IMG/VR virus record: IMGVR_UViG_3300042558_004148
Coordinates: 62,001-126,000 of that record
DNA length: 64,000 nucleotides
Strand: one strand, 5' to 3'
Shown here: positions 1 through 64,000 of the stretch, piece after piece
How positions within the stretch are numbered: the stretch's first letter is position 1
How the letters are laid out: each line of letters opens with the position of its first letter
Notes under the pieces: generated by a model
What the model saw: only the letters and a program-made list of their open reading frames with translations
What the model was told of the DNA's origin: nothing
Databases searched by the model: none
Position numbers and translations under genes: made by a program

Positions 1-1
1 A

Positions 2-256
2 GGTAAAGAAAAATTAACAGCATTTTTCATGTCCGCATTTTCTGATGAACCTATAGGAGCAAAAACTATCTCATCATTAAGCGATAAAGAAAAAGAAGCA
101 TTTAAGGGTGAATTTTTACAAAAAGCTTCTAAAGCTTATCCAACATCGGCTTCTGCAAGAAACATAACTTCTGATAAAAAAGAAAATGGTGGCGGTGGCG
201 TATTGGATACGTTATCTGGAATTTGGGACGGTTTTGTGGCAGGAGCTAAAAAATAA
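2..256 (+). CDS. Hypothetical protein, 5'-truncated (C-terminal part only)
   Basis: The frame of the 29..256 ORF is open back to the window edge (GKEKLTAFF-M...), so the true start probably lies upstream. Confidence 0.6.
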   Translation, partial: GKEKLTAFFMSAFSDEPIGAKTISSLSDKEKEAFKGEFLQKASKAYPTSASARNITSDKKENGGGGVLDTLSGIWDGFVAGAKK

Positions 257-279
257 AATAAAATAAAATAAAATAAAAT
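250..279 (+). repeat. (AAAAT)6 microsatellite / A-rich leader
   Basis: Six exact AAAAT units overlap the stop of the first ORF and end 5 nt before an ATG at 285. Confidence 0.85.
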
Positions 280-284
280 AAATT

Positions 285-356
285 ATGAAAACTATTTGCA
301 ATTTAATAACCAAAATGACCTTCGGTATTGTTTGTTTCGGTTTATGTAAAAAATAA
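285..356 (+). CDS. Possible 23-aa Cys-containing peptide (MKTICNLITKMTFGIVCFGLCKK)
   Basis: ATG-to-TAA ORF filling the intergenic gap, with the same AATT-ATG context as the starts at 46385 and 57347. Below the ORF-track size cutoff. Confidence 0.3.
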   Translation: MKTICNLITKMTFGIVCFGLCKK

Positions 357-367
357 AATTATAGAAT

Positions 368-715
368 ATGAACGTACAGGACGTAGAAAAAAGAGAGGTT
401 CTTGATTATAAACAATTTTTAGGTAAAGTACATGACGATACCTATAAACCTTTCGCAGCGGACAATCAAAAAGATTCCAGTGATAGAACGGGTCTTTCAG
501 TAATAAAAAGAGAACCAGCTTTTGATTTTGTTGGATATGCAGATTCTGTATTTGGTAATAAATCCAAAATAGATGTACCTGCTTATAGAATAGATATGGA
601 CGGAAAGCAAGGTGAAGTAGATGCTCAGCAATTTGGAAATGTTTTTAATATGGATACTAGTGAATCCGCTAACAATTCAGGCTATTCATTTATAAAAAAT
701 CTTAGTGATTTTTAA
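368..715 (+). CDS. Hypothetical protein
   Basis: 115-aa ORF followed by a terminator hairpin. Confidence 0.75.
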   Translation: MNVQDVEKREVLDYKQFLGKVHDDTYKPFAADNQKDSSDRTGLSVIKREPAFDFVGYADSVFGNKSKIDVPAYRIDMDGKQGEVDAQQFGNVFNMDTSESANNSGYSFIKNLSDF

Positions 716-732
716 ATCTAATATAAGTATAA

Positions 733-766
733 AAAAAAGGCTTCGTTTTTAAACGAAGCCTTTTTT
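733..766. terminator. Bidirectional intrinsic terminator
   Basis: Near-perfect inverted repeat aaaaaaggcttcgttt-tt-aaacgaagcctttttt, with A/T tails on both sides, between convergent genes. Confidence 0.9.
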
Positions 767-1490
767 ATGATATTTTTTCTATGAATTTTTCTTTTGCTAA
801 TCTATATATTTCTGAATTTTCCTCAAAATTTTCATATATCTGAATTACATATAGACTCGGAGATGATTTTTTTTCTAGATTAGCCTCAGCCAATATTTCA
901 TGATAGATGTATTCATAATTTAGAGAAAATTTGGAATTCTTTAAATATATTCTTTTTAATATACATATTTCCTTGTCTCCATCATCGGTTTTCATCGTTA
1001 ATGATCCTTGCCAATGATAAGGTATGATTTTATCGTTTATCATGTTTCTAATTATAAGAATTCCTGAATTTGGTTTTTTGGTAGAATTCTTTTCTATTTC
1101 CGTTTCAACCTCAAATATTTTTATCTTTGATTCCTCATCCTTTAGTATATCCATACATATTTCTGAATATTCATATAATGTTTCCAATGAGCTATCTACT
1201 ATATTTAATATCTTCTCCTGAGTTGGTTCGTCAAGGGCATTAAATTTAAAATTGGCTATAATATCTCTATCCTCGGGTTTCCACCCATTGAATGATTTTA
1301 ATTCCACCGAATTTTTTGATTTAAAATTTGTTAATATTCTAAGTAATCTAGAAACCTCCCTTAGCGTGGAGTAGCAATTCCCAGAGTTTAAATTTTTACT
1401 GAGCTCTTTTAGATAATCCAGTAGGATATACTCTTTGTGCTCCTGATCGATCGGTTCTTTTATGAACCAAATTGGACTTATATTTTTCAT
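765..1490 (-). CDS. Conserved hypothetical protein (probable start MKNISPIWF at 1490)
   Basis: The long ORF 765..1574 has an internal ATG at 1490 that leaves room for divergent promoters. The motif WFIKEPIDQEHKEYILLDYL resembles an uncharacterised Bacteroidota family (recollection, unverified). Confidence 0.65.
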   Translation of the reverse strand: MKNISPIWFIKEPIDQEHKEYILLDYLKELSKNLNSGNCYSTLREVSRLLRILTNFKSKNSVELKSFNGWKPEDRDIIANFKFNALDEPTQEKILNIVDSSLETLYEYSEICMDILKDEESKIKIFEVETEIEKNSTKKPNSGILIIRNMINDKIIPYHWQGSLTMKTDDGDKEICILKRIYLKNSKFSLNYEYIYHEILAEANLEKKSSPSLYVIQIYENFEENSEIYRLAKEKFIEKIS

Positions 1491-1544
1491 TTCTTTTAAA
1501 TGGAATCTTATTTTATATATTTGACTAGATAAAAAGTTACGAAT

Positions 1545-1552
1545 GATATATA
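1545..1552 (+). promoter_or_regulatory. GATATATA putative late promoter (variant of T4 TATAAATA)
   Basis: Motif starts 32 nt upstream of ATG 1577 and recurs at similar spacing before many genes. Confidence 0.6.
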
Positions 1553-1576
1553 CAATAACTAAAATAAAATTCAAAT

Positions 1577-2008
1577 ATGGCTAAAATATATGATTATGCT
1601 GCATTCGCTGGTAGTTCTAAAGGTGCTAAATATAACGATTACTCATTCGGAGTTGAATTAAAGTATATTGACGTGGACATATATGATAGACCGGAGGAGT
1701 ATGCTGATATTTCTGATGCTAAAGTTTTTATTGATTATTCAGTTGATCTTGTTGTTAATAAATCTGGGATAGAGGGAATGAATTTTAGTGTTAGTTCGGT
1801 TGAGCTTGAGTTTATGGTTGACGATCACCCAAACGAAGACAAGGAGTTTGATATAGATCTAATACCTGGTAAAACTATAGACTTTAGTCAGCTTAAAATT
1901 GATGCCAAGGAAAATACAATACCGTCATATCCAACAAATGTATCTATCAATATGAGAAACTCGACGGATCCTAAGAATTTTGAAATAACCGTGGAGTTCG
2001 GAAAATAA
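1577..2008 (+). CDS. Hypothetical acidic protein
   Basis: 143-aa ORF preceded by the GATATATA motif. Confidence 0.75.
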   Translation: MAKIYDYAAFAGSSKGAKYNDYSFGVELKYIDVDIYDRPEEYADISDAKVFIDYSVDLVVNKSGIEGMNFSVSSVELEFMVDDHPNEDKEFDIDLIPGKTIDFSQLKIDAKENTIPSYPTNVSINMRNSTDPKNFEITVEFGK

Positions 2009-2015
2009 TTTAAAG

Positions 2016-2951
2016 ATGAGACATAGAGTAGTAAAATTTTCACAATTCAATTTATCAGAATCTGATACGAGCCAAGAATATAATGTACCCGGTATAAAAC
2101 CTTATATGACTGATGGGTATGAAATATCTGCATTAGATTGCACCACAGAGGAAGATGAAAATGGTAAGATATTCATTAGGAAAGACTCTGGAACGTCCGT
2201 GTTATTGTCTTTTGGCGACACAGAGTGTGATATTTGGATACCCAAGGATGCAATTGAGATAAAAAAATTGGATGATAACTACATATTAACGATATCACCG
2301 GATTCAAAATGGTTTAATCGACCTGAAAATAGAATTATAGTGGAAGACTTTATAGAGGGATTTGATTCATATAGAATCAATACTTCCTCGGGTGACAAGA
2401 GAGTTATAGATGGGGTTTCCGATGATATATCCACTTTATTGGACATGCTTGGTCTAGATATTAAAATTAACAGTATTGAGAAGATATCAGATAATGAATA
2501 CGAGATAACTTTGGACACCGGTATTTTTATTTCATATAAGAAGAGGAGTAACAGCGATATGATAGGTACAACCAAATTTTACTTGGATACAAACTCACCG
2601 ACACCGGGAATAGAGATAACACCAGCAAATGATGGTATAAATTTGATTTCTGATATTTCCGGCATCTGCAAAAAAGAAATAGAAACGGATTTCAAAAAAA
2701 TTAAGAATGATCCATATCACAGATATCTATTAAAAAGACCTATTGGGTTGGAAAGCAATATGGATAGAGAAAATTTATACTCGCATTACCTTGAAGTTAT
2801 AAATTCTGATTTTAAAAATGACTCTAAATCTGAGGATCCTAATATATCTGACTCCGGGAGAGCAGGTATATCATATGTGAAGGATATAAAGAAATTAATA
2901 GCCGAGTACATTTCTCCCGAAAAAATCCGAGAAATCTCTCCCGATCTATAA
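2016..2951 (+). CDS. Hypothetical protein, possible head-internal protein
   Basis: 311-aa ORF; N-terminus VVKFSQFNLSE resembles T4 capsid-targeting/prohead protease sites. Confidence 0.7.
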   Translation: MRHRVVKFSQFNLSESDTSQEYNVPGIKPYMTDGYEISALDCTTEEDENGKIFIRKDSGTSVLLSFGDTECDIWIPKDAIEIKKLDDNYILTISPDSKWFNRPENRIIVEDFIEGFDSYRINTSSGDKRVIDGVSDDISTLLDMLGLDIKINSIEKISDNEYEITLDTGIFISYKKRSNSDMIGTTKFYLDTNSPTPGIEITPANDGINLISDISGICKKEIETDFKKIKNDPYHRYLLKRPIGLESNMDRENLYSHYLEVINSDFKNDSKSEDPNISDSGRAGISYVKDIKKLIAEYISPEKIREISPDL

Positions 2952-2989
2952 TACGAAACAAAAAGTATTTACTTCGACTATAATTCCTG

Positions 2990-3265
2990 ATGGACTTAGC
3001 TCTTAATTTTTACCTTGAATACAACCAGGTAATATTTATTAAAAAAATTAAAGGATATAGCATAATAGAGATTCGAAGACATTCTGATCCTATCATGGAT
3101 AATATTATAGAGGTTTGGTATTATGACTCCCGTAAAAAATTAAGGGGTGAATCATCATGGATAACTTTAAATGATCTTATATCGCATATCGCATATTATA
3201 AAACCCTTGGATTTACTGAGCTGACTATAGAAACAAATACCAATAACAGATCTAAAATAAAATAA
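2990..3265 (+). CDS. Hypothetical protein
   Basis: 91-aa ORF in a tightly packed + strand cluster. Confidence 0.65.
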   Translation: MDLALNFYLEYNQVIFIKKIKGYSIIEIRRHSDPIMDNIIEVWYYDSRKKLRGESSWITLNDLISHIAYYKTLGFTELTIETNTNNRSKIK

Positions 3266-3267
3266 AG

Positions 3268-3933
3268 ATGATTAATATTTTAAATCTCTTTTCTAAAAAA
3301 TCTAATAAAAAGAAAAAAATGGAGATAAGTCAGGAAACTTTGGAAGATGCTATTGCAAAGTACTCCGGAATGGAGTTTCAATGGATAAAAGGTGAGGATA
3401 TGTCAGTAACTGAGACATACAAGAACATAAATTCAAATGGTGAAGATGTTTTTATACTTTTTAATAGCGGTAAAAGAATAAATTTGAATTTACTGGATGA
3501 GTATATGGTATGGTTTCCAGCAAATACTAGAATTCCTGAACCACCCACTGTAAATCATGAGTTACCTAGGCCCAAGTCAGAACCGATGGTTACGTCGATC
3601 CAATATTCGGATCAGCCAAATGTATCATTCGACGAATCACCGATATATAAGCTATTAAAAAAGCAGAAAAAAAATGCTGTTGAGGTTTCAATAAAGCTTA
3701 AATTAAATTTACCATCAAAGGATTTATATAGTGTTCTATGTCTTTCATTCGATGATGCTGAGAAGGAAATAGTTGATTTTGTTTTGGATGATGTTAATAT
3801 AGATGACATTAAGAGATCGCTAGGCGAATCAATAAGAAAATCCTATTATACAGCATCAAGCAAATCTAATGATTCAGATAAGGAGCCTATAGTAACAAAT
3901 AGAAGAAGAAATAATAGCACCAATGAAAAATAA
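3268..3933 (+). CDS. Hypothetical two-domain protein
   Basis: 221-aa ORF with a Pro-rich linker between two globular-looking segments. Confidence 0.75.
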   Translation: MINILNLFSKKSNKKKKMEISQETLEDAIAKYSGMEFQWIKGEDMSVTETYKNINSNGEDVFILFNSGKRINLNLLDEYMVWFPANTRIPEPPTVNHELPRPKSEPMVTSIQYSDQPNVSFDESPIYKLLKKQKKNAVEVSIKLKLNLPSKDLYSVLCLSFDDAEKEIVDFVLDDVNIDDIKRSLGESIRKSYYTASSKSNDSDKEPIVTNRRRNNSTNEK

Positions 3934-4507
3934 AGATAAAGTTTGCTACGAAGCTCCCAAATTTAAGGTTGTTGAAAGGGAGGGTAAAGCAGGTATAGTT
4001 TCAACAGTCGAAACTGTTATGATTTTACCGTTCATTTCGGATGATCAAGGTTTACCCCTGATGTTAGGGGTTATCAAAGAACCTAATCTTTTTAGAGAAG
4101 GTGGTAATACTACGAGTTTAATTACCGGAACGTGTGATGATGAAGATCCTGATTATTTAGCTACAGCTAAAAGGGAGCTAAAAGAGGAATCCGGATATGA
4201 TGTTGAAGATAGTTCGAAATGGTATTTTCTGGGAACTGTTACATCCAATAAGTTCGTACAAAAAGAATATCCATGCTTTGCTGTTAACGTTACAGATATT
4301 AAAAAAGGAGAAGCTGAAACTGACGGCTCTAAACAGGAAAAAATGGCAGAATTTACTTTTATCCCAGCTAACGATGTTGTTAAATCGCAGGATGTTTTTA
4401 TACCAGCATTATTTCTAAAGCTTTTTAAGTTTGTTGTTGGTATGGACCTATATAATAGGGACGATTCAGTTTTTGGTAAGGATAAAGGATTTTCAGTAGA
4501 TATTTAA
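3923..4507 (+). CDS. Nudix hydrolase (ADP-ribose pyrophosphatase-like)
   Basis: Nudix box GTCDDEDPDYLATAKRELKEESGY. Confidence 0.9.
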   Translation: MKNKDKVCYEAPKFKVVEREGKAGIVSTVETVMILPFISDDQGLPLMLGVIKEPNLFREGGNTTSLITGTCDDEDPDYLATAKRELKEESGYDVEDSSKWYFLGTVTSNKFVQKEYPCFAVNVTDIKKGEAETDGSKQEKMAEFTFIPANDVVKSQDVFIPALFLKLFKFVVGMDLYNRDDSVFGKDKGFSVDI

Positions 4508-4518
4508 TTTTATATATT

Positions 4519-4815
4519 ATGAGCGCTAATAGAAGAGAGAGAAGAAAATTATTGAGACAGTATGGTCTTTTAGATACGATTAAAAAGACATCGGTTGGAT
4601 CAAGAATTGAGGAAGGCCAGAATACACATAGATTAAATTTGCAGAGAATCAAGAATGATCAATTAAAAAAAGATAGAGAAAGGACAGGTAATTCTGACAA
4701 CTCTGAGAATATTAATTTTTATCACGATAGCAAGGATGAATATAATGCATTTACCTCGCTTCTTTCTTCTAAGGACTGGAAAAATTTAGATACAGGAGAA
4801 AAAGATGGAGAGTAA
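4519..4815 (+). CDS. Hypothetical basic protein
   Basis: 98-aa ORF with an NRRERR N-terminus, overlapping the next gene. Confidence 0.7.
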   Translation: MSANRRERRKLLRQYGLLDTIKKTSVGSRIEEGQNTHRLNLQRIKNDQLKKDRERTGNSDNSENINFYHDSKDEYNAFTSLLSSKDWKNLDTGEKDGE

Positions 4816-5134
4816 AATGAAGATAAATTTCTACATATCCAGATATTCTCCCAAGGAAGCTAAAAAAAGATCCACGTATGGCTCTGATTTTTATGTTGTT
4901 GATATAGCAAAGATAATAAGAGAACTTGGATATAGCACAGATGAGCTTTCGGTGGAATCAGAATTTATTATAAATTACACTATTCGCAAGAAAATAATAC
5001 AAGGAATATATAGTACAAAGTGTGACGGTATACTTGTATGCTATAAGAATATATCTCCTAATTTTGTAGAAAATTTGGAGATTCTATTAGAAGAATATTC
5101 AGAAGAATTCGAGTATGCTATCACAGATCTTTAA
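4805..5134 (+). CDS. Hypothetical protein
   Basis: 109-aa ORF in an operon-like arrangement. Confidence 0.7.
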   Translation: MESKMKINFYISRYSPKEAKKRSTYGSDFYVVDIAKIIRELGYSTDELSVESEFIINYTIRKKIIQGIYSTKCDGILVCYKNISPNFVENLEILLEEYSEEFEYAITDL

Positions 5135-5153
5135 AAAAAGATTTGTATAATAG

Positions 5154-7019
5154 ATGGGTAGCCCAGCAAATTTAGTAGAAAAACAACAGAGAGGTATATC
5201 AAAGGACCTCATAGAAAAAGCAAGCAATCTTGGATCCAATAATCCTTTCAAGGGTCCAACCGCAAGAAGTTTGTTCTATGAAGCTGCAAAAAGAAATCCA
5301 GGTAAATATGGACAATTTCTTTTTTATTCTTTAGGCAGCAATGAAAACGATTTCATAGATGCATATTACAGATCTGAAAATGCCCAATATAACAGGAGAG
5401 TATCCTCGTTAAAATCAAAAAATCCATCAGCGGGATATCTAATATCACAAACCAATAGTTTGGAGAATTCACTATCTAGTGCTGACTCCACTCTAGCAGG
5501 ATTAAGTTCTAGTTTCGAAAGAGATATAGTAGGTGGATTAGCAGCTCCATATTCATGGAAAGATTTTTTATATGCTAAGCATTATGGTACGATACCTAAT
5601 AACTATATGATAACTCTGAGAAGATTTCCGACTCCGGTACTAGATAATTTCTCAATACCTGCTATTATTAAAGATTCAGATTCGTATAAAAAGGAAGGCG
5701 CAGGAAGGCCTGTTGCACAGGCGGTAACATGGTTTGGTGGTAATACTGGAAATAGTTTAAATGAACTAATATCATTTACTACTGGATTAGAATGGGGACC
5801 AAAAACTCAGGATGAGATTAAATCATCCGATGCTTTTTCTAAGGGATTCTTTGGTGATCTGCCATTCCAATGGTTTTCTTCAGCTGCTAGAACTGCAACA
5901 GGAACTGATATATTATCTCAGGGCGTATCGTCATTCGCAGAGGGTTCTGCCATAGCATTTGATCCTAATAATACTTCCATAGATGATCTTAGAGTTAGAG
6001 GACTGAGAGATAGAGCAAAGGATGGTTCAGCTGGACTTCTGTCCGAATACATCTGGGTACCTATGGATGTTGTCAAACAAACACAGGTAAGGGAGACAGG
6101 TCTTAAATTCACATGGGAATCTCTGGTTGTTAATTTTGAATATGAATTAACTTCGGTAGGTGAGGTTAATACAAAGGCAGCAATGCTTGATATACTAGGT
6201 AACATGTTATCAATAGGAACAAATTATGGTAATTTTTTAACACCCGATATAAGATATAATTCATCATTTCCAGCAATAGGATTTCCTGGTGGTGATGCTG
6301 GTCTTGCTTCATTCTATAGAGATCCTTTACAATTTATACTTGAGTATGGTGATCAGCTGACAAATCCCACAAAAATAGCTACTGAAGCTGCTGGTGGAGC
6401 TTCTGAAACTGGTGGATTTGGACTGAATGGTGCAAACGGAAATGGTATACAGGATCTAAGAGCAGAGTTTGAAAGAATAGTTAGTGAATCCTCTGAAGGT
6501 GGTAAAGGTTTAAGCGTCTCCAAAATAAAAGAACTTTCAGGTAAATTTGGTGAGGGATTTGGTAAATTGCTTAAGCTGACTGTTTTACCCGATTTTATAG
6601 AAAAATGGCAGGCACCTGCTAGTTTACTTACTGGTGCACCCATTGGTGAATGGCATTTAACAATAGGTAATCCCTGTAACCCCATAGCAATGATCGGAAA
6701 TCTTGTTTGTGACAGTGTTGATATATCTTTTGGTGATACATTGGGACCCGATGATTTCCCAACTACATTAAAGGCAAAATTTACGATGTTGCATGGTAGG
6801 GATAGAGAACGCGGTGAAATAGAGAGCATATTCAATAGAGGTGATGGTAGACTTTATCAATCTAGTTTAGAAACATCAGCATCTGCTCAATCTTATAATT
6901 CACAAGCTGATGTTAATGGAAATGTTCTTAGTGAGCAGACAGTAAATAATTATTTGAATATGAATTCATATACTACTGAATTATCTGATCAGCTAGGACC
7001 TAATATACCTCAGCCTTAA
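5154..7019 (+). CDS. Putative baseplate/tail tube-initiator-like structural protein (gp48/gp54-like position)
   Basis: 621-aa ORF directly upstream of the gp53- and gp27-like genes. The beta-rich C-terminus (WHLTIGNP...LVCDSVDISF...KFTM) fits a tube-like fold. Function inferred from position. Confidence 0.4.
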   Translation: MGSPANLVEKQQRGISKDLIEKASNLGSNNPFKGPTARSLFYEAAKRNPGKYGQFLFYSLGSNENDFIDAYYRSENAQYNRRVSSLKSKNPSAGYLISQTNSLENSLSSADSTLAGLSSSFERDIVGGLAAPYSWKDFLYAKHYGTIPNNYMITLRRFPTPVLDNFSIPAIIKDSDSYKKEGAGRPVAQAVTWFGGNTGNSLNELISFTTGLEWGPKTQDEIKSSDAFSKGFFGDLPFQWFSSAARTATGTDILSQGVSSFAEGSAIAFDPNNTSIDDLRVRGLRDRAKDGSAGLLSEYIWVPMDVVKQTQVRETGLKFTWESLVVNFEYELTSVGEVNTKAAMLDILGNMLSIGTNYGNFLTPDIRYNSSFPAIGFPGGDAGLASFYRDPLQFILEYGDQLTNPTKIATEAAGGASETGGFGLNGANGNGIQDLRAEFERIVSESSEGGKGLSVSKIKELSGKFGEGFGKLLKLTVLPDFIEKWQAPASLLTGAPIGEWHLTIGNPCNPIAMIGNLVCDSVDISFGDTLGPDDFPTTLKAKFTMLHGRDRERGEIESIFNRGDGRLYQSSLETSASAQSYNSQADVNGNVLSEQTVNNYLNMNSYTTELSDQLGPNIPQP

Positions 7020-7033
7020 AATAATAAATAAAA

Positions 7034-7624
7034 ATGGGACTTCTTCTAATAGATACTATAGCAAAAAATAAATCCATATTTAATCCATCTCCGGATCTAG
7101 ATACAAATAAATATGGTATTTGGGATTTAACTAAAGCGTCAATAACTTATGACAACGTAAATGTTAAGATAAGCGAGGTTTTCATAGTAGGCGATGATTA
7201 TCAGATGAGACCCGATTTAATTGCTGCAATCAAATTTGGTGATCAGGGTAAAATGGGATCACTGTTAAAATTGAATAATATAAGTAATCCATTTGCTATA
7301 GATCAAAATAGAGTTCTGATGCTACCAACAAGTAGCACCATAGATAGCACATTTAATGTTAAGAAAGCTAAAAATCAGGCAGCTGCATCTTCTAATACTA
7401 GTACTAATGCTAATCAGGTATTTAGAAATAATCAGGAACAAAAGAAATTCAAGGTTAGCGATGGCAGGAAAAAGTTTTTGGATGCAAAGATAAAAAATGC
7501 ACCAGAGATGGCTTTGCCTCCTAATGTTATGCAACCTAGTCAGAGAACAATAATTAAGAAGGACGGATTTATAATATTTGCTCCAGATTCCGGAGGTGGC
7601 GGATTAACCCAACCAGCAAATTAA
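7034..7624 (+). CDS. Baseplate wedge protein, T4 gp53-like (LysM-like)
   Basis: FIVGDDYQMRPDLIAAIKFG...LLKLNNISNPF matches the gp53/LysM-like RPD-x-I-A pattern. Confidence 0.7.
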   Translation: MGLLLIDTIAKNKSIFNPSPDLDTNKYGIWDLTKASITYDNVNVKISEVFIVGDDYQMRPDLIAAIKFGDQGKMGSLLKLNNISNPFAIDQNRVLMLPTSSTIDSTFNVKKAKNQAAASSNTSTNANQVFRNNQEQKKFKVSDGRKKFLDAKIKNAPEMALPPNVMQPSQRTIIKKDGFIIFAPDSGGGGLTQPAN

Positions 7625-7636
7625 TATTAACCGATT

Positions 7637-9190
7637 ATGAATATTGACGATATAAAGATAATTTCATTGGCTCTGAATAATATGAAGCTGGATGAGATGC
7701 TTAAAGTTGATAAATCAGGTGGATCGGAGGATGTACAGAAGCTTAGAGATACTGGTGAGACATCACAATATTCGATAGGTTTAGAATCTCCATATATCTT
7801 GATTAATGGATATCCGGTAAGTAAAGGACTTACTAAATTTCATCTTAGCTTGAATGGATTTCTCCCTGTAATAAGATTTTCTTTTGATGTAATAGAACCA
7901 CTATTTATATCTGTTAGTTATCCGAAGGATGGAGATATAGTGTCTGTTTATCTTAGATCCCCTGGGGATCTTTATAATCCAATGAGGATGGACTATAAAA
8001 TATTATCCGTAGATGGTGGAGTATCTAGTAAATATTCTTCGACTGGTTCTGATCCGGATGGTATTAATTTTAAATTTTCAATAGTTGCTGAATGTTACAT
8101 ACCTGGATTATATTCTCCTGTTATAAAATCGTTTAGTAACAAATCATCTTCTGATGTATTATTGGAGGTTTCACAGGAACTTAATTTGGGGTTTGCCACT
8201 AATGAAAATGCTACTGTTGATGAGATGACATGGATTTGTCCTAATTATTCATATTATGATTTCATATCCGATGTGTGTACAAGATCATATAAGGATGACG
8301 AAACCAGTTTTTTCGATTGTTGGGTTGATCAATATTATAATGTAAATTTTGTAAATCTTGGTACACAGTTTGCATTCCAGGATGATCCTAAGCAGGATGT
8401 AATGTTTATTCCTGGCTATACATCTGATGGGATTAAGCCAGATGCAAATATACCTGGTTCTGCCTCAGCGGCTCCTACTGTAACCCCATTTGTTTTAACT
8501 AACATGATGGGAGCAGGTATAACACCATTTTTCATAAATGGTTATACTCTAACCTCGAAATCAGGAAACGTTTCTAATTATTCGGGTTATGTTAATACCA
8601 TTGGATTTTATGATGAGAATACTACCGTGGAGACTCCGCCTGAAAAATACATAAAGTATGATATGGAATCACAAACTCCGGAGAATATAGAAACCGGTAT
8701 GATTTTACAAAAGGGTAGAGCAAGGGATAATGAATACAAGAATGAAACCAGAAGAGAATGGCTAGGTCCAATTAATATTAATGTTGATCCAACATATGGT
8801 GGTGTTCATAAGAATTACTATCACACTAAAATGCAGAATATTATAAATATTTTGGATGTAAATAAGCTAACGCTTGAAATAGAGATGAGCTCATATTTTG
8901 CTGGTGTCATAAAAGGACAAGTCGTTCCGGTTGCGATATATGCATTTGATGGAGGTCCAAGACAACAAAATACAGGTAATCTGCCAAATAAGGAGTCAAA
9001 TAAAACTATGTCACCAACATTAGACCTATTTCTATCTGGAAATTATGTAGTTCTTGGGGTTGAAATATATTGGTCTCCCAGCGGAGGTCTTAGACAAAAG
9101 CTAAATCTAAGCAGAAGAGCATGGACCGCTAACTCATCTGGAGCACTACCTAAAGCTTTCCCGATATCAATACAAAGTGGACAATTCTAA
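7637..9190 (+). CDS. Baseplate hub protein, T4 gp27-like
   Basis: 517 aa; sits between the gp53-like and gp5-like genes; segment SFSNKSSSDVLLEVSQELNLGF...WICPNYSYYDFISDV is typical of hub proteins. Confidence 0.6.
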   Translation: MNIDDIKIISLALNNMKLDEMLKVDKSGGSEDVQKLRDTGETSQYSIGLESPYILINGYPVSKGLTKFHLSLNGFLPVIRFSFDVIEPLFISVSYPKDGDIVSVYLRSPGDLYNPMRMDYKILSVDGGVSSKYSSTGSDPDGINFKFSIVAECYIPGLYSPVIKSFSNKSSSDVLLEVSQELNLGFATNENATVDEMTWICPNYSYYDFISDVCTRSYKDDETSFFDCWVDQYYNVNFVNLGTQFAFQDDPKQDVMFIPGYTSDGIKPDANIPGSASAAPTVTPFVLTNMMGAGITPFFINGYTLTSKSGNVSNYSGYVNTIGFYDENTTVETPPEKYIKYDMESQTPENIETGMILQKGRARDNEYKNETRREWLGPININVDPTYGGVHKNYYHTKMQNIINILDVNKLTLEIEMSSYFAGVIKGQVVPVAIYAFDGGPRQQNTGNLPNKESNKTMSPTLDLFLSGNYVVLGVEIYWSPSGGLRQKLNLSRRAWTANSSGALPKAFPISIQSGQF

Positions 9191-9196
9191 GGTTGG

Positions 9197-9213
9197 GATA
9201 AATAGTATAAATA
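9197..9213 (+). promoter_or_regulatory. Tandem GATAAATA / TATAAATA late-promoter motifs
   Basis: gataaatagtataaata lies 27 nt upstream of ATG 9224 and includes an exact T4 late consensus TATAAATA at 9206-9213. Confidence 0.6.
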
Positions 9214-9223
9214 ATTTTTTTAA

Positions 9224-11521
9224 ATGTCATTCGGAGCAACAGATCAACAAAGGAGTTTATTTCTAAAAGGTTTTAAATTATCAAAACAGGGTAATTATGA
9301 AGATCCAACATATCTTGGGTTTAAAATAGTATTTGATTTCGGTAATTTACCGGTTGGACCTGATGATGGACTACCTCCTAGCCCATTATTCAGGGATAGA
9401 AGTTATTTCTACGGAGCTGGTGCTAGTAATTTTGCAGAAAATCCATTCGGCCAACCTCAATATGATTCAGTTTCTGGATCTGCTGACGGTAAGGTAGCTT
9501 TTTATTCAGCCACTAGTTATCTCGAGGAAAGAGAAGCTGATTTTGCTTATGGTGGAAAAAGATCCGATATGTTGAGACAGTTTAAATTAATTCTCAATGA
9601 TATAGTAACAAATTCACCTTGGTTTATCCAATCCATACAGGGTCTAGATAAATTAGCACAGGTTGAAAGACCTGGATATGCATCACAGTCCGATGGTGGA
9701 TCATTTAATCCACAGAGAACATCTAATAAGATGCTAGAAATATCAACTCTTGAATCGATAAATCTTAGAATGTCTGCTTTGGCTGATTTATATAATCAAG
9801 CAACATTTGATTATGATAACATGAGAGAATTGCTACCTAGAAACCTTAGAAAATTTAGAATGTATATTTTCGTTTCGGAGGTTAGAAATTTCTTCAAGAC
9901 TTCAAGACTTATAGGATCTTCGGCAGCATTAACAGCTATTGACAATTTATCAACATTACTTGGATCTGGTAATAATCCGGGATCTAATTTAGGAGCTTCT
10001 ACCGGAGTGGATTCACAACAGAACGAGAATTTCAAAGCTCCGAATGCTAATATAAGTCCTTCTAGTTCTTTTAATTCATTTGTTGGTAACGTTGTAAATC
10101 AGTCGGGCCTTGATAATGATCTATCTCTTCTAAAGAATCAGCAAGATCAATCTGGTATAAAACCTGTTATGGTTTTTGAATGTAGAGGCTGTGAATTTGA
10201 TTTTAGCGAAAGTACACCGATTTCGGATGAACTTAATATAGGAACATCAGCTGAAGCAGTTACTCAGAAATTTAAAATCCATATAGATAGGGTCAGAGTT
10301 AGAAGTCAATATCCAAATATTAGACAGGATGGGAAACCTCTTGTACTTGGAGATAGCTGGGACGGTGCTAGATCATCTGTTCAGAAAAATCCTAAGGATC
10401 AGGATGACATATTATCTATAGGAAGCCAATTGCTTACTAATTTTGTTAGTAATTCATTAAATGATTTAATTAATGAAGGTGTTGCAAATTTCATACAACC
10501 AAATTTACAGGGATTGAACAAACTGGCACTTGGTAATGCATATAGTTTTAACCCTGGCGAAATATTAACCAGTCTATCATTTAATAATGCTCAGAAATTC
10601 CTGGATAGCTTGGGTGGAGTTAATGCTGGTATAAGTAAAACTGATTTTCCAACCCCACAATCTACAGGATTAGGTGGTCCGCCACAGAGAGCTTATCCGG
10701 CACCTGGTGGTGACGTTTACGAGAATGTTGCTGGATCTGATTTAGGTGTTCCTGATAGGGTTTATCCTGCTCCTGGTGGTGATGTTTATAATGCTGTTCC
10801 TGGTGCGGATTTAGGTGCTCCTGATAGAGTTTATCCAGCTCCTCAGGGTGACGTGTACTCTGGTGTACCTGGATCTGATTTGGGTGTTCCTGGTAGAGTT
10901 TATCCGGCTCCACAAGGAGATGCGTATTCTGGTGTACCTGGTGAGGATCTAGGTGTTCCTGATAGAGTTTATCCAGCTCCTCAGGGTGATGTGTATGCTA
11001 ATGTTCCTGGATCTGATTTGGGTGCTCCTGATAGGGTTTATCCAGCTCCTGGCGGTGATGCATATGCGAATGTACCTGGATCAGATCTGGGTGTTCCTGA
11101 TAGAATGTATCCTGTATTTAATGATAGTGTTTATCCGGAACCCGGTCCAGACCAAAATCTAGGAAATACCGAGAGAGTTTATAATGATGTTGAGCAATCA
11201 GCATCGCTGGGTGAATCCCAAGTTTATACTGATGTAACTGCTCCACCTAGTAATGCTGAACTTAATCAATCGATATATCCAGCGGAAACCCAGATAACAT
11301 CCAATGGTGAATTAAGAAGCCCTTCCAATACTTTTAATTCAACACCAACACCAGTTTATCCAAGACCGGAAGTAACATACAGAAGAGGTGATATAGGTAA
11401 AGTTTATCCATCGGTTAGCGGGGATTTCGATACATCGGATGAGAATCTAGGAAACTTAAAACCTGACACCAAATATAATATTAGTATAGACGGATTCAAT
11501 CCAAAGAGCTCTGATTTTTAA
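9224..11521 (+). CDS. Putative tail/baseplate structural protein with a C-terminal 23-aa tandem repeat
   Basis: 765 aa within the baseplate module; globular N-terminal half, then a Pro/Gly/Tyr repeat region. Confidence 0.6.
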   Translation: MSFGATDQQRSLFLKGFKLSKQGNYEDPTYLGFKIVFDFGNLPVGPDDGLPPSPLFRDRSYFYGAGASNFAENPFGQPQYDSVSGSADGKVAFYSATSYLEEREADFAYGGKRSDMLRQFKLILNDIVTNSPWFIQSIQGLDKLAQVERPGYASQSDGGSFNPQRTSNKMLEISTLESINLRMSALADLYNQATFDYDNMRELLPRNLRKFRMYIFVSEVRNFFKTSRLIGSSAALTAIDNLSTLLGSGNNPGSNLGASTGVDSQQNENFKAPNANISPSSSFNSFVGNVVNQSGLDNDLSLLKNQQDQSGIKPVMVFECRGCEFDFSESTPISDELNIGTSAEAVTQKFKIHIDRVRVRSQYPNIRQDGKPLVLGDSWDGARSSVQKNPKDQDDILSIGSQLLTNFVSNSLNDLINEGVANFIQPNLQGLNKLALGNAYSFNPGEILTSLSFNNAQKFLDSLGGVNAGISKTDFPTPQSTGLGGPPQRAYPAPGGDVYENVAGSDLGVPDRVYPAPGGDVYNAVPGADLGAPDRVYPAPQGDVYSGVPGSDLGVPGRVYPAPQGDAYSGVPGEDLGVPDRVYPAPQGDVYANVPGSDLGAPDRVYPAPGGDAYANVPGSDLGVPDRMYPVFNDSVYPEPGPDQNLGNTERVYNDVEQSASLGESQVYTDVTAPPSNAELNQSIYPAETQITSNGELRSPSNTFNSTPTPVYPRPEVTYRRGDIGKVYPSVSGDFDTSDENLGNLKPDTKYNISIDGFNPKSSDF
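10688..11113 (+). repeat. Coding tandem repeat, six 69-bp units plus a partial seventh (RVYPAPxGDxYxxVPGxDLGxPD)
   Basis: 69-bp period seen directly (e.g. gatagggttt at 10754 and gatagagttt at 10823). Confidence 0.95.
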
Positions 11522-11524
11522 AAG

Positions 11525-12226
11525 ATGGAAAATAGAAAAACCTATTTAGGAAAAATAGTAGATAATAAGGATCCTCTGTACCAGGGTAGAGCAAAAATAA
11601 GTGTTTTTGGGGTATTTGATGAGATTCCAACCGAAGATTTGCCTTGGGCTGAACAGGTACCTGGGGTTTCTTTTGGCGGAGGTGGAGGTGGTGGAAATAT
11701 TTCCATACCGAAGATTGATTCTGTTGTAGCAGTTTATTTTGAGAACGAGAATTATTATAAGCTCTATTATGATTATGTCAAGGAGATGGATCCCGTTCTT
11801 AAGGAGGAGCTGAAGACTGAGAATTCATATGAGGGTACACATTCTCTATTGTATGATAGTGAGTCCGAGTCCGGCGTTCTTAAAATGATTTATACCAGGA
11901 GTAAAGGTTTATTGTTTCAGTTGGGTGAAGCTTCCATACAGATAGATACTCAGAATGCAGGTACGGACAGTGAGAAACTTAGAATAGTTCTGAAAATGAA
12001 TGAGGATGAGATAAGAATGGAGAAGAGCGGAGGTAAACAAAAAGTAATAGTTAAATCCGAAAATATAGAGCTGGGTGACGGAGCTGTAGAAAAGCTAGTT
12101 CTTGGTAATAAATTTTTATCACTATTCAATCAGCACACGCACCCTACTGGTGTTGGACCTTCAGGTGTTCCCATCATTCCCATGGTTGACATACAACATC
12201 TAAGTCAAGTATCTAAAACTAAATAA
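11525..12226 (+). CDS. Baseplate central spike, gp5 N-terminal OB-fold / gpV-like
   Basis: GKIVDNKDPLYQGRAKISVFG...LPWA...IPKIDSVVAVYF OB-fold signature; C-terminal QHTHP metal-binding apex motif; no lysozyme domain. Confidence 0.85.
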   Translation: MENRKTYLGKIVDNKDPLYQGRAKISVFGVFDEIPTEDLPWAEQVPGVSFGGGGGGGNISIPKIDSVVAVYFENENYYKLYYDYVKEMDPVLKEELKTENSYEGTHSLLYDSESESGVLKMIYTRSKGLLFQLGEASIQIDTQNAGTDSEKLRIVLKMNEDEIRMEKSGGKQKVIVKSENIELGDGAVEKLVLGNKFLSLFNQHTHPTGVGPSGVPIIPMVDIQHLSQVSKTK

Positions 12227-12228
12227 TA

Positions 12229-14025
12229 ATGCCAGCAAATTGGGGAACATTCATAACTAATGTTAGTAGCAAATTAACATCCCAGTCTATCGGGTCATAC
12301 GATGAGATGGCAGACTTTCTTAGGAATGAATATATTTCTGCGACTGTTGGTAAAGCAGCATCTCCATTTGGTCAAACCCATGTTAAGGGACAGGATGCAA
12401 TTATGTATGAGGGGTTTAAGAAGGGATTTAAAATGCTCTATGAAGGTGGGGATCTAACATTTGAAGAGAAGAAAACAAATCCAGCATATGCAGATCTGGA
12501 GGTTGAACCACCCACGGTGGATATATCAGGAGCTGCTGATCAGGTTGAGTTAGATTTTAGAGATTGGACCGAGGAGAATAAAGCAACAATACCCGATTTT
12601 ACATATTCACAATTCTTTTCACAATATCCAAATTTTCCCAAGGATAGAAAACAAGCAGTACTTGAGATTGCTAGAAAGATATTACACCAATTTGATGGAA
12701 CTGGAGCATATCTTCAGTGGATGTATTCATTAAGAACAGGTTCATATAGTGATTGGGGTAATCTTATAATGGACGAGGTTATTAGACTTATAAAGATTGA
12801 GACTAAGAGGGATTTCCAACCTGGTGACATCGTTAGAGGATTTGCTAAATATAAGACAATTACCGAGATATGGACAGCTAGCACTGCATCTGATAAAACA
12901 TCATATACAACAACTCCACCTCAGGGATATCAGTATGGGTGGTCAGATTCAACAAAAAAGACCGGTAGTGACATATTTAATTATATAAAGGGTGACACTA
13001 ATATAGATAATATTGCGTCTTTAAATAGCAGTAAGCCTGGTGAAGGTGATTTGATTGAGGGAAAGATAATATCAACAAAGAATTTGGGAGGTACAAGCAG
13101 TATAAAAATATCCTATTACAGTAAAACTTACGAAAAGAATTTTGTAAAAGAATTAATTCCAAGTACGGTAACCAGAAAACTTAATATCTCTGATATAGCA
13201 GGAAAATTACCCTCTATAAATATATCTAGGGAACTTTTTCAGGATCAACACTTAAGTAATCCCGGTAAGATACCAGCTTATCTAACATCAAGTTTTATAA
13301 GACATTTCACATATTCTAAAAGATATGATGCTGGGTACCTTAAACAGTGGCTGAAAGAATTTGGGTTGTCTGATAGTTCTATTGATGACATAAACAGAAG
13401 CTTTGACGATTCGTATAGCTATGCTGATGATATCATCAATATTTTTTCCAAAGATGGATTCAAAAATACCTCATTTTTTCGGAATAATGCTAATATTTTT
13501 GGTAGCAACACCGGATTTCAATTATCATTCATCAAACAGAGACGTGATTTTAATAAGACGGTTGAATATAACGGGGAAGAAAATAGATTTAGAGAACTTA
13601 AAATCCGCTGGATAAATGAGTTGGCTGACGCTGCTAGGAAAAGTTCAGATCCCGATAAACCGGAGGACCCATACAATGTTATGGCTAAGGGTGTTCTAGA
13701 TTATTGGAAATCATGTGGACAACAGCCACTAACAAATGAACCCGGTGCTCCTCCTGCTTTATTCTCACCTCCTCAGGGTGGTCTTTATGTTCCGATTTAT
13801 TACGGTAGTCAAACCATGCTTGGTAACAATATAAAAAGAGCTTTCAATACAGGAAAAAAATTCACTCGGGAGCAGGAAAAGAAGATTGCAGCAAAGCTAG
13901 TTGCATCAGCTCTAGCATATTCATTTGGGATGCATTTATTGGAACTTAAATTTATCTATAGAGGTGGTATACCCGGACCAAATGGACCAATACCTATGAT
14001 AGGATTTATACCTTTAGTTTACTAA
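12229..14025 (+). CDS. Hypothetical protein, probably baseplate-associated
   Basis: 598 aa starting 2 nt after the spike gene; Pro/Gly-rich C-terminus. Confidence 0.6.
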   Translation: MPANWGTFITNVSSKLTSQSIGSYDEMADFLRNEYISATVGKAASPFGQTHVKGQDAIMYEGFKKGFKMLYEGGDLTFEEKKTNPAYADLEVEPPTVDISGAADQVELDFRDWTEENKATIPDFTYSQFFSQYPNFPKDRKQAVLEIARKILHQFDGTGAYLQWMYSLRTGSYSDWGNLIMDEVIRLIKIETKRDFQPGDIVRGFAKYKTITEIWTASTASDKTSYTTTPPQGYQYGWSDSTKKTGSDIFNYIKGDTNIDNIASLNSSKPGEGDLIEGKIISTKNLGGTSSIKISYYSKTYEKNFVKELIPSTVTRKLNISDIAGKLPSINISRELFQDQHLSNPGKIPAYLTSSFIRHFTYSKRYDAGYLKQWLKEFGLSDSSIDDINRSFDDSYSYADDIINIFSKDGFKNTSFFRNNANIFGSNTGFQLSFIKQRRDFNKTVEYNGEENRFRELKIRWINELADAARKSSDPDKPEDPYNVMAKGVLDYWKSCGQQPLTNEPGAPPALFSPPQGGLYVPIYYGSQTMLGNNIKRAFNTGKKFTREQEKKIAAKLVASALAYSFGMHLLELKFIYRGGIPGPNGPIPMIGFIPLVY

Positions 14026-14059
14026 TAATTTCCAAATATAATAAAGGAACTTAAAGATA

Positions 14060-14067
14060 GATATATA
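14060..14067 (+). promoter_or_regulatory. GATATATA putative late promoter
   Basis: Intergenic, 52 nt upstream of the S1 ATG. Confidence 0.5.
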
Positions 14068-14111
14068 GTACAATTAATAACATTTTTATCACTTTTTAAA
14101 CTAAAAAAAAC

Positions 14112-15272
14112 ATGAAATTAGAAGCATTAGATAATTTCGACTGGGACGTTCCTAACGGGCTATCAATTAATCATAAAGTTAAATCTCCTGATGGTGCAAA
14201 GGTTTATTGCCACGAACCATATGCTCAGGAATTAGCGGATCTTTATCATTCAACTTATCATCTATTGGACGAAGGATCGAAAGATCTTATTGATGGTGCT
14301 GTTTATGGTTGCAAAATTATCTCCGCTAAGGAAGATGAGGCTTTAGCACAAACAGGATCGGGCCAAACAATCTATCTTGATCTAAAGAAAGAAAGAAAAG
14401 ACGCAATTAAGCTTGGTATTGGCGGATTAAATTTCGTACCTGGTGAAACCATTAACGTTAGAGTTAGAAAATCTAACGGTAGTTATATCGGATCAGCTGT
14501 TGAACACTATATACAGAGTCTTAAAGTTGAACTATTTGAACAAATTAAAAAAGAAAGCAGTGCATATCTTGTTAGAATAGAGAGTGTTAATAAGGGTGGA
14601 TATATCGTGGATCTATCAGGAATTAAGTGTTTTCTACCTGGATCATTAGCAGCTGCTAATAAAATAACTAACTTCGAATCATATGTAGGAAAAGAACTAC
14701 ATGTTATGATTGAAGGATACATTGACCAAAAAGACATATTCATAGTTTCTTATAAGAAATATCTAAACAAGATAATGGATTCTAAAATCCAGGAGCTTGA
14801 CTTAACCAAAAAATATAAGGGATATGTTACTGGTACTAGCGATTTCGGTGTGTTTGTTGAATGGGACAGTGTTTATACTGGATTGATACACAAGACAGAA
14901 TTCCAAAATGGCAATTCCTCAACAACATTAGTTCCTGGTAACGAGATCGAATTTTATGTTAAGGAAATAAAAGATAATAATAGGCTTACTCTTACTTTGG
15001 ATCAGCCATTGGAGAAGAATGTAATCATGCAAGATTTGGAGAAGGGAATTTCTGAAGGAAGCTTGGATAATTACGAAGCTAAAGTTAAACACAAAAGAAA
15101 AAACGGAGCATTAGTTGAAATAACTGAACTTGGTTTAATGGCTTTAGTTCCTCAGGATAGACTGGGTAAGAAGGGAAATAACATCAAAGCTGGTGATACC
15201 TTATTGGTATCATTATATGAGGTTGATGTAATTTCCGGAAAAATATTCGCTCAATTAATCGATGTCAGATAA
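14112..15272 (+). CDS. rpsA: Phage-encoded 30S ribosomal protein S1-like protein (about 4 S1/OB domains)
   Basis: NKGGYIVDLSGIKCFLPGS and KGYVTGTSDFGVFVEW...TGLIHKTE match S1 domains 2 and 3. Confidence 0.85.
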   Translation: MKLEALDNFDWDVPNGLSINHKVKSPDGAKVYCHEPYAQELADLYHSTYHLLDEGSKDLIDGAVYGCKIISAKEDEALAQTGSGQTIYLDLKKERKDAIKLGIGGLNFVPGETINVRVRKSNGSYIGSAVEHYIQSLKVELFEQIKKESSAYLVRIESVNKGGYIVDLSGIKCFLPGSLAAANKITNFESYVGKELHVMIEGYIDQKDIFIVSYKKYLNKIMDSKIQELDLTKKYKGYVTGTSDFGVFVEWDSVYTGLIHKTEFQNGNSSTTLVPGNEIEFYVKEIKDNNRLTLTLDQPLEKNVIMQDLEKGISEGSLDNYEAKVKHKRKNGALVEITELGLMALVPQDRLGKKGNNIKAGDTLLVSLYEVDVISGKIFAQLIDVR

Positions 15273-16668
15273 TAGAACACATCTTGATAGAATTAATGCA
15301 CTTGAATCTTCCGTTATAGGATTCGAATTTGAATTCTATACAAATCTACTAAAGGGTAAAGCAGCGGAATCGCTTGCTTCACTCCTTAAGAAAAAAGTAG
15401 TAGTTTCAGAAAAATATCATTCAAATATACCTGTGGATGGCTCTAATTTTAAATTAGAGCCAGACTACTCAGGTGGAAGTAAAATGATGGAGTTCATAAC
15501 AGGACCTTTACCTTATAATGAAGCTATAACAATATTAATAAAGGTGTTAAAATGGATAGATGAAAATGGATGGACCACTGATAGATGTGCATTCCAATTT
15601 TCTATAAGTTTTGATAAATTTAGAAGAGACATAAAAGATAAAATAGAAAACATAGACAAACTTAAATTTATACTTGGTCTTGATGAAGGACTGATATATT
15701 CAAAATTTGGTAACAGAGAAAAAAATGTCTATGCTAAATCAATAAAAAAAATCGTCCCAGTTAATAGATTTTCTATACTAGAAAATATAACTTCGATCGA
15801 TCCTAAAATGTATAAGGTTCCTAATGACAAGTATTATGGTGTTAATTTCACTAAGATACCTCAGGGTTATATAGAATTTAGATATCTTGGTAATCGTGAT
15901 TATCAGAAAAAGATAAAGGATATTAGAGAAATTATAGATTATATAATTCTCTATATGTACGATCTATTAAGCAGAAGAATAACTGGATATACCCAGGATG
16001 ATCTTGTTTCTTTACAAAAGATGATGAGTAAATATTCTAAGGTTGTTAGATCTTTTAGTAATCCAGATTTCTTCTTTAAAAATTATCCGGACTTCCACGT
16101 ATTCGTTGATCTGAAGGGATGGGACGAAAATATAAAAACATATTTCCCTATAATAAGAGATAAAATATTCGATCTAATTGTTGAAGGCGATATAACTTCA
16201 TGTTATTTTAATTATGATACCACTAATGGTAGATATCAAGTTAAGGAAGCAAGAAGCAGGGGAGCATTTGGGATAAATGATATTGACCTTATAATGTGCG
16301 ATATTAAAAATGCAGTTATAAAAAATTGCAATATTTATAACTGCGATATCAAGAAGTCCTCCATAGAGGATTCTTATATTTTTAGTGGAACCAAAGTTAT
16401 TTCGTCCAAAGTTAAATCAACCATAGTGGACTATACGAACACCCTAAATGATTGTTTTATTGATTGCGAGGGTAAGAATATAAATTGCAAAATAGACGGT
16501 GGAGTTCTTAGAGCTGGTATAATAGGTGAAAATGCTGAGATAAGCAAGGAGACAATGAAGGTTAAAAATCCTAGTGATCAGAGAATGCTTAGATTTGTAT
16601 CTGATAAGAGGCTTAAAGATTCTAATGATACATACAATAAGCCTAGATTTGGTAATATGAATTACTAA
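15262..16668 (+). CDS. Putative amidoligase (COOH-NH2 ligase fold) with a C-terminal beta-helix-like region
   Basis: GFEFEF, LEPD, EFITGPL, KYYGVN and IEFR motifs; C-terminal I/V-x-x-C/S repeats. Confidence 0.65.
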   Translation: MSDNRTHLDRINALESSVIGFEFEFYTNLLKGKAAESLASLLKKKVVVSEKYHSNIPVDGSNFKLEPDYSGGSKMMEFITGPLPYNEAITILIKVLKWIDENGWTTDRCAFQFSISFDKFRRDIKDKIENIDKLKFILGLDEGLIYSKFGNREKNVYAKSIKKIVPVNRFSILENITSIDPKMYKVPNDKYYGVNFTKIPQGYIEFRYLGNRDYQKKIKDIREIIDYIILYMYDLLSRRITGYTQDDLVSLQKMMSKYSKVVRSFSNPDFFFKNYPDFHVFVDLKGWDENIKTYFPIIRDKIFDLIVEGDITSCYFNYDTTNGRYQVKEARSRGAFGINDIDLIMCDIKNAVIKNCNIYNCDIKKSSIEDSYIFSGTKVISSKVKSTIVDYTNTLNDCFIDCEGKNINCKIDGGVLRAGIIGENAEISKETMKVKNPSDQRMLRFVSDKRLKDSNDTYNKPRFGNMNY

Positions 16669-16685
16669 AAAATCAATTTTTTAAA

Positions 16686-17462
16686 ATGACACAAGAGGAA
16701 TTAGTACAGGAGATACAGGATGCATTATCATTTAGTTGTGCATTACCCTATAATTTGAATGCTGCAGAAACTGAAAGAATTATAAAAAGAGCTAAAGCTT
16801 GGTTTTATGATAATTATCAATATGCTGTGGAGGATAGAGTTTTTGTTCTTGCTAATTCTCTATTTCAGCACCCTGAATTTAAAAAAACCAGACAGATAAA
16901 ATTACCACAGCCGATCATATCGGTATATGAGGTTAGAGAATTGGGAGGATCTGGGATTTCTGGTAATCCTGATAGAGATTTTAGCGATTCAAAGCTTCTT
17001 GGTTCTGAACTATTACTTTCCCCTTTTGTCGGGGATAATCTTGTTTATAGAACGGTGATGTATTCATATTTTGATTTAGCCCAGGCCTATCTATTAAATA
17101 CGTACGCTTTTAAGTTTAATAAGAATACAAAATTTCTAACCATAATGGGTAGGGATCCAAATAGATCAGGTAAAGGTCAAACCGCACAGGGATTTGGAGT
17201 AGGCGGAATAGATGTATCAGTTAGAGCATATGTTGCAATCCCGGATGAATATCTTTTTGATGACGAACTTTTCGTTAGATACTGTATAGCTAAATGTAAA
17301 ATTGCATTAGCTAATATGCTATCAGTTTTCAATTATAACCTGCCTGGTGGGATACAAGTTAACACATCGGACATAAGATCTACCGGTGAAGCTGAGCTTC
17401 AGGAGGTCATGGATATGATCAATGGTGAGAACACTCCTTCGTATTTCCTTCAATGGAATTAA
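16686..17462 (+). CDS. Neck protein, T4 gp13-like
   Basis: C-terminal FVRYCIAKCKIALANMLSVFNYNLPGGIQVN...EAELQEV parallels the gp13 LPGG motif. Confidence 0.75.
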   Translation: MTQEELVQEIQDALSFSCALPYNLNAAETERIIKRAKAWFYDNYQYAVEDRVFVLANSLFQHPEFKKTRQIKLPQPIISVYEVRELGGSGISGNPDRDFSDSKLLGSELLLSPFVGDNLVYRTVMYSYFDLAQAYLLNTYAFKFNKNTKFLTIMGRDPNRSGKGQTAQGFGVGGIDVSVRAYVAIPDEYLFDDELFVRYCIAKCKIALANMLSVFNYNLPGGIQVNTSDIRSTGEAELQEVMDMINGENTPSYFLQWN

Positions 17463-17466
17463 TCTA

Positions 17467-17474
17467 GATATATA
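17467..17474 (+). promoter_or_regulatory. GATATATA putative late promoter abutting a hairpin that covers the gp25 start codon
   Basis: 28 nt upstream of ATG 17495; stem atgggaa/ttcccat spans 17475-17496. Confidence 0.6.
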
Positions 17475-17494
17475 ATGGGAAATAAAAAATTCCC

Positions 17495-17866
17495 ATGAGA
17501 GAGATTTACAATAGAGATCCGCTTGATCCCAACTACAATCCTTATCAAATAGAGGTCACAGATCCAATAGAGATTTGTATAGGCCAACTTAAAATGATGC
17601 TACTTACTAATAAGGGCGAAGTTTTAGGTGATCCTAAATTTGGATTAAACCTTGAAGATCTTATATTTAATCTGGAACTTTCGGAATCTAGTATTAGGAA
17701 GGAATTAGATCTTTTCCTTAAGGTCTATGTTCCATTATTTTCAGTGCTTGGCGGTAGCTATGATCTTAGATTCTATGTTGGTACATTAAGGGATATAGCA
17801 ACACTAGACTTTAAATTACCTCAGGATGGAAAATTAAGCCCATTGGTTACATTAAGATTAACATAA
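17495..17866 (+). CDS. Baseplate wedge protein, gp25-like
   Basis: LLTNKGEVLGDPKFGLNLEDLIF gp25 signature. Confidence 0.85.
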   Translation: MREIYNRDPLDPNYNPYQIEVTDPIEICIGQLKMMLLTNKGEVLGDPKFGLNLEDLIFNLELSESSIRKELDLFLKVYVPLFSVLGGSYDLRFYVGTLRDIATLDFKLPQDGKLSPLVTLRLT

Positions 17867-17874
17867 TAATAGAT

Positions 17875-19599
17875 ATGAACATTTTTAAGAAAAATAACAT
17901 TTTAATAAACGGTCTTCTTGGTGATACGTTTAATTTTTTGCAGGCAACATATAATCAGACAGCAAACGTATTTACTGTTGCTTCAGCTTGGGGACAGATA
18001 TTATTTGTGCTACAAAATCTATCGCAGATGATCCTATATTTTATAGAGGATTCCATAACTGAATTAAACATAGACCAAGCAACTAGGGATTATTCAGTTA
18101 GAAGCTTAGCCAGAATAGCTGGATATGACTCTGGTAGAGCTAGTGCTGCTCAGGGTGAAGTTTCTCTTAAATGGAATACAAGAGAAGGTGGAGTAGGTGG
18201 AGGAGCAGTTATAATAAAAAACAATACACAGATTAGATGTCAGGAAAATGGAAAAACGTATTCTCTTAGGTTTAGTAGTCCTGAAGTAACTATACCTCTT
18301 ACCAGAGGAAATAATCTTAGAGTAAAGCTAGTACAGGGAACTTTTGAAACTGCACTTTTAACTGGGACCGGACAATCACTACAAAGCTATAATTTACCTT
18401 CAACATCAGGAGCTTTCTTGGATCAGTTTTATGTTGATGTTTATGTTAATGAGGAAAAATGGAGAAGATATGATTCGTTATATGACATTCCACTCAACGG
18501 GAAGGGATATCTAGTTAGAACAGGTATACAAGAAGGGCTTGATGTTTATTTTGGTAACTCTAATTTCGGTATGGCTCCACCGAGAGGATCCAGAATAAGA
18601 GTCGAATACCTTAAAACAAATGGAATAAGTGGTAATGCTAATTCAACTAAGGATAATCAGTTAACGTATAGGTTTTCTAATCAGGGTACAGATCTATTCG
18701 GAGCATCAGTTGATCTTAATCTCTATATAGATGTTAATAATGAAATAGATCCAGCATTTGGTAATAATCCTGAATCTCTTAATTTAATAAGACTAGTTGC
18801 ACCTAAAACTTCAAGATCTTTTGTTTTTGCAAATCCTGATAACTACGAGGTATTTTTAAATAAATTAGGAATATTTTCTCAGATACAGGCATTTTCAACA
18901 TTTGATGATGATTACCTTGACGACGATAACGTGGTTTACATATATTTAGTCCCTGACGTTACATTAAATATATCATCTAATGAGGATTATTTTAGTGTTC
19001 CTGTTTCTGACTTCTTTCTAAGTAATGCACAAAAGGCAAGAGTACTTAATCTTATAGAGGATTCTGGTTCTATGATAGCAACAACTGTTGTTAAAATTGT
19101 ACAACCAGTAATAACTAAATTTGTTGGAAATGCTATATTAAGTATATTTGAAGGCTCAGATCCGGAGACAATAAGACAGGCAGTGAGAAAGAAAATTTCA
19201 GATTATATGTTAAATCTGAAAAGAAGAGATAAAATACCAAAATCTGACATAATAGCATTAATAGAATCTGTACCTGGCGTTGATTCGGTTTCTTTCTACT
19301 TTATTGGGCAGGCTAATGAACAGAATCAAATAAACATCCAGGATCTGGATAATGTCTCGCAGGCACAACTGGACGAGGTTATTGGGATGGATCAATTTGG
19401 TGATATAATTATAGGCAGAAATCAATTGATTCTTTTGAGAGGTGGTTGGACAGATAGAAACGGAACATCGTACACAGAGGATTTTGTTGACGGAAAACCA
19501 GGTCCACTCAATGTAACAATAGCATCCATAGTTCCTAAATCTTTTAGAATGGATTTAAACACCTCTATGAAGAGCCAAATAATTAATCAGGGAAGCTAA
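17875..19599 (+). CDS. Baseplate wedge protein, gp6 / baseplate J-like
   Basis: Follows gp25; SLARIAGY-x-S-x-RASAAQG and IRLVAPK motifs; 574 aa. Confidence 0.8.
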   Translation: MNIFKKNNILINGLLGDTFNFLQATYNQTANVFTVASAWGQILFVLQNLSQMILYFIEDSITELNIDQATRDYSVRSLARIAGYDSGRASAAQGEVSLKWNTREGGVGGGAVIIKNNTQIRCQENGKTYSLRFSSPEVTIPLTRGNNLRVKLVQGTFETALLTGTGQSLQSYNLPSTSGAFLDQFYVDVYVNEEKWRRYDSLYDIPLNGKGYLVRTGIQEGLDVYFGNSNFGMAPPRGSRIRVEYLKTNGISGNANSTKDNQLTYRFSNQGTDLFGASVDLNLYIDVNNEIDPAFGNNPESLNLIRLVAPKTSRSFVFANPDNYEVFLNKLGIFSQIQAFSTFDDDYLDDDNVVYIYLVPDVTLNISSNEDYFSVPVSDFFLSNAQKARVLNLIEDSGSMIATTVVKIVQPVITKFVGNAILSIFEGSDPETIRQAVRKKISDYMLNLKRRDKIPKSDIIALIESVPGVDSVSFYFIGQANEQNQINIQDLDNVSQAQLDEVIGMDQFGDIIIGRNQLILLRGGWTDRNGTSYTEDFVDGKPGPLNVTIASIVPKSFRMDLNTSMKSQIINQGS

Positions 19600-19614
19600 A
19601 AATTTTAAGAAATA

Positions 19615-20145
19615 ATGCAAAATTACACTCCATTTTTCGAGGGCGAGGATAAAAGTATAAATTATACCGTTGCTGGAATAAAACCAAAAACGTCTAATAC
19701 AACTTTCTATAATAATAGAGACGTGTACCAATCTTCGGATCTTGCTCTAATCAGAGCAAATAACATAGGGTGTTCTGGTTACAGAGCAACAATCACCAAT
19801 GCAAATGGGGAATATAAATATGCTCCTTGTTCGAATGTACAGGAATATAAAAAAATAATGAAAGAATTATCCAAAGTTACAGTAGAAAGAAGATACTATG
19901 ATTTCGATCCGGATAAAAATATTTATGATGTAATGAATAGCTTCAACGATAATCTATATAATGGGTTTGCATACGAGGATCAAATACTCAGAAGAAGTTT
20001 ATCTAATGTTATATACAAGGACCCGGTGAAGGAGGGGATATTGAATTATTTTCAGAGAGTGGTTTATGGATTGATTGAATCAACGAAGGAGATTAAAAAT
20101 TTCTTCAATTATACAGTAAATAGAAATAATAAAAGAGTTTTTTAA
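19615..20145 (+). CDS. Hypothetical protein (baseplate module)
   Basis: 176-aa ORF between the gp6-like and gp7-like genes. Confidence 0.65.
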   Translation: MQNYTPFFEGEDKSINYTVAGIKPKTSNTTFYNNRDVYQSSDLALIRANNIGCSGYRATITNANGEYKYAPCSNVQEYKKIMKELSKVTVERRYYDFDPDKNIYDVMNSFNDNLYNGFAYEDQILRRSLSNVIYKDPVKEGILNYFQRVVYGLIESTKEIKNFFNYTVNRNNKRVF

Positions 20146-20151
20146 TTTAAG

Positions 20152-23100
20152 ATGGCAGATATAAGACTTAAGTTTTTCAATAAGGAGGGTAATCCATTAA
20201 ATTTCGATTATATTGGACCAACCGGAGCTAATCCTTTAGATTCCAAATTTACATACCGTACATCCATATCGGGTGCTAGTAATCCTGGTGATCTTGATAT
20301 CACAGAATTTCCAACATATTATAATTTCTTATTCAATGCTGAGGATCTTAATGCATTTGATATGACCTCATGGTATACTGAAGCTGTTTATTGCTTAGAT
20401 AGAGGTACCGAAATATATCTTGAAGGATCTGTTGCTGGTCAGAATGACTTCAGAGGAAAAATATCAGCTGTTAATCTGTTAGGTAACCAATTAACGATAA
20501 CTATACCTAGTGACTATTATTCTGGACAAAGTATAATCAGTCCAGATAATCAGATATACTTTACCACACCTTATAAAAATAGACCCGGTGGATATTTTAA
20601 GGGAAATATTTATTTTGATCCGGTATCTGCTAATCTATACGAGAACGAGCAAATATTTGTTGTACAGGAATTTTATAACGTAACTACATCACAAATTACA
20701 TATGGACTTCCTCATACCGGCGCAACAGGAGCTACTGCTTCACCACAATGGAGAAGTAGATGGTACAATGATAATTATGGCGAAACTGACGTTTCGGAAA
20801 TAATATTCACTTATTCAATATCTGATCAATTGGATGGTGGTGATGGTGAGCCATTAATAGTTAGCTACCCTAACATGATTTTTGATGTTGATGTTGATCC
20901 TAACGATTTCTATTCTAATGGATACGTCAATACAACAACTTCATCCATTGATTCCAGTGCACTCCCAATAAATGTTGCCTTAAATGGACCAGAGGGTGCG
21001 GAAAATATTTATGAGAGAAAACTTATAATTGATGATATATCAACTGGAACACCAGAGAAAATATTGGAGGTTGATTACTATGGACAAATAATAGGTGAGG
21101 ACGAGAGATTTAAAGTGCTTTTAGCAAATCTGGGGAGATCTTTTTATAATAGTGATTCAGTTATACTTAGAGATCATGATCCTGCAGAACCTTTACCTAA
21201 TTACTTAGAGATAAACGAGAAGAGAAAAGAGCTTATGGTAGCTGGTGAGGAAATATTTCCTTATATTGGTAGTTATAAGGGTCTTATTAATGCTCTTAAG
21301 TTTTTTGGTTATCAGGATCTTAGAATAAAAGAATACTGGTTAAATCTTAAATATAATGGACTAAGAGTAGAATCGCCTATTCAGCAGAATAAGAATTTTT
21401 TAAATGCTATTAATAAACAGCAATCGCAGGGATATAATATGTCATATCAGATTGGTGATATATTGGACAACCCTAATTCTGGTAAATATAAGCTTACTCA
21501 AACCTACGGACCTAATAAAAATGGAGAATATGTTCTGGATGTTACATCGGAGGATACATTAGTACCAAGTAGAACATACAAAAAAACGTCACTATTTGGA
21601 CTTTATTATGATCTTAATAAAGTAACCGGTGAGGAAGACGAATTTAATTTACCGATAGTAGAGGACGCTTTTAAATTCACACAAGAGGAAGTACTTATTA
21701 AAATATTTGCTCTGAAGGAAAGATTGAAGAGGGATTATCTACCATTAAACGCCAGAATTATAGATATAACTGGTGAGGGTATTTATTTTGGTGTATATAA
21801 TACCAAATCCTGGACTGATATAATGGGAAGATCCGATTTTGATTCAGGCTTCGAGTTTGATTTCTATCCTAATCCGGATTTCGGTTTTTTAGAAGATCTA
21901 AGAAACTTTTCCACACGACCATTAGCTGGTGCTATACAAAGTCCTAGTTCATATAATAACAATTATTCTTCAACTGTTCAGTTTCTAGGTGGTACTGGAA
22001 GTGCCATTTATTTTAGTGGAAATCTACCGAATGGATCTACTGGACCTAATCCTATATTAAACCTATACATAGGTCAAACATACGAATTTAGCGTTTCCGA
22101 TACTTCCACCTATGGTTATGATCTTATAATTACAACCGATCCGAATTTAACACAGATAGATCCACTCGGAATAATTAATAATGGTGCAACCGGAGGTAAT
22201 TCAATTACATGGTACGTAGAACCTAGCCAAACTTCACCAGTATATTATTATTCTTCGGTAAATCCTTCATTATTGCTGGGTACTATTAATATACTACCCC
22301 CTATATTATCTGATTTAGGAAACATAGTGAATCCGCTAGATTCACAACAAATTTATAATAGCCAACAGAATCAATCGATGTTAAGTGCTATAGATAATTT
22401 CTATAAGCTTAAGCAGGAGGGGAAAATAATAGAATTGGGTGACGATAAATACGATCCTGTTGCATACATAGATCCAAATACTGGACAGCAGTACGACGTT
22501 CCTATTGGAATGCCAGTAATACTTGAACTATTTCCTGATATTTGGACATGGAACGAACTTAATACTAGCTGGGATTCCATAATGATACCTGCATATCGGG
22601 TAGGCGATAGAGTTGAGGTTCCATCTGTCCCATCATTCGGTACAGTTGTTGGAGTTAGTTACTCGACGGGCCAATATAATGTCCTTCTAGATCCACCTTA
22701 CAACATAACGACACAGTTTGGTGAGATGGAACTATTTGCAACAACCCAGGTATTTTTATTATTAACTTGGAGTAATATAGATTTTTCGAATGCGATGGAG
22801 ATAGAGTGGATAGTCGATAAAACCACCACTCAGTCAGGATCGCCTTATAATTTCAATTTTAGAGGTCCTATAGCGGACTTTTATAAAATGGCACACTTCT
22901 TACCATACAGCGGAGATTATAAGATTACGTGCAATGTATATGATGCCTTTAATGCTAAAAGCACTGTCATTAAGAATTCTATAATCAAGGTTCAACCAAA
23001 AACCATAGATATCGATTCTTGGACTAGATACAGAGAGGTTGAAAATTATATATGGGATAATGTTGATCGAGGATGGGACTCATATAAATCAATATGGGAA

Positions 23101-24912
23101 TATCCTGCAGAGGGAGATAGTATAGAGGTTCTAGAAAAAACAATACCTTCTGAGATTCTGAAATTTGCTACGTATGGGAATAAAGCCGAAGAGGGTCAGA
23201 GTTTATATGTTAAAACTAATCTAGATCCTGTCGGAGCAACCGGTGAGATATTATTATCTCAGAATGTTGTAGCGATAGATGAGATATATTCACTTCAGAT
23301 ATTTACTGGTCAATACGGATCAGCCACGGTATCTACCATAACACCTCATGGACTAAATGATGGTGATGAATTAACAATAATAGGAAGTATACCTGAAATA
23401 GATGGTAGATGGACAGCAAATATAGTTTCCCCTACTGTATTTACTATACCTTCCGTAATTTCAAATTCATGGAACGGTGTTGTTCTCGAGACAACCCCGG
23501 TAAATAGATATGTTATAGATCCAACTATATACACGACACAAAAAATTACTGGAGCTGGTTTAATAAAGGTCTATGTAAATAATAGAGAAATTGGAAGTGC
23601 TGATGCAGGTGACACATTATATCACACTGCAAATGCAATAACTTCTTCGATAAACTCACTAAGAACATACCCGGACTATTTTGCATCTTGTCTGAATCCT
23701 AGTACGGATCCTGTCTCTATTATAATATATGCTCCTGATGAATTAGGAGCCGATCAGAATGGTGTTCCGCTATCTGCTACTGTAACGGGAACATTATCAC
23801 TAAGTTCCATATCTGGAACTCTGGAGAATGGAGTAAGTCCTTCCGAAACATATGTTTATTGGTCTGAAAATTCAGAAATCTACCCCAATGATAATCTAAG
23901 ATTTTGGGGAACTAAAAATCTGGACTGGCAAATATTTAATGAGACTAGCTGGAATGATGGATATGCACATAGCTGGTATGATTTCGAATTTAATAACGAT
24001 TGGTTAGGTGGATATGAATTACATACAATATTACCCGGTGACCACGTCAAAGTAAGTACTGGTAATTCAACATACCCGTTCCCAGTTGGTGTTACATTAA
24101 CCAGTCCTGGAAGTTCGATGACTGTACAAGAAGTTGCTGATCAATTAAATAGTTCTGGCGAAACGCATATAACTAATTTTTACTATAGACCTATACCTAG
24201 CGATACCGGATCATTAAGCACAATAACCGGTCCTATTAATCTGGATCTTACTAATGCGTCGGTCCCTGTTAGTACATACCCAGCTCCGCCTTCACTAATA
24301 GGAGGTAGTAATGTATTGATACCTAATTTCGGTTACACTGGAGGTACTCCTATAACAACAACGTCTACGACAACGACGACAACAATAGCTCCTACCACTA
24401 CGACAACCACGACTACGACAACCACGACGTCGACAACAACAACGACCACAGCGGCACCTACAACGACTACAACAACGACCATAGATCCTTGTTTACTTGC
24501 TGGTAATGCTGTAATGATTTATCCGACTACGACAACCACGACGTCGACAACAACAACAACAACGGTACCCATAGGACAAGTTATTATGAATAATCTAGAT
24601 AATACCGGAACTATTGAGGATGTGCAGGTGAATTCGAATTCTATTCTGGTAAGTCCAGGAACATTCCCGGTATTACCAAACACAACCGGTGTAGGCAGTT
24701 ACGGATACGGGATACCAGGACTTTCCCAGATAGAAGTAAGTGTTGGTGCGGTGACAATGTATACGGCCGTAAATCTATCATTAAGTACTGGATATACAGA
24801 TTGTCTTTTACTTGATCCGTTTGCAGGGTTCGTAGTATTCTCGATGGTAGATTTATCAACAGCACCAACTATAACAATAACACTAGAACAGCAAGGAACC
24901 GCGTGTGCATAA
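20152..24912 (+). CDS. Large baseplate wedge protein, gp7-like, with PKD-like segments and a C-terminal mucin-like Thr tract
   Basis: IGSYKGLINALKFFGY motif typical of gp7/P2 gpI-like wedge proteins; position after gp6; poly-Thr near the C-terminus. Confidence 0.65.
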   Translation: MADIRLKFFNKEGNPLNFDYIGPTGANPLDSKFTYRTSISGASNPGDLDITEFPTYYNFLFNAEDLNAFDMTSWYTEAVYCLDRGTEIYLEGSVAGQNDFRGKISAVNLLGNQLTITIPSDYYSGQSIISPDNQIYFTTPYKNRPGGYFKGNIYFDPVSANLYENEQIFVVQEFYNVTTSQITYGLPHTGATGATASPQWRSRWYNDNYGETDVSEIIFTYSISDQLDGGDGEPLIVSYPNMIFDVDVDPNDFYSNGYVNTTTSSIDSSALPINVALNGPEGAENIYERKLIIDDISTGTPEKILEVDYYGQIIGEDERFKVLLANLGRSFYNSDSVILRDHDPAEPLPNYLEINEKRKELMVAGEEIFPYIGSYKGLINALKFFGYQDLRIKEYWLNLKYNGLRVESPIQQNKNFLNAINKQQSQGYNMSYQIGDILDNPNSGKYKLTQTYGPNKNGEYVLDVTSEDTLVPSRTYKKTSLFGLYYDLNKVTGEEDEFNLPIVEDAFKFTQEEVLIKIFALKERLKRDYLPLNARIIDITGEGIYFGVYNTKSWTDIMGRSDFDSGFEFDFYPNPDFGFLEDLRNFSTRPLAGAIQSPSSYNNNYSSTVQFLGGTGSAIYFSGNLPNGSTGPNPILNLYIGQTYEFSVSDTSTYGYDLIITTDPNLTQIDPLGIINNGATGGNSITWYVEPSQTSPVYYYSSVNPSLLLGTINILPPILSDLGNIVNPLDSQQIYNSQQNQSMLSAIDNFYKLKQEGKIIELGDDKYDPVAYIDPNTGQQYDVPIGMPVILELFPDIWTWNELNTSWDSIMIPAYRVGDRVEVPSVPSFGTVVGVSYSTGQYNVLLDPPYNITTQFGEMELFATTQVFLLLTWSNIDFSNAMEIEWIVDKTTTQSGSPYNFNFRGPIADFYKMAHFLPYSGDYKITCNVYDAFNAKSTVIKNSIIKVQPKTIDIDSWTRYREVENYIWDNVDRGWDSYKSIWEYPAEGDSIEVLEKTIPSEILKFATYGNKAEEGQSLYVKTNLDPVGATGEILLSQNVVAIDEIYSLQIFTGQYGSATVSTITPHGLNDGDELTIIGSIPEIDGRWTANIVSPTVFTIPSVISNSWNGVVLETTPVNRYVIDPTIYTTQKITGAGLIKVYVNNREIGSADAGDTLYHTANAITSSINSLRTYPDYFASCLNPSTDPVSIIIYAPDELGADQNGVPLSATVTGTLSLSSISGTLENGVSPSETYVYWSENSEIYPNDNLRFWGTKNLDWQIFNETSWNDGYAHSWYDFEFNNDWLGGYELHTILPGDHVKVSTGNSTYPFPVGVTLTSPGSSMTVQEVADQLNSSGETHITNFYYRPIPSDTGSLSTITGPINLDLTNASVPVSTYPAPPSLIGGSNVLIPNFGYTGGTPITTTSTTTTTTIAPTTTTTTTTTTTTSTTTTTTAAPTTTTTTTIDPCLLAGNAVMIYPTTTTTTSTTTTTTVPIGQVIMNNLDNTGTIEDVQVNSNSILVSPGTFPVLPNTTGVGSYGYGIPGLSQIEVSVGAVTMYTAVNLSLSTGYTDCLLLDPFAGFVVFSMVDLSTAPTITITLEQQGTACA
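24355..24564 (+). repeat. Poly-Thr (ACN)n coding tract, 46 Thr in 70 codons, with an internal exact 34-bp duplication
   Basis: Translated directly; cgactacgacaaccacgacgtcgacaacaacaac occurs at 24410-24443 and 24524-24557. Confidence 0.95.
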
Positions 24913-24966
24913 TAATGTTGCTAATGATCCAATGATATTAAAAAATATAAAATATAAAATATAAAA

Positions 24967-26166
24967 ATGGCTACAGCTACTATAACTTTAACCACTGCGG
25001 GAACTGGAACAGGACCATTTGATCTGTATTCCGATTTTGATGGATATGTTACCCCATTTGAAACTGGTGTTGATAAATCATTATTGGTTTCTGGATATAC
25101 AACATCATTGGTTTATAATGGAACAACTATAATTAGGGTTCAGTCCACAAGTATACAGTGTACAAATTATATAGATTTGTCAGTATCAGGTATAACTACC
25201 ACAACCACGACATCAACATCAACAACAACAACGACAACAACTCCTCCGGTGCTATGTGTATGTTATACAGTGGTTTATACTGGACCCCCTCCACCTCCAC
25301 AATTTTATACTGGTACAACGGATTACTCATATATTGATTGTTCGGGACTTACCGTGAATACAATAGTATCAGAAGGTTACCCCGTTGATGTTTGTGCTCA
25401 AGAAAACAGTATTATAATAACCGGTGGTGACGAACTCGCTGGCTGGGACGTGTCACTGTTTAATTGCTGTACTAGTAATCCAATGGATCTTAGTTATGGT
25501 GTAAATATTAGCACAGTTTGTAACAATCCGCAGCTTGTGTCTGTTTGTGCTGATACAAATGATATATGTACCGCAACAGTATTGACAGATTCTGATTTTA
25601 ACCAGAATTGTCTTACTACACCTGCATCTGCAGGATATTATGGAGATGGAACAAACTATAGATATTGGGATGGATCAACATTTACTACCGGATGTACTCT
25701 TTGTACTGGATGTTTAGTTGCTGACACATTAATAACATTATCTAACGGGACAACTAAATTGATACAGGATATACAGGTTGGCGATGTATTGAAATCCCTT
25801 GATGTGGCAGGAATGCCTCTGGCACCGGATCAATGGTATCATTGGAGCAGTGATATATTGGATTACATAAATTCCACATCAACTGTGATCGGTGTATCAA
25901 TCCATGAATTTGATTCCGTAATAAACATTAATAACGGTAAATTAATTGCAACCTACACCCATAACCACGTAGTTAAGCAAAATGACGTATGGTACATTAG
26001 AACAACATTCGAATTGAATGTTGGTGATGTGTTATTGGATATAGATAACAACGAATTTGAAATTACCTCATTGGTTGTTGTAAATGCACCAATAACTGTA
26101 TATGATATTGATGTGAATAACAGTAATTTATATTTTGCAAATGATACATTAACTCATAACAAATAA
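24967..26166 (+). CDS. Thr-rich, Cys-rich putative virion protein with a C-terminal Hint domain
   Basis: Thr tract at 25195-25242, PPPPP and a Cys-rich middle; Hint from CLVADTLI (25711) to VYDIDV...FANDTLTHNK-stop. Confidence 0.85.
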   Translation: MATATITLTTAGTGTGPFDLYSDFDGYVTPFETGVDKSLLVSGYTTSLVYNGTTIIRVQSTSIQCTNYIDLSVSGITTTTTTSTSTTTTTTTPPVLCVCYTVVYTGPPPPPQFYTGTTDYSYIDCSGLTVNTIVSEGYPVDVCAQENSIIITGGDELAGWDVSLFNCCTSNPMDLSYGVNISTVCNNPQLVSVCADTNDICTATVLTDSDFNQNCLTTPASAGYYGDGTNYRYWDGSTFTTGCTLCTGCLVADTLITLSNGTTKLIQDIQVGDVLKSLDVAGMPLAPDQWYHWSSDILDYINSTSTVIGVSIHEFDSVININNGKLIATYTHNHVVKQNDVWYIRTTFELNVGDVLLDIDNNEFEITSLVVVNAPITVYDIDVNNSNLYFANDTLTHNK

Positions 26167-26223
26167 TAAATTACATGATGGAATTTATTACTATTAGGAG
26201 AGTATAATTATAAAAATTTGGGT

Positions 26224-27192
26224 ATGATAAACAAAAAAATAACCTTTATTTGCGCACAGCCGGATGTGCCTTATTTTCATTGGCAAGTGGAGGTACTAAT
26301 CCATAATTTTATGAAAAGTGGAATAAATCCCAATTGGATAGAAATTCTATTTGCCTATGATGAGTCAATATCACCAGAGGGATCTGAGTTGGCTAAAAAA
26401 TACCCATACGTTAGATTTTTTTTCTACAAGAAAACTCCGGTTGAAAACTACGGATATATTCCAATTTTAAGACCGGATATATTGGAACAGCATTTTCTTA
26501 AATATCCTGGTCTTTCAGATGATAATATATTCTATCATGATTCTGATATCATCTTTAGAGAACTTCCTGACTTTAATTCATTGATTAATGATGATGTCTG
26601 GTATCTAAGTGACACGGTTTCCTATATAGGATCAGATTATATTAAAAGTAAATCCGAGCAAATTTTGGAAGATATGTGTGACATAGCTGGAGTTTCCAGG
26701 GATCTTGTTGAAGCTAACAATCCAAATTCAGGAGGTGCGCAATATCTTATGAAAAATATAGATCACCTATTCTGGAGGGACGTTAAATACGTTGCTCTCA
26801 ATCTGTATAAATATATGCTTGATGCTGAGGTGGAGGAGAGGAAAACTCTATCTGAAGAGCAGTTATCTTCTTACAACCCAATACAGAAATGGTGCGCAGA
26901 TATGTGGGCGGTATTATGGTGTGGACTTAAAAGGGGAAGTCAGGTTAGATTATCTGATGAACTTGGATTTAGCTGGGGATCTAGCTGGGGGCAAACAGAA
27001 TGGAATAAACATAAAATATTACACAATGCCGGAGTTACAGATAATGGGAACGGGAAGATGTTTTATAAAGGAGATTATATAAATAATTCTCCTTGGGAAG
27101 CTGATCTATCCACAATAAGTCCCGATGCCAATTCTTATAATTATGTACAGGCCATATTATATGCTAAAGAAATGAGATCTAAACTGCATTGA
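26224..27192 (+). CDS. GT-A glycosyltransferase resembling plant peptidyl-serine alpha-galactosyltransferase / Hyp O-arabinosyltransferase (GT96/GT95-like)
   Basis: YFHWQVEVLIHNFMKSG, HDSDIIFR (DxD), GGAQYLM and KWCADMWAV align in order with SERGT1 motifs recalled as YFDWQTVGLMHSFLKSG, LDADMIIR, VGGLLAM and GWISEMYGY. An alternative TTG start lies at 26218. Confidence 0.75.
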   Translation: MINKKITFICAQPDVPYFHWQVEVLIHNFMKSGINPNWIEILFAYDESISPEGSELAKKYPYVRFFFYKKTPVENYGYIPILRPDILEQHFLKYPGLSDDNIFYHDSDIIFRELPDFNSLINDDVWYLSDTVSYIGSDYIKSKSEQILEDMCDIAGVSRDLVEANNPNSGGAQYLMKNIDHLFWRDVKYVALNLYKYMLDAEVEERKTLSEEQLSSYNPIQKWCADMWAVLWCGLKRGSQVRLSDELGFSWGSSWGQTEWNKHKILHNAGVTDNGNGKMFYKGDYINNSPWEADLSTISPDANSYNYVQAILYAKEMRSKLH

Positions 27193-27198
27193 TATATA
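27191..27198 (+). promoter_or_regulatory. GATATATA putative late promoter
   Basis: 28 nt upstream of ATG 27219, overlapping the TGA of the GT gene. Confidence 0.6.
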
Positions 27199-27218
27199 CA
27201 TTAATCAGATATTAGAAA

Positions 27219-28970
27219 ATGGCAGACGTAATACTAGGTATAGAACAGGGGGACATCATTTATTACTATGATACGAGCATAGGTGATGTTGTGCAAAGAG
27301 ATTGGAGTTTCCAAGGTGGAACACCAACCGGTGCTACATCCTATGGACCCGCAGTAACTTATAATGGTGTCAATACAAATGGATATTCCACATCTTTAAC
27401 TGTGACCGACGCAGCAACCGTTGTTGCTACAACTACCAAGAATAATATAATCGTTGTAACTCCGGAAAATATATCTGCCGCAGTAACCGCATCTAATGTT
27501 AATGTTTTAATGGACGATACAGTTTATTATGGTTCTTCAGCTACAGCGGGAAGTGGATTGACCGGATACGTGTGGAGCATACCTGGTCTTGGTGCAACAT
27601 CGGGAATATATTTAAGTAATGTAACATATGCAAACTTGGATTGGTATAATCTGGCTAATACTTACGTAGGCTCTGTTAATTCAGCATATGTTGCTACCGC
27701 TACTTTAACTGTTACTAGTAATGTGGGTAACGTGGTAAACTCAAGTACGAATGTTACATTCTATAAAATGGGACCTGCTGAGGGATTCTATTATAATGAC
27801 TTATATGGGGCAACTGCTAGTGGACCTTATTATACACCATCAGTAACAGCATACACTTCTAATGATATAGGTCTTGGTGGATCTGGTTTAGTTATAAAGA
27901 TTGATCAAGCATCCAGTTTATATGCACCTATAAATAATTTATATTCACATTCAACTGACGAGGTTGCATATTATTTGCCAAATAGTTCCGATGTATATAC
28001 TAGTATGGATCCGATTAGACTTAGATTAATAATAAACAAGAACGCGTTTATTATTATGGGAGCTGGCGTTAATCCTAATTCACAATTTAGTACAGGTAGC
28101 TATATATTAGCTGGAGGTATAAACACCACCCTGCAAGATAATTTATATCTAACTGATTATACGACAACGGGAACATCCTTAACTTTCTATAATTTAAAAA
28201 CATCAAGGGGATGGACAAACGGGGCCATTAATAAATTTTTGGAGAATAAGTATTATTTATCTGCATCATCCAAGCATGCTGATGGTATATCGTATCTTGT
28301 AGCAAATACTGAGATGTACTTATCATCATATTATAGCATAGATTGGACTGGTGGATATACAATAACCCTTGGTACTAGGCCTGGTGTAGCTATACCTTCA
28401 TCCAGGTTATTTTTCACTAAGTTCGGCGTTGTAATAAATGTTAATGTTAATGTTAATGTTTATAGAGAAGGAAGTGATAACCTAATAGGCTCATATAACG
28501 TTGTGATAAGTTCCGGTGGCGGTGGAGGTATTGGAAATAGTCCCGATACTCTTTTAATAACAGCGAATGATGCAGGATATGGATCTGGTTCAGGTTTAGC
28601 CAGTATATTTAATTCAACAACATCTTCAACAACATTTGCCAATAATATATTATTCGAGGCATCAAGATTCTATTGTCCATTCGAGAATGTAACGGATACT
28701 CCCATCTTTCAGGGAATTGCAGTTCATATAACTGATCCTTTACATTCGGCAACCGGACTTTATATAGGCAGAGTGGAAATAGTATGGGATGCTTCATATC
28801 TATCTGACGTAAATGGTCTAGGACTAACGTCCGGCCCATTAACATACCCATTTGCAAGTGACACCGGTAGTTCATTTACCGGTATGAGGTTAAAAGTTGG
28901 ATATCCCAATAATGCAGTAAATCATACTAATTATAAAAAGGGATGGGAAATAGGCGGATCAATAGCATAA
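27219..28970 (+). CDS. PKD-domain (Ig-like) putative virion/fibre protein
   Basis: RDWSFQGGTPTGATSYGPAVTY...YSTSLTVTD is a classic PKD pattern; a second PKD-like unit follows (YVWSIPG...TATLTVTS). Confidence 0.7.
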   Translation: MADVILGIEQGDIIYYYDTSIGDVVQRDWSFQGGTPTGATSYGPAVTYNGVNTNGYSTSLTVTDAATVVATTTKNNIIVVTPENISAAVTASNVNVLMDDTVYYGSSATAGSGLTGYVWSIPGLGATSGIYLSNVTYANLDWYNLANTYVGSVNSAYVATATLTVTSNVGNVVNSSTNVTFYKMGPAEGFYYNDLYGATASGPYYTPSVTAYTSNDIGLGGSGLVIKIDQASSLYAPINNLYSHSTDEVAYYLPNSSDVYTSMDPIRLRLIINKNAFIIMGAGVNPNSQFSTGSYILAGGINTTLQDNLYLTDYTTTGTSLTFYNLKTSRGWTNGAINKFLENKYYLSASSKHADGISYLVANTEMYLSSYYSIDWTGGYTITLGTRPGVAIPSSRLFFTKFGVVINVNVNVNVYREGSDNLIGSYNVVISSGGGGGIGNSPDTLLITANDAGYGSGSGLASIFNSTTSSTTFANNILFEASRFYCPFENVTDTPIFQGIAVHITDPLHSATGLYIGRVEIVWDASYLSDVNGLGLTSGPLTYPFASDTGSSFTGMRLKVGYPNNAVNHTNYKKGWEIGGSIA

Positions 28971-28984
28971 TTAAAAAGATATAA

Positions 28985-31900
28985 ATGGCAAGTTACGGAA
29001 TTAGCATAAATCAAATAGATACGGACAGCGATTTCTTCGTATGGGCATCTGGGCAGGATCTTAGAAGATTCAATGGATCATCTTGGGAGTATTACAATTA
29101 CCAAAATTCTGCTGTTCCTAGTTCAATACCATATTTTCTAGATACTAGATCTATATCTATAGATCCTTATGATAAAGTATGGACTGGTGTTGCGGAAGGG
29201 CCTATTCCTGGATTAAATGAGGTTGCTGTATTCTATATAAATTCGGATAATATCGAAATTGGCGAAAACTGGAATTTTTCTGATCTTGGTACTTTTAACG
29301 AGCCACAGGAAATATCAACCATATGTGCTTGTAGATATGGCGATTATGTACATGCTTTTTCAACCCCGCTTAATGGTATAGGCGGTACAGGAGCTACTGG
29401 ATATACTGAGATTAATGGGGTTACTGGAGGTAGACTTTTCTGTTATCAGACTAAGATCGATAATTGGTTTGAAGTTGTACCTGGATACACCTGGCCTCAT
29501 GTATATGACGTAAAGTCCAAGGGAATTGATGGTAAGGATTATTTTTATTATATCGCCACAGCGGAAGGACTATTTGCTGTTCCCCAGGGTGAATTGGAAG
29601 CAACTGAATTAATTGGGGGAGAGCTTATAATAGAACAGGCTAGGGTTTATAATACAAAAACCAGCGGCATTATATCTGATTATGTATATTCATTGGATAG
29701 GGATGAGAATGATAATATCTGGATTGGTACATCTCTGGGATTATCTTTCTTTGATGGTGATCAATTTTGGAATTATCCTACTCCCGGCCCGGTTACGAGA
29801 GTTATATCAAGACCAAATGGGCATGTATTCTATTCGCTTGGTGATGGTGAACTTGGACAGGGAAGTGGTCTATGGCATTTTAATGGTACCGTACACACAC
29901 AATTCGATTCTAGCAATTCAAATATACCAAATGATAATGTACTTGATATTAAATTAGTTGGTAAAAACGTAACCCAAGAGGACCTAACAATATATGATAA
30001 CTCATTATGGGTTTTATGCTTAAACGAGATTGTTTCGTTTAATTATGATATTCCTCATGTATATGGATCTTCTAAATATGAGGGAGCAACTGGATGGAAT
30101 TTTACATATTTTACAGCTACTGGTGGAACTGCACCTTTGGCTAAGGTTGATAAGTACACATGGGTTTATCCGGAATGGAGAATATATGATGATTATTATA
30201 CATCATTGAAATTTCCTGGTATGGATCCTAGAAATCTATTTCTTACAACTAAGCTAAGCGACATAGCTAATGGTAAAGCTGGTGAGCAGAAATATTGGGA
30301 CAATTATCCAATACCGACTTATGAGGATTCAGTATTGAGTGAATCAATATCCGCTCCATCGTGGATATCTGATATTCAGCTTAATCAATTAGGGGTTACT
30401 GCTGGAACTGTCCAGATAACATCATCAACCACGATAAAAACGGAGGATGGTATAAAATATTATATTGGAGGATATCTGAAGGGAAATGTTAGTGTGGACC
30501 TTGGTTATTACGACGAAACAGAACTAGCAACTTTAACCAATCAAAACCCTACGATAGGTGGGATTTCAGATACTTCATTGATAGGGGGTTCTTCTTTAGA
30601 TAACGGAGAGATGGGTTTTATAGCATCGTATAACGAGTCTGGATTTGTCGATTCAGTATTACCATTTAGAGGATACCGAACAAGAATACAGGACATAAAG
30701 GCATCTGAGGATGGTGATTATATAGTTGCTTCCGGAATTTTTAATAGATTCATTGAAAGTGGACCATATGTATGGGATTCACTAGAGACGGAGAATTCTT
30801 ATAGAAATGGTCCAATTGGTGCACCAGCGGGTGTTACTAATATAAATGTTCCTGGTGTTACTGGTGGAGACTATCCCTGGATATATGGATCAACCGGAGA
30901 TATTTTTAATAGCACATGGAATTATACATATGGAGCAAATCCCCCTGGATCTGGAATTTTTTCGGTAGATGTTGAGAGTGGGAGTTCTTATTCCTGGGAG
31001 AATATAACCAAGATAAGAATAAATTACGTTGATACGGTCCCATCTTCCCGACCATTAGGAGATATTATGACATCGAATACCATACGTTTGAGACCATCCG
31101 GATCCGCTGCCAACTATAGAGTTAATTCGGTTACTGTGCTAAATCTAAATTCGATAGAATTCAACGTTACCTATGATTATAATGCATCCGGTACTACGGG
31201 TCTTTTCCTTTTCACTAATTCAACGCCATTCAGAATATATTTTTATGAATATACCGACACCTCATATCCATTGGTACAAAATGTTAATTCTAGAGGGACC
31301 TATTGGAATAATAATGACGTTTCTGCAAATTCGATATTCGTTGCTAAAATTGGCAGGGATTTGGGTAACACATCAACCTTTACTGATCTTGGTATAAATG
31401 GTACATTTTCTCGTGACGTTAGAACCTCTTATAGGGGATTGGATTTCAGAAATTTTCCAGCTAAATATGAACAAAATATAAATTCAGGTGATATTAAGAA
31501 CTCCAATGTATCGTTGAGTAGATATTCCATAAATCTTGGTCTTGAATCAGGAATATACTTTACTCCAAATTCATCGACTGGAGATCTATCGACTCTTAAA
31601 AATGCATGGAATAGAACTAATGATTACCCGGAAACATCAGATATTATATTAGGGTCTACACAGGAGATATCACAGAATTGGCTTAGCGATTCTGTGATAT
31701 CTTATGTGAGATTATCGTCTGATAATCTTTCCCTATTGACTACATCCACCTCCAACAGCATATACCCTGGTGTAGGTCCAACCTCGGCGAATAGAAAAAT
31801 ATCTGATATAAAATCTCTTCCGGATAACAATACTGTTTTAATAACTGGTAACTCAGATCAGAATTTTAATTTTGGTGGAATTGGACTTACTGGAATAAAT

Positions 31901-33052
31901 TCTGTGTATATCCCATATTATATAATATTAAATAGCGACGGTACCGGGGTAACTGGTGGATTCATAGGTGGAGCCACTGGATATAGACAATATCCTAAAG
32001 CATCAAATGACGAATCTACGTATTACGTAACAACTAATTTTGGTGGATCTGGTAGCTATTTTGGTAATGATTATGTAGCAGGTACGACGGGTAATTATTT
32101 ACTAACTGCTAGAATAACTGAGCAGGGGGTTCCAATTTCAACCGATGTAGTTTATAGTGGATTTGAATCTAACTTCATACAGCTGCTAAATTCGGAGAAT
32201 CTTTCGAATGGTCAGTATTTTATAGCTTATTCCGAACTCTCATTTGCATCTGATGATAATATCTTTATGATAAAAAGTAACGGAAAGAATAAGATCCTTG
32301 ATAGTGTTTCGATGGATGCTGATTATAAAAACAATTTAATACCCGTTAATCAAAAAAGCGATAGCATATCATTTTCTGTGGACCAGTCAGATAATATATT
32401 TCTTACCGGATTTAATTACGGAGCAACTGGAGCTAGCGGATATTATAATATAGGATCTACATCAGGGGTTTCGTTATTATCACCACAATATAATCCTAAT
32501 CTGGGTATAAATCTTGGTAATATTATATCGAGAGCTGGTTCTGGAGCTTGGACCTGGTGTGATGTACATTCGACAGATAAGGGAATGCAAATACCACTTC
32601 TTTCGACAGTTATATTTAGCAACTATGCATCTAATATTTACGGAAAACAAAACAATAACTGGATACTTAGCGATGCAATAACAGGAAATGAATTGCTTAA
32701 TGTTAAAGCAACTCCATATTTCATATACACATTTAGCGAAGTTGGTAAATATACCATATACAATAGCGTAGAAGATTCAGCAGGTAATGTTTATTTTGTA
32801 ACCAAACCTGGATATATTGAAATTATAGATCATAAGGCGAAAAGACCTGATGATAATAATCCAGATATAGTTGATTCTTTTGATTATGGTGAACCTGAAC
32901 CTTTTGCTGGTAGAGACTATGAGGCTGCTAAATTAGCCAAGGATATGGAGAAACAGCAACAGGAAATTTTCGATGTTAATAATTCTAACCAAAGTTTTGG
33001 TACTGGTATCGTTATAGAGAATAATCCGGATGCGACATTTAGAAATGAATAA
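28985..33052 (+). CDS. Large beta-propeller (two-component-regulator-propeller-like) putative virion protein with a C-terminal PKD-like domain
   Basis: TSGIISDYVYSLDRDENDNIWIGTSLGLSFFDG and SNSNIPNDNVLDI blades; YTFSEVGKYTIYNSVED PKD-like end. Confidence 0.7.
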   Translation: MASYGISINQIDTDSDFFVWASGQDLRRFNGSSWEYYNYQNSAVPSSIPYFLDTRSISIDPYDKVWTGVAEGPIPGLNEVAVFYINSDNIEIGENWNFSDLGTFNEPQEISTICACRYGDYVHAFSTPLNGIGGTGATGYTEINGVTGGRLFCYQTKIDNWFEVVPGYTWPHVYDVKSKGIDGKDYFYYIATAEGLFAVPQGELEATELIGGELIIEQARVYNTKTSGIISDYVYSLDRDENDNIWIGTSLGLSFFDGDQFWNYPTPGPVTRVISRPNGHVFYSLGDGELGQGSGLWHFNGTVHTQFDSSNSNIPNDNVLDIKLVGKNVTQEDLTIYDNSLWVLCLNEIVSFNYDIPHVYGSSKYEGATGWNFTYFTATGGTAPLAKVDKYTWVYPEWRIYDDYYTSLKFPGMDPRNLFLTTKLSDIANGKAGEQKYWDNYPIPTYEDSVLSESISAPSWISDIQLNQLGVTAGTVQITSSTTIKTEDGIKYYIGGYLKGNVSVDLGYYDETELATLTNQNPTIGGISDTSLIGGSSLDNGEMGFIASYNESGFVDSVLPFRGYRTRIQDIKASEDGDYIVASGIFNRFIESGPYVWDSLETENSYRNGPIGAPAGVTNINVPGVTGGDYPWIYGSTGDIFNSTWNYTYGANPPGSGIFSVDVESGSSYSWENITKIRINYVDTVPSSRPLGDIMTSNTIRLRPSGSAANYRVNSVTVLNLNSIEFNVTYDYNASGTTGLFLFTNSTPFRIYFYEYTDTSYPLVQNVNSRGTYWNNNDVSANSIFVAKIGRDLGNTSTFTDLGINGTFSRDVRTSYRGLDFRNFPAKYEQNINSGDIKNSNVSLSRYSINLGLESGIYFTPNSSTGDLSTLKNAWNRTNDYPETSDIILGSTQEISQNWLSDSVISYVRLSSDNLSLLTTSTSNSIYPGVGPTSANRKISDIKSLPDNNTVLITGNSDQNFNFGGIGLTGINSVYIPYYIILNSDGTGVTGGFIGGATGYRQYPKASNDESTYYVTTNFGGSGSYFGNDYVAGTTGNYLLTARITEQGVPISTDVVYSGFESNFIQLLNSENLSNGQYFIAYSELSFASDDNIFMIKSNGKNKILDSVSMDADYKNNLIPVNQKSDSISFSVDQSDNIFLTGFNYGATGASGYYNIGSTSGVSLLSPQYNPNLGINLGNIISRAGSGAWTWCDVHSTDKGMQIPLLSTVIFSNYASNIYGKQNNNWILSDAITGNELLNVKATPYFIYTFSEVGKYTIYNSVEDSAGNVYFVTKPGYIEIIDHKAKRPDDNNPDIVDSFDYGEPEPFAGRDYEAAKLAKDMEKQQQEIFDVNNSNQSFGTGIVIENNPDATFRNE

Positions 33053-33072
33053 CACCCTTAGGTGTTATTCAT
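33045..33072. terminator. Hairpin between convergent genes, probable bidirectional terminator
   Basis: 12-bp stem atgaataacacc-ctta-ggtgttattcat. Confidence 0.75.
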
Positions 33073-33083
33073 CCATTTTATCA

Positions 33084-33833
33084 TTATCCGTTATTTTCGT
33101 CCCATTCATCGAACGTTTCCTCTATAATTTTTACTATAGGATCTCTAACAATATCATTTACTCCAAAGCTCATTGTTCCTATATCGGGTTTCCCGTCAAA
33201 TAACTTAACCACGAGATCAAGAGACGAAAGCTTGGGGTTTTTCATATCAATTTGTTTAGTGTCTCCCGTAATGATCATTTTAGTATCCGTACCGATACGA
33301 GTCATCGTGGACCTCATATTCTTCTTGGTTATGTTTTGAGCTTCGTCTACGATGATTATAGCATTGTCTATGGACCTCCCTCTAATAAAAGCCAATGGTA
33401 GAACCTCTATTAATTTTTGATCTAGCATAATGTTAGTTAAACCCTCACCGATTAACTTATGGAAGTTGTCCAGGAATGATATTGTAAAGGGTAACATTTT
33501 TTCTTTTAAATCTCCTTTAAGAAATCCAACTTCCTCTCCTTCTAATACCGTTACACTTTTTACTAAAATAATTTTTTTAAATCTCTGCTCGGTCTTTAAT
33601 AATTTTAATGCTTGAGCACATGCTAAATAAGTCTTTCCCGTTCCTGCTGGTCCAGCTGCTATGGTTATTTTATTGTCGCTTATCAGGCTTATTAGTTTTT
33701 TCTGACTTTCGTTTTTATGCTTGTAATCCAATCTTAGTTTTTGTAGATCAAATTTTAATGGATTTGCCACCTGTGTCGGCGGAAACACGTCGTAAAATTC
33801 TTCATCCGAAATTCTCTTCTTTCTGTTAGCCAT
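33084..33833 (-). CDS. phoH: PhoH-like ATPase
   Basis: GPAGTGKTYLA Walker A, EEVGFLKG, RGRSIDNAIIIVDEAQN and ITGDTKQID. Confidence 0.95.
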   Translation of the reverse strand: MANRKKRISDEEFYDVFPPTQVANPLKFDLQKLRLDYKHKNESQKKLISLISDNKITIAAGPAGTGKTYLACAQALKLLKTEQRFKKIILVKSVTVLEGEEVGFLKGDLKEKMLPFTISFLDNFHKLIGEGLTNIMLDQKLIEVLPLAFIRGRSIDNAIIIVDEAQNITKKNMRSTMTRIGTDTKMIITGDTKQIDMKNPKLSSLDLVVKLFDGKPDIGTMSFGVNDIVRDPIVKIIEETFDEWDENNG

Positions 33834-33880
33834 AGAGTTTATTTTATTTTATTTTTATTTTCCATAAATTAATAAATATT

Positions 33881-33935
33881 ACAATAATGACTTCTATTAA
33901 CAGCTAAAAGGCTGGAAATAGAAGTCATTATCTGT
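33881..33935. other. Long intergenic stem-loop of unknown role
   Basis: Perfect 15-bp stem 33884-33898/33917-33931, a 2x2 internal loop, then a cagc/gctg stem with a taaaag loop. Confidence 0.8.
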
Positions 33936-33996
33936 GCATCTATAAATTTTAATGGATTTTGCTTTAATTGGGTGGAATAATTTATGGATTTTGCGC

Positions 33997-34014
33997 TTAA
34001 AGATATATCTTTAA
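33997..34014. other. Perfect 18-bp palindrome ttaaagatatatctttaa
   Basis: Self-complementary; extendable with ggatt/aatcc across a 6-nt bulge (33986-34019). Confidence 0.75.
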
Positions 34015-34074
34015 AATCCTTTTTATTGAGTTTAATTTTTTGTCCTCCCATATTTAAGTGTTGTCTGTGACAAT

Positions 34075-34082
34075 GATATATA
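34075..34082 (+). promoter_or_regulatory. GATATATA putative late promoter
   Basis: 37 nt upstream of ATG 34112. Confidence 0.6.
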
Positions 34083-34111
34083 TTCAGTTCAAAAACAAAT
34101 AAAAAAAGAAA

Positions 34112-35017
34112 ATGGCAACTGTAAACATCAACGAAATTTTAGGTTCTGATTCAATATCGGGCTCAAGAATAACCATAAATTCCAATTTTTTAATATTACA
34201 AAACTGGATAAATGGTTATGTTAATGTGTTTGGTATCGACACTATAAACGGGATACTAGATCTTTCAGCAGCATCTACTGGAAGAGTTCAAGCTAAAATT
34301 GGTAGATTTGATACCATATCATTACCAGCGTTAGGGACTGCAACTGCATCCGTTAATAGCTCTGGACAAGCATCATTTGCTAGTGTAACCACAACGACAT
34401 TCACTGCATCTGGAGCTATAACTGCAGCATCAAATATTACATTTGGTGGTTTATCTACTTTTGTTTCTAACGGAACATCGGAGTTTAACGGTAGATTAAC
34501 TGCAAACTCTGCAGTATATCTAGGAACACAAGGTCATGTGGTAAGTCAGAACACTACATATGCTAGTGGTGCTACTGCAGGAACAGCATTTCCAGCAAAT
34601 ACCTCTGGCGGTGGTGGTAGAACATCCACTGTAAATTCACCATATGCTATAACTGGACTGGAGGATGTTATTTATGCTGAGTGTGGCCCAACCGGATTTT
34701 ATATTAAAGTGGTTGATGGGGTTTCACCAGTAGGTGGAACACTACCTTCATTACCTCAAGGTTCAAGAGTAACCATAGTTAATACAACATCGGCTACTGG
34801 TTATATACATACAGGTGTAACCGGATCCACCCAATATTATACCGGATTTAATACTGCTGCATTATATGGCGGATACCCTTCAGGAGGTATAGTAATGAAT
34901 CAAAATTCAGCATACAGATCATCGGTTACTCTTCAGTGGGAACCTAGAGTTGGACAGGGACAAGCAACACAAAATGGATCTTGGATAGTTATAAGTGGTA
35001 CCAACGTTACATTATAA
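34112..35017 (+). CDS. Putative fibre/baseplate protein with a gp9/gp10-like N-terminal motif
   Basis: DSISGSRITINSNF N-terminal motif shared with the ORFs at 46385, 47969 and 49642. Confidence 0.55.
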   Translation: MATVNINEILGSDSISGSRITINSNFLILQNWINGYVNVFGIDTINGILDLSAASTGRVQAKIGRFDTISLPALGTATASVNSSGQASFASVTTTTFTASGAITAASNITFGGLSTFVSNGTSEFNGRLTANSAVYLGTQGHVVSQNTTYASGATAGTAFPANTSGGGGRTSTVNSPYAITGLEDVIYAECGPTGFYIKVVDGVSPVGGTLPSLPQGSRVTIVNTTSATGYIHTGVTGSTQYYTGFNTAALYGGYPSGGIVMNQNSAYRSSVTLQWEPRVGQGQATQNGSWIVISGTNVTL

Positions 35018-35039
35018 TTAAATAAAATAAAATAGAACA

Positions 35040-37241
35040 ATGGCAAAAACCCCATTTATAAGACCCCTACAAATACAGGGTGGTACTTTCTATACTTTTT
35101 CATCATCTGCTGAGGATTTATCTTTTACTTTCAATAATTCAGTTAATAAATTTAGATTCTCTAAATTTGCCTTATTGAATATACCTGATATAGACAATAG
35201 CTCAAATTCCGAAACTAACTATGTAAGACTTAATGGTCCCGATGGTGCATTCTTGGATTGGGCAAATAATACACAGCAAATAATAACGGGTAATGCTAAT
35301 ATAGACTTTTCTCAAAGTTTTCAGAGTTATTGTTTAAATCTGGAGTCAACTATAACTGGCACCGATGAGTATAACTCAGATCTTAAGCAGAATATATCCG
35401 AAAGAATTTTCTTTAAATGGCTTAGAGAAATAGGAGCCATTAGATTTAGACCCTCCACATCTACTGAAGTTTCGGCTTCATTGGATCAAAATTCCGTTGT
35501 TACTGTTAATGATTTACCGGTAACACAAAAAAGATATACCGAGGGTAATGCATCTCCTGGAACAACCGGAGCATATGGTATGACTGGTGCTGCATATAAT
35601 AGGGTCGTTCAATATATTGGTAATTTAGATATAGTAAATTCAGTAAAGAATTCAACAAACACTTATTCTGAAGTTTATGTATATGTTCCCACTAAGGACG
35701 GTAATACACCATATGTTTTATTTAAAAATTTAGTTGATCAGAATTATTACCCTGATTACCAATGGTCTAATGATCCAGCTAATCCACTTAATGATGAATA
35801 TTTATTTGGACGAAACTATGATGAAACCAATCCTAGTGGTTTAACAAATTTAGCAATCTTTGATGACGATGTTTTAGGGTCACCTTCAGCTAGCTATATA
35901 GACACTGGATTATCAACATCGAGCGTTGCTGGAAATTGGTACTCACCAAGAGATACTGCTAATACATATTTTACTGATTCCTCTTTTGTTGATCCATCCA
36001 ATTACATACTAACAAAGACCGATAATTCTCAGTCACTTACATATGTTAGAAGTAAACTTGATTCAATAGGTATAGATTTCGATCCAAATTCATATCAGGA
36101 AATATTAACAAACCCAAATATAAGTACGCTGGAGGAATTTAATTCAACTGCTGATGCTGCTGATTTTGAATTTAATGCGGTTCTGCTATATTATGATGTT
36201 TATGATCCAGCTAATCTAGCTGATTCAGCTACCAATTTATATGGTGTTTTATTCCTGGATGACGTTAATACTTCGAGTGGTGATATATTTATTCCTAGAT
36301 TACAGAAATATAGACCGAATCCAGTTACCAAATTAAATGGTAACTCCTATGGATTTAAAATAAACGTTAAATTTGATACCGATATAGACCAAACTGGTGT
36401 GGAACAGGCAATAAATGATTATTCGCCATTTTCATTATCTATGTTTATGGATGCTATGAATGTGTTACAGGATGCAAGTTCAACATTGAATAACGCATCT
36501 TCACAATTTATAGATTTAAGTAACCGAGTTACTAACTTGGAAAATATAACTTTATCTTCCCAAACTTCTATAGATTTAGGTTTAAAGATAGCCAATTTGG
36601 AACAATCTTTTGCTGCCAATCAGGCTCTTTTTAATAATACACAATCGATAATGGGACTAATCAATCAAAACTATGACCTGGTTAGATCAATTATAAATAA
36701 TAATACAAGTGTTGAAATTTCATATAATCTTGATTTATTAAAACAAGGTAATGGTATACTACTGGATAGAAGTGTCCCGAATGAGGTTACTGTAAAAAAT
36801 TCAAATCAGACTTTTAATGTCGGAGATAATCTGGGTAAGGGCACTTTAACACAAAGTGGTCTTAATGAATTAGTCTTAATTGATTTTTCAAATTACTTTA
36901 AACATGTAAATAACGGTAATCCATTAACATTAACCGGCGATTTAACTATAAGATTGAAAGATTCGGTAATAAACTGGAAAACTGGACAAAGATATAGAAT
37001 ATCATTTGGTGATGAGGTTTATCCTGGAGTATTTAATATAAACATATTAACTAACTCACTAGGAAAATATCCGCTAGCAAACCCAACTAATGTTGACTAT
37101 TCAACAAATATAATTACCCTCGATGATGCAATATTTGCATCTCAGGATTATTTACCAGTTTTTGATATAGTTTGCATTGACGAGAAAACATTAAAATTCC
37201 AAGTTGATTTAGTTGGCAAAAGCTTAACTAACAACGTATAA
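35040..37241 (+). CDS. Putative structural protein with a coiled-coil segment
   Basis: 733 aa in the structural block; heptad-like region LQDASSTLNNASSQFIDLSNRVTNLEN. Confidence 0.6.
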   Translation: MAKTPFIRPLQIQGGTFYTFSSSAEDLSFTFNNSVNKFRFSKFALLNIPDIDNSSNSETNYVRLNGPDGAFLDWANNTQQIITGNANIDFSQSFQSYCLNLESTITGTDEYNSDLKQNISERIFFKWLREIGAIRFRPSTSTEVSASLDQNSVVTVNDLPVTQKRYTEGNASPGTTGAYGMTGAAYNRVVQYIGNLDIVNSVKNSTNTYSEVYVYVPTKDGNTPYVLFKNLVDQNYYPDYQWSNDPANPLNDEYLFGRNYDETNPSGLTNLAIFDDDVLGSPSASYIDTGLSTSSVAGNWYSPRDTANTYFTDSSFVDPSNYILTKTDNSQSLTYVRSKLDSIGIDFDPNSYQEILTNPNISTLEEFNSTADAADFEFNAVLLYYDVYDPANLADSATNLYGVLFLDDVNTSSGDIFIPRLQKYRPNPVTKLNGNSYGFKINVKFDTDIDQTGVEQAINDYSPFSLSMFMDAMNVLQDASSTLNNASSQFIDLSNRVTNLENITLSSQTSIDLGLKIANLEQSFAANQALFNNTQSIMGLINQNYDLVRSIINNNTSVEISYNLDLLKQGNGILLDRSVPNEVTVKNSNQTFNVGDNLGKGTLTQSGLNELVLIDFSNYFKHVNNGNPLTLTGDLTIRLKDSVINWKTGQRYRISFGDEVYPGVFNINILTNSLGKYPLANPTNVDYSTNIITLDDAIFASQDYLPVFDIVCIDEKTLKFQVDLVGKSLTNNV

Positions 37242-37257
37242 ATAATAACTTAAAGAA

Positions 37258-40200
37258 ATGGCAGGAACACAAAATAGTATAAGTTCTTTATTAGCTCAGT
37301 TTCTGAGACTACAAAAAAATTCATTAGAGATTTTAAATGGTCTTAATGAGGCAGCAGTTTCAACAAATGATACTGTAAGCATAGAGGTACTTGACGAGGC
37401 TGGATTACCAAAGAATGCTAATATACCATCATATGGTTATTTAAGAGGTGAGATACAAAGAATAGACAATAATATAAAATCACTTGCCGGCATAGGAGAA
37501 AATTCATCGACGGTAAGAAATCCTGATGGAACATATTCGCAGGTATTTAAGGTCAATACACTAAAGGAACCATCCAGATTGGTCAATCTTACTGTTCCTA
37601 GCACATTTGCTGTTAAGGACAATTGGTTTTTTGAAAGTTTTCTAAGTCCATTACTTTATATAAACATAAATGTAACCGGCCAAATATCAGATAATGCTGA
37701 TAGAATAATGGTAAAGCGAATAATTGCTAATACGACTACCGATGCTCAGAAGGAATATTTTGATCTACAGCTTAAAGGTAGAAATGATTTATCGTATGAA
37801 TCATTTATACAACTATTAGATGATAATGGTATCGGATATTTCGTTGATGAGGATATTGTACAATTACCATTAAGAACAATAAGATACATTGGTGATTTTG
37901 GAGTTCTTAGTTACTATGACGATACTACGACAAGGAACGATCAATTTGGAAATCCGGTACAGCAAATAAGAAGAAATTATAAATTAGATAAGCTAAACTA
38001 TACTGACACCGTTACTAATGTTATAGACGGTAAAACATTAAATGTTAAGGATAAGGTTGCTACTCAGGACGGAAGTTTATATGAGATAACTTCAATAGAT
38101 AACGATCAGGCATCAATACAAGCTAAAAGAGTTTCTGGATATCAGCCAATTCAAATAGGCGCAAAATCGCTATCTATATCATCCACCGATTTTGGTGCTA
38201 GATTGGTACAGGTTAATGTGGGTTATAATGAGAGACAGGGAATTTTCTTTAAGACTATAGATGATAACTTTAATATAGTTAGTGCAACTTGGTCAACCGG
38301 TGTTGTTTTTTGGAGTAGCGAGCTACAAACTAAAAATTCTGATGGCGAAATAGTAACACTTGAGAATTATTATTTGAATGAGGTAGCTGATCTTGGAAAA
38401 GTTTTTCTTGGAGCTGCTAAAGAAAATAAAATAACTGCCATTCAGGGACTAAAACCTGATGCACCATTAGTTACTACGGATAGCTTTAAAGTTGTACAAA
38501 TAAATAGACAAGTAACACAATCAACCTCGATAAAGGTTGTTGATGATAAATTAAACCTTAAAACTTCTCTTAAGAGTGAGATTGACTCTCTAGATTCGGC
38601 TATTAATGATGCTAGACTTGAATTAAATACAGGATTAGCTGGTAATAACTCTGTTTCAGGAAGAAATTTCATAACAGCAGCAGATGATGCTGGTGATTTT
38701 GGTAGACGATCTGGTATATTTGGAAGCAATATTAGCACTTCTCCTAGAGGTGTAAATATACAATCCATAAGAGCAAATCTTAATAGTTTAATCGATGAGA
38801 GAACAAAAAAGGTTCAATTATATGCTTCTTTAGTTGATGAGGTAAGCGTGCTTGTTAAGGATGTGCCGCAGATAGTAACCCCACCAAAATATAGAGTAAG
38901 AGGATTTTGGCCAATACCTGCTCCAAAGGAAGATCCGCAGACTGGTAAACAACAGGTTATACAATTCTCAGTAAGATACAGATATCTTAGTGATTCCGGT
39001 GCTGCACAACCATCAGATCAGATAGAATTTGTTGATAATGATGGTCTAAGAAAAAATGCAGCTTTCTCCAACTGGACGGAATATAAGACTGAAATTAGAA
39101 AAAAAGTTTATGATTCTAATAAGGGAGTTTATGTTTGGGCTGATGAGATAACATCCGATTCTGATGTACAGAATATAAACCAATTGGATATAGCGATAAC
39201 CAAAGGCGAGAGGGTGGAAATACAAATATCCTCAATCTCGGAAGCTGGCTGGCCAGAAAATCCGCAAATATCCGATTATTCGGAATCAGTTACTGTAACA
39301 TTTCCTGATGATCTTAGTGTTAATGGAATTGCCGATACCTTGGTAACAAATAACGAGGATGCTGCTGTCGTTAAGGTTCAAAGAAATCTTGATGCACAGG
39401 GTTTACCTAGTCATCTATCCCAACAGTTTACTTCCGGAGATAAAACTTATTATCACGATGCAGTAGGAATTTCCAGTGGTTTTTATAATACAGCAGGGGG
39501 CGTTATAAATCTCTTTGACAAGCTGGTCGAATTACAGAATCAAGTTTCTCTATTGTCTGCACAGATAACTCAGGCAAAAGGAACATTGGAGGTTTATGTA
39601 GTGGATTCATCTAATAATAAAATAAAAGTCTCTAGAGGATCAGTTGTAAAAATAACTGCTGGATTCTTTAATGATATTTATAGTAATCCTTTAACAACTG
39701 ACGCTGGTAAAATAGCATCCTCTACGTATAGTATACAATTATTTAATGCTAAGGCTTCTGCCGTGGAACTTGCCTCGATTATACCTGGTGGTTTATCACA
39801 GAAGGCTCCTGCAACTATAGCACCTCAAACATATCCTACTGGATATGACGATAACCTTAGATATGGTGACTGTCCTATTTCCATAACATCTCTAACAATA
39901 GCTGATTCATCAATAGTTAATAATGCTTATTTTAGACAGGCTCCGCCTTTTGCTTCTGCTAATTCATATGCACAATACATATATCCTAGATATAAATCGG
40001 TTGGTTACGATCAGCAGCTATACAATGGTGGATCATTAGGATCATCTTTCTCCAGTAACTTCAGTGCTTCGTATGCTTATGATGGAGGTTTAAGTACAAC
40101 TAACTTCGGTATATCCGGTACTTATCCGCAAAATGGAACTTTGATGATTCCATACTCACCTTCCGTTACCCCAAGTACAGTTGCTGGTGCTACTGCATCC

Positions 40201-40893
40201 AATATATGGAACGGAACATTCTCAGCTGTTACAGGAGGAACCCCTAACGGAGGTGGTAATATATCGGAATTCTGTATATCTACCGCTCATCCATATTTAA
40301 TATCAATAGGTGCACAGTCTGCTTTTGATACGTACGAGAATCTCGTTAAGCCATATTCGGCTACGAACAAGATATATCCACCTTTTAGACATACGCAAAC
40401 TTTCTGGGGAGATACCAGTCTGGATTTCTATTGGGTTCAACAAACATATAGAGAACCTATAACATTTGCAGCGGGTGCTACCGCTTCCAGAGACGATAGA
40501 ATGTACCCTGATAAATTAGGATTTAATTCGAATGATGAATTCCTTATAGGTAAATATTCATGTGGCGCATATTTATATCTGGGACCAACAAATTCATCAT
40601 CTCTTCAGGTGGAGGGTACAACTTCGATATCTGTTAAGCCGCTATTAAATGGTGATTCCAATGCAATAAATGTTCCTCTAATTTTCCAATTCAGACCGGT
40701 AGATAAAGCAGGTTATATCGGAGGATGGAGAAAATCAGGTAATCTTTCAAATATAACATACACTAAAAAGATTGGTGTTGATATACAAGTTAAGAATGAG
40801 GATCAATTCTCATTTGATGTACAAATTACGGGATCGTATAAAAATGACACGTTGGTTGCTCCAAATTTTGATAGCGGTTTAACCTCAGTATAA
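37258..40893 (+). CDS. Large putative structural protein (coiled coils plus Ig/FN3-like beta domains)
   Basis: 1211 aa, preceded by TATAAATA at 37237-37244. Confidence 0.6.
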   Translation: MAGTQNSISSLLAQFLRLQKNSLEILNGLNEAAVSTNDTVSIEVLDEAGLPKNANIPSYGYLRGEIQRIDNNIKSLAGIGENSSTVRNPDGTYSQVFKVNTLKEPSRLVNLTVPSTFAVKDNWFFESFLSPLLYININVTGQISDNADRIMVKRIIANTTTDAQKEYFDLQLKGRNDLSYESFIQLLDDNGIGYFVDEDIVQLPLRTIRYIGDFGVLSYYDDTTTRNDQFGNPVQQIRRNYKLDKLNYTDTVTNVIDGKTLNVKDKVATQDGSLYEITSIDNDQASIQAKRVSGYQPIQIGAKSLSISSTDFGARLVQVNVGYNERQGIFFKTIDDNFNIVSATWSTGVVFWSSELQTKNSDGEIVTLENYYLNEVADLGKVFLGAAKENKITAIQGLKPDAPLVTTDSFKVVQINRQVTQSTSIKVVDDKLNLKTSLKSEIDSLDSAINDARLELNTGLAGNNSVSGRNFITAADDAGDFGRRSGIFGSNISTSPRGVNIQSIRANLNSLIDERTKKVQLYASLVDEVSVLVKDVPQIVTPPKYRVRGFWPIPAPKEDPQTGKQQVIQFSVRYRYLSDSGAAQPSDQIEFVDNDGLRKNAAFSNWTEYKTEIRKKVYDSNKGVYVWADEITSDSDVQNINQLDIAITKGERVEIQISSISEAGWPENPQISDYSESVTVTFPDDLSVNGIADTLVTNNEDAAVVKVQRNLDAQGLPSHLSQQFTSGDKTYYHDAVGISSGFYNTAGGVINLFDKLVELQNQVSLLSAQITQAKGTLEVYVVDSSNNKIKVSRGSVVKITAGFFNDIYSNPLTTDAGKIASSTYSIQLFNAKASAVELASIIPGGLSQKAPATIAPQTYPTGYDDNLRYGDCPISITSLTIADSSIVNNAYFRQAPPFASANSYAQYIYPRYKSVGYDQQLYNGGSLGSSFSSNFSASYAYDGGLSTTNFGISGTYPQNGTLMIPYSPSVTPSTVAGATASNIWNGTFSAVTGGTPNGGGNISEFCISTAHPYLISIGAQSAFDTYENLVKPYSATNKIYPPFRHTQTFWGDTSLDFYWVQQTYREPITFAAGATASRDDRMYPDKLGFNSNDEFLIGKYSCGAYLYLGPTNSSSLQVEGTTSISVKPLLNGDSNAINVPLIFQFRPVDKAGYIGGWRKSGNLSNITYTKKIGVDIQVKNEDQFSFDVQITGSYKNDTLVAPNFDSGLTSV

Positions 40894-40913
40894 TAATAAA
40901 TTATAAATAGAAT

Positions 40914-43900
40914 ATGGCCGAGGCTAAACTTTTTGATTACAATTCATCATTCTCAGTTGTAAGAACTAACCCAAAATTAACTGGTAATCTAAGAATAACA
41001 GTTGGTTCTAATGGTTCAGTTTCTTTTAACTCGATGGACGCTAATAGGATATTAAGTAATGACAGATTTAAGAACTTTAATATAACCGGCGAAAATCCGT
41101 TCGCGCTGGATGTCTATAACTTTTTTGATAAAGGCCAATTGGCAAGTGATATAATTTTTCAGACCGCTAGGTTTACTAGAGGTGAATTTCAGGCAGTGAA
41201 TCAATTTTCTGAGCAATATGATTTTTTCTATGGATCCGGTGCTTCTGCTTTGGCTGATAAGAATTATAATGAATCTTTTAGTTATTTTGCACCTCTGTGG
41301 ATAAACAGCGAGATACCAGACTATTTTGTTATATTTAAAGTTCCTGGACCATTAAGTTATTCATATTCTGATAATCAAACGATAATATCGGATGGTATTA
41401 AATATAAACTGGTTCAGAATTATGACAGTGAAGTATCCTTTAGAATATCTTATGGTAACGACGCTTCAGGTAACCCCGTTTATTATAGCGCCGGTGAAAT
41501 ATTTAATGGTTCTAGTTTATATTCAAATTATACTATAATAGAAGGTAGCGGTATAGTTGTAGTATTTGACGAGCTTGCAAATATAGATCTTGTGGATGAT
41601 GTGGAGACTTTATTTAAGAATAAGATATTACCTAATGCTACTGCAATAAAAACATTTGATCTTACGGAGAATAGCAAGATTGGTAAATATATTAGATCTA
41701 TTTTCAATGATAAGAAATTCAAAAAATCACCTGTTGATGTTAGCTGGGGTCCGAGTTCATATACGTATTTCAACGGGGTTTCTATAAAAGATGGAATATA
41801 TTCAAGAAAGGGTGAGATATTATCCGATTATTTTGCTAGTGATAGTTCTGATTCGATGATAGATTTTGAGTCTTATATAACTTCGGGATTTTCTAGAAAT
41901 GGAATTATATCACCAAATTTATTAAATCTTGAATTTCTATTTGATGATGATGATTCCGACATCTATACAATAAATAGATATATGGGATTTTATGTTTCCC
42001 GAAATGATCTAGCCTCTCTTAGACTTAATGGAGATTTCTTCTATAAATATAGAAACATCGAAGGAAATGACGATCTACCAAAACCGAGCAGAAATAGTTT
42101 TGGTTATTATTATGATAGCACAACATATCCAATAACGGCAGAATCAGGTATAATGCTATTCTATGAGAATGGTAGCGGATTTTTACCAGGTTCGAATGAT
42201 ACAAATATATTGGATAGTAATAAGTTATATTATATTACTGATAAGGATAGCAATTTCTATAGCTTAAGCAGGTCCGAATTCTATGGAGGATCAACCGGTC
42301 CTAATTATGGTCCATATGATTATTCGACTGGTTTATTCTCAGCAACTGGATCAACTGGATCAACATCTGGAAATGTAGTGATACAGAATAAAAAAACGGA
42401 TCTGCACAATTTCACAGGAACTAGTAATAAGGTGGCAAGTATACCTGCAAAGAATGCAGATTCTCCAGGTAGAGCATATTGTGAGGTTGAGTTCTTGAAA
42501 AAATCGGATCTAGTGAATCCAATATATTTTAAATTATATTGGCCAAATGGATCACTTTATGATGGATCCGAAAAATATGATCTGGTAGAGTCCGCTGATC
42601 TATCAGCAATTATACCCTGGGTTGATGGATCTTTTTATAGTACTGGTAATACGCATTATTTTAATGCTTATGGTGATGACTTATCCAAAATTGCTAGTTC
42701 ATTCTCCAATATAATAAAGAATATAGATCAGGTTACTGTTGAAAGCGGGGTAAATCTTAATTCTTCAGTTATACGACTTAGAGATTCCGGTACCTTTGGT
42801 AATGACTTATATTCGATTAGTATATTTGGTAATTATAGCGATTTTGAATCTAGATACAAGGGGATATGGGACAATACTAGTTCCTATTCGGTTAATGATA
42901 TAGTTAAATATGATGGATATTATTACACAACAGCTTCAATTATAAATGCTCCATCATCAGGTAACTTTAATCTCAATCCAATATCTGCGGGATGGAATAA
43001 ATACGACACCTTCACTTATCCCGGATATGTTAAAATTAATGGCATTGATGCATACGAGATATCAGGAACTATTAACTTTACTGGGGGTACCAGATATAGC
43101 GGAAATAGGCTTATTTTCGGCTCATCGTACGAGGGATTTGTTAACGTAAATGATTTTGTAGTAACCAAAACCGGTAAAAGTAGAGTTATGGAGGTTTCAA
43201 AGTATACCGACGAGCCAGTAAGGGATACTCAAACTAATATAGTTACTGGTTTTGATAACTTTACGTATAGCAGAGTGGCTATATTAGAGGATGAATTTGC
43301 GGAGGTTGATCTCGGTTCTTCTAACTCGTTCAATTCATATAAATCAGTGGACCTAAATATAGGGGTATTCAGCTTCTTTGATATGAAGGAATTCGATTTT
43401 GATTTTTTTACTTCGAATTATTCATACACGCCAACTGCAGAAACTTATAAGTACTATCAAATACAGCCAGGAGTAACCGGATCTATAAATAATGGTATAC
43501 CTTACTTGGTAAAGAGAGGACAAATAATATATAATAATGTACAATATGATCAGGGTTCAATATTTTATGGAACTGGTGGAATTACATTGTTTACTAGTGC
43601 AAATCCTGATCAGAAGGATCTCATAGTATTTCCAGCCCAATATTCAACAGTTACATATAATAGTTCAACAACCAACTATGGATCGGACATAGGTTATAAC
43701 GTCGATTTAGATGCGTTTAATGGATTTATTGGAATCCAATCATTAACACCATCATCTTTGAATTCTAGTGCCTCTAAACTTGAAGTATTTAACAGGGGAA
43801 AACTTAGTAGTGAATATGATTACCTGGAGGAAAACTATACAACATCGAGAGCTAATATTTCCAGAATAGTTCCTTATATAAATAAATGGGCATACACATC

Positions 43901-46382
43901 AGGAACGGACTCTAGAGGAAATTTATATAGATTAAATTCAACACCAGCCTTTTCACCAACTAACTTTTCGCCTAGTTTAGATAGGAACGAATCTGATTCC
44001 CGATACCTTACCCATGAGTGGCTAATATTAGAGAAGCCACCTAGAGATTTTCCGATAAGTGAGATGAAAAATCAGAATAGCTATTTACCAGGTATGGTTG
44101 ATCTAGATATGGCTAGAAGCTCTGATCCAGCGGATGCTCTGTATCTGTCGTCCGTATTTACTGTGGATCCTTCTGACTATTCACCAGAATATAGGGATCT
44201 AAGTTCATATACTAAGGAATTATTTACACCTTTTAGTTTTAATGAATCTAGTGGATATTATGAAACATTATTTAGGGGAATAAAAGTTGTATTGAAGAAA
44301 AGATCAAATTTATCAAATTCAAATGCCGATTCTCTTGATAAATATATTAGATTATACAGAGGTTATGAAGATTATAAATTCTCTGCTATTATTAGGGTTG
44401 TAGATGAGAATTCAACATCAATACAATCACCGGTATCTTATGAAATAATAGAGAATGAACAACAGAAATTTGTTTTGTTCGTATGTTACGTTCTTATTAA
44501 CGATTATAAGTCACAGGAGCTTGGTTATTCGGGATTGACCGGTGGAGATCCTATATTGGATTATACACTTTTATATTCCCTTAGTAATAAGGAGAAGTTA
44601 AATTATCCTCTTGTTAATAACGAACCATTTTATAAAATAGGTGACATCAAATTAAGTGCTGCATTGGACTTATCGCTATCATCTGGTAGTGTGGTAAATA
44701 CGACCGCTGTACCTGGCATAATTAATTCGATATTAAATCCTGATTATGATACTGACCTTAGAGAGGAAATAAACACAATATTCTCTCCCAATACTGCAGG
44801 TGCAACAGCTGGACCAAGTCCTATAGGTGCCGGTAGTTTCTATGTAAATTCCATAAATTCAACATATCCCTGGCCGATTGGCGTTGGACCTAGCTATATA
44901 GAATTTGGTAAAATTGCAACGGGTGGCGCGGAATATACATTTGATATACAATTCTCTGCATCTGATCCAGTCACAGTGCCAGTGGGGCCTTCTTCGGTTT
45001 ATAAAAATCAGCCGGTCTTTCAAGTTGAAGGAGGTGAGGAGTATTATAATTTCATATTAAAAAGAACATCAGCTGCTGATATATTAAGCAGAATAAACGG
45101 AAGTTCTCCCTATATAAAATATAAAACTTATTACTGGGATCCTGTTTTACTAACAACAAAAGAATCATTAAATTCATTTGAGTTGTATATGGAAAAACCA
45201 TCCAGGCTATATAAGGGTAATGGATCAAGAACAACCAAATTTTATGGTGGGCCTCAGACAATAGGTGAATCTGTTCCGACATCATATATAATACAACCTA
45301 ACCAGGACCTTCCGTCCTCCTTACTGAGATACTCTGGTGGATATTCACCTTTATTCAGAAAGGTTGTGTATTTTGATTATGATAAGACCGATACCATAAG
45401 CGGTGATAATAGTATAGATTTATCATTCAGAAACTGCAATTTCGCTCCTAATAAAGAATATTTTGGAATTCTTAGAAATCTTCCATTTACTAAGGTTGAT
45501 AAGGGCAATAATATATTAAGTCTGAGTAAAGATCTGCCTGAGGGTCCGGTATATCCATTGGTTGGCCAATCTCCAATATGGAAAAAGAATTTCAATATAT
45601 TCTCTTCAAGTTGGGATCCTGGATACTATGACCAATTCAATGGCCCAACCACATATAATCAGGTTGCTGGAACAAGAAGCATGAAGGAAAATAAATCTTT
45701 CCTTGCTTCCAAAATTATGAAAACCCCGGGTAACTTTGATTTCAGTAACTATATAACATTAGAGATATCGAGAACTTCCGGATCAACAAATATAAATGAT
45801 ATAAATAACGCAATACTTGGATATAGTAAACCAGTCCAGAATATATCTCCATCTGATTCAGGTATTGGTATAGGAAATGTTGGACCTTACCTATCTGGTG
45901 TTGATTATAATAAATTGGATATATCTATATTTCCGAATGCTGAAATTATATGGCAATATTTTCCATTGGTTAATAAAATAAGCGGTATAATTAGACTTGA
46001 TAGGATGTTGAGAAGATATCTTCTTAATTCTGGTATAAAACAAACGTTCATAGACAATATAATATCAGATTTTGGAGTGGGTAATCCTGATTCAATAGAC
46101 GATGATGTTAATGACTATATAGATCTTAACGTTTCCCCTCTATTTCAGGGAAATGTATTTGATCTTTTTGTTAATAAAACTTCTCAATCGTCCGGATCAC
46201 AAATAGTTGATTATGAGGTTAGAGGTGATATAAATCAATCGGAAAGATTTAAAATGGGATACTATCCCGATAGTAATTATAAATTAACTAGAAATACGGA
46301 TTTAATTTATAATTTTGAGTATAATCTGGAGAAAAGCTATAACTATTCAATATTATTTAACCTAGGAATTATTAAAATTTAA
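40914..46382 (+). CDS. Very large putative structural (fibre/baseplate) protein
   Basis: 1822 aa, aromatic- and Ser/Asn-rich, within the structural block. Confidence 0.6.
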   Translation: MAEAKLFDYNSSFSVVRTNPKLTGNLRITVGSNGSVSFNSMDANRILSNDRFKNFNITGENPFALDVYNFFDKGQLASDIIFQTARFTRGEFQAVNQFSEQYDFFYGSGASALADKNYNESFSYFAPLWINSEIPDYFVIFKVPGPLSYSYSDNQTIISDGIKYKLVQNYDSEVSFRISYGNDASGNPVYYSAGEIFNGSSLYSNYTIIEGSGIVVVFDELANIDLVDDVETLFKNKILPNATAIKTFDLTENSKIGKYIRSIFNDKKFKKSPVDVSWGPSSYTYFNGVSIKDGIYSRKGEILSDYFASDSSDSMIDFESYITSGFSRNGIISPNLLNLEFLFDDDDSDIYTINRYMGFYVSRNDLASLRLNGDFFYKYRNIEGNDDLPKPSRNSFGYYYDSTTYPITAESGIMLFYENGSGFLPGSNDTNILDSNKLYYITDKDSNFYSLSRSEFYGGSTGPNYGPYDYSTGLFSATGSTGSTSGNVVIQNKKTDLHNFTGTSNKVASIPAKNADSPGRAYCEVEFLKKSDLVNPIYFKLYWPNGSLYDGSEKYDLVESADLSAIIPWVDGSFYSTGNTHYFNAYGDDLSKIASSFSNIIKNIDQVTVESGVNLNSSVIRLRDSGTFGNDLYSISIFGNYSDFESRYKGIWDNTSSYSVNDIVKYDGYYYTTASIINAPSSGNFNLNPISAGWNKYDTFTYPGYVKINGIDAYEISGTINFTGGTRYSGNRLIFGSSYEGFVNVNDFVVTKTGKSRVMEVSKYTDEPVRDTQTNIVTGFDNFTYSRVAILEDEFAEVDLGSSNSFNSYKSVDLNIGVFSFFDMKEFDFDFFTSNYSYTPTAETYKYYQIQPGVTGSINNGIPYLVKRGQIIYNNVQYDQGSIFYGTGGITLFTSANPDQKDLIVFPAQYSTVTYNSSTTNYGSDIGYNVDLDAFNGFIGIQSLTPSSLNSSASKLEVFNRGKLSSEYDYLEENYTTSRANISRIVPYINKWAYTSGTDSRGNLYRLNSTPAFSPTNFSPSLDRNESDSRYLTHEWLILEKPPRDFPISEMKNQNSYLPGMVDLDMARSSDPADALYLSSVFTVDPSDYSPEYRDLSSYTKELFTPFSFNESSGYYETLFRGIKVVLKKRSNLSNSNADSLDKYIRLYRGYEDYKFSAIIRVVDENSTSIQSPVSYEIIENEQQKFVLFVCYVLINDYKSQELGYSGLTGGDPILDYTLLYSLSNKEKLNYPLVNNEPFYKIGDIKLSAALDLSLSSGSVVNTTAVPGIINSILNPDYDTDLREEINTIFSPNTAGATAGPSPIGAGSFYVNSINSTYPWPIGVGPSYIEFGKIATGGAEYTFDIQFSASDPVTVPVGPSSVYKNQPVFQVEGGEEYYNFILKRTSAADILSRINGSSPYIKYKTYYWDPVLLTTKESLNSFELYMEKPSRLYKGNGSRTTKFYGGPQTIGESVPTSYIIQPNQDLPSSLLRYSGGYSPLFRKVVYFDYDKTDTISGDNSIDLSFRNCNFAPNKEYFGILRNLPFTKVDKGNNILSLSKDLPEGPVYPLVGQSPIWKKNFNIFSSSWDPGYYDQFNGPTTYNQVAGTRSMKENKSFLASKIMKTPGNFDFSNYITLEISRTSGSTNINDINNAILGYSKPVQNISPSDSGIGIGNVGPYLSGVDYNKLDISIFPNAEIIWQYFPLVNKISGIIRLDRMLRRYLLNSGIKQTFIDNIISDFGVGNPDSIDDDVNDYIDLNVSPLFQGNVFDLFVNKTSQSSGSQIVDYEVRGDINQSERFKMGYYPDSNYKLTRNTDLIYNFEYNLEKSYNYSILFNLGIIKI

Positions 46383-46384
46383 TT

Positions 46385-47941
46385 ATGCCAAATATAAATA
46401 TACAATCTTTAGAATATTCGGACTCCCAATCGGAAATGTTCGATAAGGTAAATCTTAATTTTGATGAGATTATCGAAATACATGGGGGATCGCAAGGTAG
46501 GATAGGACCTACTGGTGGTGATGGAGCCATCGGTGATAGAGGTAAGCCTGGACCTACTGGAAATACAGGAGTCAGAGGAAATAGATGGTTTATTGATATT
46601 TCTCAGCCTTCCGGGCCAGGTGACACTGTTATTTATGGTGATTATTGGGTTAATAGAGATTCTGGTATTATTAATATATTTACTTCATTGGGATGGCAAC
46701 CTACTGGATATAGCTTATCCGACGGAGATTCCATATTTAAAAATTCGGGGTCCATATTCTCCACTGGTATTACCGGATCAGCAATATCATTAAATCAGAT
46801 AACACCATCCGATTATCTGGTCATAGTAGCCGATAAAACACCAGGTTCTGGGGTTTTAAATCAGAATCTAGCTAAATTTTTATTATCGACTGATACCACA
46901 GTAAATGATTCGCCAATATTGGAATTCTCAAAAACTAATATTGAGGATGGAAATATAGCTGACTATTCACAACATCCAATATTTAGATGGAATAATTTTA
47001 CTCCGACCGACGATGGCTTGGTATTAGAAATACCAGGGGGATCATTTATAATAGGAGCATCTGGTGGATCTGATATAAAATTCAATGAATTTATAATGAA
47101 TTCACCAGGTACAATATCATTTAATTATGGTACTACCTCCGGATCAGGAATATACTCCACTGGTGGATTTGAGATTAATGCTCCCAGCGGACAATTTAGT
47201 ATACTGAGTTCAAATATAAGCATTACCGGGGGTACATCCTCAATATCAGCTCCGGTTCAATTAAATCCAAGCTTACCTGATGGTGTTTTTAGTACTTATT
47301 TATATAGCGGTGGAACCGCACCAGCACTAAGAACTACCAGATCTGGAGATACCTTTTCTACTCTATCCCATTCCGTTTATAATATTAGTTTGGAGTCATC
47401 AAATGGAGGACAAAGAGACTTCTTTATAGATACAAGGGGTAAAATTAGAACCAAGAAAACTGAAACAGGTATATCATATGCTAATACTACCACTGATGTA
47501 ACGAGTGCTATAACATCTCCATATACAGCAAATACTAACTGGTATATGTTAACCAGGACAGGAACTCCGATAGATTCATCGGTCCTACAGGATGGTAACA
47601 CTATGGTCATAAACCCAGTTGTTCCTACCAGTGGATTTATAGGGATTGGTATTTATACAGGATCCGATTATTCATTAGGTACTACTGGTGGTATTAATAG
47701 AGGTGAATCTATAGATATAAATGTTCTTGTAAGTCCCAATGATCTGGTATATCCCAGTAACGGAATAACATTTATAGGAAAGGGAACTACCTCCGGTAAC
47801 ATTACTAGCTTGGTTGAACTTTCTAATATAGCATCCTCATTGGATCTAACCATAGCTAGAGGTGTTACCGGAGATTATATAACGGTTTTTTATAGATCAT
47901 ATGGAATTAATGGCGGATCTGGAGGATCTTTTACTATTTGA
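46385..47941 (+). CDS. Collagen-repeat tail fibre paralog A
   Basis: DS-x5-DKVNLNF N-terminus followed by 11 G-X-Y triplets ending at Trp. Confidence 0.75.
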   Translation: MPNINIQSLEYSDSQSEMFDKVNLNFDEIIEIHGGSQGRIGPTGGDGAIGDRGKPGPTGNTGVRGNRWFIDISQPSGPGDTVIYGDYWVNRDSGIINIFTSLGWQPTGYSLSDGDSIFKNSGSIFSTGITGSAISLNQITPSDYLVIVADKTPGSGVLNQNLAKFLLSTDTTVNDSPILEFSKTNIEDGNIADYSQHPIFRWNNFTPTDDGLVLEIPGGSFIIGASGGSDIKFNEFIMNSPGTISFNYGTTSGSGIYSTGGFEINAPSGQFSILSSNISITGGTSSISAPVQLNPSLPDGVFSTYLYSGGTAPALRTTRSGDTFSTLSHSVYNISLESSNGGQRDFFIDTRGKIRTKKTETGISYANTTTDVTSAITSPYTANTNWYMLTRTGTPIDSSVLQDGNTMVINPVVPTSGFIGIGIYTGSDYSLGTTGGINRGESIDINVLVSPNDLVYPSNGITFIGKGTTSGNITSLVELSNIASSLDLTIARGVTGDYITVFYRSYGINGGSGGSFTI

Positions 47942-47947
47942 TATATA
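47940..47947 (+). promoter_or_regulatory. GATATATA putative late promoter
   Basis: 29 nt upstream of ATG 47969. Confidence 0.6.
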
Positions 47948-47968
47948 GTGTAATTACCATTTAATAAT

Positions 47969-49639
47969 ATGACAGAGTTACAGTTACTTAGAATAGAAGA
48001 AGGGGATTCTCAGAATAATATAATTGATAAAATTAATTATAATTTTACCGGTATAATTGACTTCGGTGGAGGCCCTTATGGAAAGATAGGTAAAATTGGA
48101 CCTGATGGAAATAAGGGAGCTACTGGCCCGGTGGGTTCATACGGGGATCTCGGAAGGAGAGGTAGTATATGGAACATTGGTCCGACACAACCCCAAGGAA
48201 ATAACGTATATTTATCAGATTATTGGATGAACACTGATGAATTTAATAATATATACGAGTTCAACGGAAATTCTTGGGCATTGAGTGGCATAAACGTAAG
48301 ATCCAGGGATTTATTTTATGTTGATGGTCCAGTAATAACATCATCGGGCAACAGTACTAAAAGGGGTTATTACATATCATCTTCTCTTCCCTTAAGTTAT
48401 ACAACAGTAATTAGTGACGTCCAGATAACAAGTGGATCAAGCACCAGTTCCCCTAATGCGATACCAAATCCGCAGTATAGTAAATTCGTTATATCCACCG
48501 ATGGACTTAATCCGAATAAGAATATACTGGAGTTTAGTAAACACCAGTATTCTTCGAATTTAGCATTTACACAAAAAACACCCAGATTTTATTGGACTCA
48601 GGGAGCGACATCAGCAAGAGGAAATTATGGACTTAGCTTGCTTAGTGGATATAGATTCGATATAAACACTTCTTCCGATTTATATATTGCTTCCATTTCG
48701 TCAGGTATTAATTTAACCTCAACTGGAATCAATATGACAACGCCTAGTACTTTACCATTCGGTATAAATGCAACATCGAGAATTACATTTAATTTTTCGA
48801 CAGGTTCAGCCATATTCTCGACCAGTAATATAAGTTTCTCAGGTGGATTATTTTCTTTTAAAACCCCGATATATTCTTCTACCCAAAGTAATAGTGTTAT
48901 TCCAACGATGAGGTTGGCTTCAGCGTCGGCTAATACTGGAAATATTAGATATGTTTATCCATCCACTGGAACTAAGCTAATAAATCTATTTAGAAGTGTT
49001 CAATCTGGATCTATTATAAACTATGTAGATGGGTCTGGATTATTTTATTTTAATAAAAGAGTTAATTCCATACAGAATGCACAATCTGTAACTGCAACAA
49101 CGACATCGGTAGTTGCAGGAACACAGATAGATTGGGTTACAGTTCTTCCCTCTATCTCATTAACGTCAACCGGCAATTATGTATGGTCGAATAATGGAAT
49201 GGATTTAGTTGTAACAAAACCAACATCTACTGCAAACCAGAGAGGATTATGTTTATGGACTCCTGCCACTGGTGGAGCACCTGGTGGAAATGGTGGGTGG
49301 CTAAAATTATTGGAAAATGGTGAATCGATAAACTTTAGAGTTCATAGTGGCAATTCAGGAACTTCTAGTACCGATAATTTTAAATTCATTGGACTAAATA
49401 CTTCAAATAATCAGGGAGATGCACCTAATAATACACCATCTTCAAACTATTCATTTATTAATTTATCTGCATCTAATGGGGTTGGAGCATCTACAATAGA
49501 CATAACAATAGTTAATATACAAGGAACCGGATCAACTGCGGGTAACAGAAGATGGTTCAAAGTATATTATTCAGCATGGGGAGGTGGATTAACAACAAAC
49601 CAATGTGGTGTACTAACAACATATAATGCAACAGCCTAA
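47969..49639 (+). CDS. Collagen-repeat tail fibre paralog B
   Basis: GDSQNNIIDKINYNF followed by 11 G-X-Y triplets ending at Trp. Confidence 0.75.
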   Translation: MTELQLLRIEEGDSQNNIIDKINYNFTGIIDFGGGPYGKIGKIGPDGNKGATGPVGSYGDLGRRGSIWNIGPTQPQGNNVYLSDYWMNTDEFNNIYEFNGNSWALSGINVRSRDLFYVDGPVITSSGNSTKRGYYISSSLPLSYTTVISDVQITSGSSTSSPNAIPNPQYSKFVISTDGLNPNKNILEFSKHQYSSNLAFTQKTPRFYWTQGATSARGNYGLSLLSGYRFDINTSSDLYIASISSGINLTSTGINMTTPSTLPFGINATSRITFNFSTGSAIFSTSNISFSGGLFSFKTPIYSSTQSNSVIPTMRLASASANTGNIRYVYPSTGTKLINLFRSVQSGSIINYVDGSGLFYFNKRVNSIQNAQSVTATTTSVVAGTQIDWVTVLPSISLTSTGNYVWSNNGMDLVVTKPTSTANQRGLCLWTPATGGAPGGNGGWLKLLENGESINFRVHSGNSGTSSTDNFKFIGLNTSNNQGDAPNNTPSSNYSFINLSASNGVGASTIDITIVNIQGTGSTAGNRRWFKVYYSAWGGGLTTNQCGVLTTYNATA

Positions 49640-49641
49640 AT

Positions 49642-51753
49642 ATGCACTTCAATACTAAATATATTTTTCAAGGTGACTCAAAAAGTGAAGCCTTAGCTAA
49701 GATTAATTACAACTTTGATCAGATAGTTTCTTTTGGTGTTGGTCCTAATGGTCACCAGGGTGCTAAAGGAGCTACCGGAATATATGGGCCAGCTGGATTC
49801 AAGGGAATTAGCGGAACTACTGGTAATAGAGCAAGTAAATGGTATAGCCAATCAGCTCAACCTGCCGGAAGTCAACAATATGATTTATGGATAGATTCCA
49901 ATACTGCGGACGGAGTTGTTAATCAGAAGGGCTCAACCGGTTCTTGGACCGATACTGGATATAGACTTTTTAGTTCACTATACTTTAAATCTTATGAGTT
50001 TATACAGGGACCGGCCGGGGTAACAGATAAATATGTCATTGGTCTAAATAATGTCGGTGCATCAGCAGCATATACCAACCTGGTAATAAGTGATTCTGAT
50101 ATGAGTATATCTGATATAAATCCAAACAACTCCAAGGTATTAATTTCTACTGATGATCAGATAAATTTGCCAGTGATGGGATTTTCTAAGTCCGGTGCTA
50201 TATCGAACTCGAGACCATCTTTCTATTGGAAAAATACTGGAATTCTGGGTGATTTAGAATTCAGATCAGGTGGAATATTTAGGATAAGCTCGTATCTTGA
50301 TACTTCTATAAATACCGGCACTTCAAGATTAAATATATCAGGTAACAGAATAAATTCAACCTCCCTTAATTATAGCTTATCTGGTGTAGGTGATTTTACT
50401 ATAGCATCGAATAACACGATTGGTGCAGGAACTTTCTTTAATGTTAATGCATCAAATTTGGTCTTCAATCAGCTAGCTTATGATCATCTTGGTTCAATTG
50501 TAATATCCGCTGCAACTGGATCTTATTTATTAAATAATACACCTACAACGGCATTTGCGGGAAGTAATATCGAGCTGGAAGTAAGTAGCTTAAATAACTC
50601 GATATTTGAATTTACCGGTATAGGTGGAGGTAATATACTTTCTGCTAAACCTCAGGGAACAGTTTCAAGTGGTAATTTTTCGCAAACTATATTTGGGTCA
50701 ACGGGAGGAGCCACTGGTGGAACTGGTGGTCCATATTCATATCATGTCAGAAGACTACAGCAAATAAGACAAAACACCATAAATGTAAATAATGTTACCT
50801 TATATCGTGCTACCTTTGGCTCAACGGCAAATCTAACAAATGTTTTTGATATAAGAAATCTCACATTTTGGGAATCTGATGTTATAGTGGTTACTCCGCT
50901 TTCCTATACTTCGGCCGGCGGTGTTTATTTATATGTTCCAGCCGATTATACGCAGAGCATATATCCAATATATTCCTATAATAGATCCAGAACATTTAGA
51001 GTGATGCTAGATAATACTGAAACCAATCCAACGGGTAGAAATATACTTGGTCTTATTGTAGACTTTAGTCAATTTATTTCCAGTATAGGTACGGTGGTAA
51101 AAGTTTACGTCCAATTCCCTTCGACAACATGTCAATATGTTGATCTTACCTGGTTAGCATACGCTAATGCAAATAACGCTAATACCAGGTTATTCTGGAA
51201 AACATGCGATGGCAGGGGAGGATATTTAGATCTGACTAATCTATATTCAGTTGGTGTAGAACCACCTCCATCTAGTGGAACTGCTGGGGGTACCGTTCCT
51301 ACTAGCGGTGGATCTTCTCCGGGTGGAGGTGGATGTCCGACTCCTGATATGCCTATTATGATAAGTCCGGAATTAAGTATATTTGCTGGTGATCTTCAAA
51401 TCGGGGATGAAATATATACCATACATGAAATTAGTAACGAATGGGGTTATTATAAAGTCTCATATATAGAAACTACGATACAGCCTATAGTTTCTGTAAA
51501 TATAGGAGGAAAAATATTAACTGTTTCTGATACGCATAAATTTTTATTAAGTTCGGGAGATTATGTTTCTGTTAGTGAAATTGAAATAGGATCCGAAATA
51601 AAAACGATGAACGGAACTTCAATACTTGAATCAGTGCATGCTATTGGAAATGGTGAGGTACTAAAAATAGAAATAGAAGATGCTCATACATATGTTATTG
51701 ATAGTATCATATCTCATAACAAGATAGTAAGATCATTAACAATTGAACCATAA
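49642..51753 (+). CDS. Collagen-repeat tail fibre paralog C with a C-terminal Hint domain
   Basis: GDSKSEALAKINYNF, 10 G-X-Y triplets plus ASK, then Trp; after a Gly/Ser/Pro linker comes CPTPDMPI (51334)...HTYVIDSIISHNK. Confidence 0.8.
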   Translation: MHFNTKYIFQGDSKSEALAKINYNFDQIVSFGVGPNGHQGAKGATGIYGPAGFKGISGTTGNRASKWYSQSAQPAGSQQYDLWIDSNTADGVVNQKGSTGSWTDTGYRLFSSLYFKSYEFIQGPAGVTDKYVIGLNNVGASAAYTNLVISDSDMSISDINPNNSKVLISTDDQINLPVMGFSKSGAISNSRPSFYWKNTGILGDLEFRSGGIFRISSYLDTSINTGTSRLNISGNRINSTSLNYSLSGVGDFTIASNNTIGAGTFFNVNASNLVFNQLAYDHLGSIVISAATGSYLLNNTPTTAFAGSNIELEVSSLNNSIFEFTGIGGGNILSAKPQGTVSSGNFSQTIFGSTGGATGGTGGPYSYHVRRLQQIRQNTINVNNVTLYRATFGSTANLTNVFDIRNLTFWESDVIVVTPLSYTSAGGVYLYVPADYTQSIYPIYSYNRSRTFRVMLDNTETNPTGRNILGLIVDFSQFISSIGTVVKVYVQFPSTTCQYVDLTWLAYANANNANTRLFWKTCDGRGGYLDLTNLYSVGVEPPPSSGTAGGTVPTSGGSSPGGGGCPTPDMPIMISPELSIFAGDLQIGDEIYTIHEISNEWGYYKVSYIETTIQPIVSVNIGGKILTVSDTHKFLLSSGDYVSVSEIEIGSEIKTMNGTSILESVHAIGNGEVLKIEIEDAHTYVIDSIISHNKIVRSLTIEP

Positions 51754-51771
51754 ATATAAATGTAATATAAT

Positions 51772-52035
51772 ATGATAAGCTTAACAACAGAAGAAAAATC
51801 AGAAATACTCAATCTATCCAGAAATTTCGTTGAAATTCACCAGGAGATAGTGGGAGTAGAAAAAGAGATTAAAAGATTGGAGGAGTTATCTTCCGAATTA
51901 ATTGCCAAATTGGAAGATTGCAGGGAAAGAGAATGTGATTTCACACAGTCACTTTCTTCTAAATATGGCGAGGGTTCATTGGACGCTATTAATTTAGCAT
52001 GGAAAAAAGAAGAATTAGTAAATGAAGTACTTTAG
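51772..52035 (+). CDS. Small coiled-coil hypothetical protein
   Basis: 87 aa, heptad-rich, ending ...SKYGEGSLD. Confidence 0.7.
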   Translation: MISLTTEEKSEILNLSRNFVEIHQEIVGVEKEIKRLEELSSELIAKLEDCRERECDFTQSLSSKYGEGSLDAINLAWKKEELVNEVL

Positions 52036-52867
52036 CAAGGAGACGGTTTCAAAAGTTGGTAATATAGTTACCAGCAGATTTTTTATGCTAGCTATGCTGG
52101 TTGTATTGGTTCTGTTATTACTTAGACAATGTGGCGAAGCAGATAATGCTAAAGCTGAAGCATTGAGAGAGCATAATAATTATCTAGCATCACTGGATAG
52201 TGTAAGAACAATCAAAAATGACATGGGTCATTTAATACAGGAGAAAGCAACATATGAATTAAAAGCTTCTGAGCTTTCTGCGGAGCAAAAGAATTTAATT
52301 CAGCAACTAGGACTTAAATCAAATGGTAGGGGTGATACTCCAAACTCAGTAATCAATATGATAGCCGAGATTAGAGATAGCATTAATGTAGCATCCACTA
52401 TTGTAAAGGACCCAAATGGAGCAGAATCAATAACATTTGTACATAATCCGCAGATGCCAGGGAATAATAAATTAAAAATCGATGGTAAGACTCCATATGT
52501 TGTGGAAATACGTGTAGATCCAACAGATTCTACCAAGTATATAGCATCCGTTATACCAGGTCTTACCTCATTAATAATGGAGCAGAATATAGATATAACA
52601 ACTGGAATCTATAGAGACCCAAAAACTAAAAGAATGATGACGAGGGTTAGTACAACATATCCGGGTCTTACTTTTAATGATATAAATTCATTTGACATAA
52701 CGGATAGTCCAGATACCAGAAAAGCGCTAAAAGCTGCTAGAAAGGAATTTGGGTTTGGTGCTCAATTGGGATACGGTCTTTCTGGATCAAATTCCGGTAT
52801 AACACCTGGGTTTTATATAGGTATCGGTTTACAATATTCACCTAAGTTCTTACAATTCGGAAAATAA
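52022..52867 (+). CDS. Putative membrane lipoprotein, spanin-like candidate
   Basis: Basic N-terminus, hydrophobic stretch ending LLLRQC, coiled coil, and amphipathic C-terminal beta strands FGAQLGYG...FYIGIGLQY. Confidence 0.45.
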   Translation: MKYFSKETVSKVGNIVTSRFFMLAMLVVLVLLLLRQCGEADNAKAEALREHNNYLASLDSVRTIKNDMGHLIQEKATYELKASELSAEQKNLIQQLGLKSNGRGDTPNSVINMIAEIRDSINVASTIVKDPNGAESITFVHNPQMPGNNKLKIDGKTPYVVEIRVDPTDSTKYIASVIPGLTSLIMEQNIDITTGIYRDPKTKRMMTRVSTTYPGLTFNDINSFDITDSPDTRKALKAARKEFGFGAQLGYGLSGSNSGITPGFYIGIGLQYSPKFLQFGK

Positions 52868-52875
52868 TATAAAAA

Positions 52876-55191
52876 ATGGCATTTACAACTACATCTAAAT
52901 TTGTTCAGATAACACCATACCTCCTAATGGAGTATATGTACGCTGATGAACCAACCCCGGAGACATATTTTGTTAATAACGGACCTGTTACTGTGGGGTA
53001 CGATAAGTTGGTAAATGACTACATGAATAATAACGTGCAGGTATTTAATAGCGAATCTGATTATTCAATAACACATAATACCACGGAGAATAGTGTGGTG
53101 AGAATAGGGGAAAGCTCATTTGTTACTTTAGATTCGAATCTGATAATACCTTTTAATGACTATAGTGATGAATTAACTAATACTGTTGATCTACCTATAA
53201 CATTTCCATCGAACATACAGGTTGTTTACGATACTGTTAGATATCACATTAGGGCCGGTTATAACCTAAATAATATAGATGGTATTATAATGGGAATAGA
53301 ATACCAGGATCAGAACTTGGAGTTTGTTACGGTTTCACAAATCCTTATAAAAAAAGGAACGGAGCAGGACTATTATTTGAATCCTAGCCCAGTTACCATA
53401 GGATCTAATATCTATGATAAGTATTTTGAAATAAAAGTACCAAATTTAAAAGATATGGGTGATAAGTATTTAACTGCATCAAATGTTTTTAAACCACAGA
53501 CACTCGCATCACTAATAAGCTCCAGTGGAGAAGGATTTATATACGGTTCCCCCATCAGAATAAGCGCTTGGCAAATTCAGAATACCGTTGATTTTAATGG
53601 ATATCAAAGGTATAATTCTTCCCTGATATCTATTTTATCATTAGAGCAGGAGGATCCATTTTCTAATATAGGAGCAACAATAAAAGAATCTGACCAGGGT
53701 CAATTCTTTGAATATTATGCAACCGATAATGAGGGATTTATAGAGGACTTTGTTCTTTTCCAGAATTCAATTGGTAATTCATACTATATAAGTCATGAAA
53801 TAGAAGTTCTTGAACAAATTGGGGCAGCTTTTATACAGACGTCACAATTTCAATCAATACAAACTACCGCATACGATCTACCTAATTATTATAGACCCAT
53901 AGTTAGAAATGCTGGTGTTGCTGCTAGTTTTACGTTGAGATATACCATGTCGCTGGTTAACAATGTTAATCAAAATAGAACAATAAGAATATCAACATAT
54001 ACATCATCCAATCCTTCACAATGGGGAACTAATATAACACCAATATCACTTAGTAATTTTCCACAGGTTCAGAAGATCTATAATAGGATATATTCGCAGG
54101 CTGATATTAAATTGGGTAATAATAATCAGAATAAGATAAGGGAAATAATTAAATACAGCAATGTTTTTATAGATCAAAATTATGTTACTGCAACTATAAA
54201 TAATCTAAATTTCGTTGATAATACTTTGAGTAATATTGATGGGGCAGGAAATAGTACAGCATATGGTACGGGAAAACTAACCATAGCGATATCTCCTTTT
54301 GATAATTTCTATAAATTTAAGTTCATTAAAAGTGGTCCATCTGGAGATCCAGTTGCAATAGATCTTAGTAGCTCCGGTAAATTTAATTTATCTTTTGTTA
54401 ATCCAAAGGGTAATAAAATACAGATACCATCATTGGACGATAAAGGTATAGCTAATCCATTATCTGGAGAATTAGCATTTAAGATAGATGAATCTATATC
54501 CATGCAGATATTACAGATAACCGATAGAAGATTTTTTATAACTAATGGTACCACAGTAAGTCCAGCAACAGGTTCTGTTACTGGAAGTGAGACAATAAAG
54601 GTTTCATCAGGGGTAAGCAGTAATGTTCTGGAGAAGAGAATAGAAAGCGTAGTCGCAACAAGGAGAGACGAGAATCAATCGATATCAAGTGTGGGTAATA
54701 GCGTAAGTATAGGAGGATCTACCTTAGCCAGTACCGTTGGTAATACCAGCTCCGTTATGTATTGGGGTTATTGGAAAAAAGATGGGGAAGCTGACTTTGT
54801 AACGGGTCCAACTGCTGCTCCTGCTCCTATCATAACAACGTCAGGAAGCGGAACAAGTGGAACTGGAATAATAGGTACCTTGGCCCCTGCCAGATCAATA
54901 GTTAAATCCATACCTCCTGCATTTATTACATCCGGACAGGCCTCGGCTATAACAACTCCGAGAGCAAATACATCGCAGTCATTGAGGGGTAATATTTTGA
55001 TCTCTGCTTTAAGCGCTGAAATGGCTGGATATAAAGCAATAGGTTGGGCTGATTCGACAGTAATGCAATATTTCTTAAATCCAGGTAAACCCGGATATAT
55101 CAAATATCCTAATTTAACTAAGTCTGATTTTGTTAAAGCTGCTGATGGTATACTTTCACCAGCTAGCATATCTTCAATTTCAGGGCAATAA
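52876..55191 (+). CDS. Putative structural protein
   Basis: 771 aa; beta-rich N-terminal part and a Ser/Thr/Gly-rich C-terminal linker. Confidence 0.55.
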   Translation: MAFTTTSKFVQITPYLLMEYMYADEPTPETYFVNNGPVTVGYDKLVNDYMNNNVQVFNSESDYSITHNTTENSVVRIGESSFVTLDSNLIIPFNDYSDELTNTVDLPITFPSNIQVVYDTVRYHIRAGYNLNNIDGIIMGIEYQDQNLEFVTVSQILIKKGTEQDYYLNPSPVTIGSNIYDKYFEIKVPNLKDMGDKYLTASNVFKPQTLASLISSSGEGFIYGSPIRISAWQIQNTVDFNGYQRYNSSLISILSLEQEDPFSNIGATIKESDQGQFFEYYATDNEGFIEDFVLFQNSIGNSYYISHEIEVLEQIGAAFIQTSQFQSIQTTAYDLPNYYRPIVRNAGVAASFTLRYTMSLVNNVNQNRTIRISTYTSSNPSQWGTNITPISLSNFPQVQKIYNRIYSQADIKLGNNNQNKIREIIKYSNVFIDQNYVTATINNLNFVDNTLSNIDGAGNSTAYGTGKLTIAISPFDNFYKFKFIKSGPSGDPVAIDLSSSGKFNLSFVNPKGNKIQIPSLDDKGIANPLSGELAFKIDESISMQILQITDRRFFITNGTTVSPATGSVTGSETIKVSSGVSSNVLEKRIESVVATRRDENQSISSVGNSVSIGGSTLASTVGNTSSVMYWGYWKKDGEADFVTGPTAAPAPIITTSGSGTSGTGIIGTLAPARSIVKSIPPAFITSGQASAITTPRANTSQSLRGNILISALSAEMAGYKAIGWADSTVMQYFLNPGKPGYIKYPNLTKSDFVKAADGILSPASISSISGQ

Positions 55192-55209
55192 TAAAAATAT
55201 AGATTAGAA

Positions 55210-55758
55210 ATGTTATTAAATTCAAAGCAGAATAGTTTTTATTTCGTATTTCCTAAGGGCTTCTTTCCGGAGAAGGTTATTAATAAATATCTTCCCTATA
55301 TAAAGAAACAACCTATTCCTTATGATACTATACAAAATTATGTAAATAGTACGATACAATCAATAGGATTCCCTGGAATGTCAATAGATTCAGTTGAACA
55401 AGTTAGACCATTAGGTAAAAAAATAACATATAAAAGTTCAACCCCAGTTCAGGAACTATTTTCAAAGGATTTCAGTGTTCAGTTTAGATTGGTTGATGGG
55501 TTCATTAATTATTTTATAATGATGGACACGATTCTGCATTTTTTAAATTTTGCAAACGAACAAATATTTATACAGAATTTACCAATAAGGATCATGGACA
55601 GCGATGGAAACATAGTGGTCTCAGTTACTTTTAAGGAGGTTACGCTTACCTCATTTTCCGAATTTGAATTAAACTATACATCAAATGCTGCACAGGATGC
55701 AACATTTAATGTTGGATTCAAAGCTAACTATATAGATATAGTTTTTGAATCGAATTAA
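55210..55758 (+). CDS. Tail-tube-fold protein (gp3/gp19-like)
   Basis: FPGMSID...FSVQFRLVDGFINY...VSVTFKEV-x-LTSFSEFELNY...FNVGF pattern. Confidence 0.5.
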   Translation: MLLNSKQNSFYFVFPKGFFPEKVINKYLPYIKKQPIPYDTIQNYVNSTIQSIGFPGMSIDSVEQVRPLGKKITYKSSTPVQELFSKDFSVQFRLVDGFINYFIMMDTILHFLNFANEQIFIQNLPIRIMDSDGNIVVSVTFKEVTLTSFSEFELNYTSNAAQDATFNVGFKANYIDIVFESN

Positions 55759-55766
55759 GATATATA
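55759..55766 (+). promoter_or_regulatory. GATATATA putative late promoter
   Basis: 26 nt upstream of ATG 55785. Confidence 0.6.
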
Positions 55767-55784
55767 CATAAATAAAAACAAGAT

Positions 55785-56021
55785 ATGAAGACATTCACAG
55801 ATCTAAAAAAGATTAACGAAATGAAATACGGTCAGCCACTTTACAGTGAAAAAGACCACATGAAGAACTTATTAGTTGCAGCTTCTGGTAACGACCAGAG
55901 AGTTTTAAACGATATTGTTGATTGTTTAACAGAGGATCAGATGAAGAAGTGCTTCGATAAACTTTCCAAAGTTTATAATTATACAGGTAGCACTGGACAG
56001 AAGATCGCTCCTAGTATATAA
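55785..56021 (+). CDS. Small protein with a T4-like capsid-targeting N-terminus
   Basis: MKTFTDLKKINE resembles T4 internal protein MKTYQEFIAE. Confidence 0.65.
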   Translation: MKTFTDLKKINEMKYGQPLYSEKDHMKNLLVAASGNDQRVLNDIVDCLTEDQMKKCFDKLSKVYNYTGSTGQKIAPSI

Positions 56022-56024
56022 TAT

Positions 56025-56732
56025 ATGAATTTAGTCGGAATAGACTTTTCTATAAACTCCCCCGCTTTCTGTTGTTTGGTTGATGGCAAATACACCTGGG
56101 GATCTATAACAAGATCAGATAGAAGTGAGGAATCCCTTTCTAAGAACATCAAGAAACCATATCACATATTAAGTTGTGATGATGCTTTCAAATTGATATT
56201 CTTAGAAAAAAAGGATCTTCCCGAAAATTATTCGGAAAGAGAAAGAATTAAGATAACCTATTTCTTAGATATAGTTGATACCCTATGGAAATCTATAATA
56301 TCTATAATGGGAAAAGAACCATTCCATGTTGCAATGGAGGGTTTAAGTTTTTCGTCTAATGGTAATTCGCTAATTGATATTTCAATGGCAACTGCACTGT
56401 TAAGGGAAAGAATAATTAATGATATTGGCGTTGATAACTTTCATGTATTCTCACCAACATCAATTAAAAAATATGCGGTAAAGGGAAATGCTAAGAAGGA
56501 CGAACTTTACCATGCGTTATGTAATTATATCGAGGATGAAACAAATTTATTCATCTTCTCTAGAATACTAGAAAGCAATAAGGAAGAATGGATAACCGGT
56601 AAAAAGGTTGTTAATAAACCAATCGACGATATTGTTGACGCAACTTGGATTAATTTATATTTAAAGGAAGAATTAAAGGAATTTTATGGAATTAAAGGAA
56701 ATATTAAAAACGCATCTACAGGAAGCCTCTAG
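56025..56732 (+). CDS. RuvC-like Holliday junction resolvase
   Basis: LVGIDFSINSPA, VAMEG and DDIVDA acidic catalytic motifs. Confidence 0.8.
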   Translation: MNLVGIDFSINSPAFCCLVDGKYTWGSITRSDRSEESLSKNIKKPYHILSCDDAFKLIFLEKKDLPENYSERERIKITYFLDIVDTLWKSIISIMGKEPFHVAMEGLSFSSNGNSLIDISMATALLRERIINDIGVDNFHVFSPTSIKKYAVKGNAKKDELYHALCNYIEDETNLFIFSRILESNKEEWITGKKVVNKPIDDIVDATWINLYLKEELKEFYGIKGNIKNASTGSL

Positions 56733-57285
56733 CATTCTAAATGACTTCATTAATAACGACGAGTATCTAAACTCCGTAACAGAGGCAGCCGAAACAATCA
56801 TCACATCATTAAGTAACGGTAATAAAATAATTTCTGCAGGAAATGGCGGGTCCATGTGCGATGCTATGCATTTTGCAGAGGAACTTAGCGGGAGGTATCG
56901 TGAGAACAGGGAAGCTTTAGCCGCTGTTTCCATATCTGATCCTAGTCACATAACTTGTGTTGGAAATGATTATGGCTTCGACCAGATTTTTTCTAGATAT
57001 ATTGAAGCTGTTGGAAACGAAGGCGACGTATTTTTCGGTATAACAACTTCAGGAAATTCTAATAATATCACTCGTGCTCTGGTTACTGCCAAGAGAATGG
57101 GGATGAAGGTTGTCATACTCACATCAGACCGCCCAGAAAGCGACGTAAGAATGCTTTTTAGCCACCTTATCGATAATATCATACTAACACCAGTAAATAA
57201 ATATGCGGATCGTACGCAAGAACTACATATCAAAATAATACATTCCCTGATTGATATGATAGAGCGCCAATTGGGAATGAAATAA
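56686..57285 (+). CDS. gmhA: D-sedoheptulose-7-phosphate isomerase
   Basis: GNGGSMCDAMHFAEELSGRY, NDYGFDQIFSRYIEA, TTSGNS and ADRTQELHIKIIH. Confidence 0.95.
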   Translation: MELKEILKTHLQEASSILNDFINNDEYLNSVTEAAETIITSLSNGNKIISAGNGGSMCDAMHFAEELSGRYRENREALAAVSISDPSHITCVGNDYGFDQIFSRYIEAVGNEGDVFFGITTSGNSNNITRALVTAKRMGMKVVILTSDRPESDVRMLFSHLIDNIILTPVNKYADRTQELHIKIIHSLIDMIERQLGMK

Positions 57286-57346
57286 AATCAATAAAGAGAA
57301 ACAAAAAGTAAACAAAAAAGTAAAATTTAAAATTAAAAGAAAAATT

Positions 57347-58324
57347 ATGAGTAATTTAGACATTTTCAATTTGGACGCAGAGGCGTTCGTAACGAAAGCA
57401 AACGCAGTAGAATCAAAAGATTCGGAATTTTATAAGCCATATCCTGAAAACGGTAAGGATGGAGTTTATAAATCTTTAATTAGATTTGTGCCTAATCCAG
57501 CAGATCCAGCGGTATCTAAGGTTCACAAATATTATGTGTATTTGAATGATCCAGTATCAGGAGACGGATTTTCAGCCGATTGTCCATCAACTGTTGGTAA
57601 GAAATCAATTCTTAAAGACATGTTCTGGAAGTTAAAGAATTCACATTCTGCTGCAGACCAGGAATTAGCTAAGAGCTTCTCAAGAAAAGAGGATTTCTAT
57701 TCGTTAGTTCAAATCGTTCAGGATAAAAACAAACCTGAATTGGAAGGAAAGATCATGATCTTCAAATTTGGTAAAAAATTGAATGATATGATCGAGGCAC
57801 AACTTAAACCAGAATACGGTGATTCTTGTAATCCTTTCGATCTTTTCGAAGGTAGAGAATTCGCATTAAGTGTTAGAAAAGTTGGTGAATGGAATAACTA
57901 CGATCTTTGCTCATTCGTGGGTGAAAAAAATGCAATTAAGATCGATGGGGTTTCTATGAAAAAATCTCAGGAGGATATGGCAAAAATTCTCGATTATTTA
58001 AACGATGGACCTAAAAACTTATCAAGTTTTGATTATAAGGACTGGGATGATGATATGACTGAGAAAGTTATGAGTGTAATCAGAAACACAGTTCCTGATC
58101 AAAGATTGGTTAACGAGATCGTTGGTGGTGTTGCTTCTGCTCCTGCAAGAACTGCGCCAGCTCAATCAGCTCCAGCTCCAGTAATGGAACAAGAGTCTAC
58201 ATCTGGTGATTTATACGCTGAGGTATCTCAAACTAAAGTTGCTGGACATGTTGAAAGAACTGAATCTTCCGCTCCTTCAAGCAATAGTAGTTCTTCATTA
58301 GAAGATCTTTACGCAGACCTTTAA
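57347..58324 (+). CDS. Single-stranded DNA-binding protein, T4 gp32-like
   Basis: LIRFVP, DCPST, KIMIFKFGKKL...FDLFEGREFAL and acidic tail SSLEDLYADL. Confidence 0.88.
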   Translation: MSNLDIFNLDAEAFVTKANAVESKDSEFYKPYPENGKDGVYKSLIRFVPNPADPAVSKVHKYYVYLNDPVSGDGFSADCPSTVGKKSILKDMFWKLKNSHSAADQELAKSFSRKEDFYSLVQIVQDKNKPELEGKIMIFKFGKKLNDMIEAQLKPEYGDSCNPFDLFEGREFALSVRKVGEWNNYDLCSFVGEKNAIKIDGVSMKKSQEDMAKILDYLNDGPKNLSSFDYKDWDDDMTEKVMSVIRNTVPDQRLVNEIVGGVASAPARTAPAQSAPAPVMEQESTSGDLYAEVSQTKVAGHVERTESSAPSSNSSSSLEDLYADL

Positions 58325-58339
58325 TAAATTAAAAACTAA

Positions 58340-58378
58340 AAGGGAACATCCTTCTTGGGTTGTTCCCTTCTTTTTATT
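58340..58378 (+). terminator. Intrinsic terminator after the SSB gene
   Basis: Stem aagggaaca/tgttccctt followed by ctttttatt. Confidence 0.8.
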
Positions 58379-59443
58379 ATGCAACAAGGAAAAATAGAAG
58401 ATTTAGTAAGATCGGTATTGGCAAAGGAATTTGCCAGAGACCCAAATAAACAAATAGTTTATAAGGCGGGTAACCGACTTAATTTCTCTTGTCCGTATTG
58501 TGGTGATTCACACGACTCTAAGAAAAAAAGGGGAAACTTCTATTTAGATACCCTTGGGTATAAATGCTATAATGGTGGATGTGGAATATTCAAGGATGCT
58601 ATCAGCTTCTTTAAGGATTTTGCTGTACATGGTAAATTAAATGGTACTGAAAGGGATGAAATAAGAAGCGTATTAGAGGAAGTTAGGGGAACAAGAAGAA
58701 CCGTATATGGTAAAGTTGATATAAGCTACTTCTTTGATAATGACATCACTGATCTATTAATTCCGAGGGAAACATTTATGTCCAAAATGAAATTGGTTGA
58801 AGTGTACGGATCTAGTATACAAAGATACGTTACAAGGAGACACCAGAAGCTAGATAAAAAGTTTGCATGGGATAGTAAATGGGAAAGACTATTTCTTTTT
58901 AATTTAACACCCGATGATAAAATATTAGGTCTCCAAGTTAGAAATATGAATTCTATTAAGGGATCAGCCAAATATCTTACATATAAACTAAGTGGAATAT
59001 ATGAAAAATTACTTAAGGTAACGGACCAGGATTTCATAGATAAGGTACGAGCTGTAGATCCAATATCCCATGTTTTTGGGATAGGTAATTTGGATTTTTC
59101 CTCAGATATAACAGTATTTGAAGGACCAATGGATTCTTTCTTTTGGAATAATTCGGTTGGCTTATGTTCTTTAGAAAACAAATTTCCATTTGAGGTTGAC
59201 AATGTTAGGTATTGGTATGATTGGGATAAATCAGGTATAGAAAAAACAATGGATCTACTAAGCAAGGGACACACTGTTTTCAACTGGGGTAAATTTCTGG
59301 AGGAGAATAATATAAATAAAAATAAAAAATGGGATCTTAATGATTTAGTTATACATTTAAGAACCACCGGTAAGAAAATTAAAAGGCTTGATAACTATTT
59401 TACCAATGACATTTTAGATCTTGGATATTTTATAAATGGATAA
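58379..59443 (+). CDS. DNA primase, T4 gp61-like
   Basis: Zn finger CPYCGD...CYNGGC; TOPRIM VFEGPMDSFF...WYDWD. ATG at 58379 preferred to the TTG inside the terminator. Confidence 0.85.
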   Translation: MQQGKIEDLVRSVLAKEFARDPNKQIVYKAGNRLNFSCPYCGDSHDSKKKRGNFYLDTLGYKCYNGGCGIFKDAISFFKDFAVHGKLNGTERDEIRSVLEEVRGTRRTVYGKVDISYFFDNDITDLLIPRETFMSKMKLVEVYGSSIQRYVTRRHQKLDKKFAWDSKWERLFLFNLTPDDKILGLQVRNMNSIKGSAKYLTYKLSGIYEKLLKVTDQDFIDKVRAVDPISHVFGIGNLDFSSDITVFEGPMDSFFWNNSVGLCSLENKFPFEVDNVRYWYDWDKSGIEKTMDLLSKGHTVFNWGKFLEENNINKNKKWDLNDLVIHLRTTGKKIKRLDNYFTNDILDLGYFING

Positions 59444-59684
59444 TTCTAATATACATATAGATCTCACCGATGATTGGGAAAAAGAGGTTACTCGAAGATC
59501 GACTAGCAAGATAAAATTTCCAATAAAGGTCATAGAGTCCGATTTATATGAAGTAAATACAGAATTCTCTGAACCTAAAATAGCAGACCCTAAAACTGAA
59601 GGTAAAAACGAGATATCAAAAAACGTAAGAGTTGTTGATTTATCTGGCAAGAAAAAACAAAAAACAAAAACAAATCTATTCTAA
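59436..59684 (+). CDS. Hypothetical protein
   Basis: 82-aa ORF overlapping the primase stop. Confidence 0.55.
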   Translation: MDNSNIHIDLTDDWEKEVTRRSTSKIKFPIKVIESDLYEVNTEFSEPKIADPKTEGKNEISKNVRVVDLSGKKKQKTKTNLF

Positions 59685-59685
59685 T

Positions 59686-60132
59686 ATGTCTACAGAGCAA
59701 AAAAGCGACTTTAATAAAATCTTCGAAACAGAGAGAAACGAATGGAGAGAAAAGGTCCAAGTAATAGCAATACAAATGAAGGATATACAGACTCTAGCTA
59801 AGGCTCAGATTGATCTATTTAGTCAGAGACAGGTACTGCTTGAATATAGTTATAAACTGGCATCAATTGTATCCAAACTTAATTCTAAATACAGAACTGA
59901 AAAATCCAGAAAGATGAAGGATTATTCTGAAAGAAGTGATGTTAGATACGGATCTAATGAGAAAACAGTGTTGATCGAGGGAGATTTAAGCGAGATATCA
60001 GAAAAGATAGAATTGGTTGAAGGACATAGAAAATTCATAGACCAAACAATACAAACCACCGATCACATGCTATACGGGGTTCGCCAAAGAATATCGTTGG
60101 AGGATTATCTAAGAGGATCTACGGTGAAATAG
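59686..60132 (+). CDS. uvsY: Recombination mediator, UvsY-like
   Basis: All-helical protein of about 148 aa immediately upstream of UvsW; in-frame ATG at 59686. Confidence 0.6.
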   Translation: MSTEQKSDFNKIFETERNEWREKVQVIAIQMKDIQTLAKAQIDLFSQRQVLLEYSYKLASIVSKLNSKYRTEKSRKMKDYSERSDVRYGSNEKTVLIEGDLSEISEKIELVEGHRKFIDQTIQTTDHMLYGVRQRISLEDYLRGSTVK

Positions 60133-60147
60133 AAATAACTAATTTAT

Positions 60148-61704
60148 ATGTTAAAATTTCAAGTTTCAGAAGACCAACAATGGATGATATTAATTGAATC
60201 CCTGGACGAGGTCGAGAAAAAACAACTAGATATATCACTAACGCAAAAGATCCATAACTTCTATTTCCATCCACTGGTTAAGAAGAAGATATGGGACGGA
60301 AACATATGCTTTATAGAGAAGAAAGGAAATATGTGGAAGGTTCCTATTGGATTATGGAGAGAGGTTCTTGAGATAGGTGAGAAGTATAAAATCGAGATGC
60401 AAATAAAAGGCATAGAGGAGATTATTATAAGGGACATAACACTAGAGGATTTTACTACATGGGTGAATGAATTTTTTGAGGATGGTATAGGTGGTGATCC
60501 CGATAAGAAACCCAGAGATTATCAGATAGAAACGGCTTGGAAGATTATAAGATACAGATATTCTATTTCTGAGGTAGCCACTTCGTCAGGTAAGACATTA
60601 ATATCATTTATGATATTTGCTTATTTGAAATCCAAGGGACTCATTAAAAAATATATGATGATAGTTCCCAATAATAATCTTGTTTTTCAAGGGAGCGACG
60701 ATTTCGAGGATTATGGAATAGAAAAATTAGGAGTTAAGATTCAGCAAATCGGTGGAGGAAGTAAGCTCAGGGAAGGCTGTGATGTCATTATGGGTACTTT
60801 CCAATCACTGGTGAAGAAGGAACCAGAATTTTTTGCTGATGTTGATGTTGTTTTTGTTGATGAAGCACACCATACGAATTCCATGTCCATAAAGAAGATA
60901 GTTGCAAATTGCATGCACTCTAGATGGAGATTTGGTCTAACCGGAACATTGACAAAGAAAGGAACCGCTGATTATATGACAATACAGCAATTTTTAGGTC
61001 CACTTGTTGTTGAAATCCCGCCAAGCTATCTTTTTGATAATAACTATGCAACACCTGTTTCGATAAAGGTTGTTATTATGGATTGGCTTGAAGATAGCTA
61101 TAAACAAAAACTTGCTGACATAAAACTTAACAATTCGAATAAATCATCGGATAAAAAAATAGAAGGAAATGAGTTTTATAACATAGAAAGAAAGTTAGTT
61201 ATAGAAAGCAGAAAAAGACTTAATTACATAGTTGATTTCATTAGTAAAAGTTCTAAGAATTCACTAGTACTATTTCAATCAGTTAAGGATGAATACGGAA
61301 AGCAGATATGGAATTTACTAAGAGAGAAAAACTCGGACAAGGAGGTTTTCTACGTCGAAGGTGGAACAAATGAAGCTCTAAGAGAGGAATATAAAACAAG
61401 AATGAGCTCGGGTGAAAATAAGGTCCTTATAGCAACTTATGGAACATTCTCTACCGGTATTTCGATCAATAATCTGCATAATATATTTCTTGTTGAATCA
61501 TATAAGAGTGAAGTTCTAATTAAGCAGAGTTTAGGTAGGGGTATGCGTAAAATGGAAGGAAAGGACAAAGTAAATATTATAGATTTCGTTGACGATTTTA
61601 GTACCAAAAATTATTTGAATTATTTAATGAAACATAGTCTGGAGAGAATGGAGATATACAAGAAGGAATCTTTCGATTATAAAATATACAAAGTTAAACT
61701 TTAG
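60148..61704 (+). CDS. uvsW: SF2 DNA helicase, UvsW-like
   Basis: PRDYQ, ATSSGKT, DEAHH, GLTGT, ATYGTFSTGISI and QSLGRGMR. Confidence 0.92.
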   Translation: MLKFQVSEDQQWMILIESLDEVEKKQLDISLTQKIHNFYFHPLVKKKIWDGNICFIEKKGNMWKVPIGLWREVLEIGEKYKIEMQIKGIEEIIIRDITLEDFTTWVNEFFEDGIGGDPDKKPRDYQIETAWKIIRYRYSISEVATSSGKTLISFMIFAYLKSKGLIKKYMMIVPNNNLVFQGSDDFEDYGIEKLGVKIQQIGGGSKLREGCDVIMGTFQSLVKKEPEFFADVDVVFVDEAHHTNSMSIKKIVANCMHSRWRFGLTGTLTKKGTADYMTIQQFLGPLVVEIPPSYLFDNNYATPVSIKVVIMDWLEDSYKQKLADIKLNNSNKSSDKKIEGNEFYNIERKLVIESRKRLNYIVDFISKSSKNSLVLFQSVKDEYGKQIWNLLREKNSDKEVFYVEGGTNEALREEYKTRMSSGENKVLIATYGTFSTGISINNLHNIFLVESYKSEVLIKQSLGRGMRKMEGKDKVNIIDFVDDFSTKNYLNYLMKHSLERMEIYKKESFDYKIYKVKL

Positions 61705-61714
61705 TTTTCATTGG

Positions 61715-61722
61715 GATATATA
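61715..61722 (+). promoter_or_regulatory. GATATATA putative late promoter
   Basis: 25 nt upstream of ATG 61740. Confidence 0.6.
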
Positions 61723-61739
61723 CAGAAAACATTTTAATT

Positions 61740-62291
61740 ATGATAATGAAATCATTTACTGAATTTACTAACAATGTATCCGAAGCTAGCTCCGAGGGCA
61801 GCACAGGGAAGACTACATTTAGTAGATGGCTTAGAGATATGAACACGAGAGTTGGTGATGATATGAAGGATTCTAATTACTATTCTAGTTATTATGATTC
61901 TGATGACAAATATCAAGCTGCAAGAAGAGCAACCAACCTAATTCCTAATGTATTTAGATTAATTACCGGAGCTGGAGCTGCTGTTGCAGATTTCTTAACA
62001 CCTAAAGGATCAAGTAAAGAGGAGAAAAGTTCAAATAAGTTTACTAAGGACGAACTAAAAGCTAAAAAGACTGAAATCCTTAATAAATGGGAAAGGGATA
62101 ATATTGGTGATAAAAAAGTTACCGATGCTGATGCTGAAAAGTTCTATAAATCTGGAGTGATCAAGGGTAAAAAATACTTCGGGAAGGATTTTGATCCAGC
62201 AAACCCTAAGAATAAGGAAGAGGAAATGTACGCCGATTATATGAATGGTATAATGGAGAGGTATTATAAAAAGACAAGCAATGCACAATAA
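61740..62291 (+). CDS. Hypothetical protein, possible head-internal protein
   Basis: N-terminus MKSFTEFTNNVSE is capsid-targeting-like; preceded by the late motif. Confidence 0.7.
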   Translation: MIMKSFTEFTNNVSEASSEGSTGKTTFSRWLRDMNTRVGDDMKDSNYYSSYYDSDDKYQAARRATNLIPNVFRLITGAGAAVADFLTPKGSSKEEKSSNKFTKDELKAKKTEILNKWERDNIGDKKVTDADAEKFYKSGVIKGKKYFGKDFDPANPKNKEEEMYADYMNGIMERYYKKTSNAQ

Positions 62292-63204
62292 AACGCTATC
62301 ATTTAATAACTTTGTAATTTTATTAGAGGGTGGTGCCGCTATTAAAACATCTAGAAGAATAAGGGAGGATGAGTTTGAAGAAACACTAGCCTCAATAAAG
62401 AGCATATTGTTGCCGATTATTGGTGTAAATCCCAATTCATCTGCTGGTGAATACATCGTTATTGGAAGCATAGGGAAAAAGAAAAATCCAGATGATACAT
62501 CGGGTGATCTTGATCTTGGACTTGATTCTAATTTATTCAATGTGCCACTAAAGGAGGTATCTGGATATATTTATTCGATATTAAGTGGATCGGAAGAGCT
62601 AACAAGCAAATTGGGATTCGAACCTGAAATAAATTATTTGAAGGGACTAAATATAGTAAGTATAGGATGGCCTATAAACGGTGATCAAACTAACGGAATT
62701 GTACAGCTTGATTTAATACCCGTTGCTGATATGGAATGGGCAAAGTTTATCTACTATTCACCTGACTACAAAACATCTGAAAGTAAATATAAATCAGCTC
62801 ATAGAAACTGGTTACTTGCTGCTATATTAGCAATACGTAGAATGGTATTGGATGTTAACGATGCTGGAGAAGTTATGGATTATGATTCACCTGTGCTGAT
62901 ATTAAGCGATGGTTTATATTGGCATACTAAATCATACAGAGGCAAACTAAAACCTAGATTAAAGAATGCTGCCAAGATAAGCGGAAGCGAGAGATTTATA
63001 ACTAGAGATCCTCAGGAATTTATAGACTTTGCATTGGGTACAGGTTATTCAATCAATGACGTTAAAACATTCGAAAAGTTATACCAGATTATAGATTCAC
63101 CTAGTTTTGAACTTTATGATAAGGTTGGCGAAATAGAGGAAAAGTTCCTCGAATATATTACTAGAGCAAATTTAGAGAGGCCCTCCGAAATAAAAAGAGC
63201 TTAA
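62281..63204 (+). CDS. Pol-beta superfamily nucleotidyltransferase
   Basis: IGSIGK...SGDLDLG (GS plus DxD) and a third Asp in VQLDLI. Confidence 0.7.
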   Translation: MHNKTLSFNNFVILLEGGAAIKTSRRIREDEFEETLASIKSILLPIIGVNPNSSAGEYIVIGSIGKKKNPDDTSGDLDLGLDSNLFNVPLKEVSGYIYSILSGSEELTSKLGFEPEINYLKGLNIVSIGWPINGDQTNGIVQLDLIPVADMEWAKFIYYSPDYKTSESKYKSAHRNWLLAAILAIRRMVLDVNDAGEVMDYDSPVLILSDGLYWHTKSYRGKLKPRLKNAAKISGSERFITRDPQEFIDFALGTGYSINDVKTFEKLYQIIDSPSFELYDKVGEIEEKFLEYITRANLERPSEIKRA

Positions 63205-63209
63205 TCTTA

Positions 63210-63217
63210 TATAAATA
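63210..63217 (+). promoter_or_regulatory. TATAAATA T4-type late promoter motif
   Basis: Intergenic, 31 nt upstream of ATG 63241. Confidence 0.55.
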
Positions 63218-63240
63218 TAAAGATAAAATTAAAATTAAAT

Positions 63241-64000
63241 ATGTCTGGAATTAGCCACTTATATGATATTTACCATAAGAAAGGAAAAGAGTTTATTGAT
63301 AATCTCTTTAGTACTTATGTAACTGTTAATGAAAAAATGGATGGATCTGCTTTTGTTTTCGAAAGAGATGCTAACGATGGTAAATTTGTATTCTATAAGA
63401 GAGATCAGAGAAATCCGATAACAATGGTTGATAGAACCCTTATGAAATATTATGAGAAGCCTATCCAGTATATAGAATCTTTGAGTCCACACACAATAAG
63501 TAAAATCCCAAGAGGATGGAAATTTGGATTGGAATATTTTGCTAATAATAAGCCAGTCGAGATTGCTTACGATAGAATGCCAAAGAATAATCTTATATTG
63601 TCTTACGTTAGTCCTAAGGACTCTAAGCCTTCCAATAATTTTATAAATGACAAGGAGAAATTAGATACCTGGGCAGATCTTTTAGGAGTTGAGAGACCCC
63701 CGATTATTTTTCAAGGATATCTTAGTGAGGATCAGAAAGAAAAAATATCAGATTTTCTACGAACACCATTCGATGATTTGGTATCTGAGTATAAGACTAA
63801 GAGTTTTGTTAGGTATATCATAGGTGTACTAAATCCGGAAGCCAAGGAAAGCGCATTAAACGACGACCTTGATAAGGCCATAGAAGGAATAGTTTTTAAG
63901 TTTGGTGACGAGAAAGGTGAAGGTGAGACTGTTGTGTCAAAGATGGTAGATCCAGTATTTACCGAAATGGCAAAAAATAAAACCAAATTAAAGATTGAAA
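63241..64000 (+). CDS. ATP-dependent ligase, Rnl2-like RNA ligase fold (3'-truncated)
   Basis: Not in the ORF track because it has no stop in the window. My translation gives MSGISHLYD...VNEKMDGS (motif I KxDG), FGLEYF, IEGIVFK (motif IV) and KMVDPVFTE. Confidence 0.75.
   Translation, partial: MSGISHLYDIYHKKGKEFIDNLFSTYVTVNEKMDGSAFVFERDANDGKFVFYKRDQRNPITMVDRTLMKYYEKPIQYIESLSPHTISKIPRGWKFGLEYFANNKPVEIAYDRMPKNNLILSYVSPKDSKPSNNFINDKEKLDTWADLLGVERPPIIFQGYLSEDQKEKISDFLRTPFDDLVSEYKTKSFVRYIIGVLNPEAKESALNDDLDKAIEGIVFKFGDEKGEGETVVSKMVDPVFTEMAKNKTKLKIE

Follow-up and report, generated by a model that had tools for sequence, protein, structure and literature searches.

Does a huge phage encode its own means of attaching sugars to its virion proteins? 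The question is raised by three consecutive co-directional genes in a 64,000-nucleotide window (the whole stretch of DNA analyzed here, positions 62,001 to 126,000 of IMG/VR record IMGVR_UViG_3300042558_004148). A first-pass annotation, made from the sequence alone, proposed that two structural proteins with threonine-rich tracts are followed by a plant-type peptidyl-Ser/Thr glycosyltransferase, and that together they build a mucin-like glycocalyx on the baseplate and fibres. The genes and tracts that it described are present, although two of the labels it gave them were not confirmed. Its interpretation is partly supported: the proposed pairing of substrate and enzyme gains strong support from comparative genomics, but the plant-type or eukaryote-type kinship does not.

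The three ORFs lie on the + strand at 20152-24912 (1586 aa), 24967-26166 (399 aa), and 26218-27192 (324 aa from a TTG start). An ATG at 26224 gives an enzyme of 322 aa and agrees with the N-termini of homologues. Upstream is a gene for a gp13-like neck protein (16686-17462, +), whose orthologues carry PF26809 Phage_T4_gp13 and which has a PHROG head-tail adaptor match at E 2.7e-6. It is followed by a possible gp25-like baseplate wedge gene (17495-17866, +), with only sub-threshold matches (Pfam GPW_gp25, E 0.053; phrog_261, E 0.003) but a position before the gp6-like gene that fits. The gp6-like baseplate wedge subunit gene (17875-19599, +) matches phrog_219 at E 4.4e-33, and Baseplate_J_C is recorded weakly on its orthologues.

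We predict that the 1586 aa protein is a baseplate- or fibre-associated structural protein and the first acceptor. It has a conserved body of about 1400 aa, a Thr-rich linker, and a variable C-terminal domain, and it matches only phrog_28177, a family of unknown function. Synteny is conserved in the relatives L003, L005, L007, and L009 (L numbers denote the viral loci compared here). The body is 58-92% identical across 7 relatives, whereas the segment after the tract is not conserved. The name gp7-like, given in the first-pass annotation, rests only on gene order after the gp25-like and gp6-like genes; neither the single sequence nor a 7-sequence profile returned a PDB hit, and an AF2 model of residues 1-1200 reached a pLDDT of 44.8, too poor for a fold search.

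The tract at 24355-24564 (+; residues 1402-1471) contains exactly 46 Thr in 70 residues, as had been claimed, and starts just after a conserved GYTGG motif. A tract is present at the same place in all 10 relatives examined. It uses all four Thr codons (ACA 20, ACG 16, ACT 6, ACC 6), so it is not a simple DNA microsatellite. A conserved 15-residue Cys-containing island (24481-24525, +; I-D-P-C-L-L-A-G-N-A-V-M-I-Y-P) splits the tract in two; a similar island is present in L003, L005, L007, L012, L015, and L016 and absent in L009, L014, L019, and L032. The C-terminal domain of about 115 aa (24565-24909, +) differs in sequence between relatives whose protein bodies are 58-69% identical, and a role in receptor binding is inferred.

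The 399 aa protein, the second proposed acceptor, is modular. A conserved N-terminal domain of about 75 aa is followed by a Thr/Ser linker (25195-25242, +; residues 77-92), a Pro/Cys-rich middle part with a PPPPP run and many Cys, and a C-terminal Hint domain. It contains 16 Thr in 30 residues. Among about 45 ORFs of at least 100 aa in the window, only this protein and the 1586 aa protein have such tracts; the next highest has 16 Thr per 70 residues. The N-terminal domain and Thr linker are shared with the gene at the same position in L003, L005, L007, L012, and L015, while the C-terminal part varies, and in L009 the gene is replaced by an unrelated 93 aa ORF. The Hint (bacterial intein-like, BIL) autoprocessing domain (25711-26163, +) begins with Cys in a C-L-V-A-D-T motif and ends in T-H-N followed by Lys and the stop codon. 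Pfam gives only weak, sub-threshold hits (PT-HINT, Hint, and Intein_splicing), but the last 170 aa match solved Hint/BIL domains (6tmm/6y75 at E 2.4e-7 and 2lwy at E 3.7e-4).

The protein encoded at 26224-27192 (+) is named only as hypothetical in databases. It matches phrog_4417, a family of unknown function, at E 9.6e-66 over nearly the full profile (residues 9-316 against profile positions 2-291 of 293), and has no Pfam (E<=0.1) or NCBIfam hit. The AF2 model is confident (pLDDT 96.6, pTM 0.93) and a Foldseek search predicts a GT-A fold: there are 184 PDB matches at E<=0.001, and the best 50 listed are all GT-A glycosyltransferases, led by the retaining families GT24 (UGGT), GT8 (LgtC, glycogenin, GlyE, LARGE1, XXYLT1), GT6, and GT77. 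The GT8 and GT24 enzymes are the best neighbors (E 2.5e-8 to 1e-4, probability 1.0), and several of them (glycogenin, UGGT, GlyE, XXYLT1) act on proteins or protein-linked glycans. TM-scores are only 0.4-0.5 (0.63 for 6mw5 when normalized by target length), so donor, acceptor, and stereochemistry cannot be read from the fold. A library of viral models gave 153 matches at E<=0.001; after two family members, the hits are mostly annotated as glycosyltransferases, several as GT8. No transmembrane segment was predicted.

In an alignment of 51 homologues that are 34-91% identical, the DxD motif D108-S-D110 (26539-26547, +; numbered from the TTG start) is invariant. So is His269 (27022-27024, +), in an H-N-A-G motif followed by invariant F282 and K284; by analogy with GT8-type enzymes, this His may be the third metal ligand. 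The GT8 signature H-x-x-G-x-x-K-P-W is at best loosely echoed, as H-N-A-G, then about 9 residues, then F-x-K. No member of the 51 has a sequence-level match to any Pfam glycosyltransferase model, and no GT8 model appears among their hits at E<=10. Some family members are fused to GT2, GT6, GT32-type, GT25, and Glyco_transf_7C domains.

The first-pass annotation held it as established that the motif order matches GT96 (SERGT1) and GT95 (HPAT), plant enzymes (SGT1, a peptidyl-Ser alpha-galactosyltransferase, and a Hyp O-arabinosyltransferase) that transfer sugar directly onto hydroxy-amino acids in repetitive extensin- or mucin-like sequences. The proposed chemistry is similar, but we found no support for the kinship. 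The Pfam HPAT model (PF23452) gives no hit to the window protein and matches 1 of 51 members, at E 0.23, which is noise. No GT95 or GT96 structure appeared among the fold matches, and one study predicted that GT96 does not adopt a classical GT-A fold (PMC8476585). The family is found in Bacteroidota, Bacillota, and their phages, and no eukaryotic named protein appeared among the listed homologues.

Is the enzyme tied to Thr tracts beyond this locus? This co-occurrence had been named beforehand as a test. In 70 distinct IMG/VR loci, the same-strand gene immediately upstream carries a strong Thr/Ser tract in 52 (74%). Position -2 has 17%, position -3 has 10%, and all positions other than -1 together have 25 of 976 ORFs, about 2.6% (Fisher p = 5e-53, with locus counts not corrected for shared ancestry). 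Most of the negatives have weaker Thr runs, but a few phage loci (L041, L049, L050, L089, and L090) carry the enzyme with no Thr-tract neighbor. The upstream neighbors fall into 21 unrelated sequence clusters, of which 12-13 carry tracts. Within the window's own clade, tract and enzyme gene are both conserved at 56-91% enzyme identity.

Co-variation gives a second line of evidence. Among 27 members of one Enterococcus-phage tail-tube family, 13 end in a poly-Thr tail and all 13 have the enzyme gene directly downstream; the 14 without a tail have none within 3 kb, and the two states interleave across identity levels. The pairing is also seen in the cultured phages phiFL1A, VPE25, iLp84, Bacchae, phiCTP1, and Chryseobacterium phage MA9V-3. 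In prophages of Staphylococcus, Bacillus, Clostridium, Trichococcus, and Lacticaseibacillus, a protein of about 205 aa with a poly-Thr tail precedes the enzyme gene, and in the S. aureus locus Pfam confirms that this protein is a tail-tube protein.

These patterns bear on whether the enzyme is a true glycosyltransferase that acts instead on phage DNA, or on a host envelope glycan or lipid (for receptor masking or superinfection exclusion), and merely sits in the structural module. Phage glycosyltransferases are best known for DNA modification and serotype conversion (summarized in PMC12619734), and VPE25, which carries a homologue, has glycosylated DNA, although its authors attribute this to a different, T4 beta-glucosyltransferase-like gene. 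We consider this reading unlikely. Hitch-hiking does not predict that specifically the gene at position -1 carries a tract, nor the 13/13 versus 0/14 co-variation, and the family occurs in temperate siphophages and prophages between the tail-tube and chaperone genes.

The association is asymmetric. Of 55 evaluable poly-Thr ORFs in viral contigs, only 6 are followed by this enzyme, so tracts do not require it. The other 49 leave room for a reading in which the tracts are unmodified flexible linkers and the GT-A-like protein is a non-catalytic assembly factor, a tract-binding chaperone, or functionally unrelated to its neighbors. This is the least likely of the alternatives: the invariant DxD and His, the very high conservation of the nucleotide-sugar-binding core, and the fusions to other catalytic glycosyltransferase domains argue for catalysis. 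Moreover, three of ten other genes following poly-Thr ORFs are GT2- or GT1-type transferases, which suggests that such tracts are generally glycosylation targets.

It is also possible, but unlikely, that the enzyme acts on the tracts and transfers something other than a simple sugar from an NDP-sugar (a sugar-phosphate, a polyol-phosphate, or a nucleotidyl group), or builds a long polymer primed on Thr, as glycogenin primes glycogen. GT-A-like folds with DxD motifs support several nucleotide-activated transfer chemistries, glycogenin and polymerizing GT8/GT24-like enzymes are among the structural neighbors, and some homologues are fused to radical-SAM/SPASM or methyltransferase domains, which suggests more elaborate products. 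However, the best 50 structural neighbors listed from the PDB all use NDP-sugars, and the most common fusion partners are ordinary GT-A sugar transferases.

We therefore predict, with fair confidence but without biochemical or mass-spectrometric evidence for any member of the family, that the gene encodes a soluble, cytoplasmic, metal-dependent GT-A glycosyltransferase of a previously unannotated family. During late infection it most likely uses a host nucleotide-sugar to O-glycosylate Thr (and Ser) residues of disordered poly-Thr tracts in newly made virion proteins, here the linker of about 70 residues in the 1586 aa protein and the short linker of the 399 aa protein. The result would be stiff, extended, protease-resistant, glycan-coated linkers carrying the variable distal domains. 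In this view, enzyme and substrate travel as a two-part cassette (poly-Thr tag plus transferase gene) in many unrelated phages, and in siphophages of Bacillota the tag is a C-terminal tail on the tail-tube or capsid protein. Our analysis establishes the genes, the tracts, the predicted fold, the conserved DxD and His, and the genomic association and co-variation; catalytic activity, Thr as the acceptor, the donor sugar, retaining stereochemistry, the presence of glycans on the virion, and the benefit to the phage are inferred. A mucin-like glycocalyx on baseplate and fibres is an overstatement, as the tracts in this phage are linkers of roughly 70 and 16 residues, and the benefits proposed in the first-pass annotation (protease resistance, adhesion, and so on) remain speculation.

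The closest precedent is virion glycosylation in Che8-, Corndog-, and Myrna-type mycobacteriophages (Freeman et al. 2023, cited in PMC12619734). There, phage-encoded glycosyltransferases reportedly lie in or beside the structural genes, and glycans are reported on C-terminal extensions of the capsid and tail-tube subunits. The Bacillota phages analyzed here have poly-Thr C-terminal tails on exactly these two proteins, and the transferase gene is likewise adjacent to the structural gene whose low-complexity tail or linker is the proposed acceptor. The enzyme family is different, as no Mycobacterium phage is among the 77 phage records with a homologue in a tblastn search. In addition, the tag is a near-pure poly-Thr run, the hosts are Bacteroidota and Bacillota, and the targets proposed in the window phage are internal linkers of baseplate/fibre proteins rather than capsid or tube tails. 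Serine-rich-repeat adhesins of Gram-positive bacteria offer a second parallel: a long, low-complexity Ser/Thr-rich region of a surface-exposed protein is O-glycosylated in the cytoplasm by soluble enzymes encoded next to the substrate gene (GtfA/GtfB, followed by GT8 enzymes such as GlyE, itself among the fold matches). There, the initiating enzyme is a GT-B (GT4) pair, to which no homology was shown, and the substrates are exported adhesins rather than virion proteins.

Glycosylated phage particles have so far been documented essentially in mycobacteriophages, where the glycans change how antibodies see the virion, and a literature search found no paper on the present family. A wider reading, which we regard as slightly more likely than not, is that PHROG 4417 and its relatives (more than 3,400 clusters at 90% identity) are a new family of peptidyl-threonine O-glycosyltransferases that forms a mobile cassette with a portable poly-Thr glyco-tag. 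Phages of Bacillota and Bacteroidota, from Staphylococcus, Enterococcus, Listeria, and Lactobacillus prophages to genomes of 300-430 kb, would use it to glycosylate capsids, tail tubes, and fibres, and Bacteroidota cells would use the same family to glycosylate exported ribosomal peptides. Virion glycosylation would then be common rather than a peculiarity of mycobacteriophages, occurring in phages of lactic acid bacteria, enterococci, staphylococci, listeriae, clostridia, and Bacteroidota and in huge environmental phages. This would bear on phage stability and adsorption, on virion proteomics and cryo-EM maps (where tails would appear disordered or carry unexplained mass), and on immune recognition of therapeutic phages, and would give glycobiology a compact soluble enzyme with a short, genetically encodable poly-Thr tag.

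The chromosomal homologues in Bacteroidota have no poly-Thr neighbor. They are two-domain proteins encoded beside LanC-like, C39-peptidase ABC exporter, HlyD, and GT11 genes, in clusters that resemble peptide-maturation rather than polysaccharide clusters, which points to peptide acceptors and away from envelope glycans. This is the classic setting of peptide-modifying transferases such as those of glycocins and other glycosylated RiPPs (SunS/ThuS type), although those belong to GT2, the link here is by gene context only, and no precursor peptide was firmly identified. One of the homologues sits near a protein with a double-glycine leader.

The window is low in G+C (about 34%) and nearly all its genes lie on the + strand. 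The gene order around the three genes of interest is a gp13-like neck protein (16686-17462), a weak gp25-like protein (17495-17866), a clear gp6-like baseplate wedge subunit (17875-19599; phrog_219, E 4e-33), a 176-aa ORF, the three genes themselves, and then several large ORFs, one of them with weak tail-fibre matches. A gene for a PhoH-like ATPase lies on the minus strand (33084-33833) inside the otherwise co-directional fibre gene block, and this placement is conserved in all relatives examined. Further on, a gp32-like single-strand DNA-binding protein and a superfamily-2 helicase (57347-58324 and 60148-61704) follow the fibre genes, which supports a distant T4-like affiliation. Megablast of 20 kb of the window against 50,697 phage records found nothing, so there is no cultured close relative. 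Close relatives of the enzyme sit on metagenomic contigs of 94 to 430 kb with the same gene order. The source is therefore a very large, distantly T4-like myovirus. The nearest homologues of the enzyme in assembled genomes come from Bacteroidota bins, and the best cultured-phage hit is a Chryseobacterium phage. We infer that a Bacteroidota host is plausible.

The first-pass annotation described three ORFs, and all three exist as described. The first, a 1586-aa protein, has exactly 46 Thr in residues 1402-1471 (24355-24564). No other ORF in the window comes near this except the next gene, with 23 Thr in 70 residues and 16 in 30. We considered that the tract might be a DNA microsatellite artefact. 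This was rejected because all four Thr codons are mixed and the tract is conserved at the protein level in relatives; selection is acting on the protein, and this is not replication slippage of one triplet. The annotation had also labeled the large protein gp7-like. The label was not confirmed: phmmer against the PDB and a 7-sequence profile against the PDB gave no hit, and an AF2 model of residues 1-1200 from 11 sequences reached only pLDDT 44.8, too poor for a fold search. A sigma-70 promoter scan matched chance expectation. Terminator-like sites numbered 10 against 4.3 expected from shuffles, and the listed ones fall inside the ORFs rather than in the short gaps between the three genes.

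The second protein, of 399 aa, ends in a complete and genuine Hint (bacterial intein-like) domain that makes up its last 150 or so residues (25711-26163). The domain starts with Cys and ends in His-Asn, with only one Lys after it, which suggests self-cleavage or transfer of the N-terminal part. One possible role is autoproteolytic release or transfer of the N-terminal, Thr-linked part.

The third protein (26224-27192) belongs to PHROG 4417, of unknown function. Pfam and NCBIfam searches gave nothing and a sequence search against the PDB gave only a chance hit. A Pfam scan of 51 aligned homologues at E<=10 gave only scattered noise. Family assignment therefore had to come from the predicted structure. 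The alignment of these 51 homologues, at 34-91% identity, shows an invariant D108-x-D110, an invariant H269, and other invariant positions, and from it AlphaFold2 gives a very confident model (pLDDT 96.6). Foldseek places the model among GT-A glycosyltransferases. The best matches are the UGGT catalytic domain (GT24), WbbM, LARGE1, XXYLT1, LgtC, glycogenin and GlyE (GT8), alpha-1,3-galactosyltransferase and the blood-group transferases (GT6), and the Skp1 galactosyltransferase (GT77). E-values go down to 2.5e-8, but TM-scores are only about 0.4-0.5, a similarity too loose to name the donor or the stereochemistry. The viral structure library gives the same picture. The enzyme has no membrane segment. 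The observation that this gene encodes a GT-A enzyme is thus confirmed at the level of the predicted fold. The further claim that it matches the plant families GT95/GT96 is not confirmed: for GT95, the Pfam HPAT model hits one of 51 members, at E 0.23. The plant label should be dropped.

We asked in five ways whether the enzyme is functionally tied to the Thr tracts. Within the window's own clade, in relatives whose enzyme is 56-91% identical, the large protein always has a Thr/Ser tract at the same place, directly after a conserved GYTGG motif. The domain behind the tract changes between relatives. The small gene between the large protein and the enzyme usually keeps a conserved N-terminal domain plus a Thr linker and swaps its C-terminal part. 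The Hint domain occurs only in the window and its closest relative (locus L003), and other relatives carry unrelated C-terminal modules. In another relative (L017), the gene downstream of the enzyme (7413-8024) encodes a protein with a Gly/Ser-rich repeat of the S-S-G-T-S-G type, a different kind of low-complexity tract.

Across viral metagenomes, we took 80 IMG/VR loci holding a family member (40-90% identity), called ORFs, and used one fixed rule for a tract: at least 15 Ser/Thr, including at least 8 Thr, in 20 residues. The same-strand ORF directly upstream of the enzyme gene (position -1) has a tract in 52 of 70 distinct loci (74%). The value is 17% at position -2, 10% at position -3, and 0-2% at each downstream position; all positions other than -1 together have 25 of 976 ORFs with a tract. 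The odds ratio is 110 and Fisher p is 5e-53, from counts that are not phylogenetically corrected. A handful of phage loci have the enzyme without a tract neighbor, but most of the negatives still have runs such as six or seven Thr separated by x-A-P. After masking the tracts, the upstream neighbors fall into 21 unrelated sequence clusters, and 12-13 of these carry tracts. The signal is therefore not one inherited event. These neighbors are typically beads-on-a-string proteins, with small Cys-containing modules joined by Thr runs with x-A-P spacers.

A natural experiment is provided by the major tail protein of Enterococcus phage phiFL1A. We searched for relatives of the body of this protein, leaving its tail out of the query, and found 27 loci at 65-100% identity. 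Thirteen of these proteins end in a poly-Thr tail (14-18 Thr in the last 30 residues), and all thirteen have the enzyme gene abutting or overlapping the stop codon. The fourteen without a tail have no family member in the 3 kb downstream. The two states interleave at the 99-100%, 79-87%, and 65-68% identity levels. Tag and enzyme have therefore been gained or lost together more than once.

The pairing is also found in cultured phages and prophages. In phiFL1A, the tail protein ends in a poly-Thr tail and the enzyme gene lies between it and the tail chaperone genes. The tail protein of VPE25 ends in a Thr run. As VPE25 DNA is glycosylated, we considered that the enzyme may act in DNA glycosylation, but judged this unlikely; the authors of the VPE25 work attribute the DNA modification to a different, T4 beta-glucosyltransferase-like gene. 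In Lactobacillus phage iLp84, the capsid protein and the tail protein both end in Thr runs, and a 125-aa poly-Thr protein lies next to the enzyme. In Lactobacillus phage Bacchae, three small poly-Thr proteins surround the enzyme gene. The small proteins that flank the enzyme gene in these two phages (iLp84, locus L092, 4450-5997; Bacchae, locus L093, 5057-7161) are 64-168 aa long and made largely of Thr runs with V-K-P or A-A-P spacers; they may be glycosylated decoration proteins. In Clostridium phage phiCTP1, gp18, directly upstream, ends in Thr runs, and in Chryseobacterium phage MA9V-3 two poly-Thr proteins lie upstream. In bacterial genomes, prophages of Staphylococcus aureus, Bacillus, Gracilibacillus, Alkalibacillus, Trichococcus, Clostridium, and Lacticaseibacillus show a protein of about 205 aa with a poly-Thr C-terminus directly before the enzyme gene. 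For the S. aureus locus, Pfam confirms that this protein is a tail-tube protein and that the gene three positions downstream of the enzyme gene is the tape measure.

The reciprocal test asked whether every poly-Thr ORF has this enzyme. Among viral contigs with at least 12 consecutive ACN codons, only 6 of 55 evaluable poly-Thr ORFs (about 11%) are followed by it. The enzyme therefore predicts a tract, but a tract does not predict the enzyme. Of ten other following genes that were scanned, three are GT2- or GT1-type glycosyltransferases (on IMG/VR contigs L135, 11779-12666; L166, 4243-5067; and L161, 5738-6817). Other transferase families seem to have been recruited to the same kind of substrate, possibly independently.

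Many homologues are two-domain proteins, with Glyco_transf_7C, GT6, GT2, a GT32-type DXD domain, or GT25 as the partner domain. Rarer partners are a radical-SAM/SPASM domain and a methyltransferase (metagenomic homologues P0132 and P0122), which hint at more elaborate modifications. The chromosomal homologues in Chitinophaga, Pedobacter, Mucilaginibacter, and Sphingobacterium are of the two-domain type and have no poly-Thr neighbor. Two of these loci were examined, in Chitinophaga filiformis (L215, 5509-14190) and Mucilaginibacter lappiensis (L233, 6518-10804). In both, the gene, which combines this domain with Glyco_transf_7C, lies with a LanC-like gene. In C. filiformis it also lies with a GT11 fucosyltransferase, a C39-peptidase ABC exporter, and a HlyD-family gene, and in M. 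lappiensis there is an adjacent 170-aa protein with a typical double-glycine leader. That is the setting of exported, post-translationally modified peptides, and it looks like an undescribed glycosylated-peptide (RiPP or bacteriocin-like) gene cluster. It independently suggests that the family's acceptors are polypeptides.

The interpretation offered by the first-pass annotation is thus supported in part: the tie between the enzyme and the Thr tracts is borne out by gene context, whereas the plant kinship is not supported. What the analysis shows is a soluble protein of predicted GT-A fold with conserved DxD and His, and its tight, repeated, and co-varying linkage to poly-Thr segments of virion proteins. 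The remainder, including catalysis itself, is inferred from sequence, predicted structure, and genomic context. We propose that the enzyme acts in the cytoplasm during late infection, takes a host NDP-sugar, binds it through the DxD-metal site, and transfers the sugar to Thr hydroxyls in the disordered tracts. The product would probably be alpha-linked, because the fold neighbors are retaining enzymes. We looked for other glycosyltransferase or sugar-nucleotide genes in 26 of the window's ORFs and found none. The glycan may therefore be a monosaccharide per site or a short homopolymer, unless other enzymes lie elsewhere in the genome. By analogy with mucins and with the glycosylated Pro/Thr linkers of secreted carbohydrate-active enzymes, glycosylation would stiffen and extend the linker and protect it from proteases, and would then hold the variable distal domains away from the baseplate. 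In siphophages, in this view, the tag is on every tail-tube or capsid subunit, and the result would be a dense coat, as in mycobacteriophages.

Phage virion glycosylation has a precedent in mycobacteriophages (cited in PMC12619734). The arrangement found here resembles it in logic, but it uses a different enzyme family and a distinct poly-Thr tag. The family is unnamed in every source examined; its members are labeled “hypothetical protein”, “bacteriophage protein”, or “prophage pi2 protein 34”, with no Pfam domain recorded. Full-text literature searches found no description of this family or of poly-Thr-tagged phage proteins being glycosylated.

Within the Thr tract of the large protein, a conserved 15-residue Cys-containing island (24481-24525) interrupts the Thr run. 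It is kept in six relatives and absent from four, and could be a docking or recognition element. Thr codon usage in the tract is skewed towards ACG, which makes up 33% of Thr codons there, against about 10% in the window's long + strand ORFs.

What the first reader, a model, noticed from the sequence alone, without database searches (positions are those of the whole stretch)
20152..51753. G-x-T-G motif strongly over-represented across virion proteins: a possible modification sequon
Seen: by manual count G-x-T-G (GATG, GVTG, GSTG, GTTG, GLTG, GPTG and others) occurs about 41 times in the 11 structural ORFs from 20152 to 51753 (about 9,800 aa). Twelve are in the 28985 propeller protein and only about 6 lie in collagen segments. 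A rough expectation from G of about 8.5% and T of about 9% is about 6. Related GAT(A/S) motifs are also frequent. The motifs sit singly in loops of unrelated folds, which fits a recognition signal better than a structural repeat. Established: Thr in G-X-T collagen-like repeats of Bacillus BclA is O-glycosylated. Inference: these are acceptor sites for the phage GT.
Basis: partly seen in the sequence, partly recalled or inferred. Interest (0 to 1): 0.65.

Follow-up and report, generated by a model that had tools for sequence, protein, structure and literature searches.

The report
Thr motif G-x-T-G enriched in phage fibres
The tail-fibre proteins of this 373-kb jumbo phage and all its relatives carry about five times too many G-x-T-G tetrapeptides, which is a real protein-level signal that may mark threonine sugar-attachment sites, because the phage encodes protein-type glycosyltransferases, but this is unproven.

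Summary
G-x-T-G occurs exactly 41 times in the 12 ORFs from 20152 to 51753 (10,091 aa). Composition predicts 7.7, dipeptide-preserving shuffles give 12.1±3.3, and local shuffles give about 9. It is the top-ranked of all 8000 a-x-b-c motifs. G-x-S-G is not enriched, and the DNA pattern occurs only in the coding frame. The rest of the genome is at expectation (27 observed, about 23 expected). Fibre blocks of all 29 distinct relatives show 4-9-fold enrichment. Some sites are invariant and many turn over. 81% of sites lie in loops of an AlphaFold model.

No glycosyltransferase lies in the window. Elsewhere the genome encodes:
- a GT-A+TPR enzyme found throughout the clade. It resembles SunS/ThuS and GmaR, and has the same architecture as C. 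difficile SgtA, which O-GlcNAcylates Thr in G-P-T collagen repeats;
- a GT4–TibC-like O-heptosyltransferase–FkbM fusion. A GmhA gene lies in the window.

Enrichment persists in relatives that lack the TibC-like enzyme. Homologues of the GT-A+TPR gene in two other jumbo phages lie 4-7 kb from G-x-T collagen genes.

My best reading, at about 0.4, is a Thr O-glycosylation sequon read by the GT-A+TPR enzyme. The main rival is a purely structural loop motif.

The parts
20152..24912 (+). 1586-aa fibre-block protein (phrog_28177, function unknown). It has 7 G-x-T-G at aa 22, 190, 613, 628, 678, 1028 and 1394, against 1.05 expected. It also has poly-Thr linkers at aa 1402-1471.
   Evidence: In 27 orthologues the mean is 7.9 motifs spread over 51 distinct columns. 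Sites 22, 190 and 613 are kept in 70-85% of them.
27219..28970 (+). 583-aa protein with 1 motif at aa 113, against 0.78 expected.
   Evidence: Orthologues carry 0-6 motifs.
28985..33052 (+). 1355-aa multi-propeller protein, a likely receptor-binding protein. It has 12 motifs at aa 133, 136, 145, 367, 624, 635, 736, 967, 988, 996, 1033 and 1146, against 1.03 expected.
   Evidence: The 120 homologues listed carry 2-19 motifs against about 1.1 expected. The motifs at 133, 145, 367 and 988 are invariant or nearly so, while 78 distinct columns are used overall.
34112..35017 (+). 301-aa Gly/Thr-rich protein with 2 motifs at aa 192 and 235, against 0.75 expected.
   Evidence: Both sites are kept in 72% of 29 orthologues.
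35040..37241 (+). 733-aa protein with 2 motifs at aa 174 and 180, against 0.18 expected.
   Evidence: The sites are kept in 66-79% of orthologues.
40914..46382 (+). 1822-aa protein (phrog_31887) with 4 motifs at aa 459, 479, 853 and 1207, against 0.60 expected.
46385..47941 (+). 518-aa tail fibre with an N-terminal collagen-like run. It has 6 motifs: aa 41, 56 and 59 in the collagen run, and aa 128, 432 and 493 outside it.
47969..49639 (+). 556-aa tail fibre, a paralogue of the previous one. It has 1 motif at aa 50, in the collagen run.
49642..51753 (+). 703-aa tail fibre, also a paralogue. It has 6 motifs: aa 43 and 58 in the collagen run, and aa 97, 352, 356 and 359 outside it.
37258..40893 (+). 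1211-aa protein of the same block (phrog_29329) with no motif here, against 0.48 expected. It serves as an internal contrast.
   Evidence: Orthologues have 0-3 motifs, and one site (AVTG in the query) is G-x-T-G in 66% of them.
56686..57285 (+). GmhA-like D-sedoheptulose-7-phosphate isomerase. It is a sugar-supply gene for the heptosyltransferase system encoded outside the window. It is associated with the finding but is not itself a motif carrier.
   Evidence: Pfam SIS_2 at 2e-21. NCBIfam NF001628 scores 238.7 bits, just under the cut-off of 265.

Best explanation
G-x-T-G, with x small or aliphatic (mostly A, V, S, T or P) and never charged, is one BclA-type collagen triplet (G-X-Thr) closed by the next Gly. 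In this jumbo-phage clade it has been selected at the protein level in the distal, exposed virion proteins. In a few proteins it forms long G-A-T collagen runs. Elsewhere it occurs as single copies in surface loops of unrelated folds.

The most likely function is an acceptor site for Thr O-glycosylation in the infected cell by a phage-encoded protein glycosyltransferase. The best candidate enzyme is the 424-aa GT-A+TPR protein found throughout the clade (genome 72174-73448, outside the window). It has the architecture of C. difficile SgtA, which adds O-GlcNAc to Thr of G-P-T repeats.

Shown: the enrichment, its Thr specificity, its restriction to the fibre block, sheath and collagen proteins, its conservation across the clade, its placement in loops, and the presence and fold class of the enzymes.

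Inferred: that the Thr is modified at all, which enzyme does it, and what the glycan is.
For: (1) The signal is strong and specific: 41 observed against 7.7-12.1 expected, the top-ranked of 8000 motifs, with G-x-S-G at expectation.

(2) It is not a general property of proteins. The other 471 ORFs of the full genome give 27 against 22-24 expected. Two Gly/Thr-rich LamG proteins give 1 against 2.0. The non-collagen ORFs of Tunturi_5 give 29 against 41.

(3) It is a trait of the whole clade. All 29 distinct relatives show 4-9-fold enrichment, and G-x-T-G is their first- or second-ranked motif in 28 of them.

(4) Sites turn over while the count is maintained: 78 columns in the 28985 family and 51 in the 20152 family. 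At variable sites Ser and Thr interchange.

(5) 46 of 57 motif Thr columns fall in coil of the AlphaFold model, against a 51% background (P 3e-6).

(6) The same unit builds collagen runs in this phage. A 212-aa fibre with 22 motifs is made mainly of GAT/GAI triplets.

(7) The GT-A+TPR enzyme is present in 8 of 8 relatives that are at least 90% complete, at 58-80% identity, with an invariant DADD motif. Its best sequence matches are GmaR and ThuS/SunS, and its best fold matches are SunS and ThuS over the full length. SgtA has the same GT-A+TPR layout and glycosylates Thr in GPT repeats (PMC7157674).

(8) Homologues of this enzyme in two independent jumbo phages lie close to G-x-T collagen genes: 4 kb away in Tunturi_5 (66 motifs) and 6.5 kb away in LR756502.

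(9) Poly-Thr, mucin-like linkers occur in two proteins of the block.
Against: There is no direct evidence of any modification.

Several sites are invariant across homologues of 38-85% identity, as invariant as core Trp and Pro residues (G133/T135, G367/T369/G370 and G988/G991 invariant; T990 nearly so). That is more typical of a structural role.

SgtA also accepts Ser in vitro, yet G-x-S-G is never enriched.

The GT-A+TPR gene sits among topoisomerase and ribonucleotide-reductase genes, not among structural genes, so a different substrate is possible.

Tunturi_5 has the enzyme homologue but shows no enrichment of isolated motifs.

Co-occurrence within the clade amounts to one evolutionary event. 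Burial of the Thr residues could not be measured.
Confidence: 0.4

Rival explanations
1. The motif is purely structural. G-x-T-G would be a favoured loop or extended (polyproline-II-like) building block of this lineage's fibre proteins, kept for folding or packing, with no modification.
For: Several sites are invariant in both Gly positions and in Thr. The invariant GATGW lies in the most conserved segment of the 28985 protein. The x position excludes charged and aromatic residues, as a tight loop would. The same triplet forms collagen runs. No modification is shown.
Against: Other beta-rich or Gly/Thr-rich proteins of the same genome, and of other phages, show no excess. A generic structural preference would not be confined to one block of unrelated folds. 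Most sites turn over rather than being fixed. There is no fixed position relative to strands: 48% lie within 4 residues of the next strand, against 47% for background coil residues. Isolated motifs show no Gly periodicity around them.
Confidence: 0.33
2. The motifs are acceptors for the TibC-like O-heptosyltransferase, which is the middle domain of the 959-aa GT4–BAHT–FkbM enzyme. Heptose would come from the GmhA pathway.
For: The enzyme scores 273 bits on TIGR04414, above the cut-off of 200. It matches TibC at E 9e-66 and all four iron-finger Cys are conserved. It lies in the structural module next to the neck and sheath genes. GmhA is in the window. TibC-type enzymes hyperglycosylate strand-loop-strand sites (family name).
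Against: TibC modifies Ser, not Thr (PMC4358343). Two complete relatives with terminal repeats (G005, G016) lack any GT4, GT9 or TibC homologue, yet keep 20-23 motifs against about 5 expected in the same block. Genomes with the enzyme carry giant collagens with Ser at the Y position (G-T-S/G-S-S), which is a more natural substrate. Genomes without it carry G-A-T/G-P-T collagens.
Confidence: 0.07
3. The motif is a recognition or docking element for something other than a glycosyltransferase. Candidates are a fibre-assembly chaperone, another Thr-modifying enzyme such as a kinase, or a trace of module exchange with collagen-coding repeats.
For: The signal is specific to the lineage and to the fibre block. 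The motif is shared with collagen runs in the same genome.
Against: No candidate partner was identified. Twelve bases is too short for homologous exchange, and codons within the motif vary. The ACY bias of the Thr codon is general for Thr-Gly pairs.
Confidence: 0.12
4. The enrichment is an artefact of composition, of repeats, or of a signal at the DNA level.
For: The block is Gly/Thr-rich. The three fibres are paralogues and contain collagen runs.
Against: The signal survives residue, dipeptide and local shuffles. It survives removal of the collagen runs and collapsing of clusters, leaving 30 clusters. The DNA pattern occurs only in the coding frame. The signal is reproduced in relatives with as little as 34-45% identity in the 28985 homologue.
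Confidence: 0.01

Closest known systems
C. difficile SgtA acting on BclA3, and the B. anthracis BclA collagen-like glycoprotein
   Same: A GT-A domain followed by TPR repeats glycosylates Thr in G-P-T collagen triplets, which read G-x-T-G in sequence (PMC7157674). The phage enzyme has the same two-domain layout. The phage also has G-A-T collagen runs.
   Different: Here most motifs are single tetrapeptides in loops of non-collagen folds. The enzyme gene is not next to its presumed substrates in this genome. SgtA also takes Ser. No direct sequence comparison with SgtA was possible, and no activity has been shown.
SunS/ThuS glycocin glycosyltransferases and Listeria GmaR (flagellin O-GlcNAc transferase)
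   Same: These are the best sequence and fold matches of the 424-aa enzyme. They are peptide- or protein-modifying GT-A enzymes with helical repeat domains.
   Different: Identity is only about 15% and the NCBIfam score is far below the SunS cut-off (26 against 350 bits). SunS and ThuS act on Cys or Ser of small peptides, and GmaR acts on flagellin.
TibC/AAH bacterial autotransporter heptosyltransferases (BAHT)
   Same: The middle domain of the 959-aa phage enzyme is a clear family member. It scores above the family cut-off, it has the iron-finger Cys4, and GmhA is present.
   Different: It is fused to a GT4 domain and an FkbM methyltransferase and is encoded by a phage with no autotransporter. 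The known enzymes modify Ser, not Thr. The motif enrichment does not depend on it.
Virion glycosylation in mycobacteriophages, and the three-domain GT-GT-methyltransferase A064R of chlorovirus PBCV-1 (both from my own knowledge, not checked here)
   Same: Virus-encoded glycosyltransferases, sometimes with a methyltransferase, decorate the virus's own structural proteins.
   Different: To my knowledge, no short Gly-flanked Thr sequon has been reported for those systems. The hosts, enzymes and glycans differ.
Glycine-rich motifs of T-even phage adhesins, gp38 (from my own knowledge)
   Same: These are short conserved Gly-rich motifs scattered through a receptor-binding protein with a purely structural role. 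They are a model for the structural rival.
   Different: Those motifs form a polyglycine-II sandwich within one domain. Here the motifs are isolated, require Thr, and are spread over many unrelated proteins.

Membership tests
SgtA-like GT-A+TPR protein O-glycosyltransferase (the candidate enzyme) | N-terminal GT-A (GT2) domain with a DxD motif | tested here: met
   PF00535 scores 35.8 bits against a cut-off of 23.3. D119-A-D121-D122 is invariant in 31 homologues. The fold matches SunS, ThuS and TarP.
SgtA-like GT-A+TPR protein O-glycosyltransferase (the candidate enzyme) | C-terminal TPR-type helical repeats | tested here: met
   phmmer matches TPR proteins over aa 210-330. The AlphaFold model shows helical repeats over aa 209-423, and Foldseek matches consensus TPR and OGT TPR structures.
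SgtA-like GT-A+TPR protein O-glycosyltransferase (the candidate enzyme) | Gene lies next to its G-x-T collagen substrate gene | tested here: not met
   In this genome the gene lies among topoisomerase and RNR genes. The feature is met for homologues in Tunturi_5 (4 kb) and LR756502 (6.5 kb).
SgtA-like GT-A+TPR protein O-glycosyltransferase (the candidate enzyme) | Transfers a sugar to Thr of G-x-T peptides | not testable with these tools
   This needs an enzyme assay or glycoproteomics.
BAHT (TibC/AAH) O-heptosyltransferase | Family profile score above the cut-off, and the iron-finger Cys4 | tested here: met
   TIGR04414 scores 273 bits against a cut-off of 200. The match to TibC is E 9e-66, and all four Cys align.
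BAHT (TibC/AAH) O-heptosyltransferase | Partner autotransporter substrate, with Ser as the acceptor | tested here: not met
   No autotransporter is present. The motif residue is Thr, whereas TibC modifies Ser and not Thr. Enrichment persists without the enzyme.
Collagen triple helix | Long uninterrupted run of G-X-Y triplets | tested here: not met
   Only 6 of 41 motifs lie in runs of 10-11 triplets. 26 have no in-phase Gly beyond the motif itself.
Protein O-glycosylation sequon (generic) | Over-represented in exposed virion proteins, located in loops, and dependent on a hydroxyl residue | tested here: met
   This fits a sequon but does not prove one.
Protein O-glycosylation sequon (generic) | Enrichment tracks presence of the enzyme across lineages | tested here: inconclusive
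   It does not track the TibC-like enzyme. The GT-A+TPR enzyme is in all 8 complete relatives. It is absent from three outgroup phages, which show no strong excess in the stretches examined. Tunturi_5 has the enzyme and a G-x-T collagen but no isolated-motif excess.

The most novel reading that the evidence does not exclude
A clade of 270-435-kb jumbo phages coats its fibres using a minimal four-residue Thr sequon, G-x-T-G. The sequon would be read by a SunS/SgtA-like GT-A+TPR enzyme, both in collagen-like runs and in single loops of unrelated folds. A second, optional system would heptosylate Ser in G-T-S-type collagens. It consists of a TibC-like O-heptosyltransferase fused to GT4 and FkbM domains, a further GT9 heptosyltransferase and GmhA. 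The collagen triplet 'dialect' of a phage would then predict its glycosyltransferase set.
Probability: 0.3. Interest if true: 0.8.

Novelty: new variant of a known kind. Interest (0 to 1): 0.65.

Why it matters
If the motif is a sequon, glycosylation sites on phage receptor-binding proteins could be predicted from sequence alone. Virion glycosylation would then extend to uncultured jumbo phages, far beyond the few cultured examples. It would also supply a compact peptide tag and enzyme pair for glyco-engineering. Glycan coats on fibres bear on host range, on stability in the environment and on immune recognition of phages. Even if the motif proves to be structural, a lineage-specific four-residue building block across unrelated folds is unusual. 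The TibC-type protein heptosyltransferase fusion in a phage is a separate lead that can be tested directly.

Tried and rejected
- **Close relatives in the phage collection.** Megablast and tblastn of the 28985 gene found nothing. Relatives came from the protein collection and from IMG/VR instead.
- **A glycosyltransferase inside the window.** Pfam found none.
- **A DNA-level motif.** Rejected, because the pattern is specific to the coding frame.
- **Thr codon bias (ACY in 35 of 41 motifs).** This is a general Thr-Gly codon-pair effect, not specific to the motif.
- **Hidden collagen periodicity around isolated motifs.** None was found.
- **A fixed position just before beta strands.** No different from background coil residues.
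- **Shared cryptic domains among carrier proteins.** BLAST finds only the N-terminal regions of the three fibres.
- **Dependence on the TibC-like enzyme.** Not seen.
- **Complex prediction** of the GT-A+TPR enzyme with aa 118-165 of the 28985 protein. The result was 'no answer', which is evidence neither for nor against.
- **Solvent exposure of the Thr residues.** It could not be computed, because model coordinates are not released. Only secondary structure was used.
- **Direct comparison with SgtA.** Not done, because no tool-supplied SgtA sequence was available.
- **Length limit of the word search.** The word-based homologue searches used full-length queries, so they saw only proteins of 0.55-1.75 times the query length.
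- **Not used.** The reads tools and the large representative search.


Full report
**What the window is.** The window is the minus strand of bases 91160-155159 of a 217,893-bp virus record. That record is a fragment. Identical sequence lies in three IMG/VR contigs (373,467, 373,485 and 343,544 bp); the 373,467-bp one has direct terminal repeats and is rated complete. A baseplate-wedge gene at 17875-19599 is 26-37% identical to those of Lak phages, other huge phages and Flavobacterium and Tenacibaculum phages. The ORFs from 20152 to 51753 follow it. The last three match tail-fibre families and the others have no named function. The 28985 protein resembles the propeller sensor domains of Bacteroides hybrid two-component systems in both sequence and fold.

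I count exactly 41 G-x-T-G in 12 ORFs totalling 10,091 aa. Twelve are in the 28985 protein and six are in collagen runs of 10-11 triplets. The expectation is 7.7 from per-protein composition, 7.8±2.8 from residue shuffles, 12.1±3.3 from dipeptide-preserving shuffles, and 8.3-9.6 from shuffles inside 12-40-aa blocks. Merging motifs within 15 aa of each other leaves 30 clusters.

**The signal is specific.**
- G-x-T-G is the top-ranked of all 8000 a-x-b-c motifs.
- All other G-x-X-G are near expectation, including G-x-S-G at 9 against 9.25.
- Changing the first Gly removes the excess. G-x-T-A (11 against 3.9) and G-x-T-S (15 against 8.7) are weaker echoes.
- The x position is A, V, S, T or P in 31 of 41 motifs (G or L in 6 more) and is never charged.
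- The DNA pattern occurs 41 times in the coding frame and 0-4 times in each other frame. The ACY bias of the Thr codon is a general Thr-Gly effect. The selection is therefore on the protein.

**Where the motif is found and not found.** The other 471 ORFs of the complete genome hold 27 motifs against 22-24 expected. Baseplate proteins upstream of the block, and two Gly/Thr-rich LamG proteins, show no excess. Outside the block, the excess appears in three places:
- the insertion region of the 1117-aa tail sheath (5 against 0.63);
- a 212-aa collagen-like fibre made mainly of GAT/GAI triplets (22 motifs);
- a low-complexity protein with a signal peptide.

Apart from the N-terminal regions of the three fibres, the carrier proteins share no detectable similarity.

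**Conservation.** The 28985 protein has hundreds of metagenomic homologues. The 120 listed carry 2-19 motifs each against about 1.1 expected. In alignments, the motifs at aa 133, 145, 367 and 988 are invariant or nearly so. Other sites turn over, and 78 distinct columns are used. At the variable sites Ser and Thr interchange. The other families of the block behave the same way. In all 29 distinct relatives, the 24-kb stretch around the gene shows 20-41 motifs against 3-6 expected. G-x-T-G is the first- or second-ranked motif in 28 of them, and G-x-S-G is never enriched. Stretches of three outgroup phages show no strong excess.

**Structure.** An AlphaFold model of aa 100-1200 of the 28985 protein has mean pLDDT 80 and pTM 0.84. 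It is a chain of propeller-like beta domains. Across the family, 46 of 57 motif Thr columns that map to confident parts of the model lie in coil, against a 51% background (P 3e-6). They show no preferred distance to the next strand. Isolated motifs have no Gly periodicity around them. The invariant GATGW lies in the most conserved segment of the protein, yet the model is not confident there. That would fit an interface with another subunit. Coordinates are not released, so burial could not be measured.

**The enzymes.** No glycosyltransferase lies in the window. Two systems lie elsewhere in the genome.

- *A 959-aa enzyme in the structural module, next to the neck and sheath genes.* It joins a GT4 domain, a TibC-like O-heptosyltransferase and an FkbM methyltransferase. 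The TibC-like domain scores 273 bits on TIGR04414 (cut-off 200), matches TibC at E 9e-66, and has all four iron-finger Cys aligned. A further GT9 heptosyltransferase lies two genes away. The window's gene at 56686-57285 is a GmhA-like heptose-pathway isomerase.
- *A 424-aa GT-A+TPR enzyme.* Its best sequence matches are GmaR and ThuS/SunS, and its best fold matches are SunS and ThuS over the full length. It has an invariant DADD motif.

Published work shows that C. difficile SgtA has a GT-A domain followed by TPR repeats. It adds O-GlcNAc to Thr of G-P-T repeats in BclA3 and also accepts Ser in vitro (PMC7157674). TibC modifies Ser and not Thr (PMC4358343).

**Does the enrichment follow an enzyme?** Two complete relatives with terminal repeats (G005, G016) lack any TibC, GT4 or GT9 homologue. 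They still have 20-23 motifs against about 5 expected in the same block. The TibC-like enzyme is therefore not required.

The GT-A+TPR enzyme is present in 8 of 8 relatives that are at least 90% complete, at 58-80% identity. It is absent from the three outgroup phages. That is consistent with the sequon idea, but it amounts to a single evolutionary event.

Beyond the clade, homologues of the enzyme occur in other jumbo phages:
- In Tunturi_5 the gene lies 4 kb from a 1469-aa GPT/GAT collagen protein with 66 motifs. The rest of that genome shows no excess (29 against 41).
- In LR756502 it lies 6.5 kb from a GAT-type collagen protein.

**A side pattern.** The four genomes with a TibC-like enzyme (this phage, G003, G018, LR756501) carry giant collagens with Ser or Asn at the Y position (G-T-S, G-S-S, G-T-N). 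The four genomes without it (G005, G016, Tunturi_5, LR756502) have collagens with Thr at Y in every ORF examined. The sample is small and the cases are partly related.

**Interpretation.** Chance, composition, repeats and DNA-level signals are excluded. Two readings remain.

The sequon reading is supported by:
- the Thr specificity;
- the restriction to exposed distal proteins, while other proteins sit at expectation;
- the turnover of sites with a maintained count;
- the identity of the motif with the BclA-type triplet;
- the poly-Thr linkers in the same block;
- an enzyme found throughout the clade with the same architecture as one known to glycosylate exactly that triplet.

The structural reading is supported by:
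- the invariant sites;
- the tiny, uncharged character of the motif;
- the complete lack of direct evidence for modification.

I put the sequon reading, with the GT-A+TPR enzyme as the reader of the motif, at about 0.4. I put the structural reading at about 0.33, the TibC-like enzyme as the modifier at about 0.07, and other recognition roles at about 0.12.

**Novelty.** Glycosylated G-x-Thr collagen repeats and virion glycosylation are both known. Three things would be new: a four-residue Thr sequon scattered through loops of non-collagen fibre proteins, its conservation across a whole clade of uncultured jumbo phages, and its pairing with SunS/SgtA-like and TibC-like enzymes. My literature searches of the held library found no report of this.

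Noticed in passing
Outside the window: own genome 203687-206566 (L011:687-3566, minus strand) and 207491-208423; window 56686-57285: A 959-aa fusion joins a GT4 domain, a TibC-type autotransporter O-heptosyltransferase (iron-finger Cys4 kept) and an FkbM methyltransferase. It lies in the structural module, a separate GT9 heptosyltransferase lies two genes away, and a GmhA-like isomerase lies in the window. I know of no report of a protein heptosyltransferase of this family in a phage.
   Followed up: partly
Own genome 211578-216152; G001:28050-29609 and 29723-30361; loci L123-L133: The collagen triplet 'dialect' tracks the enzyme set. Four genomes with a TibC-like enzyme carry giant collagens with Ser or Asn at the Y position (G-T-S, G-S-S, G-T-N). 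Four genomes without it have collagens with Thr at Y (G-A-T/G-P-T) in every ORF examined. The sample is small and the lineages are partly related.
   Followed up: partly
Window 24355-24564 (20152 protein, aa 1402-1471) and 25195-25242 (24967 protein, aa 77-92): Long poly-Thr, mucin-like linkers, which explain the T-x-T-T excess. Linkers of this kind are classic O-glycosylation regions in other systems.
   Followed up: no
Window 24967-26166: A 399-aa Thr- and Cys-rich protein with weak Hint / pretoxin-HINT matches at its C-terminus (below the Pfam cut-offs). It may be a self-processing protein, sitting inside the fibre block.
   Followed up: no
Window 28985-33052, aa 354-443: The most conserved segment of the propeller protein, with many invariant aromatic residues plus GATGW, is the part the AlphaFold model is least confident about. 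It may be an attachment or oligomerisation interface.
   Followed up: no
Whole record: The held genome of 217,893 bp is a fragment. The same phage occurs at 100% protein identity in three metagenome contigs; the 373,467-bp one has direct terminal repeats. Relatives range from 270 to 435 kb.
   Followed up: yes
G001:2135-2923, 28050-29609, 29723-30361 (outside the window): Three small fibre-like proteins share a conserved N-terminal domain (R-R-D ... G-E-x-G-Y-E-T-D-T ... K-I-G-D-G). In two of them it is followed by collagen runs of different dialects; the third (262 aa) has no long run.
   Followed up: no
G001:32545-34128 (outside the window): A 527-aa protein with a signal peptide, a (G-S-G-G-T-T)n low-complexity tract, and a C-terminal part that looks by eye like a membrane beta-barrel. 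It carries 9 motifs, all from the repeat.
   Followed up: no
Window 33084-33833 (minus strand): A PhoH-like ATPase gene lies on the opposite strand in the middle of the fibre block.
   Followed up: no
Window 14112-16668: An S1-domain protein and a weakly amidoligase-like protein sit between the baseplate genes. Their function there is unclear.
   Followed up: no

Follow-up and report, generated by a model that had tools for sequence, protein, structure and literature searches.

A C-terminal, lysine-flanked Hint domain of the type-A BIL-like kind as a candidate self-excising module on a fibre-/adhesin-like phage protein

It is reasonably likely that the terminal 151 residues of the 399-residue protein encoded here comprise a type-A BIL-like Hint domain, predicted to be catalytically intact, that excises itself in a single turnover and thereby matures the fibre- or adhesin-like virion protein which carries it. 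Judged by its sequence, the domain belongs to a large clade of terminal, Lys-flanked Hint domains of this type that are carried by fibre- or adhesin-like proteins and whose nearest neighbours are nearly all from tailed phages. The gene was found in a stretch of 64,000 nucleotides (the window) that corresponds to positions 62,001 to 126,000 of IMG/VR record IMGVR_UViG_3300042558_004148. This record spans 218 kb and is 79% complete; the longest contigs of the same phage, a jumbo phage of fresh water, reach 373 kb. The presence of a terminal Hint domain had been proposed in the initial annotation, and translation, profile comparison, AlphaFold2 (AF2) and Foldseek agree on it; the domain has a full catalytic set and ends a virion-type protein. 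The earlier interpretation as a whole is partly supported: the identity of the domain and the range of hypotheses were right, and the C-terminal junction and its lysine were incompletely treated.

Table 1. Features of the gene and its product. Amino acid identity and omega are given for the comparison with the closest relative (L010).
Feature	Position in window	Strand	Residues and remarks	Basis	Identity	Omega
Whole gene	24967..26166	+	399-aa precursor: N-extein 1-248, Hint 249-398, Lys399, stop	ORF list		
A/T-rich leader	24944..24966	+	two overlapping AATATAAAATA copies immediately 5' of ATG			
N-terminal beta-sandwich, Fn3/Ig-like	24967..25191	+	aa 1-75	AF2, VIA-align	99%	0.03
Thr-rich linker	25192..25248	+	aa 76-94	direct reading of sequence, AF2 pLDDT	89%	0.16
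Cys-rich domain	25249..25710	+	aa 95-248, 12 Cys	AF2, omega	68%	0.75
Hint domain, type-A BIL-like	25711..26160	+	aa 249-398	fold searches, conservation, dN/dS	91%	0.12
Hint catalytic residue Cys249 (predicted)	25711-25713	+		translation		
Hint block-B Thr329 / His332	25951-53 / 25960-62	+		translation, alignment		
Hint terminal His397 / Asn398	26155-57 / 26158-60	+		translation		
+1 Lys399, then TAA TAA	26161..26169	+	Lys399 at 26161-63; whole 'C-extein'			

The translation of positions 25711-26175 contains the segments LVADTLITLSNG, IATYTHNH and YFANDTLTHN that had been quoted in the initial annotation. Beyond Lys399 the reading frame is closed by two consecutive TAA codons (26164-66 and 26167-69), and a TGA lies nine bases further on. 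ORF 26218-27192 lies in the same frame; a fusion with it, or read-through into it, is ruled out by these three intervening stops, and there is thus no hidden C-extein. The identical 399-residue protein is recorded on 13 contigs, and three IMG/VR contigs (343-373 kb), independent of one another, carry it at 100% identity, which establishes that the terminal His-Asn-Lys-stop is real and does not stem from an assembly error. Across the window, 35 copies of the leader motif AATATAAAATA were counted where 15.6 would be expected; several of these copies lie just 5' of gene starts. The leader is a possible candidate for a late promoter or a translation-start element.

Pfam searches with the 399-residue protein gave PT-HINT (PF07591) at 21.6 bits, below the gathering cut-off of 27.7, and the matches to Hint and Intein_splicing were sub-threshold as well; Intein_splicing is matched by 88 of 110 aligned relatives. 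When the single sequence was compared with the PDB, BIL2 of the Tetrahymena BUBL1 locus (6Y75/6TMM) was matched with an E-value of 1.4e-6. A profile built from 23 family members matched the same protein at 7.3e-11 over positions 2-150 of 151, the runner-up being the BIL of C. thermocellum (2LWY). The initial annotation had named PT-HINT and BIL models side by side for a profile comparison; the BIL half of that pairing held, with BIL2 matched from end to end, and the PT-HINT half did not reach the cut-off.

AF2 prediction of the Hint domain from an alignment of 110 diverse sequences (A4) yielded a mean pLDDT of 96.5 and a pTM of 0.90. The initial annotation had made its reading depend on the region modelling as a Hint fold, and the region does so. 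In a full-length prediction made with the near-family alignment of 76 sequences, the first two domains were well modelled and residues 279-399 had pLDDT values below 50; a Foldseek search with this full-length near-family model returned no match. The poor model of residues 279-399 reflects the shallow alignment rather than a missing fold, as the region was resolved with the 110 diverse sequences from the profile search. Foldseek comparison of the Hint model with the PDB placed BIL2 first (E 6.7e-10, TM 0.76, 24% identity) and 2LWY second (TM 0.75-0.82), with mini-inteins and the Hedgehog HhC domain ranking below. There were 51 matches at E<=1e-3, and the best 41 of these 51 are all intein, BIL or Hedgehog structures. 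In the ESM Atlas and BFVD, the structures closest to it have TM values of 0.9-0.96 and come nearly all from Uroviricota, the tailed phages.

When 1.84 billion cluster representatives were searched with a profile, 3,625 relatives were recovered at E<1e-3, 758 of them at E<1e-10. A word-based search with the Hint region retrieved the same close family and nothing further, and a megablast search of 10 kb against GenBank phages gave no match. The 218-kb record contains this one Hint match and no paralogue of it.

The beta-fold, the N-terminal Cys nucleophile and the TxxH of block B place the domain in the Hint superfamily. Within it, the His-Asn end, the lack of a +1 Cys, Ser or Thr, the lack of a homing endonuclease and the variable, non-housekeeping character of the host proteins are those of type-A bacterial intein-like (BIL) domains, a group reportedly treated by Amitai in 2003 and Dassa in 2004. 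Type-A BIL domains have the same minimal Hint with an N-terminal Cys, and likewise reside in variable proteins of the surface or secreted type. The described examples are internal to bacterial proteins and possess real C-terminal flanks, whereas the present domain is located at the extreme C-terminus with a tail of one residue. The phage domains are further distinguished by tails of 1-20 residues in most of the clade, by Lys at +1 or +2, by a Gly-rich N-terminal flank and by their tailed-phage neighbours.

Class-1 mini-inteins such as gp41-1, DnaB and RecA share the fold and the residues of blocks A, B, F and G. In contrast to these, the phage Hint has neither a +1 Cys, Ser or Thr nor a functional C-extein, as Lys399 is followed by TAA TAA and TGA, and it does not occupy a conserved site in an essential enzyme. 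The earlier view that this is not a normal class-1 intein is borne out by the Lys at +1 and by a 'C-extein' of one residue. The HhC domain of Hedgehog proteins shares the Hint fold (TM 0.70 to 1AT0) and also uses an N-S acyl shift to release or transfer its N-terminal cargo, but it carries a sterol-recognition region and has no His-Asn end. The phage Hint is the reverse on both counts, since the protein stops one residue past the domain and the His-Asn end is present. Transfer of the thioester to a lipid or a sugar, which the initial annotation had entertained, is disfavoured, given a minimal Hint of 150 residues with no adduct-recognition region behind it. The PT-HINT domains of polymorphic toxins share the fold, in keeping with the weak Pfam match, and precede a C-terminal toxin domain, whereas no toxin domain follows here. 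Peptidase S74 does not apply either, as there is no match to PF13884 and the fold is that of Hint.

In alignment A4, where identity to the query is mostly 28-50%, the only invariant columns are Cys1, the block-B His84 (His332), His149 and Asn150; at the block-B position of Thr329, Thr is found in the majority. All 62 related viral loci with readable junctions have Cys1 and the terminal His-Asn-Lys unchanged. Pairwise dN/dS values for the Hint domain against 22 distinct relatives range from 0.06 to 0.18, with synonymous sites saturated. At the extreme C-terminus the domain could be lost harmlessly through a single nonsense mutation, so that its persistence argues for usefulness. Its clade-wide retention under purifying selection likewise speaks for a useful role rather than a selfish relic.

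It is very unlikely that the domain is a selfish or decaying mini-intein relic, or a retained non-catalytic domain, for example a binding or oligomerisation module. Purifying selection would be expected on a selfish intein as well, inteins are frequent in large phages, and the gene of one family member has a GIY-YIG homing endonuclease gene directly 3' of it. Against a relic stand the lack of an internal endonuclease and of a +1 nucleophile, and the nature of the hosts, which are variable proteins outside the housekeeping set and have no fewer than five unrelated N-terminal modules among them. Moreover, most of 142 clade representatives retain the domain at a terminus, where its loss would be trivially easy. 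A purely structural role would have no need of the catalytic residues, all of which are invariant.

A useful, self-excising Hint domain is best considered in the light of the type-A BIL domains, which keep His-Asn, lack a +1 nucleophile, form an N-terminal thioester and cleave the C-terminal junction by Asn cyclisation (PMC4031507, PMC7664689). Because these relatives retain His-Asn and can cleave both junctions, the C-terminal junction of the phage Hint is probably active too. We infer both that cleavage takes place and how the thioester would be resolved. Upon folding, Cys249 would attack the carbonyl of Gly248 in an N-S acyl shift, yielding a thioester at Gly248. Asn398, assisted by His397, would cyclise, which would break the Asn398-Lys399 bond and release Lys399. 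The thioester would then be resolved chiefly by water, so that the Hint domain is discarded and the mature protein (residues 1-248) is freed, with its fast-evolving Cys-rich domain now forming an unblocked distal end. Part of the thioester, possibly all of it, may be captured by the amine of the conserved Lys, giving a mature protein that ends in Gly-Lys.

By analogy alone, the Hint cap may assist or time assembly and then remove itself, in the manner of Peptidase S74. The S74 domain is also a conserved, self-cleaving C-terminal module on variable fibres and spikes that is removed after assembly (PMC7824862). Its fold and chemistry are unrelated, with a Ser-Lys dyad in place of the Cys thioester and Asn cyclisation of Hint, and the likeness would be functional only.

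The invariant His-Asn and the strongly conserved Lys are both left unexplained by simple hydrolysis, as Hedgehog domains and type-B BILs cleave the N-terminal junction without either. Clade statistics were derived from the 142 of the best 147 representatives (of the 3,625 relatives) that have an intact His-Asn end. In 111 of the 142, no more than 20 residues follow the Asn, the median being 7, and a single terminal Lys, as here, is found in 12 of the short-tailed representatives. Lys occupies +1 in 36% and +2 in 56%, and one or the other position in 120 of the 142; at +3 to +8 its frequency falls to 0-8%, against a background of 3.7%. A +1 Cys, Ser or Thr is present in 4% of the 142 representatives. 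On the other side of the domain, Gly accounts for about one-third of the residues at each of the positions -1 to -5. The enrichment of Lys is not a search bias, since the profile barely rewards Lys at +1 and does not reward it at +2. From these counts, Lys at +1 or +2 is taken to be a hallmark of the clade and not incidental. Sortase-like LPxTG signals were excluded, since tail sequences such as KLPTQE depart from that motif.

The conserved Lys at +1 or +2 could be the natural acyl acceptor of the phage-borne terminal Hint domains, supporting ligation independent of ATP by capping in cis or conjugation in trans; we put this forward tentatively. Acceptance in cis is possible, if doubtful. In such a terminal splicing, the Lys would accept the acyl group, the Hint would be excised and the mature protein would be left with Lys, or a short tail that includes it, as a cap. 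The epsilon-amine of Lys could attack the Gly248 thioester before Asn cyclisation, leaving an isopeptide branch, or its alpha-amine could attack after Asn cyclisation, along the type-A BIL route. The 120 of 142 representatives with Lys at +1 or +2, set against the background frequency, fit such a role, as does the invariance of the terminal Lys within the near family. The invariant His-Asn implies that the chemistry of the C-terminal junction is retained, and the Gly-rich residues at -1 to -5 would provide an unhindered, ubiquitin-like Gly thioester.

BIL2, the best sequence and structure match and the closest solved homologue, is reported to make an isopeptide with the epsilon-amine of Lys when it resolves its thioester (PMC8616854), which lends a precedent for a role of the conserved Lys. 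BIL2 is a eukaryotic, Zn-regulated domain that lies between two ubiquitin-like domains and conjugates one of them, whereas the phage Hint has no ubiquitin-like domain, its cargo is a phage structural module, and the sole Lys in cis is the last residue. In type-A BILs a side-chain nucleophile is unnecessary, as ligation can proceed without a +1 nucleophile through the freed amino group (PMC4031507). Several points weigh against ligation in cis. Cleavage at the N- and C-terminal junctions nevertheless predominates among the products of the BIL domains studied so far (PMC7664689). The gain from one added Lys is not obvious, a free Lys would diffuse off after Asn cyclisation unless the active site held it, and the Lys could instead make a catalytic, electrostatic or structural contact.

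Coupling in trans is less likely than acceptance by the Lys in cis, and is in itself improbable. Here, a second virion protein or a host-surface molecule would supply the Lys or other nucleophile that attacks the Gly248 thioester, and the fibre module would be welded to its partner without ATP, as in BUBL or Hedgehog proteins. Phage particles with covalent cross-links have precedent, as in the isopeptides of the HK97 capsid, and the Gly-rich linker before Cys1 would suit the reaction. For BIL2, conjugation of the N-extein to Lys residues in other proteins is reported (PMC8616854). On the other hand, coupling in trans needs neither the invariant His-Asn nor a Lys in cis, and an adduct-recognition region is lacking, the domain stopping at residue 150 plus the Lys. 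No neighbouring partner gene is conserved, as the flanks differ wholly between the two lineages that bear the cassette, and Hint-less homologues exist.

These Hint-less homologues (P0038-40), which include 228-residue proteins of a crAss-like phage, end near the position at which Hint starts. Their shared boundary indicates that the N-extein of the self-excising precursor is a self-sufficient unit. The N-terminal domain is modelled with pLDDT values of 82-96, matches Fn3-type domains in VIA-align with Z-scores of 5-5.7, which is a generic match, and is common to many Hint-less phage proteins. It is probably a conserved anchor or attachment domain. The earlier description of the protein as Thr/Cys-rich is accurate, the former residue forming a poly-Thr linker and the latter being clustered in the domain behind it (Table 1). 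Linker residues 77-89 have pLDDT values below 50, and relatives have PT- or T-rich linkers at the equivalent place.

The Cys-rich domain is mostly modelled with pLDDT above 90. It closes with a DUF2510-like YWDG motif, for which the Pfam DUF2510 match is weak, and with C243-x-x-C246-x-Gly248. In the near family this domain always lies 5' of Hint. An Atlas feature search for it produced no usable match, and in VIA-align runs with the full model the matches were taken up by the Fn3-like N-terminal domain. The Cys-rich domain, which would form the distal end of the mature protein, is probably a binding module. The junction itself reads C243-x-x-C246-x-x-C249. A role of this CxxCxxC junction as a redox 'trap' was considered and set aside, because it is confined to the near family, the spacing to Cys1 varies by 1-3 residues and no clade-wide feature is involved. 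Taken part by part, the protein is laid out like a receptor-binding protein, with the anchor and the C-terminal processing module conserved and the distal module between them evolving fast.

Gene context and domain types together suggest that the 399-residue protein is located in the virion. The gene belongs to a run of very large structural genes on the + strand, downstream of a gp6-like baseplate wedge gene (17875-19599), and a tail-fibre-like gene (47969-49639) is part of the same run. Metagenomes of lakes, rivers and estuaries, drawn from at least 16 studies, contain the gene nearly unchanged. The cassette composed of the Cys-rich domain and Hint ends ORFs of 399-1,442 residues in 65 related viral loci, where at least five unrelated N-terminal modules precede it, including a Laminin_G_3 lectin domain and a DUF5122 beta-propeller. 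Most of the 65 loci represent another phage lineage, in which the gene is immediately upstream of a T4-type portal gene, and no flanking genes are common to the window and this lineage. More distant Hint relatives have fn3 or Gly_rich_2 domains upstream, so that the modules preceding Hint are varied and of the adhesin type, and one Hint-terminated relative adjoins an S74-terminated fibre gene. GenBank homologues include gp108 of Dickeya phage AD1, annotated as 'virion structural protein', proteins of Erwinia jumbo phages, and the 'large intein domain protein' of phage NCTB. In the AD1, Erwinia jumbo-phage and NCTB homologues only 7-10 residues follow Hint.

BIL-type Hint domains were reportedly first described in 2003, and to our knowledge no biological role has been firmly established for them. 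Databases annotate proteins of the present kind merely as 'Hint domain containing protein', and our literature search turned up no publication, functional or otherwise, that deals with terminal Hint domains in structural proteins of phages. A large, strongly conserved BIL-like clade now has a defined setting, the C-terminal end of fibre- or adhesin-like virion proteins, and a simple, testable signature in which a Gly-rich flank precedes Cys1, TxxH and His-Asn, and (x)Lys with a short tail follows them. On the self-excision reading, such genes encode precursors, and the mature receptor-binding protein would be about 150 residues shorter than the ORF suggests, which matters for annotation. If the domain only cleaves, it would represent a second, independent answer to the problem of tail-fibre maturation that is met elsewhere by the S74 chaperone domains. 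If the conserved Lys is the acceptor, the clade would add a ligation chemistry to those known in nature, one that employs Lys as the block-G nucleophile and is a routine part of phage particle assembly, and it may be of interest in protein engineering for traceless C-terminal processing or Lys-directed ligation.

The catalytic Cys249 (Cys1) of the Hint protein is the last cysteine of a Cys-x-x-Cys-x-x-Cys motif that spans the junction between the N-terminal part and the Hint domain. A CxxC placed 1-3 residues before Cys1 recurs in the near family, the close relatives that combine a Cys-rich domain with Hint, but not in the wider clade of diverged terminal-Hint proteins. The motif at residues 243-249 might bind metal or, alternatively, form a redox-sensitive disulfide with Cys1.

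Some metagenomic relatives (P0125, P0154, P0188 and P0197) carry many Hint copies in tandem, with up to 13 matched stretches, an arrangement that recalls the poly-protein layout of BUBL, the Tetrahymena polyubiquitin-like locus with BIL2. The Hint-Hint joints of P0154 and P0188 read His-Asn-Lys-(1-2 residues)-Cys, and thus the +1 Lys is retained between Hint repeats as well.

Coordinates of the features discussed.
Feature	Location	Strand	Remarks
Cys-x-x-Cys-x-x-Cys motif	window 25693-25713		aa 243-249
Gene for 1,586-aa protein	window 20152-24912	+	5' of Hint gene; phrog_28177 (unknown function), E 2e-19
Unknown-function gene	window 26218-27192	+	immediately 3' of Hint gene; phrog_4417, E 1e-65
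phoH	window 33084-33833	-	Pfam PhoH, E 8e-62
AAAAT-type repeat sites	window 250-280, 3254-3264, 24944-24961, 33840-33855 (-), 35024-35034, 52866-52876
SegE-type GIY-YIG homing endonuclease gene	L002:6969-7430		free-standing; contig carrying P0036
Ribosomal protein S21 homologue	L004:9705-9899	-	related phage contig

The product of the gene immediately downstream of the Hint gene has no Pfam match; the adjacency of the two genes is retained in L010, the closest related locus. The sole match of the large upstream product is a PHROG of unknown function, and several long poly-Thr runs toward its C-terminus resemble the linker of the Hint protein. Farther downstream, phoH lies antisense, midway through a plus-strand run of large structural genes.

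Repeats of the AAAAT type (AAAATAAAATA / AATATAAAATA) occur 35 times in the window, compared with 15.6 expected from shuffling, and cluster directly upstream of several gene starts, including that of the Hint gene. They may constitute a promoter or leader element.

The Hint gene is nearly invariant across freshwater metagenomes from at least 16 studies. The record from which the window derives is 218 kb long with a completeness rating of 79%. A genome size of ~373 kb is likely for the phage, given that two of the IMG/VR contigs carrying the gene (among L007-L009) measure 373,467 and 373,485 bp. On L004, a related phage contig that also encodes an S21 homologue, a Hint-terminated gene adjoins a T4-type portal gene. 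On contig L002, the SegE-type gene is located immediately 3' of a Hint-terminated family member. This endonuclease could aid the transfer of the Hint cassette between phages.

What the first reader, a model, noticed from the sequence alone, without database searches (positions are those of the whole stretch)
26224..27192. GT96/GT95-like (plant SERGT1/HPAT) glycosyltransferase in a bacteriophage
Seen: YFHWQVEVLIHNFMKSG-x2-P, YIPILRP, HDSDIIFR, SYIG, GGAQYLM, KWCADMWAV-x8-RLSDEL and a C-terminal ILHNAG. From my recollection of Arabidopsis SERGT1, the corresponding blocks are YFDWQTVGLMHSFLKSG-x-P, YPAINKP, LDADMIIR, GYLVG, VGGLLAM and GWISEMYGY-x8-KINDDL, collinear across the domain. There is no signal peptide or transmembrane anchor, so it would act in the host cytoplasm. 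These families are characterised mainly in plants and algae, so a phage member would bear on the origin of eukaryotic protein O-glycosylation.
Basis: partly seen in the sequence, partly recalled or inferred. Interest (0 to 1): 0.8.

Follow-up and report, generated by a model that had tools for sequence, protein, structure and literature searches.

The report
Phage enzyme that likely sugar-coats poly-threonine tails
This jumbo-phage gene encodes a soluble glycosyltransferase from a large, unannotated phage family whose predicted fold is closest to plant SERGT1/HPAT enzymes, and which almost always sits next to virion proteins carrying poly-threonine tracts, so it most likely attaches sugars to the phage's own particle proteins.

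Summary
The ORF (window 26224-27192, +, 322 aa) is real and every quoted motif is present. One spacer is 11 residues, not 8, and ILHNAG is 52 residues from the end.

It belongs to PHROG 4417 ('unknown function'). The family has no Pfam, NCBIfam or PDB sequence match, yet it has over 2,000 homologues and about 1,000 clusters at 50% identity.

AlphaFold models (pLDDT 90 and 96) give a GT-A fold with an invariant DxD (D106/D108) and a conserved H267 and K282. The best named structural matches are Arabidopsis SERGT1 and algal HPAT-domain proteins. These rank above GT8, GT24 and GT6. Pfam HPAT itself does not match, so it is a structural relative and not a demonstrated GT95/GT96 member.

The new result concerns the likely substrate.
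- In the 218-kb genome, the only two poly-Ser/Thr proteins are the two genes directly upstream.
- In 80 related loci the upstream gene has such a tract in 62, against 5 of 376 downstream genes.
- In Gram-positive siphophages the tracts are C-terminal tails of capsid and tail-tube proteins.
- Relatives that lack the enzyme lack those tails.

Best reading: a cytoplasmic, probably retaining, protein O-glycosyltransferase for virion proteins. No glycan has been shown.

The parts
26224..27192 (+). Glycosyltransferase gene (322 aa; alternative TTG start at 26218). Member of PHROG 4417, GT-A fold.
26539..26547 (+). DxD motif (D106-S-D108), invariant in 150 family representatives. Inferred site for metal and nucleotide-sugar binding.
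26725..26745 (+). NSGGAQY block (aa 168-174). G171 and Q173 are invariant. Inferred sugar-donor pocket.
26884..26907 (+). QKWCADMW block (aa 221-228). Q221, W223, M227 and W228 are invariant or nearly so.
27022..27069 (+). H267-N-A-G ... F280-x-K282. Conserved C-terminal His and Lys, inferred third metal ligand and diphosphate contact, as in retaining GT-A enzymes.
24967..26166 (+). Gene immediately upstream (399 aa). Candidate acceptor protein with a poly-Thr/Ser tract at aa 74-94 and a C-terminal Hint-like domain.
25186..25248 (+). Poly-Thr/Ser tract SGITTTTTTSTSTTTTTTTPP of the 399-aa protein.
20152..24912 (+). Second gene upstream (1586 aa, baseplate/fibre module). Candidate acceptor with three poly-Thr tracts near its C-terminus.
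24346..24570 (+). Poly-Thr/Ser tracts (aa 1399-1473) that link the body of the 1586-aa protein to a C-terminal domain of about 110 aa.
17875..19599 (+). Context: gp6-like baseplate wedge gene (phrog_219, E 4e-33). It places the locus in the late structural module.

Best explanation
The gene encodes a soluble, cytoplasmic, metal-dependent GT-A glycosyltransferase, probably retaining. It most likely O-glycosylates the threonine/serine-rich tracts of the phage's own virion proteins before or during assembly. Here the candidate acceptors are the 399-aa and 1586-aa baseplate/fibre-module proteins encoded directly upstream. In small siphophages the same family would decorate C-terminal poly-Thr tails on the major capsid and tail-tube proteins. 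Shown: the gene, the fold, the conserved DxD/His/Lys set, the structural kinship, and the gene-to-tract association and co-variation. Inferred: the acceptor, the retaining mechanism, the roles of individual residues, and the biological effect. That effect could be a glycan brush that stiffens or protects linkers and coats the particle. The donor sugar is unknown. UDP-Gal is a weak guess, based on the SERGT1 resemblance and a phage GalE gene.
For: Fold and catalytic set. The AF2 models have pLDDT 90.4 and 96.0. D106, D108, G171, Q173, F249, F280 and K282 are invariant, and H267 nearly so, in 150 representatives. The nearest solved structures are all retaining GT-A enzymes, several of which act on proteins: glycogenin Z 14.5, Skp1 alpha-galactosyltransferase 14.2, UGGT 14.2, LgtC 13.6, GlyE 13.2. 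The nearest named predicted structures are SERGT1 and HPAT-domain proteins.

Acceptor link.
(1) In the whole 218-kb genome only two ORFs have poly-S/T tracts (at least 10 of 12 residues). They are the two genes directly upstream of this one.
(2) In 82 loci with homologues of 43-100% identity, the gene at position -1 has a tract in 62 of 80. The figure is 15 of 76 at -2 and 5 of 376 at +1 to +8 (Fisher p about 1e-53). After dereplication at 80% identity it is 32 of 44 clusters. With tracts masked, the -1 proteins fall into 18 unrelated BLAST clusters, 11 of which carry tracts.
(3) Homologues of 30-42% identity in cultured phages show the same pattern. Tracts are found on phiFL2B capsid gp43 and tail-tube gp48 C-termini, the VPE25 major tail protein, R9.1, Staphylococcus RQ1, phiCTP1 gp18 and gp11, and Chryseobacterium MA9V-3. 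In phiFL2B and R9.1 these are the only Thr6 runs in the genome.
(4) Co-variation: phiFL2B and R3.3 carry the gene and have poly-T tails on both capsid and tail tube. Five relatives without it (50-60% identical tail tube; phiJL-1 and ATCC8014 share a genus with R3.3) have none.
(5) Reverse test: of 55 viral loci picked only for a Thr8+ ORF with downstream sequence available, 8 have this family's gene, always directly downstream. Among 23 other downstream neighbours only one has any recognised GT domain.

Other support. The gene lies in late structural modules. Family members are fused to further GT domains, a methyltransferase, or radical-SAM/SPASM domains. A bacterial PqqD-plus-HPAT cluster is a close structural neighbour. 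Both point to peptide substrates and multi-step glycans. Phage-encoded glycosylation of capsid and tail-tube C-termini is established in mycobacteriophages (Freeman et al. 2023, as cited in PMC12619734, and PMC10877033).
Against: No glycan, activity or donor has been demonstrated for any member. The held literature had no experimental report on this family. About a quarter of related loci have no tract at position -1. Many loci are related phages, so counts are not fully independent, and the co-variation test has only 2 phages with the gene and 5 without. Poly-Thr tracts could be plain flexible linkers that travel with the gene for another reason. Residue roles were inferred by analogy and were not checked on coordinates. 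The phage's GalE lies about 126 kb from the gene.
Confidence: 0.68

Rival explanations
1. A GT8-like enzyme that modifies a host envelope glycan (LPS, teichoic acid or capsule), for example for superinfection exclusion or receptor masking. It would have no protein acceptor.
For: The fold is shared with GT8 LPS and polysaccharide transferases such as LgtC and WaaO. Some carriers are temperate phages.
Against: The gene sits inside late structural operons, not in moron or lysogeny regions. It occurs in lytic and jumbo phages. It has no membrane segment. This reading explains neither the adjacency to poly-Thr tracts nor the co-variation with them.
Confidence: 0.1
2. A true GT95/GT96 member acquired recently from algae or plants, with the same donor (UDP-Gal or UDP-Araf) and extensin-like acceptors.
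For: SERGT1 and algal HPAT-domain proteins are the best named structural matches. The ESM atlas lists sister viral clusters in which 10-19% of members carry PF23452.
Against: PF23452 does not match this protein, its genome, or nearly any family member. Identity is about 16%. The family is large and spread over phages of Bacillota and Bacteroidota and over aquatic jumbo phages. That pattern argues for an old phage/bacterial family, not a recent eukaryotic import. No hydroxyproline pathway is evident.
Confidence: 0.07
3. A DNA glycosyltransferase that hypermodifies phage DNA.
For: Phages encode many DNA glycosyltransferases. This genome has ThyA and a weak second thymidylate-synthase-like ORF.
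Against: The known DNA enzymes are GT-B (T4, RB69, DLP3) or JGT/TarP-like GT-A enzymes placed next to base-modification genes. This gene is never in such a setting in the loci examined. It also occurs in 36-44-kb temperate siphophages between tail genes. The thymidylate-synthase genes lie more than 70 kb away.
Confidence: 0.03
4. A glycogenin-like self-glycosylating or small-molecule glycosyltransferase. In this reading the neighbouring poly-Thr tracts are unmodified linkers.
For: Glycogenin is the top solved-structure match (Z 14.5). A minority of loci lack an adjacent tract.
Against: The Z-scores for glycogenin, UGGT, the Skp1 galactosyltransferase and LgtC are nearly equal, so they indicate fold class only. 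The co-variation of enzyme and tails would be left unexplained.
Confidence: 0.1

Closest known systems
Arabidopsis SERGT1/SGT1, peptidyl serine alpha-galactosyltransferase (CAZy GT96)
   Same: Best reviewed-UniProt structural match (E 5.5e-11, TM 0.60 over residues 4-321). GT-A domain. Acts on hydroxy-amino acids in extended, repetitive, low-complexity peptide tracts (PMC4908140). That parallels the poly-Thr/Ser tracts inferred here.
   Different: About 16% identity, with no sequence-profile link. SERGT1 is 802 aa and resides in the ER/Golgi membrane, and it needs Hyp in its acceptor. The phage protein is 322 aa, soluble and cytoplasmic, and its inferred acceptors are poly-Thr. Donor and linkage are unknown.
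HPAT1-3, hydroxyproline O-arabinosyltransferases (GT95; Pfam PF23452 HPAT)
   Same: Algal HPAT-domain clusters are the nearest named structural neighbours of two independent family models (TM 0.72-0.74; TM 0.58-0.61). GT95 is described as related to GT8 and GT96.
   Different: PF23452 does not reach significance for this protein or family. HPATs are Golgi type II membrane proteins that use UDP-Araf on Hyp.
Retaining GT-A enzymes GT8/GT24/GT77 (glycogenin, LgtC, GlyE, UGGT, Skp1 alpha-GalT)
   Same: Same fold class, Z 13-14.5 over 213-250 residues. DxD plus a downstream His/Lys pattern. Several of them glycosylate proteins.
   Different: 7-14% identity. No Pfam GT8 match. They rank below SERGT1/HPAT-like models.
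Mycobacteriophage virion glycosylation (Freeman et al. 2023)
   Same: Phage-encoded glycosyltransferases in or near structural genes, with glycans at the C-termini of capsid and tail-tube subunits. This is the position of the poly-Thr tails in the siphophage carriers here.
   Different: No Mycobacterium phage appears among the 77 phage records with a homologue, so the enzyme family appears to be different. Hosts are Bacillota, Bacteroidota and unknown aquatic bacteria. In the jumbo phage the tracts are internal linkers of fibre/baseplate-module proteins.
Mucin-type and serine-rich-repeat protein O-glycosylation
   Same: Dense Ser/Thr repeats as acceptors. One initiating transferase followed by elongating ones. 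Family members fused to GT6, GT2 or GT32 domains fit this scheme.
   Different: Analogy only. The initiating enzymes there belong to other families (GT27; the GtfA/B GT-B pair).

Membership tests
CAZy GT95/GT96 (Pfam PF23452 HPAT) | Significant sequence or profile match to the family model | tested here: not met
   No PF23452 hit for the protein at E<=10 or for its genome in six frames. 2 of 58 diverse members hit, best E 0.046. 0 of 7 cultured-phage homologues hit.
CAZy GT95/GT96 (Pfam PF23452 HPAT) | GT-A catalytic domain with DxD, structurally closest to SERGT1/HPAT | tested here: met
   SERGT1 is the top match in reviewed UniProt models. HPAT-domain proteins rank above GT8. HPAT/ShK clusters score TM 0.74 and 0.72 for two models. 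The DxD is invariant.
CAZy GT95/GT96 (Pfam PF23452 HPAT) | Membrane-anchored ER/Golgi enzyme | tested here: not met
   No hydrophobic segment (maximum KD19 0.67). The plant enzymes are membrane proteins.
CAZy GT95/GT96 (Pfam PF23452 HPAT) | Transfers Gal to Ser or Araf to Hyp of extensin-type peptides | not testable with these tools
   Only indirect evidence exists: association with poly-Thr/Ser tracts.
CAZy GT95/GT96 (Pfam PF23452 HPAT) | Profile-profile homology and phylogenetic placement with eukaryotic members | not tested
   No SERGT1 or HPAT sequence could be retrieved. PF23452 was absent from the 802 prokaryotic genomes sampled.
GT8 (Pfam PF01501) | Match to the Glyco_transf_8 profile | tested here: not met
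   No PF01501 hit. The family profile finds no GT8 chain in PDB sequences.
GT8 (Pfam PF01501) | Retaining GT-A fold with DxD and a C-terminal His metal ligand | tested here: inconclusive
   Fold similarity Z 13-14.5 and conserved D106/D108/H267. Residue geometry was not inspected and the stereochemistry is unknown.
PHROG 4417 | Full-length match to the family profile | tested here: met
   E 9.4e-66, residues 7-314 against profile positions 2-291 of 293. The family is labelled 'unknown function'.
Phage virion-glycosylation systems (mycobacteriophage type) | Glycosyltransferase gene within the structural module, next to its acceptor genes | tested here: met
   Adjacency statistics.
Phage virion-glycosylation systems (mycobacteriophage type) | Acceptor sites at C-termini of capsid and tail-tube subunits | tested here: inconclusive
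   Poly-Thr C-tails are present and co-vary with the gene in siphophage carriers. In the window the tracts are internal. Glycans have not been shown.
Phage virion-glycosylation systems (mycobacteriophage type) | Glycan detected on virion proteins | not testable with these tools
   Needs mass spectrometry or glycan staining.

The most novel reading that the evidence does not exclude
A large, unannotated phage glycosyltransferase family is the prokaryotic-virus sister of the plant/algal GT95/GT96 (HPAT/SERGT1) enzymes. It performs mucin-like O-glycosylation of poly-threonine tracts on capsids, tail tubes and fibres across many unrelated phage lineages: Gram-positive siphophages, Bacteroidota phages and aquatic jumbo phages. 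Virion glycosylation would then be widespread in phages rather than an actinobacteriophage peculiarity. The eukaryotic peptide O-glycosyltransferases of this type would descend from a bacterial/phage peptide-glycosylating superfamily.
Probability: 0.35. Interest if true: 0.85.

Novelty: new variant of a known kind. Interest (0 to 1): 0.7.

Why it matters
Phage-encoded glycosylation of virion proteins has been shown only for some actinobacteriophages, where it affects immune recognition. If this family does the same job, glycosylated particles would be common. Carriers include Enterococcus, Staphylococcus, Lactobacillus, Lactococcus and Clostridium phages that matter for therapy and fermentation. 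Environmental jumbo phages carry the gene too. That bears on phage stability, adsorption, antibody recognition and clearance. It would also give a simple sequence rule, a poly-Thr tail plus this gene, for predicting glycosylated virion proteins. A soluble enzyme that glycosylates a short transplantable tag in the bacterial cytoplasm would be a useful glyco-engineering tool. Finally, it would provide a prokaryotic-virus relative for the poorly understood plant GT95/GT96 enzymes, for which the PDB fold searches returned no solved structure.

Tried and rejected
1. Sequence annotation found nothing informative. Pfam, NCBIfam and PDB-sequence searches of the protein and of family profiles gave no real match. 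The only PDB 'hits' were TAL-effector repeats matching the NSGG block, which are spurious.

2. I tried to obtain true HPAT/SERGT1 sequences for a profile-profile test. PF23452 was not found in the window's genome, in two MAGs, or in 401 plus 401 sampled genomes of two phyla. The exhaustive profile search lists only its best 150 hits, all family members, so its tail was not visible. The test could not be run.

I did not send them by another route. The second model was built from permitted representatives instead.

4. The DNA-arabinosyltransferase idea was rejected. The RB69/DLP3 enzymes are GT-B, and the GT-A enzymes associated with 5mYOX are JGT/TarP-like.

5. Eight of the nine literature searches, those on virion/phage glycosylation and poly-Thr acceptors, found no paper on this family; the ninth was on the plant GT95/GT96 enzymes. 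Freeman 2023 and Saito 2014 are not held, so both are cited second-hand.

6. Other glycosyltransferase families downstream of poly-Thr ORFs: only one GT2 among 23 neighbours. The association is specific to this family in that sample.

Full report
**The observation**

The window holds one ORF at 26218..27192 on the + strand. Homologues start at the ATG at 26224, which gives 322 aa. There are two small corrections. The spacer between KWCADMWAV and RLSDEL is 11 residues, not 8. ILHNAG lies at residues 265-270 of 322, so it is not at the extreme C-terminus.

The protein has no hydrophobic segment; the maximum 19-residue Kyte-Doolittle mean is 0.67.

The setting is a phage. The window is part of a 217.9-kb IMG/VR virus record estimated to be 79% complete. 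The identical gene lies on viral contigs of 343 kb and 373 kb. The neighbourhood is a baseplate and tail-fibre module: a gp6-like wedge gene at 17875-19599 and fibre-like genes at 47969-51753.

**What sequence searches say**

The protein matches PHROG 4417, which is labelled 'unknown function', over its full length (E 9e-66). Nothing matches in Pfam, NCBIfam or PDB sequences. The family is nevertheless large:
- 2,117 homologues in the 90%-clustered collection, and the 120 listed carry no precomputed Pfam domain.
- 1,009 clusters at 50% identity, 580 of them at E<=1e-30.
- 77 cultured-phage records, all below 60% identity, from Enterococcus, Lactobacillus, Staphylococcus, Lactococcus, Clostridium and Chryseobacterium phages. 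In the 40 listed the gene is mostly a 'hypothetical protein' (also 'prophage pi2 protein 34', Orf45, and in phiFL2B 'major tail protein').

Across 150 representatives, D106, D108, G171, Q173, F249, F280 and K282 are invariant and H267 is nearly so.

Many members are fusions of 500-1,160 aa. The partner domains are GT6, GT2, GT32-type, methyltransferase or radical-SAM/SPASM.

**Fold and nearest relatives**

An AlphaFold2 model of the window protein has mean pLDDT 90.4. A second model, of a distant representative (P0202, the closest representative to the Gram-positive phage type), has pLDDT 96.0. Both are GT-A folds.

The comparisons with predicted structures agree with one another:
- Reviewed UniProt models: the top hit is Arabidopsis peptidyl serine alpha-galactosyltransferase SERGT1 (E 5.5e-11, TM 0.60, 16% identity, query residues 4-321). 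GT8 and GT24 proteins follow at E 6e-9 to 1e-6 with TM 0.41-0.53.
- AlphaFold DB clusters: after three family members come a nucleotide-diphospho-sugar transferase, an unnamed 590-aa protein (17% identity), and three 'hydroxyproline O-arabinosyltransferase-like domain' algal or protist proteins (TM 0.58-0.61). GT8 entries score 0.45-0.52.
- ESM Atlas: the best named non-family clusters are chlorophyte HPAT/ShK proteins. A bacterial PqqD-plus-HPAT cluster scores 0.73 for the second model.

Among solved structures the best matches are retaining GT-A enzymes with nearly equal scores: glycogenin Z 14.5, Skp1 alpha-galactosyltransferase 14.2, UGGT 14.2, LgtC 13.6 and GlyE 13.2.

Family membership is not. 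Pfam HPAT (PF23452) finds nothing in the protein or its genome. It hits 2 of 58 diverse members at a best E of 0.046, and none of 7 cultured-phage homologues. I could not obtain a SERGT1 or HPAT sequence for a profile-profile test. That test remains the decisive missing computation.

**The likely substrate**

This is the main new result. Scanning all ORFs of the 218-kb genome for poly-Ser/Thr tracts (at least 10 of 12 residues) returns exactly two proteins. They are the two genes immediately upstream of the glycosyltransferase:
- The 399-aa protein (24967-26166), with a tract at residues 74-94.
- The 1586-aa protein (20152-24912), with three tracts at residues 1399-1473.

The pattern is general. 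In 82 viral or genomic loci with homologues of 43-100% identity:

| Gene position relative to the GT | Genes with a poly-S/T tract |
|---|---|
| -1 | 62 of 80 |
| -2 | 15 of 76 |
| +1 to +8 | 5 of 376 |

Fisher's exact test gives p of about 1e-53. After dereplication at 80% identity, 32 of 44 clusters keep the pattern. With the tracts masked, the upstream proteins fall into 18 clusters that BLAST does not relate. Eleven of these carry tracts, so this is not a single conserved gene pair.

**Independent lineages**

In Gram-positive siphophages the homologue (30-35% identity) lies directly after the tail-tube or capsid gene. The tracts there are C-terminal tails:
- phiFL2B: capsid gp43 and tail-tube gp48.
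- VPE25: major tail protein.
- R9.1: both the capsid-like and the tail-tube-like proteins.
- phiCTP1: tail tube gp18 and head protein gp11.
- Staphylococcus RQ1: the tail-tube region.
- Chryseobacterium MA9V-3: the genes at -1 and -3.

In phiFL2B and R9.1 these are the only runs of six Thr codons in the whole genome.

The enzyme and the tails also co-vary. phiFL2B and Lacticaseibacillus phage R3.3 carry the gene and have poly-Thr tails on both capsid and tail tube. Five relatives have 50-60% identical tail-tube proteins but lack the gene: two Streptococcus Javan prophages, a group B Streptococcus phage, and phiJL-1 and ATCC8014 from the same genus as R3.3. All five end without such tails.

The reverse test agrees. 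Of 118 viral loci selected only for ten consecutive ACN codons, 76 have an in-frame Thr8+ ORF and 55 of those have downstream sequence. Eight of the 55 carry this family's gene, each time immediately downstream on the same strand. Among 23 other downstream neighbours only one has any recognised glycosyltransferase domain.

**Mechanism proposed**

The enzyme is a cytoplasmic, metal-dependent GT-A transferase. By analogy with the retaining GT-A enzymes it resembles, D106/D108 and H267 would hold the metal and K282 the diphosphate; this is inferred, not inspected on coordinates. It would transfer a sugar to the hydroxyls of Thr/Ser in extended tracts of virion proteins late in infection.

Because all close structural relatives are retaining enzymes, an alpha-linked first sugar is predicted. 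The donor is unknown. The genome encodes a GalE UDP-glucose 4-epimerase (404 bits), which fits a galactose donor only loosely. Fusions of family members to further glycosyltransferase and methyltransferase domains suggest that in some phages the first sugar is extended.

The biological role is inferred. Possibilities are a glycan brush that stiffens and protects linker tracts, or a coat on capsid and tail. The mycobacteriophage precedent is of this kind: glycans at the C-termini of capsid and tail-tube subunits.

**Rivals**

- Modification of host surface glycans is disfavoured by the structural-operon position, the lack of a membrane segment, and the co-variation with tails.
- DNA glycosylation is disfavoured. 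The known DNA enzymes belong to other families and lie next to base-modification genes. Small temperate siphophages also carry this gene between tail genes.
- A recent import of a true GT95/GT96 gene from algae is disfavoured by the missing profile match and by the breadth of the family in phages.

**Limits and novelty**

No experiment on any member was found in the held literature. Glycans, donor, linkage and residue roles are all inferred. About a quarter of related loci lack an adjacent tract. The co-variation sample is small.

Phage virion glycosylation is a known kind of system. The enzyme family, its structural kinship to plant SERGT1/HPAT, and the poly-Thr acceptor rule appear to be undescribed. 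I rate it a new variant of a known kind, with interest 0.7.

Noticed in passing
window 25705-26166 (C-terminal part of the 399-aa ORF at 24967-26166): The poly-Thr protein ends in a Hint/intein-like domain. Three related Pfam models match collinearly below threshold: PT-HINT E 0.0025, Hint 0.004, Intein_splicing 0.022. The domain starts at 'GC|LVADTLITLSNGT' and ends 'THNK*' with no C-extein. This suggests self-cleavage of a virion protein, as in hedgehog-type autoprocessing.
   Followed up: partly
own genome outside the window: L092:1-2511 (-), about G000:C1:204-206.5 kb: A protein of at least 837 aa with a domain matching the Aah/TibC autotransporter protein O-heptosyltransferase model above its cut-off (TIGR04414, 274 bits). 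It also has GT4 and FkbM methyltransferase regions. This is a second candidate protein glycosyltransferase in the same phage.
   Followed up: partly
own genome outside the window: L093:1273-2295 (-); L091:610-1884 (-): The phage encodes GalE UDP-glucose 4-epimerase (TIGR01179, 404 bits). It also encodes a GT2-domain protein with a weak resemblance to SunS peptide S-glycosyltransferase.
   Followed up: partly
L087:4662-4900 (Enterococcus phage VPE25) and L089:4560-4931 (Staphylococcus phage RQ1): Poly-Thr coding sequence lies in a different reading frame that overlaps the end of the capsid-like gene (VPE25, unannotated) or of the major tail protein gene (RQ1, whose protein already ends STTTTTTTP). 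These are candidate programmed frameshifts that would give only a fraction of subunits a long poly-Thr tail.
   Followed up: partly
L002:5001-5909 (Enterococcus phage phiFL2B gp49): The GenBank record calls the glycosyltransferase homologue 'major tail protein'. The real tail-tube protein is gp48, which is homologous to SPP1 gp17.1. This is a likely mis-annotation, shifted by one gene.
   Followed up: yes
P0127, P0125 (family representatives); ESM Atlas clusters: Some family members are fused to radical-SAM/SPASM or methyltransferase domains. A bacterial cluster combines a PqqD (peptide-recognition) domain with an HPAT domain. These hint at glycosylation of ribosomal peptide natural products by the same fold.
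   Followed up: no
own genome outside the window: L094 (ThyA, 406 aa) and L095:1318-2097 (-) (259 aa): The genome has a full thymidylate synthase and a second, very weak thymidylate-synthase-like ORF (E 4e-5 in Pfam, 5e-6 in NCBIfam, below cut-off). The function of the second ORF is unknown.
   Followed up: no
window 27219-28970 and 28985-33052: The two large ORFs downstream of the glycosyltransferase (583 and 1355 aa) have no Pfam or PHROG match (583 aa: both libraries; 1355 aa: PHROGs only) and no poly-Thr tracts. They are probably further fibre or baseplate proteins of a very divergent phage.
   Followed up: no
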